Assembly (NCBI GenBank): GCA_944342025.1
Contig: CALVMD010000004.1
Coordinates: forward strand, 5,201-69,200
From: an uncultured Clostridia bacterium
GTDB lineage: Bacteria > Bacillota > Clostridia > Christensenellales > Borkfalkiaceae
Length of the DNA stretch: 64,000 bases
Direction of reading: 5' to 3'
A program made the translations under genes and the position numbers. Under the pieces are notes generated by a model that was given only the letters and a program-made list of their open reading frames with translations, was not told the DNA's origin and searched no databases. How positions within the stretch are numbered: the stretch's first letter is position 1; every line of letters starts with the position of its first letter. Below are positions 1 through 64,000 of the stretch, one piece after another.

Positions 1-1
1 C

Positions 2-3000
2 ACGGCGTACGAAGACGGTGCGGAAATATTGAACCTGACCGACGTGCAGGGTACGACGATCACGCTGTATGCGCAGTGGACGCCGAAAGAGTACACCGTA
101 ATCCTGCGCGGGGAGAACGTCATACCTCAATATACGGTGTCGTTTGACCTGAACGGAGCGGAAGGGACGGCGCCCGCCGCGCAGACGGTGACGAATACGC
201 AGGGCCTTGCCTATCCCGAAACAGATCCCGCGCACGACGGCTATATCTTTGCCGGGTGGTACGATAATGCCGACTGCACGGGTACCCCGTTCGATTTTTC
301 CGCCGATGTTACGGCAGACGTCACGCTGTATGCAAAGTGGCTCACTTATAACAGCAGCGTGGAAAAGATTCTGTATGCGGGTGAAAATACGATCAAGATT
401 GTAGGCGGCTCTACGCGCCAGCATTTTGTGTTTGTGCCCAAAGTGACGGAGACCGTGACGTTCAACGTGGGTAAAAACGCTTGGATTTTCGTCAACGACA
501 CGTACAATAATACGAACGGCTCGAAATACGGAACTCTGTCAAGAACATGTACGGCCGGCACCGTTTATTATATCGGTATCGAGTCAGAAAAACAAAATAC
601 AGGCAGTTCTTATGTGGGCGAAACGTATCTGAACATAACGGCGTCGCAGCCGGCAGACGGCGGCGTGGTCATAGGCGATATAGGGGGCGTTCCTGTCTCC
701 GTCACCTATGGCGAGGCGTTCACCTTTACCGTCCCCGTGAAAGAGGGATATAATTTCCTCGGCTGGTATGACGCCGAAGACGTACAGTATACCGACGGCA
801 CGGGCGCAAGCGTAAAGGTTTGGGATAAGGACGAAGAGTCCCCCGTTCTCTACGCGAAATGGGCGCCGATCGAGTACAGCATCACGTACGAACTGGACGG
901 CGGCGAAAACCATGCGGACAATCCTGTAACGTATACGATCGAGTCTTCGGAGATCGTACTCGGTGCGCCGACCAAAGAGGGGTACTCCTTTGTCGGCTGG
1001 ACGATGGAGGGGGTAGATACGCCCACCAAAGAACTGACGATCCCCGCGGGCTCGTTCGGGAGCATCACTCTCACGGCGCATTGGGTCGAATACGGGCTGA
1101 ACGAGATCGAGTTTGATGCCGATCAAAAAGCGGTCAAATACAGCGATTACGATAATTTGACGGCGGAACTCTTCGGCGCGACGTGTACCGATACGGACGG
1201 CGAATCGATCGCGATCACCGTCTCATATACCGGTGATTTTGAAATCGGAAAGACGATCACGGTGACGCTGACGGCGACGGTCGGCGCGCATACGCAGACG
1301 GCGACGATCGAAAATGTCCGCATTTACGGCGTTCCCACGATCGAGATCGAAAACACGTCGATCAAGTTGCCGCATGCCAACTCTTTTAACGCGGATACGT
1401 TCGACGCCATTGCGTATGACAGTTTCGGCGAATCTTTGACGCTGAACATTTCCGGGCCCGAAACGCCTTCTCCCATTACCGAAAGCGGGCTGTATATCTT
1501 TACTTTTACCGCGACCGATGCCGCGGGCAATACGACGCAAGTGCCCAAGGAGATCAGAGTCTACGCTGCCGACGATATCGTTTTCCATATAGACGATATA
1601 GATGCGGTCAAAGAAAACAGTACGGGAGAGGAGTTTAACGCCTCTGCCGAAGACGCTTTCGGCGAAGCATGCGAAGTCGAGTTCCATGCCGACGGCGAGA
1701 TGAGCGCGGGAGCGACGGTGCGGGTCTGGTTCACGGCGACGGATGCGGCAGGCAACAGGGTCAACAGCGATGAGATAACGGTTCGGGTGTACGGCGCTCC
1801 GACGGCGTATATGGCCGTCCGCGAGCTCACGGCAGATACGCCCGCGGCCGATGCGTATATCGTTCTCGACACGTTCGGCGAAGAGATCCCCGCTACCGTT
1901 ACATACGGCGGAGCGCTCGTTGCGGGAAGCAATGTTACCGTAAGCGTTTCGGCGACGGACGCGGCGGGCAATCGGCTCACCGCCTCGTATACGGTGCCCG
2001 TATATTGCGGGGAATTCGATCACAGCATTTCGAACTGCGTCTGTGCTATCTGCGGAAAAGAAGTGCATACCCCCGGCAGCGACTGCCTCTGTCAAATTTG
2101 CGGCGAAGAGGCGCACACGATCGGAGATGATTGTATCTGCACTGTGTGCGGACAAGCTTTCCACGAATTTCATCTGGGGATCTGCGTTTATTGCGGAAAC
2201 GATGATATTGACGTCTGGGACGGTACGGTCGCATCGGGCTTTGCAAGCGGCAGCGGCACGGAAGGAGACCCGTACATCATCGAGACGGGCGCGCAGCTTG
2301 CCTATCTTGCAAGCCGCGTCAATTCGGGCTACACTTACAGCGGGAATTATTTCAGGTTGGACAAAGATATCGACCTGAACGGTATAGAATGGACGCCGAT
2401 CGGCTACAGCACGTCGCGGTATTTCAGGGGGATCTTTGACGGCAACGGTCACACGATCTACGGCCTTACCATAACGCAAAACCGCGCCTATGCCGGATTG
2501 TTCGGATCAACGTACGGCGCAACGATCAAAAATGTTGCCCTTAAAGATGTCAATATCGAGATCCTGTATTCCGGATTTAATCATGCGGGCGGGATCGTCG
2601 GATATGCGGGAAGCAACACTTCTTATATCACGACTATTTCAAATTGCAGCACAGAAGGACGTATTTTGGGTGGCCAGTCTTCCGGCACGGCGCTTGTCGG
2701 CGGCATTCTCGGATACGGCAATGCCTATATTTCAAACTCCTACTGCGTCGGAGAGATCCTTGTAGGGTCAAATAACGATCGTTGTTATGCCGGCGGGATT
2801 GCCGGCGGGCTGTACAGAAAAATTACCATAAATTCCTGTTATTTCAGCGGCAGGATCAGCGCTGAGTCGGGCGATACCGACGGGGTTTACGCTGCGGGAA
2901 TACTGGGCGTAACAAACAGCAGTATGTCGCTTTGTTCTATCAGCAATTGCTTTGCAACGGGCGATTTTTCAGTCGACGGTTCAAATTCCTCCACGGAGTA

Positions 3001-3238
3001 TACGAATGCCATATACAATCCTTTCCAAGGCAGTTATTCTCTTTCCGTCAGCAATAATTATTATGCCGATGTTACTTTGACGGAAGGCTCGGCGGTTGTT
3101 TCTACGACCGGGTATGGCACCGAGATTGACGCCGAAAATTTCGCATCCGTAGAATGGCTTGAAAATACGCTCGGCTGGGATATGGACACTGTCTGGACGG
3201 TTTCGGACAATCTTCCCGTACTGCGTATCTTTCAGTGA
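2..3238 (+). CDS. Large secreted/surface protein (5' partial): Listeria-Bacteroides (InlB B) repeats, Ig-like repeats, Cys/His-rich repeats, C-terminal GLUG-type domain
   Basis: Frame open from window start. Repeats of GYxFxGWY...LYAKW; ATDAAGN Ig-like repeats; CxCxxCG repeats; GSGTEGDPYII...WTPIG...FDGNGHTI and GGIVG/GGIAG motifs. Confidence 0.8.
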   Translation, partial: TAYEDGAEILNLTDVQGTTITLYAQWTPKEYTVILRGENVIPQYTVSFDLNGAEGTAPAAQTVTNTQGLAYPETDPAHDGYIFAGWYDNADCTGTPFDFSADVTADVTLYAKWLTYNSSVEKILYAGENTIKIVGGSTRQHFVFVPKVTETVTFNVGKNAWIFVNDTYNNTNGSKYGTLSRTCTAGTVYYIGIESEKQNTGSSYVGETYLNITASQPADGGVVIGDIGGVPVSVTYGEAFTFTVPVKEGYNFLGWYDAEDVQYTDGTGASVKVWDKDEESPVLYAKWAPIEYSITYELDGGENHADNPVTYTIESSEIVLGAPTKEGYSFVGWTMEGVDTPTKELTIPAGSFGSITLTAHWVEYGLNEIEFDADQKAVKYSDYDNLTAELFGATCTDTDGESIAITVSYTGDFEIGKTITVTLTATVGAHTQTATIENVRIYGVPTIEIENTSIKLPHANSFNADTFDAIAYDSFGESLTLNISGPETPSPITESGLYIFTFTATDAAGNTTQVPKEIRVYAADDIVFHIDDIDAVKENSTGEEFNASAEDAFGEACEVEFHADGEMSAGATVRVWFTATDAAGNRVNSDEITVRVYGAPTAYMAVRELTADTPAADAYIVLDTFGEEIPATVTYGGALVAGSNVTVSVSATDAAGNRLTASYTVPVYCGEFDHSISNCVCAICGKEVHTPGSDCLCQICGEEAHTIGDDCICTVCGQAFHEFHLGICVYCGNDDIDVWDGTVASGFASGSGTEGDPYIIETGAQLAYLASRVNSGYTYSGNYFRLDKDIDLNGIEWTPIGYSTSRYFRGIFDGNGHTIYGLTITQNRAYAGLFGSTYGATIKNVALKDVNIEILYSGFNHAGGIVGYAGSNTSYITTISNCSTEGRILGGQSSGTALVGGILGYGNAYISNSYCVGEILVGSNNDRCYAGGIAGGLYRKITINSCYFSGRISAESGDTDGVYAAGILGVTNSSMSLCSISNCFATGDFSVDGSNSSTEYTNAIYNPFQGSYSLSVSNNYYADVTLTEGSAVVSTTGYGTEIDAENFASVEWLENTLGWDMDTVWTVSDNLPVLRIFQ

Positions 3239-3270
3239 CGCGCGGTAAAATTTGAATTTTGTATTTTTCA

Positions 3271-3301
3271 GCGGCGCCGGTTTTTCCGGCGTCGCCGTTT
3301 T
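3271..3301 (+). terminator. Probable intrinsic terminator
   Basis: GC-rich inverted repeat (cggcgccgg...ccggcgtcg) followed by T run after the surface protein stop. Confidence 0.45.
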
Positions 3302-3334
3302 ATGGGGCGGTTTGGCGGAAACAGTTTCTTTTCA

Positions 3335-3363
3335 TCATAATTTTGCAAACTTCGACATAGAAT
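3335..3363 (+). promoter_or_regulatory. Sigma-E-type sporulation promoter of spoIIID
   Basis: TCATAAT-N14-CATAGAAT resembles the sigma-E consensus; spoIIID is sigma-E dependent in Bacillus/Clostridium. Confidence 0.6.
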
Positions 3364-3394
3364 GTACCATCGCAAAAAGGCGGGGGAGCATATT

Positions 3395-3643
3395 ATGTGG
3401 GAGTATATGGAGCGGCGCGCGGTGCGTTGCGCGGAATACATACTGGAGACGAACGCGACGGTGCGCGACTGTGCCGCGCATTTCAACATCAGCAAGTCGA
3501 CCGTACATAAAGACGTTTCGGAACGTCTGTCGGAGATCGATCCGCAGCTTCAGAAAGAAGTGCGAAAAGTCCTGGATAAAAATCTTGCCGAGCGCCACAT
3601 CCGCGGCGGCGACGCCACGCGGCGCAAGTATAAGGGCGCATGA
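3395..3643 (+). CDS. spoIIID: Stage III sporulation transcriptional regulator SpoIIID
   Basis: ATVRxxAxxFxISKSTVHKDVSERL...AERHIRGGxATRxKY signature; GGGGAG RBS before ATG 3395. Confidence 0.95.
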   Translation: MWEYMERRAVRCAEYILETNATVRDCAAHFNISKSTVHKDVSERLSEIDPQLQKEVRKVLDKNLAERHIRGGDATRRKYKGA

Positions 3644-3800
3644 CGAGGCGCCTGTCTTGTGCATGTGTTCCGAAAAGTAATCGCACCAAGGAAAAGTATT
3701 GCAACGGGACGGATCATAAGGGAGGGCGGCAAAGACCGCCTTTTTCCTTTTCAGGCGCGATTTTCCGATCGGTTTTGTCAGGCGGGAGCCGTTCAGATTC

Positions 3801-3829
3801 TTGTCATTTTTGCAAAAGTGTGTTAGAAT
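3801..3829 (+). promoter_or_regulatory. Sigma-A promoter of activase/dehydratase operon
   Basis: TTGTCA-N17-TAGAAT with TG extension. Confidence 0.55.
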
Positions 3830-3902
3830 AAATAAAATTACAATCGAAAGATGCTCTTTTGCATGATTTAGTTCAGTTGATTGACAAAAGAGGCGGGTTA
3901 TT

Positions 3903-6845
3903 ATGGCAAAATTATTGGGAATAGACGTCGGATCCACGACGGTCAAAGTGGCGGTTTTGTCCGAATCGCTCGAAATCCTTTACACGAGTTACGAGCGCCA
4001 TTTCGCGCGGGTGAAAGAATGTGTTTTGGCGCAGCTCGCGATCGTGCAGGACAAGTTCGGCGGCGATTTCAAGATCAGTATTACGGGCTCCGCGGGGTTG
4101 GGGCTTGCCGAGCGCAGCGGCATTTCTTTTGTACAGGAAGTGCAGGCGGCCTTTACGGCGATCCGCAGGTATTATCCCGACGCGGACGCGGCGGTCGAGC
4201 TTGGCGGCGAGGATGCGAAGATCATCTTCATCACGGGCGGCACCGAGCAGCGCATGAACGGCAGCTGCGCGGGCGGCACGGGCGCGTTCATCGACCAGAT
4301 GGCGACCCTTCTCAACATCACCGTCGACGAGATGGACAAGCTCTCTTTGCGGGCGGAAAAGGTATATCCCATCGCGTCCCGCTGCGGCGTGTTCGCAAAG
4401 TCGGACATTCAGCCCCTTCTCAATCAGGGGGCGCGGAAAGAGGACATCTCCGCGAGTATTTTTCAGGCGGTCGTCGACCAGACGGTGTCGGGGCTTGCCC
4501 AGGGCAGGCGGATCAAGGGGAAGGTGCTCTTTCTCGGCGGCCCGCTCTACTTTATCAAGGGGCTCAGGAAGGCGTTCAAGGATACATTGCATCTCGATGA
4601 CGAACATGCGGTGTTCCCCGACAACGCGCCCTCGTTCATGGCGATCGGAGCCGCGCTGTATTCGGAAAACGTGGACGCCATGCCCATTGAAAGCGCGATC
4701 GAAAAGATCCAAAGCGCCAAGGGCAGCGACGACGTGGTGACGGGCGAACCGCTCTTCAAAGACCGCGCGGAATACGAGCAATTTGTCGCCCGCCATAAAA
4801 AGAGCGATCTTGCCTTTGCCGACATCAAGACGTATACGGGCAAGGCGTACCTCGGCATCGACAGCGGGTCGACCACGACCAAGCTCATCCTCATCACGCC
4901 CGACGCCAAAATTTTGTATTCGCATTATCAGTCCAACAACGGGCAGCCGCTCGATATCGTTTTAGAGCGCCTGAAAGAGATCTATGCCCTCGCGGAGGGC
5001 CGCATCGAGATCGCGGGCGCGGCGGTCACGGGTTACGGCGAAGACATGATGAAGGCGGCGCTCAAAGCGGATTTCGGCATCGTCGAAACGGTCGCGCATT
5101 TCAAGGCGGCGCTCTATTTCGATCCGAAAGTCGACTTTATCATCGACATCGGCGGGCAGGACATCAAGTGTTTCAAGATCAAGAACGGCGTTATCGATTC
5201 GATCATGCTCAACGAAGCGTGTTCGTCGGGCTGCGGTTCCTTTATTCAGACCTTTGCCAAGGCGATGGGCATGGAGATAGATGAGTTTTCAAAGCTCGGC
5301 CTGTTCGCAAAACACCCCGTAGAGCTTGGCAGCCGCTGCACGGTGTTCATGAACAGCTCGGTCAAACAGGCGCAGAAAGAGGGCGCGGGCGTAGAGGACA
5401 TTTCCGCGGGCCTCTCTTCTTCCATCGTCAAAAACGCGATCTACAAGGTCATCCGCGCCAAGACGCCGGACGAGCTCGGCAACAACATCCTCGTGCAGGG
5501 AGGCACTTTCCTCAACGATGCGGTCCTCCGCTCCTTCGAGATCGAAACGGGCAAACAGGTCGTACGGCCGGGCATTGCGGGACTGATGGGCGCGTTCGGC
5601 GCGGCCCTTTACGCAAAAGAGAATATCCGCGGGGAAAGCGCCGTCATTTCCGAAGAGGAACTGCAAAACTTCTCTTATACCTCCAAGAGCCACGTCTGCA
5701 AGGGGTGTACCTCTCACTGCAACGTCAACGTCATCGGTTTTTCGGACGGCAGAAAATTTATTTCCGGCAACAAGTGTGAAAAGGGCGCGGGGCTTAAACC
5801 GCACTCCGACGAACTGGATATTTACGCCTATAAATACGCGCGCATACAGCAGAGCGTCGCGGGCACAAAGGGCGGCCGCGGCAGGGTGGGCCTTCCGCTC
5901 GCGCTCGGCTTTTACGAACAGCTCCCCCTGTGGGCGGGATTTTTCGAGAAATGCGGGTTCGAAGTAGTGCTGAGCGAACCGTCTTCCCGTCAGCTGTATT
6001 TCAGGGGACAGCATACCGTCGCCAGCGATACGGTCTGCTACCCCGCCAAACTCACCCACGGGCACATCGAGAGCCTTTTGGATCAGGGCGTCGACTTCAT
6101 TTTCTATCCGTGCGAGAGCTACAATCTCGACGAACACGATTCGACCAACCATTACAACTGCCCGGTCGTCGCCTATTACCCCGAACTTTTGAAGGCGAAC
6201 AACGAGCGGCTCAGCGACGGCAACTTTATCATGCCGTATATCGACCCGAACGACGAAAAGACGACGGTTCGGGCCCTGAAAAAGTCGCTCAAAAAGTACA
6301 AACTTTCGGAAAGTCAGATCAAGGCAGGGCTGAAAGAGGGCTTTGCCCGCCTTGAAAAATATTATCGCGACGTCCGCGATAAAGGCAGCGAGATTCTCGA
6401 AAAGGCGGAGAAAAACGACATTCCCGCGATCGTTCTGGCGGGAAGGCCGTACCACATCGACCCCGAGATCAATCACGGCATCGGCAAGCTCCTCACCTCC
6501 CTGAACATCGCCGTCCTTTCGGAAGACAGCGTGTTCTTCAAAGGCAAAGAGGTGCTCGTCAACGTCCTCAATCAGTGGACGTATCATGCCCGCCTGTACC
6601 GCGCGGCGGAATACGCGAGCGAACACGACAACGTGAATCTCGTACAGCTTGTCTCCTTCGGCTGCGGGATCGACGCGATCACGACGGACGAAGTCCGCTC
6701 TATTTTGGAAAAGAAGGGGAAACTGTATACGCAGATCAAGATCGATGAGATCAACAACCTCGGCGTGGTGAAGATCCGCCTCCGCAGCATGCTCGCCGCG
6801 ATCGAGGAACAAAAGAGGCGAAGGCAAGATGAAGAAAAGAGATAG
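3903..6845 (+). CDS. 2-hydroxyacyl-CoA dehydratase activase (tandem BadF/BadG/BcrA/BcrD ASKHA ATPase domains plus DUF2229-like domain)
   Basis: Two GIDxGSTTxK motifs, ELGGED/DIGGQD, CAGGTG/CSSGCG, RCxVF cluster cysteines; C-terminal DTVCYPAK and GRPYH. Confidence 0.88.
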   Translation: MAKLLGIDVGSTTVKVAVLSESLEILYTSYERHFARVKECVLAQLAIVQDKFGGDFKISITGSAGLGLAERSGISFVQEVQAAFTAIRRYYPDADAAVELGGEDAKIIFITGGTEQRMNGSCAGGTGAFIDQMATLLNITVDEMDKLSLRAEKVYPIASRCGVFAKSDIQPLLNQGARKEDISASIFQAVVDQTVSGLAQGRRIKGKVLFLGGPLYFIKGLRKAFKDTLHLDDEHAVFPDNAPSFMAIGAALYSENVDAMPIESAIEKIQSAKGSDDVVTGEPLFKDRAEYEQFVARHKKSDLAFADIKTYTGKAYLGIDSGSTTTKLILITPDAKILYSHYQSNNGQPLDIVLERLKEIYALAEGRIEIAGAAVTGYGEDMMKAALKADFGIVETVAHFKAALYFDPKVDFIIDIGGQDIKCFKIKNGVIDSIMLNEACSSGCGSFIQTFAKAMGMEIDEFSKLGLFAKHPVELGSRCTVFMNSSVKQAQKEGAGVEDISAGLSSSIVKNAIYKVIRAKTPDELGNNILVQGGTFLNDAVLRSFEIETGKQVVRPGIAGLMGAFGAALYAKENIRGESAVISEEELQNFSYTSKSHVCKGCTSHCNVNVIGFSDGRKFISGNKCEKGAGLKPHSDELDIYAYKYARIQQSVAGTKGGRGRVGLPLALGFYEQLPLWAGFFEKCGFEVVLSEPSSRQLYFRGQHTVASDTVCYPAKLTHGHIESLLDQGVDFIFYPCESYNLDEHDSTNHYNCPVVAYYPELLKANNERLSDGNFIMPYIDPNDEKTTVRALKKSLKKYKLSESQIKAGLKEGFARLEKYYRDVRDKGSEILEKAEKNDIPAIVLAGRPYHIDPEINHGIGKLLTSLNIAVLSEDSVFFKGKEVLVNVLNQWTYHARLYRAAEYASEHDNVNLVQLVSFGCGIDAITTDEVRSILEKKGKLYTQIKIDEINNLGVVKIRLRSMLAAIEEQKRRRQDEEKR

Positions 6846-8118
6846 AGAGCAAAAACCCGTCGCGGATTTCCGAGACGAGTACCCCAAATTTACCAAGGGG
6901 ATGAAACATACGCATAAGATCCTGATCCCCGACATGCTGCCCGTGCATTTCGGCATCATCGTCGAGATCCTGAAAAAGGACGGCTGGGATCTCGAACTTT
7001 TGCACAACGATTCGCGCGCGGTCATCGACGAGGGGCTCAAACACGTCCATAACGACACCTGCTATCCCGCCCTGTGCGTCACGGGGCAGTTTATCGACGC
7101 GCTCAAAAGCGGAAAATACGACCCCGAGCATACCGCCGTCATGATCACGCAGTCGGGCGGCGGATGCCGCGCGTCCAACTATATCCCGCTCATCCGCAAG
7201 GCACTTAAAAGCGAGTTTCCGCATGTGCCCGTCGTGTCCCTCAATTTTGCGGGGCTGGAAAAGGACAGCGGCTTTCCCGTCGATCTGAAAACGCTCGCAA
7301 AGCTCGCGTTCGCCATCTTTTACGGGGATACGCTCATGTCGCTGTACAATCAGTGCAAACCGTACGAAACGGAAAAAGGCGCGTCCGACAAAGCGCGGGA
7401 AGAGTGCGTCGGGTATATCCTCGACATGTTTTCGCGCAAAAAATATCTTCGCTATAAAAAGATCACGAAACATCTTTTAGAGCGCTTTCAGACGGTTCGG
7501 CGCAGCGGCGAGACCAAGGTCAAAGTCGGGATCGTGGGGGAGATCTACGTCAAATATTCCCCGCTCGGCAACAATCATCTCGAAGAATTTCTGTTGTCCG
7601 AAAACTGTGAGCCCGTCGTGCCCGCGCTGATGGATTTCGTCATGTACTGCGCCGTCAACAACGTGAACGACGCGAAACTGTACAATAAAAAGAGCGCGGC
7701 GACGCCGGTCTTCAACATCGTGTATAAGTATCTGCATCATGTGCAGAAGAAGATCATCAGGTTGACCGAAAAGTACGGGTTTGAGCCGCTGCACGACTTC
7801 GAACATCTGAGAAAATGCGCCGATAAAGTCATCAATCAGGGCGTGAAAATGGGCGAAGGCTGGCTGATCCCCGCCGAGATGGCGGCGCTTGCCGAAACGG
7901 GCACCGACAACATCGTGTGCGCGCAGCCGTTCGGCTGCCTGCCCAACCACATCGCGGGCAAGGGCACGATCAGGACGCTCAAAGAGATGTACAAGTATGA
8001 AAATATCGTCGCGGTCGATTACGACCCCTCCGCGACTAAGGTCAATCAGGAAAACCGCATCAAACTCATGCTCGCGACCGCGCGGGAAAATCTGAACCAA
8101 AAAGAAAAGAAAGAATAA
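6829..8118 (+). CDS. 2-hydroxyacyl-CoA dehydratase family protein
   Basis: NDTCYPA, QSGGGCRASNY, VGIVGEIYVK, MGEGWL, QPFGCLPNH motifs; overlaps activase stop. Confidence 0.85.
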   Translation: MKKRDREQKPVADFRDEYPKFTKGMKHTHKILIPDMLPVHFGIIVEILKKDGWDLELLHNDSRAVIDEGLKHVHNDTCYPALCVTGQFIDALKSGKYDPEHTAVMITQSGGGCRASNYIPLIRKALKSEFPHVPVVSLNFAGLEKDSGFPVDLKTLAKLAFAIFYGDTLMSLYNQCKPYETEKGASDKAREECVGYILDMFSRKKYLRYKKITKHLLERFQTVRRSGETKVKVGIVGEIYVKYSPLGNNHLEEFLLSENCEPVVPALMDFVMYCAVNNVNDAKLYNKKSAATPVFNIVYKYLHHVQKKIIRLTEKYGFEPLHDFEHLRKCADKVINQGVKMGEGWLIPAEMAALAETGTDNIVCAQPFGCLPNHIAGKGTIRTLKEMYKYENIVAVDYDPSATKVNQENRIKLMLATARENLNQKEKKE

Positions 8119-8272
8119 TTTTCGGTGGGGCGTTTCGCTGTTTTATTGCTCAAAAGGCAGGAAATGTATCCCGTTATCGCAAGCTGGCGCGGCAAACAGA
8201 AATGTTTGCCGCGCACGCTTTTATATATATGCAGTTTTTGTGCGGAATGCGGTTTGCCAGCCGCCCGCATGT

Positions 8273-9184
8273 TCAGCCGTCTGAAGGTTGCGGCCCTTCG
8301 GGGGAGGCGGGTTTCAGCTTTTCCTGCAGTCTCTTCAAAAAGAGCTGCGCCGCGCCCGAAAAGACCTGATATTTTTTCCAGATGATGTTCAGCCGCGATT
8401 CGAGCGGGGGATAGAGGGGACGGAAGCAGAGGGGGCTTTCTCCCGAGGTGTTGCACAGTTTATCCAGGCAAAGCACGCATCCCATGCCCGCTTCCGCCAT
8501 CAGCGCGGCGTTATAAACGAGATTATAAGTCGCCACTATATCTAACCCCGCCGCCCCGCCGAACCAGTCGGAAACGTGGCTTCGGTTCAGGGCATGGCGG
8601 GAGTGGATGAGCGGCACGCCTTTCAGGTCTTCGCGCGTGAGCGCATCCTTTTCCGCCAGCGGATGATCTTTTCTTAAAAGGATGCCCCAGGTGTCCTTTA
8701 CGGGCAGGGGAAGATGTTCGTATTTGTCGAGATTCGCCGGTTCGATCACCAGGCCGAAGTCGATGAGCCCCTTGTCCAGCCGTTCGCACACGTCCGCGAT
8801 GTCGCCGCTGAACAGGTGAAAGCGGATGTTCGGATAATCTGCCTGCATGGAACGCGCGACGTCTGCGATGCATTTCATGGCGTACGTCTCTCCGCCGCCG
8901 ATGAACACGTCTCCGCCTGTCTCGGCGGGCGGGTGCATCAGTTCCGATTCCGTCTTGTCAAAGAGGGATACGATCTCCTCCGCGCGCTTGCGGAGCAACA
9001 ATCCCGTCTCCGTCAGCGTCATTTTGCGCCCGCCCCGCGTAAAGAGGGGCTGGCCGATCTCCTTTTCCATGTTCTGTATCTGCCGCGTCAGGCTGGGCTG
9101 GGTGATGAACAGGTACTCCGCCGCTTTGGAAATGTTTTCTTCCCTCGCCACGGCGAGGAAATATTTCAGCTGCATGATATCCAT
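8273..9184 (-). CDS. LysR family transcriptional regulator
   Basis: N-terminal LKYFLAVAREENISKAAEYLFITQPSLTRQI HTH; LysR substrate-binding domain. Confidence 0.93.
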   Translation of the reverse strand: MDIMQLKYFLAVAREENISKAAEYLFITQPSLTRQIQNMEKEIGQPLFTRGGRKMTLTETGLLLRKRAEEIVSLFDKTESELMHPPAETGGDVFIGGGETYAMKCIADVARSMQADYPNIRFHLFSGDIADVCERLDKGLIDFGLVIEPANLDKYEHLPLPVKDTWGILLRKDHPLAEKDALTREDLKGVPLIHSRHALNRSHVSDWFGGAAGLDIVATYNLVYNAALMAEAGMGCVLCLDKLCNTSGESPLCFRPLYPPLESRLNIIWKKYQVFSGAAQLFLKRLQEKLKPASPEGPQPSDG

Positions 9185-9250
9185 AATGCTTTCCTTCCTT
9201 TCCATCAGTATAACGCGCGGCGCGCGCCGTCAAGCGGTTGTCCTTTTTGT

Positions 9251-9317
9251 ATGCCGTAAAGCTATCGAATGCTATAAAATATAAGCATTTGACATTCATG
9301 TGCGGCAGACTTATAAT
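9251..9317 (+). promoter_or_regulatory. LysR box plus sigma-A promoter
   Basis: ATGCCGTAAAGCTAT (T-N11-A) upstream of TTGACA(9289)-N17-TATAAT(9312); divergent from lysR. Confidence 0.7.
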
Positions 9318-9338
9318 AAAAAACGCGGAGGGCGAGAT

Positions 9339-9563
9339 ATGGACGAAGAACTTTCTTTGCGGCAGATCCTGGCGGATATAGGGCTTTCGGAAGAGGAAAC
9401 GGAGGCATTTTTCCGTTACGAGGAGTATCACAACGTGTGTGCGCAGCTGAAAATTCTGGCAGAGCGAAGGAAAGCTCTTCTCGCGCAGGTACACGAGGAC
9501 GAGCGCAAGCTCAGCTGTCTCGATTACCTTGCGTGCAAGCTCAGAAAGGAATGCTGTAAATGA
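9339..9563 (+). CDS. Small hypothetical helical protein
   Basis: GGAGG RBS; 74 aa; ATGA overlap with next gene. Confidence 0.7.
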
Positions 9564-10150
9564 CGGTGGAAGAATTTTGCGCGGCCATGGAGAGCGGGGA
9601 GCCGGTCGAAGGACAGTCGGGACTGCATCAGATGTTTCATCTGCTTGCTGTGCGAGCCAGGCGGATCGCGGCGGCGCTCAACCGTCAGGTGAAGCCGGAA
9701 AAGATCAGAAAAATTTTTTTCAGGCTGACGGGTCAGGCGCGCGACGACACGTTTTCGATGTTTCCGCCCTTTTATACGGACTGCGGTGTCCGCATCCGCG
9801 TCGGAAAGAACGTGTTTATCAATGCGGGGTGCTGTTTTCAGGATCAGGGCGGCATCGAGATCGGCGACGGCGCGCTGATCGGGCATCAGGTCGTCATCGC
9901 GACGCTCAATCATATGTTCGCGCCCGAAAGGCGGGGCGGCATGACGCCCGCGCCCGTAAAGATCGGGAAGGGCGTTTGGATCGGGTCGCACGCGACCATA
10001 CTCCCCGGGGTCACGGTCGGGGATCACGCGGTCGTCGCGGCGGGGGCTGTCGTCACGAAAGACGTGCCCGCCTATGCCGTTGTCGGCGGCGTTCCGGCAA
10101 AGTTTTTGTGCGACGTGCGGGATAAAACCGATCCGCCGCGCGCGGAATAA
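9560..10150 (+). CDS. Sugar O-acetyltransferase (maltose/galactoside acetyltransferase family, hexapeptide repeats)
   Basis: [42 protein letters not shown]. Confidence 0.9.
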
Positions 10151-10202
10151 GGCTGTTTTCGGCCGCATGGCCGATCGGAAACAAAATAAAAGGAGAACGT
10201 TT

Positions 10203-10448
10203 ATGAACGGATTTATGTGCTATATCCCGACAAGGTTTTTCTTCGGGGCAGGATGTCTGGAAAAGCTCGGCGAGCAGAAACTGCCCGGCAAAAGGGCGCT
10301 TCTCGTCACTTCTAACGGCATTACGCCCGACGAGTTTGAAAAGATGGCAGTCAACGCCAAAGAGACGATGGGCGGGCTCTTCCTCAACGATCCTGCGCCC
10401 CTTTCGGTGGAAGATTGCGTAAAGATCTATCAGAAATCGTATAAATGA
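10203..10448 (+). pseudogene. Internally deleted iron-containing alcohol dehydrogenase (N-terminus fused in frame to C-terminus, 81 aa)
   Basis: YIPTRFFFGAGCLEKLG...GKRALLVTSNG is an Fe-ADH N-terminus; GITPDEFEKMA...DPAPLSVEDCVKIYQKSY is an Fe-ADH C-terminus; AGGAG RBS. Confidence 0.75.
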
Positions 10449-10459
10449 CCGAAAATTTG

Positions 10460-10498
10460 AAAAGCCCCTCCTGCGGCAACGCCGCGGGAGGGGCTTTT
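10460..10498 (+). terminator. Intrinsic terminator
   Basis: aaaagcccctcctgcggc-aac-gccgcgggaggggctttt hairpin. Confidence 0.75.
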
Positions 10499-10594
10499 GC
10501 CGTTTTGCGTACCCGACCAAAAATTACCGCGGCGGGCGCACGTATGAGCGGGCGGCGGCACGGGTATAATAATGGGCGTAAGGAGGATGACGCA

Positions 10595-11185
10595 ATGCAG
10601 TTTAAGGATACGAAAACTTATACCAATCTCGCGCGTTCGTTTGCGGGGGAAAGCCAGGCAGGGATGCGGTATCAGCTGATCGCAAAACTTGCGACGGCGG
10701 AAGGGTATGCGGTCCTCGCGGATACCATCCGCACGATCGCGAAAAACGAAACGTATCATGCGAAATCGTTTTTCAATACGCTTCTCCAAAAGGCGGGCAG
10801 CAGCGAGAATATAGACTTAAACGCAGGCTATCCGTTTCACTTCGGCACACTGGAAGAGAATCTCGCGTTTGCGGCAAAGGACGAGCGCGCGGAATTCGAA
10901 GAGGTCTATCCCGCGTTTGCCAAGGAAGCCGAACAGGAAGGATTTGCCGACGTTGCCGCCCTTTTCAACCGCGTGGCGGGCGTAGAAAAGGAGCACAATA
11001 TCGTATTCGATTATCTTTACGAATCTTTCAAAAACGGCACCCTTTATAAGCGGGACAAACCTACTCTTTGGGTATGCAGCGAGTGCGGCTACCGCGCCAC
11101 GTCGAACGAGGCGTGGCATATCTGCCCGCTTTGCAAGGCGAGCCAGGGTTTCGTAGAGATACACTTACCTTTCGACAACAAATAA
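10595..11185 (+). CDS. rbr: Rubrerythrin
   Basis: NLARSFAGESQA, ETYHA, VEKEH diiron ligands; C-terminal CSECG...CPLC rubredoxin domain; AGGAGG RBS. Confidence 0.9.
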   Translation: MQFKDTKTYTNLARSFAGESQAGMRYQLIAKLATAEGYAVLADTIRTIAKNETYHAKSFFNTLLQKAGSSENIDLNAGYPFHFGTLEENLAFAAKDERAEFEEVYPAFAKEAEQEGFADVAALFNRVAGVEKEHNIVFDYLYESFKNGTLYKRDKPTLWVCSECGYRATSNEAWHICPLCKASQGFVEIHLPFDNK

Positions 11186-11195
11186 GGAGAAAATC

Positions 11196-11327
11196 ATGAA
11201 AAACAATAAGGAAACTTCTTCCCGGAATCAGAGTAAAAATGCACAGAACAAGAGTACTTCGGGCGGCAGATGCTGCTCCAAGAGTACGGCGAAAAACGCG
11301 AAAGCGAGCACAAAAACGAAGGAATGA
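11196..11327 (+). CDS. Small basic Lys/Asn/Ser-rich peptide (43 aa)
   Basis: AAGGAG RBS; MKNNKETSSRNQSKNAQNKSTSGGRCCSKSTAKNAKASTKTKE; ATGA overlap with next ORF. Confidence 0.55.
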   Translation: MKNNKETSSRNQSKNAQNKSTSGGRCCSKSTAKNAKASTKTKE

Positions 11328-11440
11328 AGAAAAAAGACAAACGCAGGGGCGCCATGCGGTCGCCCTATGACGTGAACGGCAGTTATACGGGCACGCCCGA
11401 AGAGGGCGAAAAGCCCGTGCAGGATGCCGACGATCTTTAA
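11324..11440 (+). CDS. Small hypothetical protein (38 aa) ending GSYTG...PVQDADDL
   Basis: MKKKDKRRGAMRSPYDVNGSYTGTPEEGEKPVQDADDL; translationally coupled; C-terminus resembles small clostridial hypothetical proteins (from recall). Confidence 0.6.
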   Translation: MKKKDKRRGAMRSPYDVNGSYTGTPEEGEKPVQDADDL

Positions 11441-11491
11441 TGCAAAGCGCCGAGCTGACGGCGTTTTGACGTGCGGAAAACGATCCGCAAA

Positions 11492-11523
11492 AAAAGAGGG
11501 GTGCCCATGAGGGCGCCCCTTTT
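11492..11523. terminator. Bidirectional terminator between convergent genes
   Basis: aaaagaggggtgccc-atga-gggcgcccctttt. Confidence 0.65.
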
Positions 11524-11527
11524 GCAT

Positions 11528-12562
11528 TCAGTTTTTTCCGAGGAAAGGCGTCGTTTCGCGCACGACGAAGTTGTTTTTCAGGTAGATCAGCCGGCGCGGA
11601 CGGCGGGGGGATTGAATGCGCTCCAAAAGCGCAGCGACCGCCTGTTTGCCGAGCGCCTGCTTGTCGATGTTCACCGTAGAGAGTTTGGGGGAGTGCAGTC
11701 GGCTTTCGGGCACGTTGTCGAACCCGACCACGTTGATTTTTTGCAGGTTCGCCCGCCGGCATTGTTTGAGCGCGTCGACGACGGCCAGCGCGATAAAATC
11801 GTTTGCGCAGACGATGACGTCTGGCAGCTGCGGCAGAGACGAGTAAAAATTTTCGGCGGCGGCGATGCTGCCGTAGGGGAATGAGTTGTCTTTTAATATC
11901 GAGAGCGTTTCGTCGAACGGTTTGTTCAGCTCGATGAGCGCGGTGCGCAGTCCCATGTACCGCTCAAAAAAGCCTTTGCAGTTGTAAGGATTCCCGACGA
12001 AGGAGAACCGCTCGGCGCCCGCTTCCGCCAGGGGGCGGCACACGGTGCGCAGGACTTCTGCGTTTTCGGACAGGATGACGTCATATTCGCCGCTGACTTC
12101 TTCTTCGCAGCCGATGTCCAGAAAAACGGTGGGGATATTCAGCGACAGGATCTCTTCCGCGCTCCGGCGGTCGAAAAATTCCACGCAGATGATCCCGTTG
12201 ACGTCGAATTGGCGGATATAGCGTTTGACGGTTTCAAAGCCGGAACCGGGATGAAAGACATATTGCAGGATCTCCAGTCCGCACCGCTCTGCTTCCGCCA
12301 TGATGCCGCGGATCAGATAGATATAGTAGTTTGCCGTAAGCAGGGGCACCGAAGAGAGCAGGAGGATCTTTTTGTCCGGCCCTCCGCCCGCTCCCGACGA
12401 AGAAATGAGATCGAAACTCTTATATCCCATCTGCACGGCGGTGTCCAGGATGAGCTGTTTTGTTTTGGGCGAAACATGTTTTCCGTTGAGCGCCTTTGAA
12501 ACGGTATTCCGGGAAAGGTGCAAAGCGTCTGCAATGTCTGCGATGGTAAGCGATTTTTTCAT
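11528..12562 (-). CDS. LacI family transcriptional regulator (cluster I)
   Basis: TIADIADALHLSRNTVSKALNG HTH; CAND, VVGFDN, PKLSTV, VVRET motifs. Confidence 0.92.
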   Translation of the reverse strand: MKKSLTIADIADALHLSRNTVSKALNGKHVSPKTKQLILDTAVQMGYKSFDLISSSGAGGGPDKKILLLSSVPLLTANYYIYLIRGIMAEAERCGLEILQYVFHPGSGFETVKRYIRQFDVNGIICVEFFDRRSAEEILSLNIPTVFLDIGCEEEVSGEYDVILSENAEVLRTVCRPLAEAGAERFSFVGNPYNCKGFFERYMGLRTALIELNKPFDETLSILKDNSFPYGSIAAAENFYSSLPQLPDVIVCANDFIALAVVDALKQCRRANLQKINVVGFDNVPESRLHSPKLSTVNIDKQALGKQAVAALLERIQSPRRPRRLIYLKNNFVVRETTPFLGKN

Positions 12563-12655
12563 GCTTTTTCCCCGTATTGTTTTTTTGTCTATTATAGCGC
12601 GGTAATTGAATTTATGCAACAAAAAACGATTACAAATGTAAGATTTTATGTGTAA

Positions 12656-12677
12656 AAAATGTGCATATGCACGTTTT
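12656..12677. promoter_or_regulatory. Palindromic operator candidate
   Basis: AAAATGTGCATATGCACGTTTT, near-perfect 22-bp palindrome in the divergent lacI/ABC intergenic region. Confidence 0.55.
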
Positions 12678-12689
12678 ATTGGCGTTTTA

Positions 12690-12719
12690 TTGACATTTTG
12701 AAAAACGTGATGATAAGAT
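12690..12719 (+). promoter_or_regulatory. Sigma-A promoter of cluster I operon
   Basis: TTGACA-N18-TAAGAT with TGn extension; AGGAGG RBS downstream. Confidence 0.55.
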
Positions 12720-12740
12720 GAGGGCAAAGGAGGGGATCGC

Positions 12741-13679
12741 ATGGAACAAAGGATAGCGGGGCTGACCCTGAAAGAGATCAGGAAAAAGGAGAAGAAAAAT
12801 TATTGGCTGCTTCTCTTTATTCTGCCCGCGTTTGTGTTCGTATTCATTTTCTGCTATGTGCCGATGTACGGGATTCTGATCGCGTTTCAGGATTTTGTTC
12901 CCGGCGACGAGATCCTGTCGCAATATACGATCTGGGTCGGATGGGATAATTTTGCAATGTTCTTTAAGGACTACATGTTCTGGACGTTGATCGAAAACAC
13001 TTTTCTTCTCTGCTTTTTCGGATTTATCATCGGATTTCCGCTTCCCGTCATCGTCGCGCTGATGCTCAACTCCATGCGCCACAAGCGGCTGTCGAAGACG
13101 ATTCAGACCATCTATTATATTCCGCACTTTATTTCGCTCGTGGTCATGGTCGGCATGCTCTATCTTTTCTTCGGGCAATACGGCCTTGTAAACAATGCGC
13201 TGGAAGCGTTGGGCGGGTCCAGATATTCTTTCTTTTTGCACGAAGAGGCGTTCCGACCCATGTATATCCTGTCGGGAGTCTGGCAGGATTTCGGATGGAA
13301 CGCGATCATATATCTGGCCGCGCTGTCGGGCGTGGATCCCGAACAGCATGAGGCGGCGATCATTGACGGCGCTTCCCGCCTGAGAAGGGTGTTTGCCATC
13401 GACCTTCCCGCGATCGGGGGCACGACTTCTATCCTCCTGATCCTGTCGATCGGCAACATGATCTCGGTGGGGTATGAAAAAGTGCTTCTGATGCAGACGG
13501 ACGCGAACCTCGGCAAATCGGAAGTGATCATGACCTACGTCTATAAAAAGGGCCTGACGGGATATGTCATGCAGGGCTTTTCGACGGCGGTGGGGTTGTT
13601 CAACTCAGTCGTCAACGTCATTTTGTTGATCACGGCAAACTCGCTCGCCAAGCTGTTTTCCAAAAACACGCTGTTCTGA
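12741..13679 (+). CDS. Carbohydrate ABC transporter permease (LplB/YteP-like)
   Basis: TM helices; EAAIIDGA EAA loop. Confidence 0.93.
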   Translation: MEQRIAGLTLKEIRKKEKKNYWLLLFILPAFVFVFIFCYVPMYGILIAFQDFVPGDEILSQYTIWVGWDNFAMFFKDYMFWTLIENTFLLCFFGFIIGFPLPVIVALMLNSMRHKRLSKTIQTIYYIPHFISLVVMVGMLYLFFGQYGLVNNALEALGGSRYSFFLHEEAFRPMYILSGVWQDFGWNAIIYLAALSGVDPEQHEAAIIDGASRLRRVFAIDLPAIGGTTSILLILSIGNMISVGYEKVLLMQTDANLGKSEVIMTYVYKKGLTGYVMQGFSTAVGLFNSVVNVILLITANSLAKLFSKNTLF

Positions 13680-13693
13680 TAAGAGGTGGAACC

Positions 13694-14626
13694 ATGGAAG
13701 AAAACGCAATCGTAAACCCCTCGAGGAAGATCAAAAAACTCAGCAAAGCGATGAGCAAGTCCGACCGCATTTATTATATCGTGATCGACGTTATTTTGGT
13801 TTTGCTCTTATTGCTCGTATTGTATCCGCTGTATTTTGTCGTCATCGCGTCCGTTTCGGATACGGATGCCATCTTCAACGGCGAAGTGTTCCTGTATCCT
13901 GTCGGGATCAATTTCAAGGGCTACGACGCTCTTTTGAAAAACGACATGATCTGGACGGGTTACCGCAACACGATCCTGTATACTCTGGGCGGCACCCTTC
14001 TCAATATTGCCGTCACGATTCCCGCAGGTTGGGCGCTTTCCCGCTTGGAATTGCCGTGGAGAAAATTCATCGCTACCTATTTCATCATTACGATGTTTTT
14101 CGGCGGCGGTCTCATTCCGCTGTATTTGTTGGTTTCGGATCTGAATCTTTTGGACAGTCCGTTCGCGATGATCCTGCCTTATGCGGTCTCCGTCTGGAAT
14201 ATGTTCATGGTCAAAGCCTTTTACACGAGCGGCATTCCCGACGGGGTGCTGGAAGCTGCCGAAGTGGACGGGGCGGGGAGCTTCCGTACCTTTTTCAGCA
14301 TCGTCATCCCGCTGTCGAAACCCATCATCGCGGTCATGGTGCTCTTTTATGCGGTGGCGCATTGGAACAACTATTTCAGCGCGTTGATCTTTTTGTCGGA
14401 CGAAAATCTGTATCCGCTTCAGATGGTGCTGCGGGAGATCCTCATTATGACCGAAACGGCGGGATCGGGTATGGGCGGCGACGCGTCGACCATCCTCGAA
14501 CAGTCGAAACTTGCAAATTCCATCAAATATTCGTCCATCATCGTATCCACGCTGCCGATTTTGGTCCTGTATCCGTTTGTCAGCAAATTCTTTGAAAAAG
14601 GCGTCATGATCGGCGCTTTGAAATAA
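13694..14626 (+). CDS. Carbohydrate ABC transporter permease (LplC/YtcP-like)
   Basis: FFGGGLIP, EAAEVDGA, HWNNYF, KGVMIGALK. Confidence 0.93.
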   Translation: MEENAIVNPSRKIKKLSKAMSKSDRIYYIVIDVILVLLLLLVLYPLYFVVIASVSDTDAIFNGEVFLYPVGINFKGYDALLKNDMIWTGYRNTILYTLGGTLLNIAVTIPAGWALSRLELPWRKFIATYFIITMFFGGGLIPLYLLVSDLNLLDSPFAMILPYAVSVWNMFMVKAFYTSGIPDGVLEAAEVDGAGSFRTFFSIVIPLSKPIIAVMVLFYAVAHWNNYFSALIFLSDENLYPLQMVLREILIMTETAGSGMGGDASTILEQSKLANSIKYSSIIVSTLPILVLYPFVSKFFEKGVMIGALK

Positions 14627-14649
14627 ACATCTGAAAAGGAGGAAACGAG

Positions 14650-16329
14650 ATGAAACACAAATGGCTCGGCAAAGCGCTCGCTTGCGTGCTTGCGGGCACG
14701 ATGCTGTGTTCCTTATTCGCGGGTTGCGGCGGCAAAACGCGGGAAAATAAGGATTGGGAAGAGCTGGGGTACCAGTGGGAGGACACGGAGGCTCCGATCG
14801 TTAAAGAAAAAGGGGTGATCGAATTCGAAGTCCTCGCGCAGAAAAACTCCATGACGCCCAACTATAACGATCTGCAGGTCTTCAACGATCTCGAAGACGA
14901 AACGTATGTCGACATCAATTGGGAAAACATTACCGAATCCGCGTACGCAGAGCGGAAAACGCTGATCCTCAGCGACAGAGAGAACTGGCCGGACGCAATT
15001 TATCATGCCGGGTTCACCAGTGCGGAGATTTCCCGTTATTCGCGCAGGAATACCATTTTGCCGATTTCCGATTATCTCGAATATATGCCCAATTTCAGCG
15101 CGATTTTGGAGCGCAGGCCGGACATCCGCGCGGCGATCACTTCGTACGACGGCAAGATCTGGTCTCTTCCCAGGATCGACGAGATGGGGCTGACGGGCAA
15201 CCCGAATCTTTTGTTTATGAACAAGAACTGGCTGCTTACGCTCATCCGCGACGGGTCCGTCGATTTTATCGACGAGGAGGATGTCGTAGACGGGCTGCAG
15301 CTCGATCTCAATCAGATGACGCAGGTTTTAGAGCTGTTCCGCGACCGAGACATGAACGGCAACGGGGAAGACGACGAGATCCCCATGAGTTTTGTTTTTA
15401 ACAACTGGCAGGGGAACCAGACCGACCTGTACGGCGCGTTCGGACTTCCCGACAATCCCGACCATATGACGATCGTCGACGGTGAGGTCGTTCTGACCGC
15501 GGTTGACGATAAATTTCAGGAAGCCACCAATTTCCTCGCAGACTGGATCACGGACGGCATTGTGCCCCTCTCTGTGCTTGAAAACAGTCAGGACGCTTTC
15601 CTTGCCAGCGGCAAAGGACAGGAAAAGCTGGGTGCGTTCTATTGGTGGGAGAGCGCGACGGTCGTCTCCAATCCCGACAACTACATCGTCATGAGCCCGC
15701 TCAAAGGGCTGAACGGGGAAGAACCGACCCTCGGGCTTTCCAACTATCCCGAGATCTCCACGGGCGGCGTCGTAATCATGGCGTCCTGCCCCAATCCCGA
15801 AGTCCTTTGCACTTATTTCGACAGGCATTACGACCCTCTGTGGTCCGCGCAGCTCAATTACGGGCCGATCGGCGTCGCGTATGAGGAAGAGCCGGATGAA
15901 AACGGCAAACTCGTGCAGAAAGATCCTCCCGAAGGCATGACGGCGGATGAATTCCGTCTTCAGCTTGCGCCCATGGGTATCATGTGCCTCACGCAGTATG
16001 AGTGGGACAACTTCGTGAATATGGAGCCGCGCGCGCAGCTTCGGCTTGACAGGCTGGAAAAATACGCCAACCCGTATAATCCCGAAAACGTCGACAGGAT
16101 CCCCACGCTCAGCTTTACGCTGGAAGAGATCAACATATTGGCACAATATGAAGTGAACGTAGATAACTATCTGATGCAAAACTATATGCAATGGCTGATC
16201 AACGGCGGCGTCAGCGACAGCGCGTTTGCCGAATTCAAGAGCAAGCTCGACGAGATCGGTCTGCAGGAGGTGCTCGATTGTTATCAGGCGGCGTATGACC
16301 GCTATTTGGCAAACCAAGGACAGGAATAA
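14650..16329 (+). CDS. Carbohydrate ABC transporter solute-binding lipoprotein
   Basis: Lipobox FAGC; YMPNF, DGKIWSLP, DMNGNGEDDEIP motifs of LplA-type SBPs. Confidence 0.9.
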   Translation: MKHKWLGKALACVLAGTMLCSLFAGCGGKTRENKDWEELGYQWEDTEAPIVKEKGVIEFEVLAQKNSMTPNYNDLQVFNDLEDETYVDINWENITESAYAERKTLILSDRENWPDAIYHAGFTSAEISRYSRRNTILPISDYLEYMPNFSAILERRPDIRAAITSYDGKIWSLPRIDEMGLTGNPNLLFMNKNWLLTLIRDGSVDFIDEEDVVDGLQLDLNQMTQVLELFRDRDMNGNGEDDEIPMSFVFNNWQGNQTDLYGAFGLPDNPDHMTIVDGEVVLTAVDDKFQEATNFLADWITDGIVPLSVLENSQDAFLASGKGQEKLGAFYWWESATVVSNPDNYIVMSPLKGLNGEEPTLGLSNYPEISTGGVVIMASCPNPEVLCTYFDRHYDPLWSAQLNYGPIGVAYEEEPDENGKLVQKDPPEGMTADEFRLQLAPMGIMCLTQYEWDNFVNMEPRAQLRLDRLEKYANPYNPENVDRIPTLSFTLEEINILAQYEVNVDNYLMQNYMQWLINGGVSDSAFAEFKSKLDEIGLQEVLDCYQAAYDRYLANQGQE

Positions 16330-16341
16330 GGAGGGAGAATC

Positions 16342-18117
16342 ATGAAAAAGATCATTACGGCTGTTTTGGCGCTCGCGCTCGGCTGCACCGCTTTTGCGGC
16401 ATGCACCGACGATACCGGAAACGAGACCAACGAGAAACCCGTCATCACGGGTTTTCAGGATACCTATACCGTGCAGGCGGGGGAAGAATTCGACGCGCTT
16501 GAAGGCGTTACCGCGTCTGACAAAGAGGACGGAGACCTGACGGACAAGATCACGGTTTCGTCCATGCCCGAAGTGACGTTTACGGACGGCAAAGCGACGT
16601 TCGAACAGACCGGTACGTATGAGATCATCTTCGGAGTCACCGACAGCGCAAATCAGCTCACCGAAGAGTTCGCGACCCTGACCGTCACAAAGGCGGACGC
16701 GGAGGAAACGCTCTATCATACCTTCGACTTTTCGGTCAGCACGGCAGAAGTCGACCGCGACGGCTGGGACGTCGCCCTTGCGGGCGGGGCAGCCGCCGAA
16801 GTGAAGACGGAGCGCGGTCTGCTGTCCGCAGAGATCACAAACGGCGGCACGATCAACGGCGACGTCATCCTGCAAAAGACGGATTTTGCCGTGGAAGAAG
16901 GGGTCACTTACGATGTACGGCTCTACATAGGCGCGACGCTGACGGAGGCGAAGTACGTCGATACGGCGGTGCAGAACGCGGCTGGCGCAAACATCATCTA
17001 TCAGGGTGCAAACCTGACCGATTCCATTCAGATCGTGTCCCTTAAACTCAAAGCGACCGAAGACGCGTCCGACTATAAGATCGTCGTGCATTGCGGCGGC
17101 GGTGCGGGCGAATACAGCGTCTACATGGAAAAGGTGGAGATCTATAAATCTTCGGGCGTAGAATCGACGACGGAGATCTTATCGCAGAATTTCGACGGTG
17201 CGGACGCGTCGGGGCTGTTGCAGAAATATCCTTACGATCAGGGAACGGAGTTTTCCGTGACGGACGGCGCGATGCAGGTAAATATCCTGTCCTATCCCGA
17301 AGCGGTCGGAAATATCTGGGAGCGCGGCGTGATGCTCTCGACGGGGCTGGACTTGGAAGAGAGCACGTCTTATCGTTTCATTGCGGACGTGACGGCGCAG
17401 ACCGCGCAGGAATTTGTCGGCAAATTCGTCGCCTCTTCGGGCGAAGACGCGACGGAGTCGGGCAGGTTCCAAGGGACGTTCGAACAGGGCACGCATACCG
17501 TTACGTATGACTTTACGACGGGCGCAGCGAGGGAAGACGCTTATCTCGCCTTCCAGCTCGGTTTCCAGCCCGCAGGGACGGCGTCCAACGCCCTCACCTT
17601 CGATAATGTGCGCATTTTGAAGATTACCTCGGTCGCCGACGTCGAAAAGGACATGGTGCGCTTCATGCCGTACAATTCGGATACGGGGTACGACGTCTTC
17701 AACGGCAGCGACGACGCATCCGGCAAACTGGACGGCACCGGCCGCATTTATACCGACGGCGAGGCGATGCACTTTATCATCAGCAACAAGGGCGGCGCGG
17801 ATTACTACAACAAGATGATGTTCTATATCGACCTCGAAGAGCTGGCAAATTACAGGTTCTCTTTCAAGGCGAAGGCGAACGTCGATCTGAGCTGCTTCAT
17901 GTTCGTCAACGTGAAGGGAGGCTCTTACAGCCCGATCGGCACATACGGCGCGAACATCACGACGCAGGAACAGGAATTCACGTTTACCGCCGAACAGATG
18001 GTCATGCTGGACAATTCGTACGAAATCACGGTGCAGAACGTGGTTCCTTCCGAGGCGGGTTATAACGGAATGATCGAGATCGAGTTTTACGATTTCGAAG
18101 TGTACAAGATCGCCTGA
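16342..18117 (+). CDS. Surface lipoprotein with Ig-like domain and tandem CBM4/9-like beta-sandwich modules
   Basis: Lipobox FAAC; FDALEGVTASDKEDGDLT Ig-like motif; three repeats with LEExxxYRFxF-type strands; no catalytic motif seen. Confidence 0.65.
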   Translation: MKKIITAVLALALGCTAFAACTDDTGNETNEKPVITGFQDTYTVQAGEEFDALEGVTASDKEDGDLTDKITVSSMPEVTFTDGKATFEQTGTYEIIFGVTDSANQLTEEFATLTVTKADAEETLYHTFDFSVSTAEVDRDGWDVALAGGAAAEVKTERGLLSAEITNGGTINGDVILQKTDFAVEEGVTYDVRLYIGATLTEAKYVDTAVQNAAGANIIYQGANLTDSIQIVSLKLKATEDASDYKIVVHCGGGAGEYSVYMEKVEIYKSSGVESTTEILSQNFDGADASGLLQKYPYDQGTEFSVTDGAMQVNILSYPEAVGNIWERGVMLSTGLDLEESTSYRFIADVTAQTAQEFVGKFVASSGEDATESGRFQGTFEQGTHTVTYDFTTGAAREDAYLAFQLGFQPAGTASNALTFDNVRILKITSVADVEKDMVRFMPYNSDTGYDVFNGSDDASGKLDGTGRIYTDGEAMHFIISNKGGADYYNKMMFYIDLEELANYRFSFKAKANVDLSCFMFVNVKGGSYSPIGTYGANITTQEQEFTFTAEQMVMLDNSYEITVQNVVPSEAGYNGMIEIEFYDFEVYKIA

Positions 18118-18182
18118 TCTGTAAGGCGGAACGGGGGAGGAGTCGGCCTGAACGGCTCCTCCGCAACGATACGGAGAAACTT

Positions 18183-19721
18183 ATGTTGAAAAAGATCATT
18201 TCGCTGGCAATGTGCGCCGCCGTATGCACGGGCATCTTCGCCCTTGCCGGGTGCGGAGAAAAGACGGACGGCGGCAAAACGGACGACGGTTACGTGCAGA
18301 GCGAGAGTATAAACCTCTTTCCTAAACCCGACGAGGGCTATGCGGGCGATCCCATTCCGTTTTACGACGGCGAAAATCTTAACGTGTATTACATACACGA
18401 CGCCCGCGGCTGGAACGACGGTTATTTTCATCCCTGGAATCTCTTCCGCACGAGTAATTTCTATGAGTGGGAAGATCTGGGGCGCGTGATCGCGGGCAAT
18501 TACAACGATAAAGCCAATCAGGATTACGGCATCGGCACGGGCACCGTGCTGAAAGGCAACGACGGGCGGTATCACGCATTTTATACGGGTTGGAACGGCT
18601 ATCCGCAGGCGGACGTTGAATTTACCGAAAAGGTGCAGCACGCCGTCTCGGACGACCTCATCAACTGGACGAAGATCCCCGAGGACGGGTTTTACGGCGG
18701 CGTCGACGATTTCCGCGATCCGCACGTGGTGTGGGTGCCCGAAGACAACTGCTATTGGATGCTCGTTTCCACCTGGCGCGGATTCGGCGATTATAAAGCG
18801 GTGCTCAAATGGTATAAATCCACCGATCTTTCCCATTGGGAGTATGCGGGCATCTTTTACGACGACGCGGTGAACGGCGACTTCATGGAATGCCCCACGC
18901 TCGTCAACTATAACGGATATTGGTATCTTTCCTATTTCCAGAAGGCGGTAGACGGCACGAACGCGCGCGTCACCCGCTATGTTTACAAGAAAAATCTTTC
19001 CGACGCCGAGTGGATCCGCCCGGAAGTGGATTATTTCGACGGCGCCGGGCTTTCGGCCGCGCGGCTCGTGCAGTGCGGAGACAAGCTGGTCACGGTCGGC
19101 TGGATCGGGACAAAGATTTCCGACTGGGATCCCGGGCTGTTCACGTGGGCGGGCAACCTTGCCGTGCATGAACTCAGGCAGCGCGAAGACGGTTCGCTCT
19201 ACGTTGTTCCCATTGACGGCGTGGCGGGCGCATTGACGCATGAAACGCAGTACGAGACGACGTATACGGGCGAATCGGTGGAATACGGCGGCGGCACGGC
19301 GACCTTTTCCGAGTCGGACAGGTTTCAGTATCTCCTTTTTGAAGACATGCGGGAAGAGGCGCTGAAAACGCAGTTCACGCTGAAAGCGGAGAGCGGCAAA
19401 GCGGGGCTTACGTTCGCCCGCGCATCCACGGGATACGGCGAAGTGTGCATCGAATTCGATCTGGATGCGGGACTTTTGTCCTTCTTCAACACAAAGCCGA
19501 CTCTGACGGATACGGCGGCGTCGCAGGCGGTCGTCGCGCTGCCCGCGGCAAAAGACGGCGGATACGAGTGCACGATGATTTCGCAGGGCGAGTGCCTGAC
19601 GCTGTATGTAAACGGGCAGATCGCTTTATCTACGAGGATCTATAATCTGACGGGGTATGAATTCGGCCTGTACGCTTCGGGCGAAAGCGCCGTTTTCTCC
19701 GATCTGAAATTTTTTAACTGA
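18183..19721 (+). CDS. GH32 lipoprotein (endo-levanase-like subgroup)
   Basis: Lipobox LAGC; catalytic YAGDP, FRDP, MECP; WAGNL. Confidence 0.85.
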   Translation: MLKKIISLAMCAAVCTGIFALAGCGEKTDGGKTDDGYVQSESINLFPKPDEGYAGDPIPFYDGENLNVYYIHDARGWNDGYFHPWNLFRTSNFYEWEDLGRVIAGNYNDKANQDYGIGTGTVLKGNDGRYHAFYTGWNGYPQADVEFTEKVQHAVSDDLINWTKIPEDGFYGGVDDFRDPHVVWVPEDNCYWMLVSTWRGFGDYKAVLKWYKSTDLSHWEYAGIFYDDAVNGDFMECPTLVNYNGYWYLSYFQKAVDGTNARVTRYVYKKNLSDAEWIRPEVDYFDGAGLSAARLVQCGDKLVTVGWIGTKISDWDPGLFTWAGNLAVHELRQREDGSLYVVPIDGVAGALTHETQYETTYTGESVEYGGGTATFSESDRFQYLLFEDMREEALKTQFTLKAESGKAGLTFARASTGYGEVCIEFDLDAGLLSFFNTKPTLTDTAASQAVVALPAAKDGGYECTMISQGECLTLYVNGQIALSTRIYNLTGYEFGLYASGESAVFSDLKFFN

Positions 19722-19732
19722 GAGGTGGCACA

Positions 19733-20737
19733 ATGACAAGGCGTGAAAGGATCAGGGCTGCGATCGCGCACAAAGATATCGATTTTGTCCCGATCAATGT
19801 CGAAATGACTTCGGGGTTTCAGAAAAATCTTGCGGACAAAGTGGGGGCCGGGAACGTGGATCTTGCGCTCGACAATCACATGCTGCGCAAAAAATACAAG
19901 CACAACGTAAAGCTGGAAAACGGCGACGAGCGCGACCTGTTCGGGGTCATCTGGCAGACGTCGAAGGACGGCGGCGACGTGGGCATCGTCAAGACCTATC
20001 CGCTCGAAGACGGCGATTTTGACGGCTATCAATTCCCCGGGATCGATACAGACCTTGCGGAGAGCTGTCTGAAAACTTTGGAGGGCGAGAAGGACCGCTA
20101 TACCATGTTTTCCATCACGATGGGCTTTTTCGAGCGCGCCTGGAGCCTGCGCGGCATGGAAAACATCCTCGTGGATATGTTGCTCGAACCGGAACAGACC
20201 GAACGGCTGTTCGAGGGGATTTTCGAGCATCACATGAAACTTCTGGATTATGTGCTGGACCGCGATTTCGACGCCGTCTATTTCGGCGACGACTGGGGAC
20301 AGCAGCAGGGCCTGATCATGGGACCGGACATGTGGCGCAAATATATCAAACCCAAAGTGAGCATCCTGTTCGACAGGGTAAAGCGTGCGGGCAAGCAGGT
20401 CGTTTTGCACTCCTGCGGAGATCTGCGCGAAATCATGGGCGAAGTCATCGATATGGGCGTGGACGTATACAACACCGTTCAGCCCGAAATATACGACCTG
20501 AAAAAGCTCAAAGCGGAATACGGCAAAGACGTCACGTTTTACGGCGGCATCAGCACCCAGCAGTTTTTGCCCTTTGCGAGCGAAACGCAAGTGCGCGAAA
20601 AGACGAAAGAGGTGCTCGACATCATGGCGAAGGGAGGCGGCTATATCCTGTCGCCCACCCATGCGGTCACGCCGGATATTCCGGTCGAAAACGTGCTCGC
20701 GCTCGTTGAGACGGGCAAAGAATATTTCAAACGGTGA
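19733..20737 (+). CDS. URO-D/MtaA-CmuA family protein (putative corrinoid methyltransferase, cluster I)
   Basis: MTRRERI...DFVP, LRGMEN, GDDWG, LHSCG, YGGISTQ, GGGYILSPTH. Confidence 0.85.
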   Translation: MTRRERIRAAIAHKDIDFVPINVEMTSGFQKNLADKVGAGNVDLALDNHMLRKKYKHNVKLENGDERDLFGVIWQTSKDGGDVGIVKTYPLEDGDFDGYQFPGIDTDLAESCLKTLEGEKDRYTMFSITMGFFERAWSLRGMENILVDMLLEPEQTERLFEGIFEHHMKLLDYVLDRDFDAVYFGDDWGQQQGLIMGPDMWRKYIKPKVSILFDRVKRAGKQVVLHSCGDLREIMGEVIDMGVDVYNTVQPEIYDLKKLKAEYGKDVTFYGGISTQQFLPFASETQVREKTKEVLDIMAKGGGYILSPTHAVTPDIPVENVLALVETGKEYFKR

Positions 20738-20741
20738 GGGA

Positions 20742-21656
20742 ATGGATAAAAAGATCAGGGCGCTGTCCGTCGGCGCGGTGCTGTGGGACGTCATCGGCGA
20801 TCAAGAGTATATCGGCGGCGCTCCCTACAATGTGGCGGTCAATTTGAAAAAGCTCGGAGCGGAGAGCATGTTCGTCACGCGCGTCGGTAATGACGAGCGC
20901 GGCGACAGGGCGGTCGAAGAGATGCGGCGCTGCGGCGTCGGCACCGATTTCGTGCAGCGCGATCCCGTTTTTCCGACGGGCGTGGCGCTTGCGACGCTCG
21001 ACGGGGCGGGAAACGCGAGTTACGAGATCCCGCACGCTTCGTTCGACGAGATCTGCCTGACGGAAAAGGATATAAACGCGCTGAACGCGTTTGCCCCCGA
21101 CGTCGTGTGTTTCGGTTCTTTTGAACAGCGGTGCGAAAAGTCGAGGCTTGCAGTCCGTTCCGTTCTGGAAAGGGTGCGGGCAAAGACTGTCTTTTTCGAC
21201 GTGAATATCCGCATGGGGTTCTGCGAGAGGGAAGTGTTCGATTTTTGTTTCCGTCACACGGATGTCTTAAAACTAAACGAGGACGAGTGCGCGCTGCTCT
21301 CTTCCCTTTTGTACGGGGAGAAAATGGAGCCCGCCGCATTCGGCAAGAAGACGATCGCAGAATACGGCGTAAGCGTCGTATTGGTGACGCTCGGGGCGGC
21401 GGGGTGTTTTGTCTGCACCGAAAAGGCGCAGGCGTCCGTGCCGACGGAACCCGTGAAAAGCGCCGATACGATCGGCGCCGGAGACGCGTTTTCGGGGGCT
21501 TTTCTCTATGCCTATCTTTCGGGGAAGGATCCCGTTTCTGCGGCGAAATGCGGAAACGCTCTCGGCGCGTATGTGGCGCAGCGGACGGGCGCTCTGCCCG
21601 CGTTCGATGAAGAGATTGTTGCCCGCCTTGAAAAAATGACAGCAAGCGAGGACTGA
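20742..21656 (+). CDS. PfkB family carbohydrate kinase (fructokinase-like)
   Basis: GGAPYNVA, FDVNIR, KLNEDE, DTIGAGDAF. Confidence 0.92.
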   Translation: MDKKIRALSVGAVLWDVIGDQEYIGGAPYNVAVNLKKLGAESMFVTRVGNDERGDRAVEEMRRCGVGTDFVQRDPVFPTGVALATLDGAGNASYEIPHASFDEICLTEKDINALNAFAPDVVCFGSFEQRCEKSRLAVRSVLERVRAKTVFFDVNIRMGFCEREVFDFCFRHTDVLKLNEDECALLSSLLYGEKMEPAAFGKKTIAEYGVSVVLVTLGAAGCFVCTEKAQASVPTEPVKSADTIGAGDAFSGAFLYAYLSGKDPVSAAKCGNALGAYVAQRTGALPAFDEEIVARLEKMTASED

Positions 21657-21661
21657 CGGAT

Positions 21662-23281
21662 ATGAATCAAAAAACGTTCGAAATTCAGAAAAAGTATCTC
21701 TTTTTTCCGATCGGCGTCAACGAGCCGCTCGTAAAAGTTTTTCTTTCCCGCGGGGGAGAGGCGATGTACGATCTCGACCTTCGCCTGTCGGAAAATCCCG
21801 ATTTCTATACCTGGTTGGATACGGAAACGCTGAAAGGCAAAAATCTGACCCTTTCTTCCGACTGCGATGCGGCCCTTTTGGACAGGATCAGAGAGCGGGA
21901 TGAACTTCCCGACGACGTGTATCGCGAAAAACTGCGCCCGCGCGTTCACTACACGCCCATGCGCGGCTGGGTAAACGATCCGAACGGCCTGGTCTGGCAC
22001 GAGGGAAAGTATCATTTGTTTTATCAGCACAACCCTTACGACATCCGTTGGGGCAACATGCACTGGGGGCACGCGGAATCTCCCGATCTCATCCACTGGC
22101 GCGAAGTCGGCGAGGCGTTGTATCCGGACGGAGACGGAACGATGTTTTCCGGCAGCGCCGTAGTGGATAAAGAGAACGTGACGGGGCTCGGAAACGGGAA
22201 CGAACCCGCGCTTCTGCTCTTTTATACGGCGGCGGGGGGGAGCAACAGCGCGTCGGAAGGGAAAAAGTATACCGTCTGCATGGCGTATTCGCTGGATAAC
22301 GGCAAGACGTTCGTAAAATTTGCGGGCAATCCCGTTTTGGACAATCTCGTCTACGGAAACCGCGATCCGAAGGTCTTTTGGCATGAAAAATCGGGCAGAT
22401 GGTGCATGATCTTATTCATGTACGAGTATAAATTCGCCTTCTTCTCGTCGGAAGATCTCCTGCATTGGACGTTCGAATCGGAGGGGGCGTTCCCCACGAT
22501 GAACGAATGCCCCGAGGTGTTCGAGCTTGCAGATACGGGCAAATGGGTGATCCTTGCCGGGGCGGATTACTGGGGAGACCAGAGCGTCGGCAAATACTAT
22601 ATAGGCAGTTTCGACGGGCGTGAGTTCGTCAAGGAGGACGGCCCGTATCCCATCGACTTCGGCAAGAGCTTTTATTCTTTGCAGACGTTCGAAAACGACC
22701 CGAAAGGCAGGCGCATCCTGATGGGCTGGCGCACGTGCAACTTCCATATGCCCAACAAAAACGGAATGCCTTTCAACGGCGAGTTTTCCATCCCCACCGA
22801 GATCAGACCGTGTACGATCGATTCAAAACTGCGCATCGCGCGCTATCCCGTCGAGGAGTTTTTCCGTGCGCGGACGGAAGGAAGGTCAGAGTTCACGCTC
22901 CGAAACGTGGATGCGGTGAAGATCGACCGCCTCGTCTTCGAAGACGAATGTCCCTTCGTGGCGGTCGAGTTTGAGGCGGAGATCGCGGATAACGCGATCG
23001 TGGAATTCGATATGGGCGGCGTGAGCGTGTATTATCACAGCGAAACGCAGACGCTGCAGGCGTTCGGCAACAATATAAAAATACCTTTGGAAGACGGAAA
23101 ACTGTCAGTCCTTCTCATCCGCGATACGATGAGCCTCGAGCTCTATGTGCAGGGAGGGAAATATCCCGTTTGCGGCTATGCGGAGTTCACCAAAGATGAG
23201 AATACTGTAACGGCGTACCGCGGCACGCTGAAACATATGCGCATTTGCAGCAGGCACCTGAAAAGTATCTGGGAAAAATAA
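21662..23281 (+). CDS. GH32 beta-fructosidase/levanase-like, cytoplasmic
   Basis: WVNDPNG, HWGHA, FSGSAV, RDPKV, ECP; no signal peptide. Confidence 0.92.
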   Translation: MNQKTFEIQKKYLFFPIGVNEPLVKVFLSRGGEAMYDLDLRLSENPDFYTWLDTETLKGKNLTLSSDCDAALLDRIRERDELPDDVYREKLRPRVHYTPMRGWVNDPNGLVWHEGKYHLFYQHNPYDIRWGNMHWGHAESPDLIHWREVGEALYPDGDGTMFSGSAVVDKENVTGLGNGNEPALLLFYTAAGGSNSASEGKKYTVCMAYSLDNGKTFVKFAGNPVLDNLVYGNRDPKVFWHEKSGRWCMILFMYEYKFAFFSSEDLLHWTFESEGAFPTMNECPEVFELADTGKWVILAGADYWGDQSVGKYYIGSFDGREFVKEDGPYPIDFGKSFYSLQTFENDPKGRRILMGWRTCNFHMPNKNGMPFNGEFSIPTEIRPCTIDSKLRIARYPVEEFFRARTEGRSEFTLRNVDAVKIDRLVFEDECPFVAVEFEAEIADNAIVEFDMGGVSVYYHSETQTLQAFGNNIKIPLEDGKLSVLLIRDTMSLELYVQGGKYPVCGYAEFTKDENTVTAYRGTLKHMRICSRHLKSIWEK

Positions 23282-23301
23282 TCAAATGATCCGATCGGAA
23301 A

Positions 23302-23342
23302 AGGCGCGGAGGCGTTTATCGCCTCCGCGCCTGCGGTTTTTT
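23302..23342. terminator. Bidirectional terminator
   Basis: aggcgcggaggcg-tttat-cgcctccgcgcct between convergent genes. Confidence 0.7.
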
Positions 23343-23344
23343 AA

Positions 23345-23890
23345 TTATTTCAGAAGATAGCAGCTGGTAAAGGCGACCGTGCACGGCCCGTAGTTGTAGG
23401 GGACGCCTGAAAGTTCGCACACTTTGCTCACCCACAGCCCGTATGCCTCCATCGAGGAATAGGAGTCGTCGGGGAAGCGGCAGGGCGCGTCGGGATAGGT
23501 GCACGTTTTGCAGCGTTTGCACGTTCCCGCGCCCATGCCGAGCACGTCGGGGTACTTTGCTTTGAGTTTTCTCATCATCGAAATAAAACTTTCCGCATGT
23601 TCGCGGCCGGCCTTTTCGATCGCCTCGTAATCGAATTCGTCTTCCATATGCGCGACCGTCTGCACGAGCATGCCGAAAGAATACTGCGCGGCGCGTTCCG
23701 CCGCCTCTTCTATGGTGCCGCACGCGGGCGGGCAGCGCCAGCTTTTACCGTAGGCGTGGCATTTGTCCGCGCGGCACATCTGCCGCACCTCGGGCATGAA
23801 TACGAGCGCCTTTATATTCAGCTGCCCTGCATCGGTAAACCCTTCGTCCAGGGCGAGTTTTTTCAGTTCTTCAACAGGATAATTTTCCAT
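23345..23890 (-). CDS. DUF2284-like Cys-rich metal-binding protein
   Basis: CxxxxC...CPPxCG; GAGTCKRCKTC...CRFP...SMEAYG. Confidence 0.8.
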   Translation of the reverse strand: MENYPVEELKKLALDEGFTDAGQLNIKALVFMPEVRQMCRADKCHAYGKSWRCPPACGTIEEAAERAAQYSFGMLVQTVAHMEDEFDYEAIEKAGREHAESFISMMRKLKAKYPDVLGMGAGTCKRCKTCTYPDAPCRFPDDSYSSMEAYGLWVSKVCELSGVPYNYGPCTVAFTSCYLLK

Positions 23891-23925
23891 TTGCGCACCG
23901 TCCGTTGTTTTAGTATTATATCACC

Positions 23926-23987
23926 ATTATATCACTGCGCCGCTTTTTTTCAATGTCCGCTCTTGCCTAAAAACAGGACAATCTTGC
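23926..23987 (-). promoter_or_regulatory. DUF2284 promoter with tandem AraC-type site
   Basis: TGnTATAAT (-10 at 23931-23926); GCAAGATTGTCC at 23987-23976 with a second GCAAGA 21 bp downstream. Confidence 0.6.
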
Positions 23988-24049
23988 GCCTTTTGGCGCG
24001 AAACAGTGGATTTAAGCAACATTTTACTGTTTTTGCGCAAACAGATGGG

Positions 24050-24077
24050 TTGCAAAAATCGGGAAACATGCTATAAT
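24050..24077 (+). promoter_or_regulatory. Sigma-A promoter upstream of riboswitch
   Basis: TTGCAA-N16-TATAAT with TG extension. Confidence 0.6.
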
Positions 24078-24094
24078 AAAGCTGTAAAAATTCA

Positions 24095-24242
24095 GCATAT
24101 CCTGAGTTGCGATCATGTCGCAGAGAGCGGGGGAAGCGCGGTGAAAATCCGTCGCAACAGCCATTACCGTACAGTCGGATAACCCGTCGGGATATTTGTT
24201 TTCGTTTTCATTTCCGGGCAATGGGAAGATGAGCCGACATCA
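24095..24242 (+). ncRNA. Cobalamin (B12) riboswitch
   Basis: GGGAA-gcgc-GGTGAAAATCC-gtcgc-AACAGCC..TACCGT core and distal GGGAAG...GAGCC; upstream of B12 uptake-like genes; boundaries approximate. Confidence 0.78.
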
Positions 24243-24305
24243 TGGCGCGTTTTCGTTTTTCGGAACGCGTTTTTTTCATGAATAAATTTATTGTAAGGAG
24301 TTTTT

Positions 24306-24812
24306 ATGAAAAGATTCACAAAACTTATGCTCGCGCTTGCGTGCACGGCGATCTTTGCGGGCATGTTTCTCTTTGTCGGATGTGACAAAGATGAGGGAGT
24401 TGCGCTCAGCGGCACGATGACGATCGTTCTCGACGGCAAGAACGGCACCATAGAGACGGTCGAGGCGGATCTTTCCGCGTTCACGACGGCGGACAGCGCG
24501 ATGGACGTCATCGAAGCGCTCGCCGCAGAGAAAAAGATGTGCTATAAAGGCAGCGAAGGCGCGTACGGCATGATGCTTTCCGACGTGGGCGTTTATAAAG
24601 ACGGTGCGGAGACTTATATCGTCAGCCAGAATGACGCGGAGGGCAAATACATTTATCTTTATACGAACGTTGAAAAGGATAAAAACGACTACGAGGGTAT
24701 GACGACGGTCGAATATGAAGGTCAGACGCTCGCAGAGTCGATGAACAGCATCAGTTCGATGTCTGTAGAGGACGGGGCGATCGTGTACATCACGACCATC
24801 GTCTGGGGCTGA
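24306..24812 (+). CDS. Lipoprotein, probable cobalamin-binding/uptake accessory (DUF4430/CbrS-like)
   Basis: Lipobox FVGC; ubiquitin-like/DUF4430-like pattern; first gene under B12 riboswitch. Confidence 0.55.
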   Translation: MKRFTKLMLALACTAIFAGMFLFVGCDKDEGVALSGTMTIVLDGKNGTIETVEADLSAFTTADSAMDVIEALAAEKKMCYKGSEGAYGMMLSDVGVYKDGAETYIVSQNDAEGKYIYLYTNVEKDKNDYEGMTTVEYEGQTLAESMNSISSMSVEDGAIVYITTIVWG

Positions 24813-24837
24813 AAATAATCGGAACGGGGGATACGGT

Positions 24838-25392
24838 ATGCGCAAAGTGCGCGCACAGCGGAATGCGCTGTTTGCAACGGCGAAGGAGATCGCCTTCATA
24901 GGCCTGATGGCGGCGCTTCTGATCGCCTGTCAGCTCGCTTTAAGCGGGTTGCAGGGGATCGAAGTCGTCACCGTGCTTTTTCTGGCGTTCTGCTACTCTT
25001 TCGGCGTTGTGCGCGGGGTGATCGTAGCAAACTGCTTTTCCCTGCTGCGGTGCCTGATCTGGGGATTTTTTCCCACGGTCGTCATCCTGTACCTCGTTTA
25101 TTACAATCTGTTTGCCGTCGTTTTCGGGCTGATCGGCGGAAAATTGAACAATATGAAGGCGGTATGGCGCATCGTGATCCTTGCGGCGGCGGCCGCATTC
25201 ATGACCGTCCTTTTTACTCTTTTGGATGATGTGATCACGCCCCTCTTTTTCGGGTACAGTCTGCGTGCGGCGAAGGTGTATTTTTACAACTCACTCATTG
25301 TCCTCGCGATCCAGCCCGTGTGCGCGATCGTTACGATAGCCGTTCTGTTTGAACCTCTGCGAAAGGCGTTCGCGCAGGTGCGGCGTATTTGA
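24838..25392 (+). CDS. ECF transporter S component, probable cobalamin-specific (CbrT-like)
   Basis: 184 aa, ~6 TM, IAFIGLMAALL...IEVVTVL; riboswitch context. Confidence 0.72.
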   Translation: MRKVRAQRNALFATAKEIAFIGLMAALLIACQLALSGLQGIEVVTVLFLAFCYSFGVVRGVIVANCFSLLRCLIWGFFPTVVILYLVYYNLFAVVFGLIGGKLNNMKAVWRIVILAAAAAFMTVLFTLLDDVITPLFFGYSLRAAKVYFYNSLIVLAIQPVCAIVTIAVLFEPLRKAFAQVRRI

Positions 25393-25398
25393 GCTATT

Positions 25399-25493
25399 GC
25401 AAAATATTACAGCTTTTTGCGGGATCGGCGGCAAAATATTACCCTTTTATAACAAAAAAATCACTTACAATCGGGTTGGTGCGGTGCTATAAT
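25399..25493 (+). promoter_or_regulatory. Corrinoid protein promoter with repeated GCAAAATATTAC site
   Basis: Exact 12-bp direct repeat at 25399 and 25431; TGcTATAAT at 25488; weak -35. Confidence 0.65.
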
Positions 25494-25531
25494 GTGTATA
25501 CTGATAAGTAAGCAAGATTAGGAGGCATATT

Positions 25532-26164
25532 ATGGCAAAATTTGATGAGATCTCTGCGCTTTTGCAGCGCGGTAAAGCGAAAGATTTGGCTGCTCTCGTT
25601 TCCGAAGAGCTGGCGGCGGGCGTTGCGCCGAAGGACATTCTGACGGAAGGCCTGATCGCGGGCATGGGGATCGTCGGCACGAAGTTCAAGAACAACGAGA
25701 TTTTCGTTCCCGAAGTTCTGATTGCGGCGCGCGCGATGAATGCGGCTTTGGCGGTATTGAAACCCGCGCTTGCGGATTCGGGCGTAGAGCCTGTCGGCAC
25801 GGCGGTCATCTGCACCGTTAAAGGGGATTTGCACGACATCGGCAAAAACCTCGTAAAAATGATGATCGAAGGCACCGGGATCCGCGTGATCGATCTCGGG
25901 GTGGACTGCCCTGCGGAAAAGGTTGTTTCCGCCGTCAAAGAAAACAATGCGGATATTGTCTGCCTTTCCGCCCTTCTCACGACGACGATGATGTATCAGA
26001 AGGACATCATCGACGCGCTGAAAGCCGCGGGGCTGCGCGACAAGGTCAAAGTCATGGTCGGCGGCGCTCCCGTCACACAGGCGTTTGCGGACGAGATCGG
26101 CGCGGATGCGTATACGCCGGACGCTGCGAGCGCGGCGGAAAAGGCGCGTTCGTACTTCGCTTAA
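25532..26164 (+). CDS. Methyltransferase cognate corrinoid protein (MtaC/MttC-like)
   Basis: GDLHDIGKNLV (DxHxxG), SALLTTTM, VGGAP; N-terminal cap with FVPEVL. Confidence 0.95.
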   Translation: MAKFDEISALLQRGKAKDLAALVSEELAAGVAPKDILTEGLIAGMGIVGTKFKNNEIFVPEVLIAARAMNAALAVLKPALADSGVEPVGTAVICTVKGDLHDIGKNLVKMMIEGTGIRVIDLGVDCPAEKVVSAVKENNADIVCLSALLTTTMMYQKDIIDALKAAGLRDKVKVMVGGAPVTQAFADEIGADAYTPDAASAAEKARSYFA

Positions 26165-26250
26165 AAAACAAGCATTAAGACAGGCAGCTCGCGCATCGCG
26201 CAGGCTGCCTTTTTTCCGCCCAGGAAGAGGGCGGAAAAAAGGGAGGAAAA

Positions 26251-27696
26251 ATGAAAATCACGATCGTTTCCGGTAAAAAACAGACGGCGGCAGAGTGCGA
26301 AAGAGGAGAAAATCTCCTCGGCGTGCTTCGTAAAAACGGGTTTATGATTCCTGCCAGCTGCGGAGGCAGAGGAGTGTGCGGCAAGTGTCGGGTAGAGATC
26401 TCCGCAGGCGATGGAAATGAGCGATCTGTGCTCGCGTGCGAAACTTCGGTCGAGGAAGGGATGACGGTCCGCGTTGGCGAGTATCGCGGCGGGGGGCTTA
26501 CCGACAGCGATGCCGAAAAGTTCGCCTGCGACGGGGAAGACGGATTCGGCGTCGCCGTCGACATCGGAACGACCACGGTCGCGTTCGCCCTGTGCGAGCT
26601 TTCTACGGGTAAAACGGTGGAAAAATACGCCGTTTTGAACGGGCAGGCGCCGTTCGGCGCGGATGTTATCAGCCGCATCATGGCGGCGGAAGCGGGCCAT
26701 GCGCCCGCCATGGCGCAGGCGGTGCGCGGGCAGATCGAAGAGGCCGTTTCGCGTTTTAGTGCGAAATACTCCCTTCCCGCCGTCAAAAAGGTCGCGGTGT
26801 GCGGCAATACCACCATGCTGCACCTGTTCTGCGGGGAAGACGTTTCCGGCATAGGCAGGTATCCGTTCACGCCCGCGTTTACCGAATACAGATCGTCGCC
26901 GGGCAGGGAGTTCGGGATTTCCGCGCAGGAGGTACAGATCTTGCCCTCCGTATCGGCATATGTGGGCGGGGATGTCGTGGCAGGATGCGTCGCTTCCGGA
27001 TTGGACGAAAAAGAGGCGCTGCTCGCAGACATCGGCACGAACGGAGAGATGATCGCGCACGCGGGTGGCAGGCTGCTCTGTACGTCTACGGCGGCGGGTC
27101 CCTGCTTCGAGGGCGCGAATATCGAGTGCGGTACGGGCGGCGTTGCGGGGGCGATCGATCGGGTCACGTCGGAAGGTGGCAAAATTACCTATACGACGAT
27201 CGGCGGCGCGGCGCCGCGCGGCATCTGCGGCGCGGGACTGGTCGACGCGGTCGCCCTCATGCTCGGACGCGGCGCGATCGACGAGACGGGTGCCTTCGCG
27301 GAGGGCGATAAATTTTATATTTCCGACAAAGTCTATGTTTCGCAGAAAGACATCCGTAACTTTCAACTGGCAAAGAGCGCCGTTTCTTCGGGCATCAACG
27401 TCCTTTCGGCGCGCGCGGGGCTGGACCTTTGCCGGGAGGACAGCTTATATATAGCCGGAGGGCTCGGGTTTTACCTGAGCGGTGAGAGTGCGCGAAAGGT
27501 GGGGCTTCTCCCCGCCGGCGCGGGCACGCGCGTGATCGGAAACGCGGCGCTTGCGGGCACGCAGGCGTGCATGCTTTCAAAAGCTGCGCTCGTGCGGGCG
27601 AAGAAGATCGCCGCAGAGGCGGAATATATCGATCTTTCGGCAGATCCCGCATTTATGGACGAATATATCGAAAACATGAATTTTCCCGAAGAGTAG
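26251..27696 (+). CDS. Reductive activator of corrinoid enzymes (RACE/RACo; 2Fe-2S plus ASKHA domain)
   Basis: CGGRGVCGKC...LAC ferredoxin; DIGTTT, GADVISRI, GNTTM, DIGTNGE, AAGPCFEG, QLAK. Confidence 0.92.
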   Translation: MKITIVSGKKQTAAECERGENLLGVLRKNGFMIPASCGGRGVCGKCRVEISAGDGNERSVLACETSVEEGMTVRVGEYRGGGLTDSDAEKFACDGEDGFGVAVDIGTTTVAFALCELSTGKTVEKYAVLNGQAPFGADVISRIMAAEAGHAPAMAQAVRGQIEEAVSRFSAKYSLPAVKKVAVCGNTTMLHLFCGEDVSGIGRYPFTPAFTEYRSSPGREFGISAQEVQILPSVSAYVGGDVVAGCVASGLDEKEALLADIGTNGEMIAHAGGRLLCTSTAAGPCFEGANIECGTGGVAGAIDRVTSEGGKITYTTIGGAAPRGICGAGLVDAVALMLGRGAIDETGAFAEGDKFYISDKVYVSQKDIRNFQLAKSAVSSGINVLSARAGLDLCREDSLYIAGGLGFYLSGESARKVGLLPAGAGTRVIGNAALAGTQACMLSKAALVRAKKIAAEAEYIDLSADPAFMDEYIENMNFPEE

Positions 27697-27712
27697 TCGC
27701 GCCGCGAATCCC

Positions 27713-27741
27713 TTGCCAAAATCGGAAGAATCGTTTATACT
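27713..27741 (+). promoter_or_regulatory. Sigma-A promoter of PocR-AraC regulator
   Basis: TTGCCA-N17-TATACT. Confidence 0.6.
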
Positions 27742-27785
27742 TATAGGCAAAGGAAGGCGCGGGCGCCGCGCTTTTACGGTGAAAG

Positions 27786-29045
27786 ATGGAGTTGAAAGAG
27801 GTCAGCTTGCGCGAAATTCTCAATTTCGGCGAGCTTGAAAAATTATTCAAAAGCTATTCTCTTACGAGCGGCTGCGACGTGGTCCTTTACGGGCTGGACG
27901 GTTCGGAACAGCTTGCCGTCCGCCGCGCGGAGTCTGTCTGCACCGCGCTGCGAGGCGCTCCCGTATGCAGGGAAAAGATCGTTCAGAGCGGGAAAAAGGC
28001 GGAGGAACTGAAAACCAGCTACATTTACGAAACACCCTGCGGGCTGATCATGTGCATCGCCGCCGTCAGCCTGGACGGGCAGGCGGTCGGGTATATCACG
28101 ACGGGTCCCGTCGTCTTATGGGAAAAGGACGAATACTTTTACGATGAAATGCGCGTGAAGTACGCGGAGATGGGTGCGGAGTTCGACGGTTCGCTCCTTG
28201 CGGGCGTACGGCAGGTGGACTGCGAGGGCATGACGGGCATTTCCGAAATGCTGCGCGTTCTCGTGGAGTATATGGCGGGGCAGGAGAAGAAATTTTTGGA
28301 ACAGCGGCTGGAAATTTCGCGGATGAATCTGGAACGCCTGCGCGTGCAGCGCGAGATCGAGATCAAGCAGAGCCAGCCCTGTTACAACAAATACCCCGTG
28401 GAGTTGGAAAAGGAACTGATCGCCTATGTGCAGTTCGGCGATAAAAACAGCGCGAAAAAGATCATCAACCGCTTTCTGAACGAGATCTTTTCCTTCGCGA
28501 GCGGAGATCTGGAGATCATCAAGGCGAAGCTGTACGAGTTTACCGCGTTCCTTTCCCGCAGCGCCGTCGAGGCGGGCGCACAGCTGTCGGCGCTCACCGA
28601 TATCGTAAAAAAGAGCGCGCGCTTTCTTTTGGACAATATCGACTTTCAGGACCTGTGTTCGACGACCATAGAGGTCATGGAAAACTTCATCGACGTCGTG
28701 TACGAGAGCCGCAGCAAGCGAATCTCCAACGTGCATCTGGCAAAGGCGATCCGCTACATCAACGAACACTACGCGGACGAACTCGACTTGGAAACGCTAG
28801 CCAAAAACGTTTTTGTGAGTTCTTATTATATCAGCCATCTCTTCCGCAACGAGATGGGTACGACGTTCAGTGACTATCTCACCAAAGTCCGGTTGGACAA
28901 TGCCAAAAAATGCCTCATGGAGGGGCTTTCGGTAGAAAAAACGGCGGAACTTGTCGGTTATAACGACGGCAATTACTTCATCAAGATCTTCAAAAAATAT
29001 GTGGGCGTGACGCCCGCCAAATACAGAAAATCGATGGTGCAATAG
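27786..29045 (+). CDS. PocR sensory domain plus AraC HTH transcriptional regulator
   Basis: N-terminal PocR-like C...C...YETPCGL...GP; C-terminal SSYYISHLF...GYNDGNYFIKIFKKYVGVTP. Confidence 0.88.
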   Translation: MELKEVSLREILNFGELEKLFKSYSLTSGCDVVLYGLDGSEQLAVRRAESVCTALRGAPVCREKIVQSGKKAEELKTSYIYETPCGLIMCIAAVSLDGQAVGYITTGPVVLWEKDEYFYDEMRVKYAEMGAEFDGSLLAGVRQVDCEGMTGISEMLRVLVEYMAGQEKKFLEQRLEISRMNLERLRVQREIEIKQSQPCYNKYPVELEKELIAYVQFGDKNSAKKIINRFLNEIFSFASGDLEIIKAKLYEFTAFLSRSAVEAGAQLSALTDIVKKSARFLLDNIDFQDLCSTTIEVMENFIDVVYESRSKRISNVHLAKAIRYINEHYADELDLETLAKNVFVSSYYISHLFRNEMGTTFSDYLTKVRLDNAKKCLMEGLSVEKTAELVGYNDGNYFIKIFKKYVGVTPAKYRKSMVQ

Positions 29046-29060
29046 CCATTCGGCAAAATG

Positions 29061-29093
29061 GGCGCCCCGAGGAAATTTCCTCGGGGCGCCTTT
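29061..29093. terminator. Bidirectional terminator (perfect 30-bp palindrome)
   Basis: GGCGCCCCGAGGAAATTTCCTCGGGGCGCC between convergent genes. Confidence 0.75.
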
Positions 29094-29107
29094 GATGTTT
29101 TGACAAA

Positions 29108-30118
29108 TTATTTTGAATAGAATTTTCCGACGGCGTCAAAGAAAGCGTCAATGTTCTTCCAGGGGGTGGCGGGGGGGATGTCGCAGCCGGAAGAGATAAC
29201 GAAATTTTTATACTTGCAGCAGGCGTCCATGATCTCGGTCGTCGCTTTTTCAACGGTTTCGGGAGTGCCGTTGCGAAGAACGCCCGCGGGGTCTACGTTG
29301 CCCATCGCGATGGTGTCTGCGGGGATGTGTTTCATCATCTCCGCCATGTCGATCGCGTTGCCGAAGTGGTAGGCGTCCGCCCCCGTGGAGAGGATGGAGT
29401 CGATCGTGAGGATCGCCGTGTTGCCGCAGTTGTGATAGATGACGATAAAATCTTCGTCCTTTACGGCGTCGTTGATCTTTTTGACGTACCGAGCCGAAAA
29501 TTCTTCCGCCAGGTCGGGGGAAAGCAGCCCTGCGAGCGGTTCCGCCATTACGATGCCGTCCGCGCCTGCCGCTTTGTACGCCTTAATGTAATCGATGAGA
29601 AAAGCAGACGCCTTTTCGAGCACCGTATGCATCATTTCGGGTTCTTCGTAGCAGTAGATCATCGCCTCCGTCACGTCGGTGAGCCTGCCCGCCAGAGAAA
29701 ACGGCCCGATGACGCCCGCAAATACAGGCCTGTCGGTGATCTTTTTCGCGGCGAGACGGATCGCATCGATGTAAATATCCGTCCTGCCCGAGCCGACGGC
29801 AGGCACTTTCAGCGCCTCGGCGTCTTCGGGCGTGCTGACGACGCAGCCCGTGACGGTGGGGACTTCGTCTTCGGAGATGTGGATGGGTGCGCCGAAGCAT
29901 TCCGCTTCGACGGAAAGGTCCATCAGCGACACAGATGCCGCGGAGGGCACTCGCGCTGCGACTGCCGCCATGGCATTCGCCTGGTTTTCTGCCGAAAAGA
30001 TGAGGTCTTTCACGTTGATGCCGAGAAGGCTCGCCCCCGGGAAAGAAAGGACGGGCAACGCTTTTTTGACGTCTGATGCGATCATGTCGCTCAGCCATTT
30101 ACGCATGTTTTTGTTCAT
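29108..30118 (-). CDS. MtaA/CmuA family methylcobamide methyltransferase (URO-D fold)
   Basis: DLSVEAECFG, GPFSLA, YHNCG (HxC), GNVDP, SSGCDIP (third Zn ligand Cys). Confidence 0.88.
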   Translation of the reverse strand: MNKNMRKWLSDMIASDVKKALPVLSFPGASLLGINVKDLIFSAENQANAMAAVAARVPSAASVSLMDLSVEAECFGAPIHISEDEVPTVTGCVVSTPEDAEALKVPAVGSGRTDIYIDAIRLAAKKITDRPVFAGVIGPFSLAGRLTDVTEAMIYCYEEPEMMHTVLEKASAFLIDYIKAYKAAGADGIVMAEPLAGLLSPDLAEEFSARYVKKINDAVKDEDFIVIYHNCGNTAILTIDSILSTGADAYHFGNAIDMAEMMKHIPADTIAMGNVDPAGVLRNGTPETVEKATTEIMDACCKYKNFVISSGCDIPPATPWKNIDAFFDAVGKFYSK

Positions 30119-30164
30119 GATCTTCCTCCTGATTTTTTAGGGTCATTGGATTTTTGTTACTGTC

Positions 30165-30227
30165 ATTATATCAAAAACAATAAACCGACGCACTATACCC
30201 CGTTGCGCAAATATAGCAAAATCTTGC
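30165..30227 (-). promoter_or_regulatory. mtaA-like promoter with tandem AraC-type site
   Basis: TGaTATAAT (-10 at 30170-30165), no good -35; GCAAGATTTTGC at 30227-30216 and GCAA 21 bp downstream. Confidence 0.62.
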
Positions 30228-30281
30228 AGGAACGCGCTTCGCCCCGGGCGGGAGAGAAACGATTTTTAGCAAAATTTTACC

Positions 30282-30310
30282 TTGAAAATTGAAAAAGGGT
30301 GTGTTATAAT
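30282..30310 (+). promoter_or_regulatory. Orphan sigma-A promoter
   Basis: TTGAAA-N17-TATAAT with TG extension; no sense CDS immediately downstream. Confidence 0.5.
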
Positions 30311-30329
30311 CGGGCAAGTTCGAAAATTC

Positions 30330-30369
30330 AGACACCGCGGTGTCTCTTTTTGGTGGAACCAAAAAGAGA
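30330..30369. terminator. Overlapping hairpins / terminator
   Basis: AGACACCGCGGTGTCT perfect palindrome overlapping TCTCTTTTTGGT-GGA-ACCAAAAAGAGA. Confidence 0.55.
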
Positions 30370-30396
30370 AGTCCATTTAACAGTAATCTGTGCGGA

Positions 30397-31302
30397 TCAG
30401 ATATTGTCGGTCGATTCCCGCGGGACGGGGTAGCATTTGATGTAGGTGATCTTCGAATGTTTGGACGGGCGTGTCATTTTATTGACCAGGGCGTTTACAA
30501 GCTCTTTGCCGAGCATCGTCTTATCTACGTTGATGGTGGAAAGGTGCGGGGTCGTGTATTTGCTGGTCGGAGAGTTTTCAAAGCCGATCACTTTAATCCG
30601 TTCGGGGACGGGAATGTCCAGCATCTTCAGCGCTTCCAGAGTCATCGAGGCGATGTAATCGTTGGCGCAGACAAAGCAGTCGGGCAGTTTTGCCTTTGCG
30701 ATGAGAGCGGACAGTCTTTCCAAATTGCTGTAGGGCAGGTCGTTGCCCGCGAGGATGTTGCAGCGCGGGTCGTAAGGGATGTTTCGCAGAAACATTGCGT
30801 CGCGCATGCCCAAATATCGTTCGTAGAAGGAAAGACAGTTTTTGTAATACCCCACGAAGCCGAACGAACGGCAGTTGCCTTTATCGATCAGCGTGAGGCA
30901 ATACGATTTCACGGCGTTCAGGTTTTCCATCATCACTACGTCGTAATTGAAATTGGGCGCCGTATCGGAAAAAACGGTGTCCATGAATACGATGGGAAGA
31001 TTGAGGGACACAACTTGCTCGATCAGATGCTCGTCGAAAAATTCCATGCATAAGATCCCGTCCACCTTGGATTTTTCGATATAACTTTTCAGGTTTTCAA
31101 AAAACTTGTCGGATGAAAGGGTGTACCGCAAGAGGCTCAGGTTCAGCCGCGCCAATTCGTTTTCGATGCTGCGCAGAACATAGATGTGGAAGGGGATATT
31201 CATGAGCATGCGCGTGGAAAGAAGAAGGATCTTTTTGTCTTTCAGCTTTTCAGCCGGTTCGAACGATTTCGGAAAGCTCTTGTACCCCAACTCCGCCGCC
31301 GC
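30397..31302 (-). pseudogene. LacI family regulator lacking N-terminal HTH (cluster II)
   Basis: Begins at hinge AAELGYK; paralogous to 11528..12562 (KKILLLS, GILCMEFFD, CAND, PHLSTINVDK); no HTH or start. Confidence 0.85.
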
Positions 31303-32671
31303 AACGCTCGCCATGGAAGAGGGCGTCATGCGCCTCGACGTGACCAACGCGGGCGACAGCCTGGGCGACGTGCGCCTGATGCGCTCCGAGTTTACGCCGA
31401 CCCCCAGCGCGGATCAGCTCGTCGAATACGAACTCATCCTCACGATGAAAGCTTCTGCCAACATCCTGTTCAGCATGGCGGTCAATCACAATACCGTGGG
31501 CGGCGCGACGGATGCGTGGGCGCCTTTGGACAGTGAATATAACGTGCCGATGGGGACGACGTATGCGGAATACAGCATGACCTTCCAGTCTCCCGCAGAA
31601 GCGGACCAGAATCTCCAGTTCATTTTCGAGATGGGCCAGCACGATTTCGGCACGCCCGATGCGCCCAACAAGCAGAATCCCGATGCTTATACTATCGATA
31701 TTTTGTATTTGAAACTTGTCGAAAGGACCGGCTCAGAAACGCTTACATCCGTATATAAATCCGATTATACGGCGGCGCAACCTGCGATCTCCATGAGCAA
31801 TGCCGAAATGGGCAGCATTTCCTGCGCGGACGGCAAAGCGGTTGCTTCGATCACCGGTTACAGCACGGGAGGGTCCTGGGCGAACAAGATCGAGCAGGAT
31901 ACGACGCTGACCGTAAATTCGGGGAATAAGTATCGCCTCTCAATCACGATGACGGCGGAAAACGCGCAGTCGGGAGAGGTTTGCGTCGAGGATAAGACGC
32001 TCGAATGGCAGGCGCGCGCACTGTATACGGGCTTTACGCTCGAAGCGGGCAAAGAGACGACGATCACCTGCGATTTCAACCAGACTTATACCGAAATCGC
32101 AAATGTGTGCGTCAAGATCTATGTCGGAACGGCGTCGGCAGGCGTGACGAGCAACACGATCACGATCTCGAACATCGAGATCAGCCAGGTCGGCGGCGAT
32201 TTTGCTTCCGATACGTCGCTCTATCGCTTTGTTCCTTATAACAAAGATACCGATTGGAATTACTTTAACGGCAAAGAAGTGGCGCTCGATTCGGGTATGG
32301 GCACCATGTATGAAAAGGATGGGACTCTTTTCTATCGAATCGATGAAATTTCGACCGTGGATTATGGAAACAAGTTGTTTATCAATAAGATTAAGCTGGA
32401 AAAGAATGCGCTTTACAGGGTGAGCTTTACGATGAAAGCGAATAAGCCGGGTACGGTATGGTTCATTCTCAACCCGTACGGCGAATATGACCCTCGCATC
32501 AGCGCAACCTTCAACTTCACGACCGAAGAGCAGACTTTCACCTGCGAAACGACGGGCGAATTCGTCCTCGATATGGACTTCGAACTCGTTTGGTCGTTCG
32601 GACAAGGTTACAACACGGAAGGTGACTACACCATTGAAATTTCGGGTGTCACGATCACAAAGTTGACCTGA
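31295..32671 (+). pseudogene. 5'-truncated paralog of the CBM-like surface lipoprotein
   Basis: RFVPYN.DT...FNG, DYGNK, YRVSFTMKAN, TTEEQTFT match 16342..18117; signal peptide and Ig domain missing. Confidence 0.8.
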
Positions 32672-32756
32672 TCGGACGAATGTAGTAAAATAATTTCGAA
32701 TATGCGGTTTATGCCGCTGCCTGTGCAGCGGCATAAATCGGATTTCGGAGAAGAGT

Positions 32757-34127
32757 ATGATTTATTTGAGAGAAACGGCGGACAAATATATACGTCAGAA
32801 TCTGAACAACGGATCGAAGGACTTCAAGCCGAAATATCATTTTTCGGCGCAGGTGGGCTGGATCAACGACCCGAACGGGCTGATCTATTACGACGGGTAT
32901 TTTCACGTATTCTATCAGTATTACCCGTACTCGCTCCAATGGGGCCCCATGCACTGGGGTCACGCTCGCAGCAAAAACCTCATCGACTTCGAATATCTGC
33001 CCGTGGCTTTGGCGCCCGATGCACCTTTCGAGAGCGGCTGTTTTTCGGGCGGCGCGGTCCTGGACAAGGACAATAAAGAGATTCACGTCCTCTACACGCG
33101 CAACTATGAGGACGATAAAACGGTGCGGCAGACGCAATATCACGCATATTCCGCCGACGGGGTGAATTTCACCAAAGTCGAGCGCGCCGCCATCGGAGAG
33201 GAACAGCTTCCGCCGGGCTTCCGCGTCTCGTCCTTCCGCGATCCCAACCCCGTACGCATCGGCGACAGGTACTATGTGGTCGTGGGAGCGCAGAGAGAGA
33301 GCAAAACGGGCGCGGTCCTCGTCTATTCATCCAAAGATATGAGCGAATTCGAGTATGAATTCGCCATCGAGAACGAAAATTTCGGAGAGATGGTGGAATG
33401 TCCCGATCTCTTCATGCTGGGAGGCAGGGCCGTGCTAACGCTATCGGTCATCGCGCTCAAAAGCGACAGGCTCACCAATATCGACGGAAAGGCGAACTTG
33501 TATGCGGTCATGGACATCGATTTTGAAAATAAAACGTATTCCTTCCGCCATATCGACAGCCTGGACGAGGGCACCGATTTTTATGCCCCGCAGAGCGTCG
33601 AAGACGGAAACGGCCGCCGCATCATGCTGGCGTGGCTGGATATGTGGAACAACAACCCCTTTCCGCTGCGCAATAAATTCGTATCTAACGGCGTGTATAC
33701 GCTGCCGAGGGAGCTTTCTCTCAACGGCGACACGCTGCTGCAATACCCCCTGCGGGAGGCGAAGGAGATCTTCCGCACGCCGTTTGACGTGAAAAAGGGC
33801 TGCTCGATGCCGAAAACATCGTATGCGGCGCTGGAAATGGAGGAGGGCTCCGTCTTTTCTTTCGGCTTTGCGGGGGAGGGTTTTACGCTCCGCGTAACGG
33901 ACGGATATTTTTTCGTGGAGCAGAAACAGAAAAATCACATTTCCGCCGTGCGGCGCGGCAAAGCGCGGGCGGAAACTTTCAACGCGGAGGTCTTTTCGGA
34001 CAATTGTTCGGTGGAGATCTTCGCGGGAGGGCGCGACGTGTTCAGTGCGCAGGCATTCATAGAATGCGACCGCTATGTAATTTCGCAGGCGGAAAAACTC
34101 AAAGTGCGGCGCGCCGCATATATCTGA
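32757..34127 (+). CDS. GH32 beta-fructofuranosidase (sucrose-6-phosphate hydrolase-like)
   Basis: WINDPNG, MHWGHA, FSG, FRDP, ECP, FYAPQ, LPREL. Confidence 0.92.
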   Translation: MIYLRETADKYIRQNLNNGSKDFKPKYHFSAQVGWINDPNGLIYYDGYFHVFYQYYPYSLQWGPMHWGHARSKNLIDFEYLPVALAPDAPFESGCFSGGAVLDKDNKEIHVLYTRNYEDDKTVRQTQYHAYSADGVNFTKVERAAIGEEQLPPGFRVSSFRDPNPVRIGDRYYVVVGAQRESKTGAVLVYSSKDMSEFEYEFAIENENFGEMVECPDLFMLGGRAVLTLSVIALKSDRLTNIDGKANLYAVMDIDFENKTYSFRHIDSLDEGTDFYAPQSVEDGNGRRIMLAWLDMWNNNPFPLRNKFVSNGVYTLPRELSLNGDTLLQYPLREAKEIFRTPFDVKKGCSMPKTSYAALEMEEGSVFSFGFAGEGFTLRVTDGYFFVEQKQKNHISAVRRGKARAETFNAEVFSDNCSVEIFAGGRDVFSAQAFIECDRYVISQAEKLKVRRAAYI

Positions 34128-34142
34128 GATCTCGGAGTTAAG

Positions 34143-35642
34143 ATGAAAAAAATCGTGTGTTTGATCATGGCAGTCCTGACGATGGGCGTTCTGGCGGCGT
34201 GCGGCCCGAACGGCGGCAAATCGGCAGAGCCGGACGTTGCCGACCTTTCCGGATTGGGTGAGTACGGGCAGGAGAACAATATCGATTACCGATATTTCTG
34301 GAAACCGCCGCAGTCCAACGGCTATGTGGGCGACCCCATGCCCTATTATGAAGACGGCGTTTACAGCATTTTCTATCTGCAGGACGAGGGCGGGAGCGTC
34401 CGCCACAGCATTTTCCGTGTGGACACGACCGACTTTATCCATTACGAATACAAGGGCGAAGTGCTTCGCTCGGGCGACTCTTCCACTTCGCAGGATTACT
34501 GGATCGGCACGGGTTCGGTCGTCAAGGCGGGGGAAGACTATTACTTTTTCTATACGGGCCACAATCCCAATATGGAAAGCGTGGACGGCGGTCCCTGGGA
34601 GAAAGTCCTCGTCGCAAAGTCGGAAGGGGATCTCGATCATTTCGTCAAGGTCGAAGATTTCGAGATCGCGCCTCCCGCGCAGTATTCGCAGGTCGATTTC
34701 CGCGATCCGCAGGCGTATTTTAACGAAGAGACGAACTCTTTCGACATTACGGTCGAAACGAACGCGGGCGGCGTGCCCCTGATCGTCAAATTTACCGTTT
34801 CGCTCGACCTGAAAACGGTCACGCACGACGGGATCGTGTTTCAGGACACGGCAAACGGGTTCTGGAACCTCGAATGCGCCGACATCACCTATCAGAACGG
34901 AAAGTATTACATGGTCTATTCGGGGCAGCCCAACGATACCGTCTGGTATACCGTCAGCGACGAGATGTTTTCGGGCTACGGCACGCCGACCCGGCTGGAG
35001 GGCAAGCACTTCTATGCCGCAAAGATGGTCGAAGGGGATGCCGGCACCTTTTTGGTCGGCTGGGTCTACCGCCGCAGCAGTTTTTCGGACACGTCCGATC
35101 TGTATTGGGGCGGACATCTGGTCGCGCACAGGATGATCTTCAATGAAGACGGCACCGTCTCTTTGACCCATCCCGACGGGATCGGAGGTTATTTCGGTTA
35201 TGAAGAGGAAACGGAACACGGCGAGTTGACCGTGTCGAGCGGGAACCGCATGTTTGCCGAGGCGTACGAAAGTTTCATGCTGAAGGGCTCTTTCCGCTTT
35301 TCGGGCGGCGAAAAATTCGGGCTGGTGCTCGGCTACGGCAACGATCCTTCTGCGTACCGCTATGTCGAATACGCCCCCGGAACGGGCGTTCTGGGTTACA
35401 GGATCGAGGGCAGGAGCGCGAACGAGTGCGAGGTCGCCATACCGCTCGAAGAGAATACCGATTATACGTTTACGTATTTGCAGGAAGGGTCTGTCGCCGC
35501 TCTGTATATCGACGGTGTTCCCGGCGGCGCACTCTCCTTCCGCACGCACGGCACCAACAATACGATGATCGCCTTTTTCTCGGACGGCAGCACGCTGAGC
35601 GTGAAGGATCTGAAACAGTATCTTCGCAGCAAGGAGGCGTGA
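34143..35642 (+). CDS. GH32 lipoprotein (endo-levanase-like subgroup)
   Basis: Lipobox LAAC; YVGDPMP, IGTGSV, FRDP, LECAD, FYAAK, WGGHL. Confidence 0.85.
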   Translation: MKKIVCLIMAVLTMGVLAACGPNGGKSAEPDVADLSGLGEYGQENNIDYRYFWKPPQSNGYVGDPMPYYEDGVYSIFYLQDEGGSVRHSIFRVDTTDFIHYEYKGEVLRSGDSSTSQDYWIGTGSVVKAGEDYYFFYTGHNPNMESVDGGPWEKVLVAKSEGDLDHFVKVEDFEIAPPAQYSQVDFRDPQAYFNEETNSFDITVETNAGGVPLIVKFTVSLDLKTVTHDGIVFQDTANGFWNLECADITYQNGKYYMVYSGQPNDTVWYTVSDEMFSGYGTPTRLEGKHFYAAKMVEGDAGTFLVGWVYRRSSFSDTSDLYWGGHLVAHRMIFNEDGTVSLTHPDGIGGYFGYEEETEHGELTVSSGNRMFAEAYESFMLKGSFRFSGGEKFGLVLGYGNDPSAYRYVEYAPGTGVLGYRIEGRSANECEVAIPLEENTDYTFTYLQEGSVAALYIDGVPGGALSFRTHGTNNTMIAFFSDGSTLSVKDLKQYLRSKEA

Positions 35643-35645
35643 CGC

Positions 35646-36911
35646 ATGATCTTCGAGTGCAAAAATCATGTCACGTGGGACACGTGGATGTATTTCCGCG
35701 ATAACAAATATTATCTGTACTATCTCATCACCGACCGTTCGGGCGGCGAAGGGTTCGGCGTCGCCGTCAGCGAAGACGGCATTCATTACGAGGACCGGGG
35801 CACCTGCATTACGGCATCCGACAAGATGGTCATCTACCTCGGGACGGGAGCAGTGTGGGAAAGCCCGGATTTCGAAAAGGATAAAACGTTTATCTGCAAC
35901 TATTCGGAATGGCGGCGGGATGAATCTACGGGAAAGCATTATCAGAACATCTTTTTTGCAACGAGCAAAGATCTCATTCATTGGGAAAAGACGGGCGAGG
36001 ACGGCGTTTTTCCCGTCGACGAAAGGTATTACGTGCGCTGCGACGAAGACGGCGGGCGGTGGGACTGCATTTACCCCAACCGCACGGCGGAAGGATACGA
36101 GGGCTTTTTTACGGCGACGCCCAAAGAGTATATCGGCTGCGGCTATGCCGTGAGCGAAGACGGACTCAGATGGATGGCGAAAAAACCGCCGAGATTTTCC
36201 TTGGACGGTTATGACGACATCAGACAGGGCGTCGAGGCGGGCGCCGTGTGCGTGCACGGGGGCAAATATTATATGCTCATGGGAACGTATCTCTACCGTT
36301 ACGGCATGAGCGTGATGGTTTCGGACAGCCCCGACGGCATTTACCGCCCGCAGAAGAAGAATTTTTCGCTCCTGTCCAACCGTTCGTTCATGCACGCCTA
36401 TTTCATGCGCATAGCGGACGTGAACGGGAAGAAATACGTGAACCATCACGTCCTTTTGCGCGAGACCAACGAGTTCGGCAGAAATACGACGCTCGCCGCG
36501 CCTCTCAAAGAGATCGATTTCGACGAAGAGGGGATCCTGCGGCTCAGATGGGCGGCGCTGAACGAGGGGCTCAAGGGCGAAGAGATCTCCGATTTCGATT
36601 TTGAAAACGGGTTCGTCGCGGAATACGAGAGCGCGAAGACAGACGAAATCTCTTTTAAAACGGATAAAGAGACGGTCACGCTGCAATTCGGGTTTGACGA
36701 TTGCAGCCTGAAAATTTTTGAAAACGGCGTCCTTGCGGAAGATATATGCAAGGATGTGTGCGCGGCGGGCAGGCGCGTGCGGATCCTGTACAGGAATACG
36801 CTCATGGAAGTGTATGCGGACGATTATTTCGTGACTTGTTATACTTTCAAAGACGGCGTGCGCACGGTCGAAAATCAAAACGGGCAGAAGATCTGGAGGA
36901 TCAATTTATGA
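35646..36911 (+). CDS. Putative five-bladed beta-propeller glycoside hydrolase (divergent clan GH-J/GH43-like)
   Basis: WDTW, AVSEDGIHY, GTGAV, SKDLIHW, RWD, VSEDGLRW, VEA, SDSPDG.Y; truncated beta-sandwich tail. Confidence 0.6.
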   Translation: MIFECKNHVTWDTWMYFRDNKYYLYYLITDRSGGEGFGVAVSEDGIHYEDRGTCITASDKMVIYLGTGAVWESPDFEKDKTFICNYSEWRRDESTGKHYQNIFFATSKDLIHWEKTGEDGVFPVDERYYVRCDEDGGRWDCIYPNRTAEGYEGFFTATPKEYIGCGYAVSEDGLRWMAKKPPRFSLDGYDDIRQGVEAGAVCVHGGKYYMLMGTYLYRYGMSVMVSDSPDGIYRPQKKNFSLLSNRSFMHAYFMRIADVNGKKYVNHHVLLRETNEFGRNTTLAAPLKEIDFDEEGILRLRWAALNEGLKGEEISDFDFENGFVAEYESAKTDEISFKTDKETVTLQFGFDDCSLKIFENGVLAEDICKDVCAAGRRVRILYRNTLMEVYADDYFVTCYTFKDGVRTVENQNGQKIWRINL

Positions 36912-38145
36912 CGGGAAGGGAACGCATCCTGCGGGCGATCGATCATCAGCCGACGGACAGGATCCCCGTAGATTTCGGGGGCACCGTTCGAGCGGCATTT
37001 CGGTGCAGAGCTATATCAAACTCAGGGAGGCGCTCGGGCTGCCGCCTTCCAAGCTCTATATTTATGACTTTATCCAGCAGCTCGTGCTGATCGAAGACGA
37101 CGTATACGAGAGGATTCCGACCGACGTCGTGCAGCTCGGGCAGGTCTATCTCGGCCGCCCCGATTACTGGCAGGATTGGACGCTCGAAGACGGGACACCC
37201 TGCAAGATCCCCGCTTATATTAACGTGGTGCGCCGCGACGACGGCGACGTCGTGTACGGCGAGGACGGCGAGGTCATCTGCATCAAAAAAAAGGGATGCC
37301 TGTATTTCGAACAGACGTGTTTCCCCTATGCGGATTCGGACGACGAAGCGTTCGACGATATCCTGCAAAAGCTGAATAAGATCATGTGGTGGAAACTCGG
37401 CGTGCCGCCCGCTCCCGCGGGGTATGACGAGGCGGGGCTTGCCAGGATGCGCGAAGACGCGAAGGAATTGCGTTCGAAGACGGATAAGGCGATCTATGCG
37501 ATCTTCGGCGGGAATCTGGTCGAGATGAGCCAGTTTGCTTTCCGCATCGACAACATTATGTGCGAGATGGCGCTCAGCCCCGACAGAGTGCATAAATTTT
37601 TGGATAAACTGATGGAAATGCACCGCGCAAACCTGAAAAAGTTTGTGGACGCGGTGGGGGATTATGTGGACATCATCGGGTTCGGCGACGATATGGGCAC
37701 GCAGAACGGCCCGCAGTTCTCTCCCGATATGTACAGGGAGTTTTATCAGCCCCGGCACAAAGAACTGTGGAGCGCGGTGCGCAAGTATAATCCGGATCTC
37801 CGCACCAATCTGCATTGCTGCGGAAGCATCGACAGGCTGCTGGACGACATCATCGACGCGGGCATAGACAGCATCAATCCCGTGCAGATCAGCTGCAGCG
37901 GCATGGAGCCGGAACATCTCAAAGAAAAATTCGGCGACCGCATGGCGTTCTGGGGCGGCGGCTGCGCATCGAACGTGTGCATGTCGGGGACGAAAGAAGA
38001 GATCGAGGCGCATGTGAAACACAATATCGATATCTTTTCGAAGGGGAGCGGGTTCATCTTCCAGCATGTGCATAACATCCTCGCGAACGTGTCCCCCGAG
38101 AATTTCCTCGCGATGTTCGACGCCGTGCGCGGATACGGGCGCTGA
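36908..38145 (+). pseudogene. URO-D/MtaA-CmuA family protein with 1-nt frameshift (cluster II); may be a sequencing error
   Basis: MTGRERI...DRIPVDFGG in one frame and RSSGISVQ...GDDMG...LHCCG...WGGG...QHVHNI in another; one extra G in G5 (36977-36981) restores FGGHRSSGIS. Confidence 0.82.
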
Positions 38146-38160
38146 GCGAGGAGGGAGCAT

Positions 38161-39117
38161 ATGGTCATTTGCGTCGGAGAGATCCTTGCGGACATGATCG
38201 GAAAACCCGCCGAAGACGGCACGGTCGCATTCAGCCGCCATGCGGGCGGCGCGCCGTTCAACGTGGCGTGCGGCGTCAGGGCGTCGGGCGGCCCGGGCGG
38301 TTTCATCGGGCGGGTCGGAGACGACATCACGGGCAGATTCCTGATCGGGTTTGCCCAAAAGCAGGGACTCGACTTTTTGAAGATCGAAAAAGACCCCGAC
38401 CATAATACGACGCTCGCCTTTGTCGAGCTGGATGAAAACGGGGAGCGCAGTTTTTGTTTCGCGCGTAAGTTTGCCGCCGATTATAGGATCGCCGATCCCT
38501 TCGACGAAAGCTTTTCGGGGGCAGATATCGTACATATCGGTTCGCTGATGCTGAGCGAACCCATCGGAAGAAAGACTTGGGGGCGCGCTTTTGCCGCGGC
38601 AAAACGCGCGGGTAAAAAGGTCAGTTTCGACGTCAATTTCCGCAGCGATCTGTTCGGCAGCGACGAAAAGACGAGAGAGCTGTTTCTGTCCTGTATCGAG
38701 CGGGCGGACATCGTCAAGGTCAGCGAAGAGGAGCTTTGTTTCCTCTGCCGTGCGGAGCGCAAAGATACGCAGACGTGGTATGCCGAACCGCTTTTGCGGC
38801 TTTGCGGCAAAGATAAAATCGTTGCGCTGACGCTGGGCGCGGAGGGCTGCGCCGTGTGCTGCGGGCGTGAGATATACCGCGTGAACGCCAAAAAAGTTGC
38901 GCCCGTCGATACGACGGGGGCGGGCGATTCTTTTTACGCCGCATTCCTTTCGGGCCTTGACAGAAGAGGCTGTACCCCTTCAGCTGCGGCGGAGTCGGCA
39001 AAAGAAGCCAACGTCGCGGCGGCGTATACCGTCGCGCAGTACGGCGCGATCGTGCCCCTGCCGGACAGGGCAACGATCGAAAGGGAAGCCGCGGCGCTTT
39101 CGGCGGTCAGGATCTAG
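38161..39117 (+). CDS. PfkB family carbohydrate kinase (fructokinase-like)
   Basis: GGAPFNVA, SFDVNFR, KVSEEE, DTTGAGDSF. Confidence 0.92.
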   Translation: MVICVGEILADMIGKPAEDGTVAFSRHAGGAPFNVACGVRASGGPGGFIGRVGDDITGRFLIGFAQKQGLDFLKIEKDPDHNTTLAFVELDENGERSFCFARKFAADYRIADPFDESFSGADIVHIGSLMLSEPIGRKTWGRAFAAAKRAGKKVSFDVNFRSDLFGSDEKTRELFLSCIERADIVKVSEEELCFLCRAERKDTQTWYAEPLLRLCGKDKIVALTLGAEGCAVCCGREIYRVNAKKVAPVDTTGAGDSFYAAFLSGLDRRGCTPSAAAESAKEANVAAAYTVAQYGAIVPLPDRATIEREAAALSAVRI

Positions 39118-39140
39118 CGGTTGAACCGAATATATGCAAG

Positions 39141-39176
39141 ACAAAGAGCGGAGAGCTGTGTTCTCCGCTCTTTTGT
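39141..39176 (+). terminator. Intrinsic terminator
   Basis: aaagagcggaga-gctgtgt-tctccgctctttt. Confidence 0.75.
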
Positions 39177-39275
39177 GCGCTTTGCGCAATCCGCAGTGTG
39201 GTGAACGGAAGCATTTTAAAAAGTGAACGTTTCGCTCATTTTTTGAAAAAAAATAAATAAATTTTCGTCCATCTA

Positions 39276-39304
39276 TTGATTTTTTCCATGATATTCTTTA
39301 TAAT
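39276..39304 (+). promoter_or_regulatory. Sigma-A promoter of arabinose operon
   Basis: TTGATT-N17-TATAAT with AT-rich upstream element. Confidence 0.55.
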
Positions 39305-39339
39305 TATATACAGAATAAAAACAGGGAAGGGGTATTTTT

Positions 39340-40935
39340 ATGTCCAACAGCGTAAAAAAACTGATCCAGAGCGGCAAGACCGCGCTGGGCATCGAGTTCG
39401 GTTCCACGAGGATCAAGGCGATCCTGGTGGACGAAAACAACAACCCCATCGCGTCCGGCGCGCACGATTGGGAAAACCGTTTGGAAAACGGGATCTGGAC
39501 GTACACGCTCGACGACATCTGGACGGGCGTCAGACACTGCTATCAGGAGATGGCGGTGGACGTCAAAAACAAGTACGGTGTCACGCTCACGACCGTCGGG
39601 GCGATCGGCTTTTCCGCAATGATGCACGGGTACATGGTCTTTAACAAAGCGGGAGAACTGCTCGTTCCCTTCCGCACCTGGCGCAACAATAACGCGGCGC
39701 CGGCGGCGGATAAGCTCACAGAGCTTTTCAATTATCATATCCCCGCGCGCTGGTCGGTCGCGCATCTCTATCAGGCGATCCTGAACGGGGAAGAGCACGT
39801 AAAAGACATCGCTTTTCAGACCACGCTCGAAGGGTATGTGCACTGGAAACTTACGGGTAAAAAAGTGATCGGCATCGGCGAGGCGTCGGGCATGTTCCCC
39901 ATTGACATCGCGACCAAACAATATAACCCTGTCATGCTCAAGCAGTTTAACGATCTGATCGCGGATAAAAACCTTCCCTTCAAGATCGAAGATATTCTTC
40001 CCGAGATCCTCGTCGCAGGGCAGGAAGCGGGGCGGCTGACTGCCGAGGGCGCGAAACTTTTGGATCCTTCGGGCAATCTTATGCCCGGCATCCCGTTCTG
40101 CCCGCCCGAAGGCGACGCGGGCACGGGTATGGTTGCCACCAACTCCGTCAAAAAGCGTACGGGCAACGTTTCCGCGGGCACTTCCGTCTTTGCGATGATC
40201 GTTCTCGAAAAGGAGCTTTCAAAAGTTCATCCCGAGATCGACCTCGTTACCACGCCCGTGGGGGATCTCGTCGGCATGGTGCACTGCAATAACTGCACAT
40301 CCGACATCAACCAGTGGGTCGACGTGTTCGGCGATTTTGCGCGGCTGATCGGCGTGAACATGACAAAGGCAGAGCTTTTCAATGCGCTGTATACAGAGTC
40401 GGAAAGCGGCGACAAAGACTGCGGCGGATTGTTGGCGTATAACTGTTTCTCCAACGAGCACATCACGCAGATCGACGCGGGCAGACCCATGTTCGTGCGC
40501 ACGTCGGAAAGCAAGTTCACGCTCGCCAATCTCTTCCGCACGCACCTGTTCTCCGCGCTCGGCGCGCTCAAGGTCGGCTGCGACATCATGCTGAAAGACG
40601 AGGGCGTCAAACTGGATTCCATCACCGGTCACGGCGGCCTGTTCAAAACGCCGCACGTGGGGCAAAGCTATCTTGCGGCGGCGATCAACGCGCCCGTCAC
40701 CGTCATGAAGACGGCGGGTGAGGGCGGCGCCTGGGGCATCGCGATCCTTGCAAATTACGTCATCACCAAAGAAGACGGCGAAACGCTCGAGGATTATCTC
40801 GACCACAAAGTTTTTGCGGGGCAGGAGGGGGTCACGCTTGCGCCCGATCCCGACGATGTGGCGGGGTTCGACGCCTTTGCAAAACGGTATATCGACGGTC
40901 TTCCCATCGTGCGCAAAGCGGTGGAATGCATGTAG
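39340..40935 (+). CDS. FGGY family sugar kinase, probable L-ribulokinase
   Basis: [31 protein letters not shown]; upstream of araD and araA. Confidence 0.85.
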
Positions 40936-41052
40936 TAAGAGAGCGCCTCGCGCGGGCCGCTGCGAAAAATTTTGCGGAACGCGCGGAAAGCACGGCGGGT
41001 TTTCCGCTTGCGGGTATAAAATTTTTCCGATCGGAACAATAAGGAGTTATAT

Positions 41053-41754
41053 ATGTTAGAAGAACTCAAAAAAAAGGTATTGAAGGCAAATCTCGACCTC
41101 GTAAAAAACAAATTGGTGCTCTTTACGTGGGGCAACGTCAGTGAGATCGACCGCGAGAGCGGGCTTGTCGTCATCAAGCCGAGCGGCGTTTCGTACGACG
41201 ACATGACGGCGGACGACATGGTGGTCGTCGACCTGAACGGCAAGGTCGTGGACGGCAATCTCCGCCCGTCGAGCGACACGCCGACGCATATCGAGTTTTA
41301 TAAGGCATTCCCCAACGTGGGCGGCGTCACGCACACGCATTCTACCTTCGCTACGTCCTGGGCGCAGGCAGGGCGGGATATTCCCTTCTACGGCACGACG
41401 CACGCCGATTATTTCTACGGCGACATTCCCTGTGCCCGTTCTCTCACCAAAGAGGAGATCGAGGGTGAATATGAAAAGAATACAGGACTCGTCATCATCG
41501 AGCGGTTCAAAAAGGACAATCTGAATCCCATCGAGGTGCCGGGCGTCCTCATCAAGAGCCACGGCGTATTCGCGTTCGGCAAAGACGCCGACGGATCCGT
41601 TTACAACGCGACCGTCATCGAAGAAGTCGCAAAGATGGCGTTCATCACCGAACAGGTCAATCCGGACGTTCAGCGCGCGGATAAGTTCATGATGGATAAG
41701 CACTATCTGCGCAAGCACGGCAAAAACGCATACTACGGTCAGAGCAAACACTGA
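41053..41754 (+). CDS. araD: L-ribulose-5-phosphate 4-epimerase
   Basis: [43 protein letters not shown]. Confidence 0.96.
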
Positions 41755-41815
41755 CCCTTTGCGCGCACATAAATCAAATTCGCAAAAATAAATTTTTATC
41801 GAGAGGTAGATCGAA

Positions 41816-43273
41816 ATGAAAGAAAAAGTCGTATACTGGATCACCGGATCCCAGACGCTGTACGGGGCGGACGTCCTCGAACACGTCGCGCAGCATTCCG
41901 AAGAGATGGCAAATTATGTGAGCGAGCACGTTCCCGTTACCGTCAAGTATCTGACCACCTGCAAGAGTTCCGACGAGATCGAAGCGGCGGTCAAAAAAGT
42001 CAACGACGATGAAAACTGCATCGGTATCATCACATGGTGCCACACCTTTTCTCCCGCAAAAATGTGGATCCGCGGCCTTTCCAAACTGCAAAAGCCGATG
42101 TGTCACTTTGCGACCCAGTACAACGAAAAACTGCCCTATGATACGATCGACATGGACTTCATGAACGAGAACCAGGCAGCGCACGGCGACAGGGAATTCG
42201 GATACATCGTCTCGCGCCTGCGCATGGACAACAAGGTGATCGTCGGTTATTACAAAGATAAGACGGCGCTCAAAGAACTTGCCGATTGGTGCAAAGTCGC
42301 GGCGGGTTATGCGTTCTCCAAAAAGGTCAAAGTCTGCCGTTTCTCCGATAACATGCGCGACGTCGCCGTCACCGAAGGCGATAAGGTAGAGGCGCACATC
42401 GACTTCGGCTGGCAGGTCGATTATTATCCCATCGGCGACCTCGTCGAATATATCGAAAAAGTCACCGATAAAGAAGTGGACGCCATGATGGCGGAATACG
42501 CGAAAAAGTATACGATGGGCACCGACCGCATCGACGTCGTGCGCGAACAGGCGAAGTACGAGATCGCGATCGACAAATTCTGCAAAGAGAAGGGCGGTTA
42601 CATCGGTATCGTCGATCATTTCGGCGCGCTGCACGGGCTGAATCAGCTCCCCGGGCTTGCGATCCAGGATCTGCAGAGCAAGGGTTACGGGTTCGGCGCG
42701 GAAGGCGACTGGAAGATCGCCGCGCTTGGCGCCGTCATGCAGTATATGGCCGATCAGAAGGGGACCGGCCTCATGGAAGACTACACCTATGACCTCGCGG
42801 ACGGGCTGTGCCTCGGTGCGCACATGCTCGAAGTTTCGCCGCAGTTCGCCGCGACCAAACCCGAGATCCAGGTGCATCCGCTCGGTATCGGCGGCAAGTC
42901 CGATCCCGCGCGTCTCGTTTTCGAAGGGATTTCCGCTCCCGAGGCGATCGCCGTCTCCATGATCGACATGGGCGACAGGATGCGCCTCATCGTGCAGAAG
43001 ATCGAGCTCGTCAAATATCCGCACAAGATGCCCAACCTGCCTGTCGGCGGGCTGATGTGGAAGTATAAGCCCAACTTCAAAGAGGGCGTTGCCGCATGGA
43101 TCTATGCGGGCGGCGCGCACCATACCGTCGTTTCTTCGCAGGTCACGGCGCAGCAGATGGTCGACCTCGGCAATATGTGGGGTATCGAAGTCGTTCTCAT
43201 CGACGAAAACACCAAGATCGAACAGTTCAAAAAAGATCTTGCCTGGGCGGACGTCGTTTGGAAGAGGAAGTAA
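41816..43273 (+). CDS. araA: L-arabinose isomerase
   Basis: GSQxLYG, HTFSPAKMW, MDFMN.NQ.AHGDREFG, GAEGDWK, MEDY, GAHMLE, GGAHH. Confidence 0.95.
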   Translation: MKEKVVYWITGSQTLYGADVLEHVAQHSEEMANYVSEHVPVTVKYLTTCKSSDEIEAAVKKVNDDENCIGIITWCHTFSPAKMWIRGLSKLQKPMCHFATQYNEKLPYDTIDMDFMNENQAAHGDREFGYIVSRLRMDNKVIVGYYKDKTALKELADWCKVAAGYAFSKKVKVCRFSDNMRDVAVTEGDKVEAHIDFGWQVDYYPIGDLVEYIEKVTDKEVDAMMAEYAKKYTMGTDRIDVVREQAKYEIAIDKFCKEKGGYIGIVDHFGALHGLNQLPGLAIQDLQSKGYGFGAEGDWKIAALGAVMQYMADQKGTGLMEDYTYDLADGLCLGAHMLEVSPQFAATKPEIQVHPLGIGGKSDPARLVFEGISAPEAIAVSMIDMGDRMRLIVQKIELVKYPHKMPNLPVGGLMWKYKPNFKEGVAAWIYAGGAHHTVVSSQVTAQQMVDLGNMWGIEVVLIDENTKIEQFKKDLAWADVVWKRK

Positions 43274-43423
43274 AACAAGCAGTTTTCGCCCGCTTTTGCG
43301 TGTGAAACGACTATAAAAAACCGAAAAGGAAGGGGGCGGCAGTCTGCATATTGCCGCCTTTTTCCATTAGGGGTGCGTTAAAGACGCCCGGATCAAAAAT
43401 TTTATCACTTTGCGGAGTAGGCT

Positions 43424-45481
43424 ATGCTTTATAAGAAATATACATACGGCGATACGGACGTTTACTTTGTGCAGACGGACGAGACGGGGGCGGGACTGAT
43501 GATGTTTCCCGCCGGGACGGAAGCGGACATCGACGCGCTTTCGCCCGATCCCATGGTACAGGTCGCCCTGCGCGGGTCGAGAAACCTCATCGATTATACC
43601 CAGGGCGTGACGATGCGCAACCGTGCGAGTTCGGTCTTGCGGATCGTCTCGCAGAGTGCGGACCCAAGAGGCGTCTTGACGCATTTGTCGGACGGGGCGG
43701 GCAACGAATACGAGCATACTCTCCGTCACGACGCGGAAACGGGTATTTTTTCCGTGCGCGTCGAGTATTTCAACCGCACCGATCGAGAACAGGTTCTGGA
43801 GAGCTTGCAGAGCTTTTCTCTCAGCGGCATTTTCAATCCGCAGAATCCGTCCCCGACCGACGAGGGGCTGCGGCTTATCCGCATGACGAGCGCGTGGAGC
43901 CGAGAATGCCGCCTGAAAGAAGACGAGTTCTGCGATCTGGGGCTTGACATGAGCTGGGCGCGCTACGGCGTCAAGTGCGAGCGCTTCGGCGAGGTCGGGA
44001 GCATGCCCAACCGCGGATATTATCCGTTTGCGGCGGTCGCGGGCGGCGGGTGTACATGGTCGGTCATGCTGGAGGCGCCGTACAGCTGGCAGATCGAGGT
44101 CTATAAAGAAAAGGAGACGTGCGCGCTTTCGGGCGGGCTTGCCGATTACGAATTCGGGCATTGGTATAAAAAAATCCCCGCGGGCGGCGGGTTTAAAACG
44201 AATTTCGCTTATCTTCGAGTCAAGGCGACCGAAAATATCGACGACGTATGCAACGATTTCGTGCAATTTCAAGACGCGCGGCTGAAAGTGCCGGAATATG
44301 AAGAGTCGATGCCCGTCCTCTTCAACGAATACTGCACGACATGGGGCACGCCGAGCGAAGAGAATATCCGAGCCATTTTGGAGAGTATCAAAGGCCTCCC
44401 GATCGGAATTTTCGTCATCGACTGCGGTTGGTATTTGCCCGAAAACTGCGGCTGGTGCAACGCCATAGGGGACTGGGACGAGAGTAAAAAGCTCTTTCCC
44501 GACGGCATTTCGTCGGTCGTGTCCGCCATCCGCGCCGCGGGGATGAAGGCGGGCGTCTGGTTCGAATTTGAAAACGTCGGCTGCGACAGTAAGAAATTTT
44601 ACGACGAAAGTTCTCTCCTTCATCGAGACGGACATGTTCTGACATCTAAGAACAGGCGTTTCCTCGACCTGCGCAGGCAGGAGGTGCAGGCGTATCTGAA
44701 AGAAAAGATGCTCGATTTCCTTGCGGAAAAGGGATTCGAATACATCAAGATCGACTACAACGACACTTTCGGCATGGGCGGCGACGGGGCGGAGAGCCTT
44801 GGTGAGAGCGGGCGGCAGCTCACCGAACTCAGCCTCGATTATCTGGACAGGCTGAAAGAGGCCGTTCCTGAGATCGTTATCGAAAACTGTTCGTCGGGCG
44901 GTTCGCGCATAGAGCCGAAGCGCATGGGCATGGTCTCCATGTGCAGTTTTTCCGACGCGCACGAGTGCCGCGAGATCCCTCTCGTCGCGGCGAACGTCTC
45001 GCGCGTGGTGCCTGCACGGCAGAATCAGGTATGGGCGGTCATCCGCAAAGAGGATACGGTGGACCGCATTGTGTGGTCGATGACGGCGGCGATGTTCGGA
45101 CGGGTATGCATTTCGGGAGACGTGCATCTCATCGACAGCGCACAGAAAGCCAAGATCAAAGAGGGCATCGATTTTTACAATGCCGTCAAAGACGTGGTGC
45201 GCGGCGGACGCATCGCCGAGAGCTTTTGTAACGTAAGGTATTACCGCGATCCGAAGGGATGTCAGATCTATAAAAAGGTTTCAAAGGACGGCGGCAGGAT
45301 GCTGGTGTTGGCGCATTTTTTCGAACGCCCGCACGAGCGTTTCGACTGCGATGTGACGGGATACAAACTTGCGGCGGCGTATACGACGCTGGACTTTGAG
45401 GTAAAGAACGGTACGCTTTCGTTTCATCCGACGGGGGAATATCAGGGAGGCGCATTCCTCTTCGAGCGTGATGAAAACTGA
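43424..45481 (+). CDS. GH36 alpha-galactosidase-like glycoside hydrolase
   Basis: FVIDCGW, KLFPDG, GVWFEFE, YIKIDYN, ENCSSGGSR. Confidence 0.87.
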   Translation: MLYKKYTYGDTDVYFVQTDETGAGLMMFPAGTEADIDALSPDPMVQVALRGSRNLIDYTQGVTMRNRASSVLRIVSQSADPRGVLTHLSDGAGNEYEHTLRHDAETGIFSVRVEYFNRTDREQVLESLQSFSLSGIFNPQNPSPTDEGLRLIRMTSAWSRECRLKEDEFCDLGLDMSWARYGVKCERFGEVGSMPNRGYYPFAAVAGGGCTWSVMLEAPYSWQIEVYKEKETCALSGGLADYEFGHWYKKIPAGGGFKTNFAYLRVKATENIDDVCNDFVQFQDARLKVPEYEESMPVLFNEYCTTWGTPSEENIRAILESIKGLPIGIFVIDCGWYLPENCGWCNAIGDWDESKKLFPDGISSVVSAIRAAGMKAGVWFEFENVGCDSKKFYDESSLLHRDGHVLTSKNRRFLDLRRQEVQAYLKEKMLDFLAEKGFEYIKIDYNDTFGMGGDGAESLGESGRQLTELSLDYLDRLKEAVPEIVIENCSSGGSRIEPKRMGMVSMCSFSDAHECREIPLVAANVSRVVPARQNQVWAVIRKEDTVDRIVWSMTAAMFGRVCISGDVHLIDSAQKAKIKEGIDFYNAVKDVVRGGRIAESFCNVRYYRDPKGCQIYKKVSKDGGRMLVLAHFFERPHERFDCDVTGYKLAAAYTTLDFEVKNGTLSFHPTGEYQGGAFLFERDEN

Positions 45482-45547
45482 AAGACCGGAAAGCGGCGCG
45501 CGGCATTTTGCCGAGCGCCGCAAATTTTTATCATTTTGCATCTGTTC

Positions 45548-45615
45548 ATGCCGCAAAGCTATCGGAAGGCATGCAATATAAGTATTTGACATAAGAGAAA
45601 GGGGCGGACTATAAT
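45548..45615 (+). promoter_or_regulatory. LysR box plus sigma-A promoter, homologous to 9251..9317
   Basis: 37/45 identity to 9251-9295; TTGACA-N18-TATAAT. Confidence 0.7.
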
Positions 45616-45645
45616 AAAGGCAAAAAGGAAATGCGGAGGATGATT

Positions 45646-46782
45646 ATGATATACAGGGATTTTCAGGGACTCAAACTTTCGGCGCTCGGGTTCGGCACCA
45701 TGCGTCTGCCCGTTCTGAACGGCGAATACGGCGCGGTCGACAAGGCCGCCGCGGCGGAGATGTTCGATTATGCCGTCAAAAACGGGGTCAATTATTTTGA
45801 TACCGCGTGGGGGTATCACGACGGCGCGTCTGAAACGGCCGTGGGCGAGATCCTCTCCGCCTATCCGCGCGGCAGCTATTATCTGGCGACGAAGTTTCCG
45901 GGGTACGACCTTTCGAATATGGATAAAGTCGAGGAGATCTTCGAGGCGCAGCTTAAAAAATGCCGCACGGATTATTTCGATTTTTACCTCTTCCACAACG
46001 TGTGCGAAATGAATATCGGCGCATATCTGGACGAGAGCCACGGCATTTTCGCGTATCTGAAAAAGCAGAAGGGAAACGGACGCATACGTCACCTCGGCTT
46101 TTCCGCGCACGGCAGCTACAATGTGATCGAGCGCTTTTTGGAAAAATACGGCAAAGACATGGAGTTCTGCCAGTTGCAGATCAATTATCTCGACTGGTCT
46201 TTCCAGAACGCGAAAGAAAAGGTCGAACTCATCCGAAAACACGGCATTCCCGTGTGGGTGATGGAGCCGCTGCGGGGCGGCAGGCTCGCAAAGCTGTCTC
46301 CCGAAGAAGAGGCGAAACTGAAAGAGATGCGGCCGGACGAAAATATTCCCGCATGGGCGTTCCGTTTCCTTTTGGGTATACCGGGCGTCAAGGTGATCCT
46401 TTCGGGCATGTCGGACATGGAGCAGGTCAAAGACAATATCCGCACTTTTTCCGAGGATAAGCCGCTGTCCGAAAGCGAGCGGGCCGCGCTCCTCGAGCTG
46501 GCGGAAGGGATGTATAAGAATTCGGTGTTGCCCTGCACGGCGTGCCGTTACTGTACGAGCCATTGCCCGAAACACCTGGATATTCCCGATCTGATCAAGC
46601 TCTACAACGAGCATCGCTTTACGGGCGGCGGGTTTATTGCGCCGATGGCGCTGAGCGCACTGCCTGAAGAGAAATGGCCGAGTGCGTGCGTCGGGTGCCG
46701 CAGCTGCGAAAAGGTGTGCCCGCAGCAGATCAGAATCTCCGAAATGATGAAAGACTTTACCGCGCGGCTGAAAGGCGAATAA
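45646..46782 (+). CDS. Aldo/keto reductase with C-terminal 4Fe-4S dicluster domain
   Basis: LGFGTMRLP, NYFDTAWGY, LGFSAH, MEPLRGG, CTACRYC..CP, CVGCRSCE..CPQ. Confidence 0.92.
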   Translation: MIYRDFQGLKLSALGFGTMRLPVLNGEYGAVDKAAAAEMFDYAVKNGVNYFDTAWGYHDGASETAVGEILSAYPRGSYYLATKFPGYDLSNMDKVEEIFEAQLKKCRTDYFDFYLFHNVCEMNIGAYLDESHGIFAYLKKQKGNGRIRHLGFSAHGSYNVIERFLEKYGKDMEFCQLQINYLDWSFQNAKEKVELIRKHGIPVWVMEPLRGGRLAKLSPEEEAKLKEMRPDENIPAWAFRFLLGIPGVKVILSGMSDMEQVKDNIRTFSEDKPLSESERAALLELAEGMYKNSVLPCTACRYCTSHCPKHLDIPDLIKLYNEHRFTGGGFIAPMALSALPEEKWPSACVGCRSCEKVCPQQIRISEMMKDFTARLKGE

Positions 46783-46865
46783 GCCTGTGCGGGAAAACAA
46801 GGCCGTTCCGCCGCCGCGGGCGGCTTTTGCCGTTTCCCGTGTGAAAGGGTTATTTGAAAATTGAC

Positions 46866-46894
46866 TTGTAAATTTCACAATACTGTGTTATACT
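46866..46894 (+). promoter_or_regulatory. Sigma-A promoter of lon
   Basis: TTGTAA-N17-TATACT with TG extension. Confidence 0.55.
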
Positions 46895-46949
46895 ATACAC
46901 TAAGCGAAGAATTTCGCTTGCAGACCGATTGAATTATATAGGTACCATC

Positions 46950-49265
46950 ATGCCGAGAACAAAAAAAACATATGTATATCCGCTCGTTGCGCTCAGGGGC
47001 AAGGTCATTTTCCCCGATTCGCAGTCGAGCTTTGACGCGGGCAGGCTGATTTCGCTGACCGCGATCTCCCGTGCGTCCGAACGGGACATGACGCTTTTCG
47101 TCAGCTTTCAGAAAGATGCGACGAAGGAAGCCATCTCGTCCAAGGATGTCTGCACGGTGGGGACCGTCGTCAAGATCAAGCAGATCGCAAAACTTCCTTC
47201 CAACAATCTCCGCGTGAGCGTAGACGGACTTTATCGCGCCGAGGCGGAAGAAATTTATGAGGAAGACGGATGCTTTAACGCAGTCGTGACCCGCATGAAG
47301 GCGGTGCACGGCGACGAAGTACTGGAAGAGGCGTACTTCCGCACGGCAAAAGAGGTCGTGCGCGAACTTCTTTCGGGGGATATGCGTTACCCCAAAGAAA
47401 CGCTCGCTCTGCAGGACCTTTCCGATCCCGACGTTTTTGTCAACCGTTCGATGCAGTATCTGCATATCAAAGAAGAGGTCAAACAGCAGATTTTGGAAAC
47501 CGCCAACGTGGCGGAGCGGCTGAAACTGTACGAGCGCTGCCTCAACGACGAATTGGAGATCGCAAAACTCGAAAAGAAGATCAGTTCGATGGTGCGGCGC
47601 AGCATCGACAAGAATCAGAAGGAGTATTTTCTCCGCGAGCAGCTCAAAGCCATCCATACCGAACTCGGCGACGACGAGCAGGAGCGGGACACGCTCACCC
47701 GTCAGATCAAAGACAAACACATGCCTGCCGAGATCGAGGAAAAAGCGCTCAAAGAGATCGGCCGCATGGATAAAATGCCGCCTTCTTCTCCCGAATACAC
47801 GGTGATCCGCAATTATCTCGACTGGCTGATCGATCTTCCGTGGACGGAGGAGACGAAAGACACCGAAAACATCCTCGACGCGAAAAAGATTTTAGACGAA
47901 GACCATTACGGGCTGGAAAAGGTCAAGACGCGCATTACGGAGTATCTTGCCGTTTTGCAGCTGACAAAGAGCATGAACGCGCCTATCCTCTGTTTTGTGG
48001 GGCCTCCGGGCGTCGGAAAAACTTCCATCGCGAAGTCGGTCGCTCGGGCGCTCGGCAGAAAGTTTGTGCGCATGAGCCTCGGCGGGGTCAAAGACGAGGC
48101 GGAGATCAGGGGGCACCGCCGCACCTATGTCGGCGCAATGCCCGGCCGCATCATTTACGCGATGAAACAGGTCGGCTCGATCAATCCCGTTTTCCTGCTC
48201 GACGAGATCGATAAGGTGTCTTCCGACATGCGGGGGGACCCCGCGAGCGCACTTTTGGAGGTGTTGGATCCCGAACAGAACGCGGCTTTCCGCGACAGGT
48301 TCCTCGAAGTCCCGTACGATCTTTCCAAGGTGCTCTTTATCACCACCGCCAATACGGTGGATACGATACCCGCGCCGCTTTTGGACAGGATGGAGCTGAT
48401 CGAACTGAACGGCTACACGCTGGACGAAAAGCGTGAGATCGCAAAGCGGTACCTCGTTCCCAGAAAGATCGAAGAAAACGGTCTGAAACCAGAGCTTTTG
48501 GAGATCACGGACGGGGCGATCACGGCGATCATCGAAGGATATACGATGGAGGCGGGCGTGCGCAGCCTCGAGCGGCAGATCGGTTCGGTGTGCCGCAAGA
48601 TCGCGGTGCGCTATGCCGAAAACAAGCAGATGGAAAAACAGACCGTCACCGAAGACAATCTGGAGGAGATCCTCGGCGTTAAAAAATACACGCGCGATCT
48701 TTCCAAACTGGACGGCGACGAAGTGGGCGCCGCAACGGGGCTTGCGTGGACGAGCGTCGGCGGGACGACCCTTACCATCGAAGTTTCCGCAATGCCCGGG
48801 AAGGGGGACATTCTCCTCACGGGCAAGCTCGGCGACGTGATGAAGGAGTCCGCAAGGGCCGCGATCAGCTATATCCGCGCACATGCCGACAAGTACGGGA
48901 TCGACAGCGAGGCGTTTTCAAACACCGACATCCACATCCACGTGCCCGAGGGTGCGACGCCGAAAGACGGGCCGAGTGCGGGCATCACGATGGCGACGGC
49001 GATTCTGTCCGCCTTTACGCATAAGCCTGTCCGCAGGGACATCGCGATGACGGGCGAGATCACGCTGCGCGGCAAGGTTTTGCCCATCGGCGGGCTGAAA
49101 GAGAAGGCGCTCGCGGCGCACCGCGCGGGTATCAGAAACATCATCATTCCCAAAGAAAACGAAAAGGACGAAGAGGAGATCCCGTCCAATGTCCGCGGCG
49201 AATTGAATTTCATTCCCGCCACGGAGGTGGATACGGTGTTCCATAACGCCATCGCGGGGTTATAA
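46950..49265 (+). CDS. lon: ATP-dependent protease La
   Basis: GPPGVGKT, HRRTYVGAMPG, LLDEIDK, PKDGPSAG, GGLKEK. Confidence 0.97.
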   Translation: MPRTKKTYVYPLVALRGKVIFPDSQSSFDAGRLISLTAISRASERDMTLFVSFQKDATKEAISSKDVCTVGTVVKIKQIAKLPSNNLRVSVDGLYRAEAEEIYEEDGCFNAVVTRMKAVHGDEVLEEAYFRTAKEVVRELLSGDMRYPKETLALQDLSDPDVFVNRSMQYLHIKEEVKQQILETANVAERLKLYERCLNDELEIAKLEKKISSMVRRSIDKNQKEYFLREQLKAIHTELGDDEQERDTLTRQIKDKHMPAEIEEKALKEIGRMDKMPPSSPEYTVIRNYLDWLIDLPWTEETKDTENILDAKKILDEDHYGLEKVKTRITEYLAVLQLTKSMNAPILCFVGPPGVGKTSIAKSVARALGRKFVRMSLGGVKDEAEIRGHRRTYVGAMPGRIIYAMKQVGSINPVFLLDEIDKVSSDMRGDPASALLEVLDPEQNAAFRDRFLEVPYDLSKVLFITTANTVDTIPAPLLDRMELIELNGYTLDEKREIAKRYLVPRKIEENGLKPELLEITDGAITAIIEGYTMEAGVRSLERQIGSVCRKIAVRYAENKQMEKQTVTEDNLEEILGVKKYTRDLSKLDGDEVGAATGLAWTSVGGTTLTIEVSAMPGKGDILLTGKLGDVMKESARAAISYIRAHADKYGIDSEAFSNTDIHIHVPEGATPKDGPSAGITMATAILSAFTHKPVRRDIAMTGEITLRGKVLPIGGLKEKALAAHRAGIRNIIIPKENEKDEEEIPSNVRGELNFIPATEVDTVFHNAIAGL

Positions 49266-49882
49266 TGATCATAAAAGAGGCAAAATTTATTGTGTCCGCG
49301 GCGGAGAAAAAGGGATTTCTCTGCCCGGATAAGCCGATGATCGCCGTTTCGGGCAGGTCGAACGTGGGCAAAAGCTCGTTCATCAATTTGCTTGCGGGCC
49401 GCAAAAAACTCGCAAAAACGTCGGCGGATCCCGGAAGGACGCGCCTTGTGAATTATTTCGATTTCGGAGAATTTCTCCTTGCGGATCTGCCGGGGTACGG
49501 TTTTGCGCGCGTTTCAAAGGCCGAAAAAGACCGCTGGGCGCGTATGCTCGAAGATTTTTTTGCGGAAAGGGAACACATTTCGCACGTATTCGCGCTCGTG
49601 GACATCCGTCACGACCCTTCGGCCGACGATCTGACGATGGTCGATTTTCTCTATGCGTCGCGCATTCCGTTTACCGTCATCGCCACCAAATCCGACAAGA
49701 TCGCGCGGACAAAAGTCAAAAACTATGTCCGCCGCATCGCCGCCTGCCTGAAAACGGGCGAGGGCAATATCCTGCCCGTCTCTTCTGAAACGGGCGCGGG
49801 GAAGGAGCAGGTTTTGTCGCTCCTGGACGAGATCGTGCAAAGAGATCTCGATGTGCAGGAAGAAGATTCGGCCGAGGAGTAG
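49265..49882 (+). CDS. engB: Ribosome biogenesis GTPase EngB/YihA/YsxC
   Basis: GRSNVGKSS, PGRT, DLPGYG, TKSDK; follows lon. Confidence 0.95.
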   Translation: MIIKEAKFIVSAAEKKGFLCPDKPMIAVSGRSNVGKSSFINLLAGRKKLAKTSADPGRTRLVNYFDFGEFLLADLPGYGFARVSKAEKDRWARMLEDFFAEREHISHVFALVDIRHDPSADDLTMVDFLYASRIPFTVIATKSDKIARTKVKNYVRRIAACLKTGEGNILPVSSETGAGKEQVLSLLDEIVQRDLDVQEEDSAEE

Positions 49883-49952
49883 AAAAGCGTTGCTTTTTGT
49901 GCGCTTTTGTATTATAATGAAATATCAAAACGCGGGAGAACGATAGACATCC

Positions 49953-50798
49953 ATGCAAAGCATTCTTGCAGCATCTTTTCTGAATACGCCGTGGGGGATG
50001 GCGATCTTTATCATTTTGGACATCGCGGTGTTCATCCTGATCGCGGCGCTCAATTATCGGTGGCTTTTCAAACGGCTGTTCGATATTCTGTTTTCTGCGG
50101 TTTTTTTGGCGGTGTTTCTGCCGTTTTTCCTGATCTTCCTCGGCGTCGACGCGCTGTATAACAGGACTGCGAACGCATATCGCTCGCTGTTCGAGCATAC
50201 AGAATACTGCGGCAAGAAGGAAAAGCCTTTCCGCGTGAGCGTGCTTTCGACCGAGCGCGTCCTGCACGACGAAGCGGGAGCGCTTCTGCCCGAAGAAGAA
50301 AGGATCACCCGTTTCGGGAAGTTTTTGAAGGGCAGCGGGCTGAAATATTATCCCATGCTCGCGCTCGTTTTTCTCGGCCGCATGAGCTTTGTCGGCCCCG
50401 TGCCGATGACGGCGGAAGACGCGGCGGCTCTTGCGCCCGAACGCAAAGTGCGCTTTTCGGTCCGACCCGGGTTCGTCAGTTCGCTCTCGCGTTATGGCGG
50501 GGAAAAGCTGACGTATGCGGATATGTTCGAGGAGGACGAAGAGTACGTCCGGCACATCAATCTTTTTCGCGATCTTGCCTTTTTTATGACCCGCCTCGCG
50601 CAGAAGGTGCGCGGCGAAAAGTCGAACAATCTCGGGGAAGTCGCAAAGAGGAGCTATATCGAGGCTTGCCTTGCCGAAGGGACGCTGACGGAAGAAGAGG
50701 CGGAGGCGATTCGCCGCGACGTCGCCGAGCGCGCCGTCAGGCGCAGCAGCGCGGCAGAAGAAAAGAAACGGTTTCAGGAGCGGGATATGCTCCGCTGA
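49953..50798 (+). CDS. Bacterial sugar transferase (phosphoglycosyl transferase)-like membrane protein with degenerate active site
   Basis: KRLFDI, RITRFGKFL, GRMSFVGP, RFSVRPG; LDELP replaced by LKYYP. Confidence 0.7.
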   Translation: MQSILAASFLNTPWGMAIFIILDIAVFILIAALNYRWLFKRLFDILFSAVFLAVFLPFFLIFLGVDALYNRTANAYRSLFEHTEYCGKKEKPFRVSVLSTERVLHDEAGALLPEEERITRFGKFLKGSGLKYYPMLALVFLGRMSFVGPVPMTAEDAAALAPERKVRFSVRPGFVSSLSRYGGEKLTYADMFEEDEEYVRHINLFRDLAFFMTRLAQKVRGEKSNNLGEVAKRSYIEACLAEGTLTEEEAEAIRRDVAERAVRRSSAAEEKKRFQERDMLR

Positions 50799-50907
50799 AT
50801 TTTTTGGATATACGGAGGGCGGGGGCGCTTGCGCCTCTGCCCGCGTTTTTTTACGGACGGCGTTTGAATGGAACGCCGCCGTCATATCGGGTACGGGAGG
50901 GGAAATC

Positions 50908-52242
50908 ATGCCAATGCAGCAGTCCATGTTTTTGAGCGATGCGGATCTTCCGCTTGCGGCCAGGCTTCGTCCGCGCACGCTCGAAGAGTTTGCGGGGCAG
51001 AAGCATCTGCTCGGCGAGGGCAAAGTCCTGCGCAGGCTCATCGAGAGCGACAGGATCGGCTCCATGATCTTCTGGGGGCCGCCGGGCGTGGGCAAGACGA
51101 CGCTCGCGCGCATCATTGCGGGACGCACGAAGGCGGCTTTCATCGATTTTTCCGCCGTCACGAGCGGGGTCAAAGAGATCAAACAGGTCATGGAGCAAGC
51201 GGAAAGGAACCGCGTTTACGGCGAAAAGACCATCTTGTTCGTCGATGAGATCCACCGATTCAATAAGGCGCAGCAGGATGCGTTCCTGCCCTTCGTAGAG
51301 CGGGGCAGCGTCATCCTGATCGGCGCGACGACAGAGAACCCGTCTTTCGAGGTCAACGGGGCGCTTTTGTCCCGCTGCAAAGTCTTTGTCTTGCAGCCGC
51401 TCAAAACGGAAGAGCTGTGCGGCCTTCTGCGCCGTGCGCTTGCCGACGAGCGCGGGTTCGGCGGGCAGAACGTGGAGATCGGAGACGACCTCGTCGAGGC
51501 GATCGCCGCCTTTGCCAACGGCGACGCGCGTTCGGCGCTTTCCACGCTCGAAATGGCCGTCCTCAACGGGGAGACGGACGGGGACAGGACAATCGTCACC
51601 CGCGAGACGGTCGAGCAGTGCACTTCCAAAAAATCTCTCCTGTACGACAAGAAGGGCGAGGAACACTATAACCTCATTTCCGCGCTGCACAAGTCCATGC
51701 GCAATTCCGACCCCGACGCCGCCGTTTACTGGCTGGCGCGCATGCTGGAGGCGGGGGAGGATCCGCTGTACGTGGCGCGCCGCGTGACCCGCTTTGCGAG
51801 CGAAGACGTCGGGCTTGCCGATCCGCGCGCCCTCGAGATCGCCGTCGCGGCTTACCAGGCGTGTCACTTTATCGGCATGCCCGAATGCAGCGTGCATCTG
51901 ACGGAAGCCGTCGTGTATCTGTCGATGGCGCCTAAGTCAAACGCCCTCTATACGGCGTACGAGAGCGCGAAAAAGGACGCTCTCACCATGCTCGCCGAGC
52001 CCGTTCCGCTCGTCATCCGCAACGCGCCGACAAAGCTCATGAAGGAACTGGAATACGGCAAGGGATACCGCTATGCGCACGATTATGCGGATAAACTGAC
52101 GGACATGCAGTGTCTGCCCGATTCGCTCGAGGGGCGGGAGTATTACCGCCCGACCGAGGAAGGCGTGGAGGCGAAGATCGCGGCGCGCCTTGCCGAGATC
52201 AAGGCGTGGAAAAAAGCGGAGCGCGGCAAAAACAAAAAGTGA
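50908..52242 (+). CDS. rarA: Replication-associated recombination protein A (MgsA/RarA)
   Basis: PLAARLRP, GPPGVGKTT, DEIHRFNKAQQD, GATTENP, SALHKS.R.SD, SEDVGLADP. Confidence 0.95.
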   Translation: MPMQQSMFLSDADLPLAARLRPRTLEEFAGQKHLLGEGKVLRRLIESDRIGSMIFWGPPGVGKTTLARIIAGRTKAAFIDFSAVTSGVKEIKQVMEQAERNRVYGEKTILFVDEIHRFNKAQQDAFLPFVERGSVILIGATTENPSFEVNGALLSRCKVFVLQPLKTEELCGLLRRALADERGFGGQNVEIGDDLVEAIAAFANGDARSALSTLEMAVLNGETDGDRTIVTRETVEQCTSKKSLLYDKKGEEHYNLISALHKSMRNSDPDAAVYWLARMLEAGEDPLYVARRVTRFASEDVGLADPRALEIAVAAYQACHFIGMPECSVHLTEAVVYLSMAPKSNALYTAYESAKKDALTMLAEPVPLVIRNAPTKLMKELEYGKGYRYAHDYADKLTDMQCLPDSLEGREYYRPTEEGVEAKIAARLAEIKAWKKAERGKNKK

Positions 52243-52485
52243 CGGCGCAGCGCTTTGAGACAGGATGCGCTTTTTCGGGCCGGTCCGGCTTTCGGGGCGC
52301 ATATCGGAGATCCGGGCGGTTTTTGCGTTCCGGCAGCCGCCTGCGCCGCGAAGGCCGCACGGGCTTTTTTTTGCCGCGGCGGGAAAAGGCTTGAAGTTTG
52401 CGGCGAAATGTGCTATCCTTATAAGGTAAAAATTACTGACGGAAAGGGCGCGCCCGCCGCTTGCGGCGGGCGCGCGGTGTGAACG

Positions 52486-54804
52486 ATGGACCGCATTTTA
52501 GAGAAACTCAATCCCGAACAGCTCAAACCCGTTCTGGACACGGAGGGCGCCGTTCTGGTGCTTGCCGGCGCGGGCAGCGGCAAAACGCGCGTGCTCACTT
52601 CGCGCATCGCGTACCTCGTCGAGGAGAAAGGGGTATATCCTTCCTCGATCCTGGCGATCACTTTTACGAACAAGGCCGCCGACGAAATGCGCCAACGCCT
52701 TTCGCGCATGGTAGACGGATCGGAAAAAATGTGGATCTGCACCATCCACAGCATGTGCGTGCGCATCCTGCGGCAGTATGCCGAGCGCATCGGATATAAT
52801 TCCAACTTTTCCATTTACAGCGATACCGAGCGGACGAACGTCGTCAAAAAAGCTTTCGCCGAGTGCGGGTTGGAAGACGAAAAACTTCTCAAAAATGTAA
52901 AATTTCACATCGGCAACGCGAAGATGTTGGGACTTTCTCCCGAAGAATACGCCGAAAAAAACCGCGACGTGAAGAATATCGGCGAGATCGTGCGGGTATA
53001 CGCGGCGTATCAGGAACACCTGAAAGCGTATAACGCGCTCGATTTCGACGACCTGCTCACCGAAACGCTCCGCCTTTTGGAGCGCGACAAAGATGCGCTG
53101 GAATACCTTTCGGGCAGGTTCCGCTATATCCATGTGGACGAATTTCAGGATACCAACCGCGTGCAGTACGAGATCGTGCGGCTATTGTCCACGGTACACG
53201 GCAATCTGTTTTGTGTGGGCGACGACGACCAGAGCATTTACGGCTGGCGGGGCGCGAAGATCGAAAACATTTTGGAATTCGAGAAGGATTTCAAGGGCGC
53301 GAAAGTCTATAAGCTCGAACAGAATTACCGCTCGACCAAAAACATCTTGAAACTTGCCAATACCGTCATCAAAAACAACGGCAGGAGAAAGGATAAAGAA
53401 CTCTGGACGGAAAACGACGAGGGCAGGGAAGGCACGTATTTTCAGGCGGAAACGGAGACGGAAGAGGCGCTGTACGTGACCCGCACCATCTCCGACCTGA
53501 TGCGGGAAGGGTATTCCTTTTCCGATTTTGCCGTACTCATGCGCATCAACGCGCTCACGCGCTCGTTCGAGCAGGAGTTCGCAAAGTATACCATCCCGTT
53601 CAAAGTGTTCGGCGGGTTCCGTTTCTATGAACGCCGCGAGATCAAAGACCTTCTCGCGTACCTGCGCATCATCAATAACCCCTTCGACAGCGAGGCGGTC
53701 ACGCGCGTCATCAACGTCCCCAAGCGCGGCATCGGCGCCAAAACGGTGGAAACGCTCGAACAATACGCCGCGGGGACGGGGCTGTCCGTGTACGACGCCG
53801 TCCTCGAAGCGGATGAACTGCCGCTCAACGCGTCGAGCAAGCAAAAAGTCAAAGCGTTTGGTCAATTGCTGAAAAACCTCGTCCTGAAAGGGATGGAGAT
53901 GAGCGCGGACGAGCTGGTGCGCGAGGTCATCAACGACAGCGGCATCCTTTCGATGTATGCCGACGATTCGGACGAGAGCATCAACAAAAAGGCAAACATC
54001 GACGAATTTGTCAATTCGGTAGACGAATTCTGCAAACTCAATAAAGGCGCGTCGCTCGCGGATTTTCTCAACCAGGTCACGCTCAGTTCGGACACCGACG
54101 ACATGGACGAGAGCGAATACGTGACGCTCGCGACCATCCATTCGGTCAAGGGGCTGGAATTCAAGGTCGTGTTCGTCGTCGGCATGGAAGAAAACGTCAT
54201 GCCTGTCTCCCGCGCGTCGTTCGACGACAACGAGCTGGAAGAGGAGCGGCGGCTGATGTACGTCGCCATCACCCGCGCGAGGGAAAGGCTTTTTCTCACG
54301 CGGTCGAAGAGCCGCTATCTGTACGGCAAGAGAGAGGCGACGCTGCAATCCCGCTTCATCGACGAACTTTCGTCCGTGATCGACGTTCCCGCCTCCCGCT
54401 CTCCTTACGAGAGCTATGCGCGCCGCGCGGCAGACTCCTATTCGTCTTACCGCGGCGGGTACTCGGGCTATTCTTCTTACGGCAGAAAGTTCGGGCAGGA
54501 CCGTTCGCGCGAGGACGACGATTACGGCTATCAGAGCGATCTCCCTCCCGAGCCGCAAAAGAGCGCAGGGTCCTTCAGCGCTGCCGCGGCGTACAGGCAG
54601 GCGTCGCCGCGGCCCGCGGCGGCAGGGGAAAAGGACTATGCCGCATTCAAAGCGGGCGTAAAGGTGAAACATCCTAAATTCGGAGAGGGGATGATCGTCG
54701 GTATAAAGGGATCGGGCAGCGCGATGGTGCTCAGCGTCAGTTTTCCCGGGCTCGGCATCAAGGCGCTCTCCGCGCAGCTCGCGCCGCTGACCGTGATCGG
54801 ATAA
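52486..54804 (+). CDS. pcrA: ATP-dependent DNA helicase PcrA/UvrD
   Basis: AGAGSGKT, DEFQDTN, GDDDQSIYGWRGA, EERRLMYVAITRA, C-terminal HPKFGEG Tudor-like domain. Confidence 0.95.
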   Translation: MDRILEKLNPEQLKPVLDTEGAVLVLAGAGSGKTRVLTSRIAYLVEEKGVYPSSILAITFTNKAADEMRQRLSRMVDGSEKMWICTIHSMCVRILRQYAERIGYNSNFSIYSDTERTNVVKKAFAECGLEDEKLLKNVKFHIGNAKMLGLSPEEYAEKNRDVKNIGEIVRVYAAYQEHLKAYNALDFDDLLTETLRLLERDKDALEYLSGRFRYIHVDEFQDTNRVQYEIVRLLSTVHGNLFCVGDDDQSIYGWRGAKIENILEFEKDFKGAKVYKLEQNYRSTKNILKLANTVIKNNGRRKDKELWTENDEGREGTYFQAETETEEALYVTRTISDLMREGYSFSDFAVLMRINALTRSFEQEFAKYTIPFKVFGGFRFYERREIKDLLAYLRIINNPFDSEAVTRVINVPKRGIGAKTVETLEQYAAGTGLSVYDAVLEADELPLNASSKQKVKAFGQLLKNLVLKGMEMSADELVREVINDSGILSMYADDSDESINKKANIDEFVNSVDEFCKLNKGASLADFLNQVTLSSDTDDMDESEYVTLATIHSVKGLEFKVVFVVGMEENVMPVSRASFDDNELEEERRLMYVAITRARERLFLTRSKSRYLYGKREATLQSRFIDELSSVIDVPASRSPYESYARRAADSYSSYRGGYSGYSSYGRKFGQDRSREDDDYGYQSDLPPEPQKSAGSFSAAAAYRQASPRPAAAGEKDYAAFKAGVKVKHPKFGEGMIVGIKGSGSAMVLSVSFPGLGIKALSAQLAPLTVIG

Positions 54805-56781
<1,977 letters not shown>

Positions 56782-56890
56782 CTTGAAATTTTTTGCGGAT
56801 TCTGCTATAATGCAAGATGCGGGAGCGTGCGCGGCGGTCTGCGGATGTTTCCGGGCTTTCAAAGGCTTCGCAAAGGGGAACGGTGTTTTT

Positions 56891-57766
56891 ATGTTCAGCA
56901 TGACCGGATACGGAAAAGGGGAATACAAAAAGGAAGGGATCGAGATGACAGTCGAGGTCAAAACGGTCAACAACCGCTATCTCGACATTTCCGTCAAAAG
57001 CCCCAAAGTATTCAACGCTTACGAAGAGGTCATCCGTTCCGTCGTCCGCAAAAAGCTGACGCGCGGGCATGCGGACATCTTTATCAATTTTATCGACAAG
57101 AGAGAGAAGGCGAAGAGCCTGTACGTCGACCTTCCCGCGGCGAAAAGCTGGGCGGACGCGGCGGAAAAGCTGAAAAACGCGTTTCCTTCCCTGCAAGACG
57201 ATTTCACGCTGACTTCTCTCATGAAAAGTTCCGACGTTGTGCGGCAGGAAGAGGCGCAGGGCGCGGACGAAGAGCTGATCTCGGCGCTCGTTTCGGCGCT
57301 GGAGGCGGCGCTCGATCGGCTGAACGAGATGCGGCTGAAAGAGGGGAAAAAGCTGGAAGAGGATATGCTCTCGCGCATGAACACGATCGAAGGGTTGGTC
57401 GCAAACATTTCCGAGCGCGCGCCGTTGGTCGCGGAGGAGTACCGCAGACGGCTTGAAGAGCGCATAAAGGAAGTTTTGTCGGGCGTCAACGTCGACGAGG
57501 GCAGGATCCTGACCGAGGCGGCCGTCTTTGCGGATAAATCGAACATCGACGAGGAACTGACAAGGCTGCGTTCGCACATCGGGCAGTTCCGCTCCATCTG
57601 CAAAGAGGAGCGCGTGGGCAGAAAGCTGGATTTTCTGGTGCAGGAGTTCAACCGCGAGGCAAATACGATCTGTTCCAAGAGCAACGACCTTTCCGTCACG
57701 GGCAGCGGGCTTGCGCTGAAAAACGAGATCGAAAAGGTGCGCGAGCAGGTGCAGAACGTAGAGTGA
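56891..57766 (+). CDS. yloC: YicC/YloC family endoribonuclease
   Basis: SMTGYG, VNNRYLD, EELTRLRSH, GRKLDFLVQEFNREANT, REQVQNVE. Confidence 0.93.
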   Translation: MFSMTGYGKGEYKKEGIEMTVEVKTVNNRYLDISVKSPKVFNAYEEVIRSVVRKKLTRGHADIFINFIDKREKAKSLYVDLPAAKSWADAAEKLKNAFPSLQDDFTLTSLMKSSDVVRQEEAQGADEELISALVSALEAALDRLNEMRLKEGKKLEEDMLSRMNTIEGLVANISERAPLVAEEYRRRLEERIKEVLSGVNVDEGRILTEAAVFADKSNIDEELTRLRSHIGQFRSICKEERVGRKLDFLVQEFNREANTICSKSNDLSVTGSGLALKNEIEKVREQVQNVE

Positions 57767-57889
57767 CCCGTTTGAGAAAGTCCCGGCGTGTTGCCGCCTG
57801 CGGTTTTCTTAAAAATCACGGTGTGCCGCGGTGCTTTTGCGCGGGAAACACGTGAAAATGAACACACAAATCTTTTGGAGGTAAATATC

Positions 57890-58111
57890 ATGATCAATAA
57901 ACCTTCCGTGGACAGTCTGGTAGAAAAATTGGGTACGGACGGGCATCCCGCGTCGCGCTATGCGCTGTGCGTGGTGGTGGCAAAACGCGCCCGTCAGATC
58001 ATCGATCAGGAGCAGAATCAGGGGATCAAAGAACTTCCCGGCAACGTGAAAGAGATCGCGCTTGCCTGCCAGGAGATCGAAAACGGCACCCTCCAGATGA
58101 CCAGAGACTGA
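57890..58111 (+). CDS. rpoZ: RNA polymerase omega subunit
   Basis: KPSVDSL, SRYALCVVVAKRARQI, LACQEI; GGAGG RBS. Confidence 0.9.
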   Translation: MINKPSVDSLVEKLGTDGHPASRYALCVVVAKRARQIIDQEQNQGIKELPGNVKEIALACQEIENGTLQMTRD

Positions 58112-58186
58112 GGGCGACAGCCGGATAACACTGCACGAATTGCTCCGAATCACATCGGGGCATTCTGTTTTTATTGAGGGATACAC

Positions 58187-60355
58187 ATGACGGCGGAAGT
58201 CATCGTCGACATCGCGCACAGCGAGGTGGATAAAATATTCGAATACCGCGCCATCGACGGTGTTTTTGCGGGCAGCCGCGTCAAAGTCCCGTTCGGCGGA
58301 AGGGTCGTAGACGGGTTCGTCATGCGGCTGAAAGAGGGCAGCGATTTCGATTCGGACAAACTGAAAAGCATTTTATCCGCCGTGGACGAGATCCCCGCGC
58401 TCAATGCGGAATGCCTGGCGCTCGTAGATTCGATCGCGGTGCGCTATCATTGCCCGAAGGCGCTCGTTTTAAGGTTGTTTTTGCCCGGCGAGATGCGTAA
58501 AGGCAAAGTGCGCGAGCGGTATAAAAACGTCGCCGTATTCGTAAAAGAGATCGAAATTTCTCCCCGCGCGAAGGCGCAGCGCGCCGCGCTCGATCATTTA
58601 AGGGAGAACGGCAGGGCCGACTACACTGATTTTTGTGAAAAATTCGGCCGCTCTGCCGTCGCGGCGCTCGTGGAAAAGGGCGCCGCCGCGCTCGAAAAAG
58701 AGCGCGTGGCGCGCACGCCCTATGCGGCGTTGGAGGGGCTTGCCGCCTCGCACGAGCTGACGGCAGCGCAGAAGGAAGCCGTCCGGAAGATCGGCGCCTC
58801 CGACAAAACGGTGCAGCTTCTGCACGGCGTGACGGGCAGCGGCAAGACGGAGATCTATCTCACCCTCATCGCGAACGCGCTGCGCGAGGGCAGGAGCGCG
58901 ATTTTTCTTGTGCCCGAGATCGCGCTGACGCCGCAGATGTTCAAACAGCTGCGCGCGCGGTTCGGAGAGAGCGCCGCCATCCTGCACAGCGGGCTGTCTG
59001 CGGGCGAAAAGTTCGACGAATGGTGGCGGCTCAGGACGGGCGAGGCGAAGATCGCCATCGGCGCGCGCAGCGCCGTATTCGCGCCCGTCGACAACATCGG
59101 CGTGATCGTCATGGACGAAGAACACGATCAGAGCTATGCGAGCGAATCCAATCCCCGCTATCAGACGGAGGAGATCGCAAGGCTGCGCGCCGAACAAAAC
59201 GGCTGCAAACTCATCCTGGGCAGCGCTACGCCTTCGATCGAGGCGTACCGCAAAGCGCAGGAGGGCGAATACGGGCTGTTAGAGCTGACCGAGCGCATCA
59301 ACAAAAAGCCGATGCCCGAGATCCTCATTGCAGATATGCGCAGGGAAGTGCGGCGGGGCAACAACACCGCCTTTTCCGCCCTTTTCAGGGAAGAGCTTTC
59401 CGAATGCCTGCAAAGGGGCGAACAGGCGATCGTCTTTCTCAACCGAAGGGGATACGCGCAGAGCGTGATCTGCCGCGAATGCGGCTATGTCGCGAAGTGC
59501 GAGGCGTGCGACGTGTCGCTCACCTATCACAGCGAGGAAGACTGCCTTAAATGCCATTACTGCGGCGCGCACTATCACATGCTCTCCGCCTGTCCCGAGT
59601 GCGGCGGCACCCACCTGAGTTACGCCGGCACGGGGACGCAGAAGGTGGTGGGCGAGCTGAAAAAACTGTACCCGTCCGCGCGCATCCTGCGCATGGACAA
59701 CGACACGACTTCGGGCAAAGAGGGGCATTACAAAATACTCAAAGCGTTTGCGGACAGAGAGGCCGACATTCTGGTCGGCACGCAGATGATCGCAAAGGGG
59801 CACGATTTCCCCGCGGTCACGCTCGTCGGCATCCTGGATGCGGACATGAGCCTGCACTTTTCCGATTACCGCAGCGGCGAGAGGACGTTCCAGCTCATCA
59901 CGCAGGTTTCGGGCCGCAGCGGCCGCGCGGAAGAGAAGGGCAAAGTCGTCTTGCAGACGTACGATCCCGAAAATTATATCCTGCGCTTTGCGGTCGATTA
60001 CGATTATCAGGGATTTTACCGGCACGAGATTTCCCTCCGGCAAGCGACCTTCTTTCCGCCCTTTGCCAGGATCGTGCGGGTGATGGTCACCTCCCCCGAC
60101 GATAAAAAGGCGCTGGAAACGCTTAAAGAGGTATGGTTTTCGCTCAAAGAGCTGTACGACGGCGCACCGGGAGAATTTTTATTTTTCAATAAAATGAAGG
60201 CGCCCGTCAGGCGGATCCAGAGCAAGTTCCGCTATCAGGTGCTCATGCGCTTGCGTGAAGACAAGCTCCTCGACGAGATCTATTCGCGCGCATTGCGGTA
60301 TTCCTCGCGCGACGTTCTCGTATACGTCGAGGAAAACCCGAACAATCTTTCGTAA
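58187..60355 (+). CDS. priA: Primosomal protein N'
   Basis: GVTGSGKTE, VPEIALTPQ, DEEH, four CxxC, GTQMIAKGHDF, GRSGR. Confidence 0.97.
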   Translation: MTAEVIVDIAHSEVDKIFEYRAIDGVFAGSRVKVPFGGRVVDGFVMRLKEGSDFDSDKLKSILSAVDEIPALNAECLALVDSIAVRYHCPKALVLRLFLPGEMRKGKVRERYKNVAVFVKEIEISPRAKAQRAALDHLRENGRADYTDFCEKFGRSAVAALVEKGAAALEKERVARTPYAALEGLAASHELTAAQKEAVRKIGASDKTVQLLHGVTGSGKTEIYLTLIANALREGRSAIFLVPEIALTPQMFKQLRARFGESAAILHSGLSAGEKFDEWWRLRTGEAKIAIGARSAVFAPVDNIGVIVMDEEHDQSYASESNPRYQTEEIARLRAEQNGCKLILGSATPSIEAYRKAQEGEYGLLELTERINKKPMPEILIADMRREVRRGNNTAFSALFREELSECLQRGEQAIVFLNRRGYAQSVICRECGYVAKCEACDVSLTYHSEEDCLKCHYCGAHYHMLSACPECGGTHLSYAGTGTQKVVGELKKLYPSARILRMDNDTTSGKEGHYKILKAFADREADILVGTQMIAKGHDFPAVTLVGILDADMSLHFSDYRSGERTFQLITQVSGRSGRAEEKGKVVLQTYDPENYILRFAVDYDYQGFYRHEISLRQATFFPPFARIVRVMVTSPDDKKALETLKEVWFSLKELYDGAPGEFLFFNKMKAPVRRIQSKFRYQVLMRLREDKLLDEIYSRALRYSSRDVLVYVEENPNNLS

Positions 60356-60401
60356 AATAACGGGCGGCTTTTTTGCCGCGGCGATCTGCAAGGAGGCAGT
60401 T

Positions 60402-60860
60402 ATGGCGATTCGCAACGTCGTTCAGGTAGGCGACGATATTCTGAGAAAAAAGTGTTTCGAGGTGGAAAACTTCGACGAAAAGCTCTCCCAGCTTTTGGAC
60501 GACATGAAAGACACCGTGCGCAAAGAGGACGGGGCGGGGCTTGCCGCGCCGCAGGTCGGCGTGCTGCGACGCGTCGTCGTCGTGGACGTCAAAGAGGGGT
60601 TTTACGAGTTTGTCAACCCCGTCATCGTCGAAGCAAAGGGAAAGCAGACGGGGTATGAGGGGTGTCTCTCCGTCCGAGGCAAGCGCGGCGTCGTCACGCG
60701 CCCGCTCGTCGTAAAGGTGGAGTATTCCGACCGCAAGGGTAAACGGAAAAAGCTCGTCGCGCGCGGCTTTTTTGCACGCGCCGTCTGTCACGAACTCGAT
60801 CATCTTGACGGCATCCTGTACACCGACAGGGCCGAAACTGTGGAACAGGTCAAGGAATAA
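60402..60860 (+). CDS. def: Peptide deformylase
   Basis: GAGLAAPQVG, EGCLS, HELDHLDG. Confidence 0.96.
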   Translation: MAIRNVVQVGDDILRKKCFEVENFDEKLSQLLDDMKDTVRKEDGAGLAAPQVGVLRRVVVVDVKEGFYEFVNPVIVEAKGKQTGYEGCLSVRGKRGVVTRPLVVKVEYSDRKGKRKKLVARGFFARAVCHELDHLDGILYTDRAETVEQVKE

Positions 60861-60864
60861 GGAT

Positions 60865-61794
60865 ATGAAGATCGTTTACGCGGGCGCGCCGGAATTTTCC
60901 GTCGCGCCCCTCAAAAAATTGCTGGAAGAAGGATTCTGCGTGGCGGCCGTCGTCACGCAGCCGGACAAGCCCGTCGGCAGGAAAGCGGTCATGACGCCTA
61001 CCCCGCTTTCGGCGTTCGCTCGCGGGGCGGGCATTCCCGTATACGCTTTTCCCAAGATTCGGGAACACGTCTCCGAGCTCAGATCGCTCGGCGCCGACCT
61101 TATGGTCACGTGTGCATACGGGCAGATCCTCACGCAGGAAGTTTTGGACGCGTTTCCCATGGGCGTTTACAATATTCATGCGTCGCTTTTGCCCCGCTGG
61201 CGGGGCGCGTCGCCCGTCCAGCATGCCGTGCTTTCGGGCGATCCCGTCACGGGAGTCACCGTCATGAAGACGGACGCGGGATTGGATACGGGGGACATGC
61301 TGCTGAGACGCGAGATCCCCGTCCTGCCCGAAGACACGGCGGGAAGCCTGTCCGAAAAGTTGTCCGCCCTCGGCGGGGAATGTATCGCCGAGGCGCTCCG
61401 GGCACTGCAAGAGGGACGCGCCTCTTTCGAAAAGCAGGACGGTTCGCTTTCCACCCTGTGCAAAAAGATCAGAAAAGAGGACTGCGCCGTCGATTTTTCC
61501 GAAAGCGCCGCAACAGTCTGCCGCCTGATCCGCGCCATGGCGCCCGCGCCCCTCGCGTATGCGTATCTGAACGGTAAGCTCGTCAATTTCTATTTTGCCG
61601 AACCCGCGGAGGGCTGCGGCCGCGCGGGCGAAGTGGTGCGTGCGGATAAGACGGGCATATACGTCGCCGCCGCAGACGGGACGGTCAGGGTGACGGAGCT
61701 GCAGGCGGAAGGGGGCAAAAAGATGCGCGCCGCCGATTTCGTCAACGGCAGGAAAGCCGCCGTCGGCGACGTTTTTGCAAAGGAGAGAACATGA
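60865..61794 (+). CDS. fmt: Methionyl-tRNA formyltransferase
   Basis: VTQPDKP, AYGQIL, NIHASLLPRWRGASP, GLDTGD. Confidence 0.96.
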   Translation: MKIVYAGAPEFSVAPLKKLLEEGFCVAAVVTQPDKPVGRKAVMTPTPLSAFARGAGIPVYAFPKIREHVSELRSLGADLMVTCAYGQILTQEVLDAFPMGVYNIHASLLPRWRGASPVQHAVLSGDPVTGVTVMKTDAGLDTGDMLLRREIPVLPEDTAGSLSEKLSALGGECIAEALRALQEGRASFEKQDGSLSTLCKKIRKEDCAVDFSESAATVCRLIRAMAPAPLAYAYLNGKLVNFYFAEPAEGCGRAGEVVRADKTGIYVAAADGTVRVTELQAEGGKKMRAADFVNGRKAAVGDVFAKERT

Positions 61795-63041
61795 CCAACC
61801 CGCTTGCTGACCCGTATTTCGTACTGAGCAAAGTTTACGGCGGGGGCGCGTACCTGAAACAGGCGCTTGCGGACACGCCCGTGGAGGAGTGTAACCGCGC
61901 CCGCACGGTCAAGATCTGCTACGGCGTTCTGGAAAAGGATGCGTGGCTGGATCACTGCATCCGCGCGTTTGCGCCGAAAAGCCCCAAGCTTCCGGTGCGC
62001 ATCGTCCTCAAAATTTCGCTGTATTTGCTGCTTTTCATGCAGAAAAAGAAATATATGGTCACCGACAACGCGGTCTCTCTCGTCAGAAAACTGGGCAAGG
62101 GGGGAGCTGCGGGGTTCGTGAACGCTTTTCTGCGCACGTTCGACGCGGATAAAGTCAGACTGCCGCAGGACGCGATCGCGGCGCTGTCCTTAAAACTTTC
62201 CTACCCCGCGTTCGCGCTCAAACGCCTGATCGCCGAATACGGCGAAGAGACTGCGGAAAAGATCGCTTCCGCCGCGGCGGAGGGCGTGACCGTGCGTTTT
62301 GCCTGCGGAAAAGAAAAAATCGCCTCTTATCTCGAAGGCGCCGTTTATGAAAACACGCCGTTTGAAAACGTGTACCGTTTCCGTTCGTTCAGAAGGGACG
62401 AAGGGTACGACGCGGGCGAATACACCTTTCAGTCGGTCGGTTCGGTCGCCGTCGCGGATATGGTGCAGGGATGCGAAAATATCCTGGACGCGTGCGCGGC
62501 GCCCGGCGGCAAGAGCGTCCTTCTTTCGCAAAAATGCGGGCACGTGACTTCGTTCGAACTGTATCCGCACCGTGCCGCGCTCATCGAAAGCTATGCCAAG
62601 CGGATGCACAGGGACAATATCACTATCGTCTGCCGCGATTCTTCCGTTTCTGACGAAACTTATTGCGAGACGTTCGATGCCGTCCTTGTGGACGCGCCCT
62701 GTTCGGGGTTCGGGGTCGTTTCGGAAAATCCCGACATCAAGCTGTTCCGCAAAGAGGCAGACCTTGCGGGCATCGGGCGCGCGCAGGCCGCGATCCTGGA
62801 CGCGTGCGCGGCTTATGTGAAACGGGGCGGGGCGCTGTATTATTCCACTTGCTCGGTGCTGGGGGAGGAAAATGACGGCATCGTCGGCGCTTTTCTGGCA
62901 AAACATGCAGAATTTTCTTCGGAGAAGGCGGCAAGCCCGCTCGCGCACGTGCAGAAAAAATACGGAATACAGTTTCTGCCGCACGAAACGGGCGGCGCGG
63001 GCTTTTATTTTGCCAAGATGAAAAAGGGAGAACGGACATGA
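61791..63041 (+). CDS. rsmB: 16S rRNA m5C967 methyltransferase RsmB/Sun
   Basis: NusB-like N-terminus, DACAAPGGKS, DAPCSG, YSTCS. Confidence 0.9.
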   Translation: MTNPLADPYFVLSKVYGGGAYLKQALADTPVEECNRARTVKICYGVLEKDAWLDHCIRAFAPKSPKLPVRIVLKISLYLLLFMQKKKYMVTDNAVSLVRKLGKGGAAGFVNAFLRTFDADKVRLPQDAIAALSLKLSYPAFALKRLIAEYGEETAEKIASAAAEGVTVRFACGKEKIASYLEGAVYENTPFENVYRFRSFRRDEGYDAGEYTFQSVGSVAVADMVQGCENILDACAAPGGKSVLLSQKCGHVTSFELYPHRAALIESYAKRMHRDNITIVCRDSSVSDETYCETFDAVLVDAPCSGFGVVSENPDIKLFRKEADLAGIGRAQAAILDACAAYVKRGGALYYSTCSVLGEENDGIVGAFLAKHAEFSSEKAASPLAHVQKKYGIQFLPHETGGAGFYFAKMKKGERT

Positions 63042-64000
63042 AAGAGATCTTGCAGGATCTGTCCTTTGCCGAGATCGGGGAACTCGTCGCGGAGACGGGC
63101 GAAAAACGTTTCCGTGCGGCGCAGCTGTACCACGGATTGATGCAGGGCAAGCGCATATCCGATATTTCCGATCTGCCCAAGGGGTACAAAGCGAAACTTT
63201 TGGAACGGTTCGAAGACGAACCCGTCAAAATCGTCGAGACGCTGCGAGCCTCCGACGGGACGGAGAAATATCTCTTCGAGCTTTCCGACGGCAACCTCAT
63301 CGAGGGCGTCTTCATGCAGTATAAATACGGCAACACGCAGTGCGTTTCCACGCAGGTGGGCTGCCGCATGAACTGCGCTTTCTGCGCGTCGGGGCTCGGG
63401 GGACTGGTGCGCAACCTCACCGCGGGAGAGATCCTCTCCGAGATCCTCGTCGTAAACGCGCTGCACGGCGGCACCCTTCAAAAGAGGGCAGTCACCAACG
63501 TCGTGCTCATGGGCAGCGGAGAGCCGCTCGACAATTACGAAAATACCGTTAAATTTCTCAGAAACGTTTCGGCGGAGGGCGGCATCGGCATCAGCCCCCG
63601 CAACATCAGCCTGTCCACCTGCGGGCTTGTGCCTAAAATGTACCAACTTGCCGAAGAGGGGCTTCCCGTCAACCTGACGGTGTCGCTGCATTCTCCGTCG
63701 GACGCCGAACGCGAGCGGATCATGCCCGTCGCCAGGGCATATAAGATCGCCGAGATCTTAAAGGCGTGCGACTATTATTTCGGCAAGACGGGGCGGCGCT
63801 ATATCTTCGAATATTCCCTCATCGAAGGGGAAAACGCGGACAGGGAGCACGCGGAGGCGCTTGCGGCCCTGCTCAAAGGCCGCCCCTGCCACGTAAACCT
63901 CATACGCCTCAACGAGGTCAAAGAAAAGGCGCTTTCGGGCGCTTCGGAAAAGGCGGCGTACCGCTTTTTGGGCGTTTTGGAAAAGGCGGGCGTTTCCGCC
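63038..64000 (+). CDS. rlmN: 23S rRNA m2A2503 methyltransferase RlmN (3' partial)
   Basis: FRAAQL, SDGTEKYLF, CVSTQVGCRMNCAFC, MGSGEPL, VSLH; runs off window end. Confidence 0.95.
   Translation, partial: MKEILQDLSFAEIGELVAETGEKRFRAAQLYHGLMQGKRISDISDLPKGYKAKLLERFEDEPVKIVETLRASDGTEKYLFELSDGNLIEGVFMQYKYGNTQCVSTQVGCRMNCAFCASGLGGLVRNLTAGEILSEILVVNALHGGTLQKRAVTNVVLMGSGEPLDNYENTVKFLRNVSAEGGIGISPRNISLSTCGLVPKMYQLAEEGLPVNLTVSLHSPSDAERERIMPVARAYKIAEILKACDYYFGKTGRRYIFEYSLIEGENADREHAEALAALLKGRPCHVNLIRLNEVKEKALSGASEKAAYRFLGVLEKAGVSA

Follow-up and report, generated by a model that had tools for sequence, protein, structure and literature searches.

The question raised by this locus is why, in a Clostridia genome from the chicken gut, a B12 methyl-carrier cassette is flanked by two fructan-type sugar loci, each of which contains one divergent MtaA-like (URO-D-fold) enzyme. 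The window (the whole stretch of DNA analysed here, 64,000 nucleotides) had been read in the initial annotation as glycan-utilisation loci wired to a corrinoid methyl-transfer module that would demethylate O-methyl sugars. We lean, if only slightly, towards a reading in which the window is the hub of a corrinoid-dependent methyl-transfer network that serves divergent URO-D enzymes in carbohydrate loci, with an O-methyl sugar as the methyl donor. If true, sugar breakdown here would include a demethylation step that needs no oxygen and has not been described before; a literature search found no account of such a system. Profile searches confirmed the earlier observations in part, and the earlier interpretation is likewise partly supported: the non-HemE identity of the URO-D proteins, the co-occurrence with the RACE activator and the shared corrinoid protein held up, whereas the 'wiring' proved weak.

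Gene content of the window

Genes were called by Pfam, NCBIfam and Rfam profile searches of the window (Table 1). The genome is 78% complete, which limits genome-wide counts and absences. All genes named in the initial annotation are present; the frame of URO-D#2, the second LacI and CBM genes, and the B12 uptake genes needed correction.

Table 1. Features of the two sugar loci and of the B12 cassette between them
Position	Strand	Feature	Basis
Cluster 1 (11528-23281)
11528-12742	-	LacI-family regulator	Pfam LacI + Peripla_BP_3; L001 orthologue covers 85%
12741-16329	+	ABC sugar importer: two BPD_transp_1 permeases and DUF3502 lipoprotein binding protein	Pfam
16342-18117	+	CBM4_9 + Ig-like surface lipoprotein	Pfam; lipoprotein signal peptide in translation
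18183-19721	+	Divergent GH32-like lipoprotein, extracellular	Pfam Glyco_hydro_32N 4e-17 (weak); signal peptide
19733-20737	+	URO-D#1 (P0001), cytoplasmic MtaA-fold TIM barrel, candidate MT1	Pfam URO-D 4.6e-29
20742-21656	+	PfkB sugar kinase paired with URO-D#1	Pfam PfkB
21662-23281	+	Cytoplasmic GH32	Pfam Glyco_hydro_32N 3e-68
B12 cassette (23345-30118)
23345-23890	-	DUF2284 predicted metal-binding protein, cassette member	Pfam 3.7e-46
24115-24193	+	AdoCbl-II riboswitch	Rfam RF01689, 37.4 bits (gathering score 36.5); consensus scan
24306-24812	+	DUF4430-like lipoprotein, riboswitch-controlled	Language-model look-alike, lead only
24838-25392	+	ECF S-component-like membrane protein, riboswitch-controlled	Language-model look-alike, lead only
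25532-26164	+	Corrinoid (B12) methyl-carrier protein	Pfam B12-binding + B12-binding_2; DxHxxG motif
26251-27696	+	RACE/RamA-type ATP-dependent reductive activator of corrinoid enzymes (2Fe-2S + ASKHA)	Pfam RACo_C_ter 9e-58, Raco_middle, Fer2
27786-29045	+	PocR-sensor AraC-family regulator of the cassette	Pfam
29108-30118	-	MtaA-like methyltransferase (P0002), full His-Cys-Cys zinc signature	Pfam URO-D 3.7e-61; motifs HNC, GCD
Cluster 2 (30397-39117)
30397-31347	-	LacI remnant, ligand-binding domain only	Pfam Peripla_BP_3 only
31184-32671	+	CBM4_9 protein, N-terminally truncated, without signal peptide	Pfam; comparison with L040
32757-34127	+	Cytoplasmic GH32	Pfam, NCBIfam
34143-35642	+	GH32-like lipoprotein (weak GH32)	Pfam, NCBIfam
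35646-36911	+	Very divergent five-bladed-propeller GH (GH32/43-like)	Pfam, NCBIfam
36908-38145	+	URO-D#2 (P0004), two frames in the window	Pfam URO-D 2.6e-22; motif HCC...H
38161-39117	+	PfkB kinase, fructokinase-like	Pfam; NCBIfam fructokinase best match, 190 bits (cut-off 450)

Cluster 1 holds the complete GH32 fructan-locus set (GH32, importer, LacI and PfkB-type kinase). The sugar specificity of its kinase is not assignable; the best partial NCBIfam matches (IolC-N, ribokinase and fructokinase) are all far under cut-off. The LacI gene probably starts some 60 codons further downstream than its first ATG. Both the ABC importer genes and the block of GH32-like, URO-D and kinase genes are kept in L001 and L002, two loci of relatives, and part of the block (URO-D-PfkB-GH32) recurs in L057.

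The two clusters had been described as paralogous, each with LacI, a CBM lipoprotein and GH32s, which holds for cluster 1 but not for cluster 2, where LacI is a remnant and the CBM protein truncated. Compared with its closest relative, L040, cluster 2 is short of about 4.6 kb at 31302/31308, where colinearity breaks; in L040 this stretch carries the HTH part of LacI, two permease genes, the binding-protein gene and the portion coding for the CBM N-terminus. The gap is real, because three independent contigs span the junction, and cluster 2 contains no transporter and no intact regulator. A run of five G (G5, 36977-36981) breaks the reading frame of URO-D#2 in the window. Contigs of four independent metagenome runs all have one extra G (G6) there, which leaves the gene intact in other populations; the frameshift of the window is an assembly error or a private mutation. 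As originally noted, a URO-D gene stands directly upstream of a PfkB gene in both clusters.

The cassette genes reported between the clusters (corrinoid protein, RACE, a third MtaA-like gene, DUF2284 and PocR-AraC) were confirmed by Pfam and NCBIfam. The corrinoid protein, the sole small one detected in the genome, scores 209.5 bits with the NCBIfam model pyl_corrinoid, slightly below the cut-off of 215.3 bits, and its DxHxxG, SxL and GG motifs are invariant in the alignment of its relatives. The PocR-AraC gene lies beside corrinoid protein and RACE genes also in L039, L040, L042, L043 and L046, and the DUF2284 gene sits between these two in L039. The MtaA-like protein P0002 (NCBIfam mtaA_cmuA, 149 bits, under the cut-off of 235 bits) is a candidate MT2 that would move the methyl group from the corrinoid protein to a thiol. 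Its orthologues occur within the cassettes of L039, L040 and L046; close orthologues of this His-Cys-Cys enzyme were found in only two of five URO-D-rich genomes tested, which counts against the preferred reading.

Regarding the riboswitch-controlled B12 uptake genes of the initial annotation, the riboswitch was confirmed and is followed by a terminator-like hairpin (24244-24271). Neither of the two genes behind it has a Pfam or NCBIfam match, and their identity is a lead from language-model look-alikes (scores 0.93-0.96), which makes a role in corrinoid uptake probable at the level of a lead.

In the nearest relative (L040) the cassette again lies beside a LacI/ABC/CBM sugar locus, but in the next relative (L039) it has no recognised sugar neighbours. 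Because the adjacency holds in one and not in the other, physical wiring of sugar loci to the cassette is weak evidence, and genome-wide co-occurrence is the stronger.

The URO-D-fold enzymes

HemE identity was rejected for the three URO-D-fold proteins of the window, which score 39 (URO-D#1), 27 (URO-D#2) and 88 bits (P0002) with the hemE model (TIGR01464, cut-off 303 bits), in agreement with the initial annotation regarding the two embedded in the clusters. By NCBIfam, URO-D#1 is nearer to the MtaA models than to HemE. Membership of URO-D#1 and URO-D#2 among the MtaA/CmuA thiol methyltransferases (TIGR01463, cut-off 235 bits) was also rejected, the scores being 62 and 45 bits and the third zinc ligand being His. 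The AF2 model of URO-D#1 (pLDDT 93.6) has the URO-D (beta/alpha)8 barrel, as its top Foldseek matches are MtaA and UROD, the best PDB match being MtaA (4ay7, TM 0.77).

The zinc motif reads HSC...H in URO-D#1 and HCC...H in URO-D#2; in the family of URO-D#1, H226 and C228 are invariant and H310 is retained in at least 90%. The genome contains nine URO-D-fold genes, of which the cassette enzyme P0002 alone has the full His-Cys-Cys. In the eight divergent paralogues the third ligand is replaced by His, Asn or none, or a Cys by Asp. Among UroD-family enzymes, S-methyltransferases carry His-Cys-Cys, and O-methyltransferases swap one or both Cys (PMC10418091). Counted against the preferred reading is that HemE, too, has His at the position of the third ligand.

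Seven of the eight divergent paralogues lie beside carbohydrate genes. The six outside the two clusters adjoin genes for GH38, GH2, GH52-like/GHL6, GH5-like, a sugar sensor with binding protein, and, in the one remaining case, an M60 peptidase. The genome encodes one small corrinoid protein and one RACE, and a search of the 78%-complete sequence for MttB, MtaB and CdhC found none, which leaves the URO-D-fold proteins as the sole candidates for partnering the carrier. The single shared corrinoid protein proposed earlier fits the genome. Stand-alone pterin-binding MT2 proteins (MtvA/OdmD/CdmA type) are likewise absent from the assembled portion, the only PF00809 match being MetH on contig C23.

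A network running in reverse, or a non-catabolic one, is very improbable. Here the MtaA-like enzyme would take a methyl group from a thiol or selenol and the URO-D paralogues would place it on sugars or other acceptors, or the paralogues would be sensors. In vitro, methyl transfer to and from corrinoids can run in both directions, ClMlp2 having been assayed in reverse (PMC10418091), and the PF00809 search points to no methyl acceptor. The paralogues, however, share their catabolic loci with kinases, importers and hydrolases, and nothing in the URO-D loci points to glycan synthesis.

Neighbourhoods in related genomes

The pairing of the URO-D#1 clade with PfkB is conserved across genomes: at an identity of at least 55%, eight of nine distinct loci have a PfkB gene close to that of the URO-D#1 clade, adjoining it in L001, L002, L012, L015 and L057 and standing a few genes away in L013, L054 and L055. 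GH32 accompanies the pair in L001, L002 and L057; in L012, L013, L054 and L055 its neighbours are DUF4432 and ABC importers of the ribose type.

These neighbourhoods bear on the nature of the donor. The URO-D paralogues might be corrinoid-dependent MT1 enzymes whose donors are not sugars but the methoxylated aromatic aglycones (flavonoids, lignans) of plant glycosides, or other small methyl compounds that arrive with glycans, the glycosidases only removing the sugar. Every UroD-family MT1 enzyme characterised so far has a methoxylated aromatic or a haloalkane as its substrate (PMC13222342, PMC10418091), and gut Clostridia are known to O-demethylate dietary aromatics. The closest URO-D#2 orthologue in another genome (G044) stands beside an M24 peptidase gene and not sugar genes, and the RACE co-occurrence and docking results given below are equally compatible with such donors. 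Yet in eight of nine loci the gene of the URO-D#1 clade has a sugar kinase nearby, together with monosaccharide-type ABC importers and with GH32 or DUF4432. No aromatic-compound genes were seen, and known aryl MT1 genes share an operon with their corrinoid protein and an MT2 that binds pterin (PMC10418091), which is not the case here. Taken together, non-sugar donors appear rather unlikely.

Counted against the preferred reading is that, in eight of nine loci, no corrinoid protein is encoded within 7-10 kb of the URO-D#1-clade gene. The distance is 4.8 kb in the window, and the arrangement is similar in L040; such proximity is not seen in L002, L012-L036 and L054-L057. Known O-demethylases typically have an operonic linkage, with the corrinoid protein and MT2 encoded within about five genes of MT1; such linkage appears to be absent for this clade.

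Co-occurrence with RACE and predicted complex

An even sample of 398 Clostridia genomes was scored for RACE and for URO-D#1- and URO-D#2-like genes. RACE was found in 68 of the 74 genomes with P0001-like genes (E<=1e-20) and in 87 of the 324 others; it was present in 23/25 genomes with strong P0001-like genes (at least 240 bits) and in 20/21 with P0004-like genes. Overall, 92-95% of the gene-bearing genomes contain RACE, compared with 27-36% of the rest. The Fisher values exaggerate the association, since related genomes are not independent. All RACE-less exceptions are MAGs (61-92% complete). RACE was also present in 11/11 genomes holding related loci from six phyla (including Clostridia, Armatimonadota, Actinomycetes, Humimicrobiaceae, three Pirellulales and Spirochaetales) and in 1/14 control genomes. 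The URO-D genes are thus not common in genomes that lack RACE; had they been, this would have spoken against the initial annotation.

When the corrinoid protein and URO-D#1 were modelled as a complex, without cobalamin, the score was 0.80, the best of three controls reaching 0.00. This mark is attained by 58 of the 80 solved complexes and by two of 110 mismatched pairs. The runs share at least 98% of contacts, and the partner pLDDT is 91. The predicted interface sets the loops of the B12 face of the carrier (DxHxxG, SxL, GG) against the barrel mouth of URO-D#1, at or beside residues that are invariant in its family (Q191, G197, Q276, Q277, T313 and D315). The score may in part stem from solved corrinoid-protein complexes already known to the predictor.

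Both results bear on whether B12 is involved at all. The cluster URO-D proteins could be B12-independent sugar enzymes (decarboxylases, isomerases or another Zn-barrel activity) and the cassette a self-contained mlp-type S-/Se-methyl system that merely lies nearby, the co-occurrence reflecting shared lineage and habitat. The distance to corrinoid genes in most genomes agrees with this, as do the conservation of the cassette on its own, the His-Cys-Cys of its enzyme, which is tied to S/Se methyl transfer (PMC10418091), and the cofactor-free decarboxylation that the URO-D fold supports in HemE. Two comparisons bear on this: in eight families with both kinds of genome RACE occurs in 15/16 P0001-like-positive and 22/66 (33%) negative genomes, and among GH32 genomes in 24/24 with and 17/56 (30%) without URO-D-like genes. 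These figures, the recurrence across phyla and the docking model argue against B12 independence, and a corrinoid methyl chain needs two methyltransferases, of which the cassette supplies one. We regard this alternative as unlikely, while giving it some weight; the comparative evidence indicates that the divergent URO-D enzymes depend on a B12 carrier.

Proposed methyl-transfer network

The hub of the preferred reading would consist of PocR-AraC, the corrinoid protein, DUF2284, RACE and the His-Cys-Cys MtaA-like enzyme, beside the putative corrinoid-uptake genes under riboswitch control, and would serve URO-D-fold enzymes scattered over the carbohydrate loci of the genome, two of which flank it. 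Surface GH32-like lipoproteins and the ABC importer would take in fructoside-type glycans, from which cytoplasmic GH32s would free the monosaccharide. URO-D#1 and URO-D#2 would act as MT1, holding a methylated sugar (or sugar-like polyol) at the modified metal site and passing its methyl group to Co(I) of the shared corrinoid protein; the adjacent PfkB kinase could then phosphorylate the freed sugar. Oxidised carrier would be re-reduced by RACE, and the MtaA-like enzyme would hand the methyl group to a thiol acceptor. That methyl groups are transferred at all, that the donor is a sugar and which one, and what accepts the methyl group are what we infer from these gene sets. Fructans are, to our knowledge, not known to carry O-methyl groups, which counts against a methylated donor in a GH32/fructokinase setting.

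Comparison with known systems

Gram-positive fructan/FOS loci (LacI, CUT1 ABC importer, GH32, fructokinase) have all their parts represented in cluster 1, which adds a URO-D-fold gene between the kinase gene and a GH32-like one. In marine bacteria, cytochrome P450 sugar O-demethylases that act on 6-O-methyl-D-galactose have the role proposed here, i.e. removing a methyl ether that blocks catabolism, and are likewise encoded within glycan loci; they differ in being oxygen-dependent and oxidative, with unrelated fold and cofactors (PMC6292453), and none is present here.

The methylcobamide:coenzyme M methyltransferases MtaA/MtbA (4ay7; TIGR01463) include the best structural and sequence-model match of URO-D#1, which keeps their His-x-Cys motif. 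URO-D#1 and URO-D#2 differ from them in their low model scores and in having His, not Cys, as third zinc ligand, and the host bacteria here are not methanogens. With the Type 1 mlp clusters of Kountz and Balskus (PMC10418091) the cassette shares a His-Cys-Cys MtaA-like protein accompanied by RACE and a corrinoid protein, and the lack of a folate methyltransferase. Those clusters are defined by Mlp2 and Mlp3 together and are linked to sulfur/selenium genes, whereas the cassette has one MtaA-like gene with PocR-AraC and DUF2284, among sugar loci.

The three- or four-component corrinoid O-demethylase/dehalogenase systems of anaerobes, namely MtvABC (Moorella), Odm/Vdm (Acetobacterium dehalogenans), MtoABCD (archaea) and CdmBCA, likewise pair a TIM-barrel MT1 of the UroD superfamily with a small corrinoid protein of the DxHxxG type and an activator like RACE, many MT1 paralogues being served by few carriers (PMC13222342). 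Their donors are methoxylated aromatics or halomethanes, and their MT1 genes form operons with those of the carrier and of an MT2 that binds pterin; in this genome, by contrast, the MT1 candidates lie inside glycan loci beside sugar kinases, MetH alone binds pterin, and the second methyltransferase of the cassette is MtaA-like.

Gene content and organization

Nearly all of the genes named in the initial annotation were confirmed with Pfam, NCBIfam and Rfam; the features are listed in the table below, together with two neighbouring regions and an antisense reading frame. The riboswitch was likewise confirmed, and the two small genes behind it, previously described as B12 uptake genes, can be likened, by language-model similarity only, to a DUF4430 lipoprotein and an ECF S component. 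NCBIfam assigned no specificity to the PfkB kinases or to the Zn-ADH and DUF4432 neighbours, and partial IolC- and IolM-like scores lay far under the cut-off and were left unused. The genome assembly comprises 1.57 Mb at 78% completeness, and the organism, an uncultured member of the Clostridia resembling Christensenellaceae, is recurrent in chicken-gut metagenomes across many studies. Rubrerythrin, encoded upstream of cluster 1, is typical of strict anaerobes. The genes downstream of cluster 2 form an L-arabinose catabolic set adjoining the GH32-type genes. The frame antisense to three GH32-type genes spans 1145 codons, has no Pfam match and most likely arises as a side effect of G+C-rich coding sequence on the opposite strand.

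Features of the window and their positions
Feature	Position	Content and remarks
Region upstream of cluster 1	8273-11185	LysR regulator; rubrerythrin with rubredoxin-like domain
Cluster 1	11528-23281	LacI; ABC importer; CBM4_9/Ig surface lipoprotein; GH32-like lipoprotein; URO-D#1; PfkB; cytoplasmic GH32
ABC importer, cluster 1		CUT1-type; two permeases and a DUF3502 lipoprotein
GH32-like lipoprotein, cluster 1		Divergent
URO-D#1	19733-20737	Cluster 1
DUF2284 gene		Middle segment; minus strand
AdoCbl-II riboswitch	24115-24193	Followed by a terminator-like hairpin and two small genes
Corrinoid protein		Middle segment; invariant DxHxxG, SxL and GG motifs
RACE activator, PocR-AraC regulator		Middle segment
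MtaA-like gene		Middle segment; convergent
Cluster 2	30397-39117	CBM4_9 protein; three GH32-type genes; URO-D#2; fructokinase-like PfkB
Antisense frame	33441-36878 (-)	Opposite three GH32-type genes
Region downstream of cluster 2	39340-43273	Same strand; FGGY kinase (araB-like), class II aldolase (AraD-like), L-arabinose isomerase (araA-like)

Structure and variation of cluster 2

The URO-D#2 gene starts at 36908, as first placed, and its frame shifts at a run of five G at 36977-36981, the length of which sets whether URO-D#2 is in frame. Contigs of four out of four independent metagenome runs carry one extra G here (G6), so that URO-D#2 is intact in other populations; an assembly error, a private mutation or variation in homopolymer length could account for the state in the window. 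The LacI regulator ascribed to this cluster is present, with the ligand-binding domain only (Pfam). Alignment with the nearest relative, locus L040, revealed that approximately 4.6 kb are missing at 31302/31308 (L040:4907-9476), a stretch that in L040 encodes the LacI HTH domain, two permeases, a binding protein and the N-terminal part of the CBM protein; at the junction, the regulator survives as a remnant and the CBM protein lacks a signal peptide. Because contigs of three independent runs cross the junction in one piece, the gap is real in this species, which leaves cluster 2 as a reduced copy lacking an importer of its own. A single contig of run X3 (one strain) carries four single-base indels at 32710, 32735, 34145 and 36022, the last of which falls within the GH32/43-like gene. 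In some populations, cluster 2 may be undergoing decay.

Classification of the URO-D-fold proteins

The initial annotation read the URO-D proteins embedded in the sugar clusters as methyltransferases and named grouping with true HemE as a refuting outcome. Against a hemE cut-off of 303 bits, URO-D#1 reached 39, URO-D#2 27 and the MtaA-like gene of the B12 cassette 88 bits (NCBIfam), which rules out HemE identity for all three. On the MtaA/CmuA model, URO-D#1 and URO-D#2 scored 62 and 45 bits, respectively, with a cut-off of 235 (NCBIfam). Judged by these profile scores, the two proteins are neither HemE nor canonical MtaA. The AF2 model of URO-D#1 (pLDDT 93.6) is nearest in structure to MtaA of M. 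mazei (4ay7, TM 0.77), followed by UROD (TM 0.63-0.73, full-length matches) and then by MetE and BHMT. A PDB sequence search with URO-D#1 matched only MtaA and two URODs, with no solved O-demethylase MT1 (donor-side methyltransferase) among the matches.

A search for relatives of URO-D#1 shows how large the family is: 736 clusters (50% identity) pass E<=1e-30 and 9271 pass E<=0.001, and in some Clostridia a single genome yields up to 66 first-look URO-D-like candidates. Among the sampled genomes, G044, G218, G049, G191 and others hold 40-66 such candidates with only one or two matches to RACE, the ATP-dependent reductive corrinoid activator, an extreme case of paralogue expansion within a single fold. 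We know of no sugar-locus member of the URO-D#1 family with an assigned reaction.

In an alignment of the nine URO-D paralogues of the genome, His-x-Cys...Cys is kept only by the cassette enzyme; His-x-Cys...His is found in URO-D#1, URO-D#2 and two other paralogues, one paralogue has Asn at the third ligand position, and in three Asp replaces the Cys. Across 40 URO-D#1 homologues, H226 and C228 never vary, and at least 90% retain H310. UroD-family S-methyltransferases are His-Cys-Cys enzymes, whereas in the O-methyltransferases one or both Cys are replaced (Kountz and Balskus, PMC10418091). As far as ligand residues can tell, the pattern fits eight candidate oxygen-directed MT1 enzymes and one putative thiol-directed MT2 (acceptor-side methyltransferase).

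Co-occurrence with RACE

One even sample of Clostridia genomes (n=398) was searched with URO-D#1, URO-D#2 and the RACE family, with GH32 as control. The initial annotation would have been contradicted had such genes been common in genomes lacking a corrinoid protein and RACE; instead, RACE was found in 68 of the 74 genomes with URO-D#1-like genes (E<=1e-20), in 23 of 25 with full-length URO-D#1-like genes (>=240 bits) and in 20 of 21 with URO-D#2-like genes. All other genomes (324) contained it in 87 cases, and the RACE-less exceptions are all incomplete MAGs (61-92% complete). Regarding GH32, RACE was present in 24/24 GH32 genomes with URO-D-like genes and in 17/56 without them. The association with RACE is specific to the URO-D paralogues and not to fructan users. 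Since relatedness inflates co-occurrence counts, these were stratified by taxonomic family: in the eight families holding both kinds of genome, RACE was found in 15 of 16 positive genomes, whereas only 22 of 66 negative genomes had it. Outside the Clostridia sample, RACE occurred in 11/11 genomes holding related loci (titles naming Clostridia, Armatimonadota, Actinomycetes, Humimicrobiaceae, three Pirellulales and Spirochaetales) and in 1/14 control genomes.

Probable corrinoid partner

The genome encodes nine URO-D-fold proteins and, besides MetH, a single small corrinoid protein, together with one RACE; searches of the 78% complete assembly recovered no MttB, MtaB, acetyl-CoA synthase or pterin-binding MT2. 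A corrinoid methyl-transfer chain requires a donor-side and an acceptor-side methyltransferase, and with neither MttB nor MtaB found, only the URO-D-fold proteins could fill both roles here. The His-Cys-Cys enzyme was considered as a universal partner and ruled out as such, as close orthologues were found in only two of the five URO-D-rich genomes tested.

When the corrinoid protein and URO-D#1 were modelled as a complex, the score was 0.80 as opposed to 0.00 for the best of three controls; the model contains no cobalamin, and its score may owe something to solved corrinoid-protein complexes. Of 80 solved complexes, 58 attain this docking mark, as do 2 of 110 mismatched pairs. At least 98% of contacts are shared between runs (partner pLDDT 91), and in the predicted interface the B12-face loops of the carrier rest against the mouth of the URO-D#1 barrel, on or next to the family-invariant residues Q191, G197, Q276, Q277, T313 and D315. 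This supports binding of the corrinoid protein by URO-D#1, as far as a structural model can.

Genomic neighbourhoods

Two related MAGs, with 88% and 71% identity, share the block of GH32-like protein, URO-D#1, PfkB and GH32. At 55-64% identity, PfkB is adjacent to the URO-D gene or a few genes off in eight of nine distinct loci, of which one (L057) is a ROK/ABC/URO-D/PfkB/GH32 operon, and others (L012, L013, L015, L054, L055) carry ribose-type ABC importers, GntR or LacI regulators, DUF4432 and alcohol dehydrogenases. As PfkB is kept while the setting varies, the conserved unit is import of a small sugar-like molecule, a URO-D step and phosphorylation. DUF4432 recurs beside URO-D#1-clade genes and PfkB in four of the loci with ribose-type importers (L012, L013, L054, L055); the one copy scanned (L012) matched no NCBIfam family. 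It may represent a second step of the same pathway as URO-D#1. In 20 neighbourhoods of URO-D#1-like genes at 40-44% identity, no operonic corrinoid protein, RACE or PfkB was found, and these genes probably have other specificities. The six other divergent paralogues of the genome adjoin carbohydrate-type genes (GH38 with a GxGYxYP protein; GH2 with a BNR protein; GH52-like, GHL6 and Gfo/Idh genes; a GH5-like gene; a sugar sensor with binding protein) or an M60 peptidase.

Several Clostridia families carry the B12 cassette as a conserved unit (L039, L040, L042, L043, L046). The claim that the sugar loci are wired to it stood in part: the cassette lies beside a sugar locus again in L040 and not in L039, so adjacency in the window is weak evidence. 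In G044, the URO-D#2 orthologue has a B12-binding gene at a distance of 8 kb, which encodes an unrelated aminomutase subunit. The RACE counts and the docking result speak against an alternative in which the URO-D proteins are B12-independent sugar enzymes and the cassette an unrelated S- or Se-methyl system; we regard this as unlikely.

Proposed mechanism

On balance we lean towards the cassette as the hub of corrinoid-dependent methyl transfer serving URO-D#1 and URO-D#2. RACE would maintain Co(I) on the one carrier. URO-D#1 and URO-D#2 would demethylate a sugar or sugar alcohol bearing a methyl group, made by the GH32-type enzymes or imported directly; the product would then be phosphorylated by PfkB, and the His-Cys-Cys enzyme would unload the methyl group from the carrier onto a thiol. 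Chemical precedent is provided by zinc-assisted methanol activation by MtaB in the Mta system. To our knowledge, fructans are not methylated. The RACE counts and the docking result would equally fit MT1 enzymes that are corrinoid-dependent but take the methyl group from aromatic aglycones or from donors other than sugars; with PfkB conserved as it is, we hold such donors to be rather improbable, and reverse or non-catabolic roles of the network very improbable.

Significance and comparison with known systems

Methyl ethers block sugar catabolism. It may well be, though we hold this tentatively, that strict anaerobes of several phyla possess a B12 network demethylating methyl ethers of sugars or sugar alcohols, in which up to dozens of substrate-specific URO-D-fold MT1 enzymes from glycan loci load one RACE-maintained carrier and an MtaA-like enzyme passes the methyl group to a thiol. 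If so, alkyl (carbohydrate) methyl ethers would join the substrates of corrinoid methyltransferases, and the oxygen-free use of methylated sugars would be explained. The sugar demethylases described in the literature searched are oxygen-dependent P450s only (PMC6292453), a route unworkable for that reason in guts and sediments. Known substrates of UroD-family MT1 enzymes are methoxylated aromatics and halomethanes, with many clades uncharacterised (PMC13222342). In agreement with the initial remark that no characterised pathway of this layout was known, neither sugar demethylation by a B12-dependent enzyme nor the presence of URO-D genes in GH32 loci is treated in the literature searched. New here are the quantified and controlled co-occurrence of URO-D paralogues with RACE and the docking result.

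If the URO-D proteins are corrinoid-dependent, B12 availability would gate the use of part of the dietary glycan pool, carbohydrate methyl groups would feed C1 and sulfur metabolism in the gut, and a function would emerge for the many genes now wrongly labelled 'uroporphyrinogen decarboxylase'. With the carrier, the activator, a candidate MT2 and two candidate MT1 genes inside 20 kb, the window is a good experimental entry. Compared with the corrinoid three-component methyltransferase systems, the system is of the same kind, whereas its layout in the window is new and its substrate class probably so.
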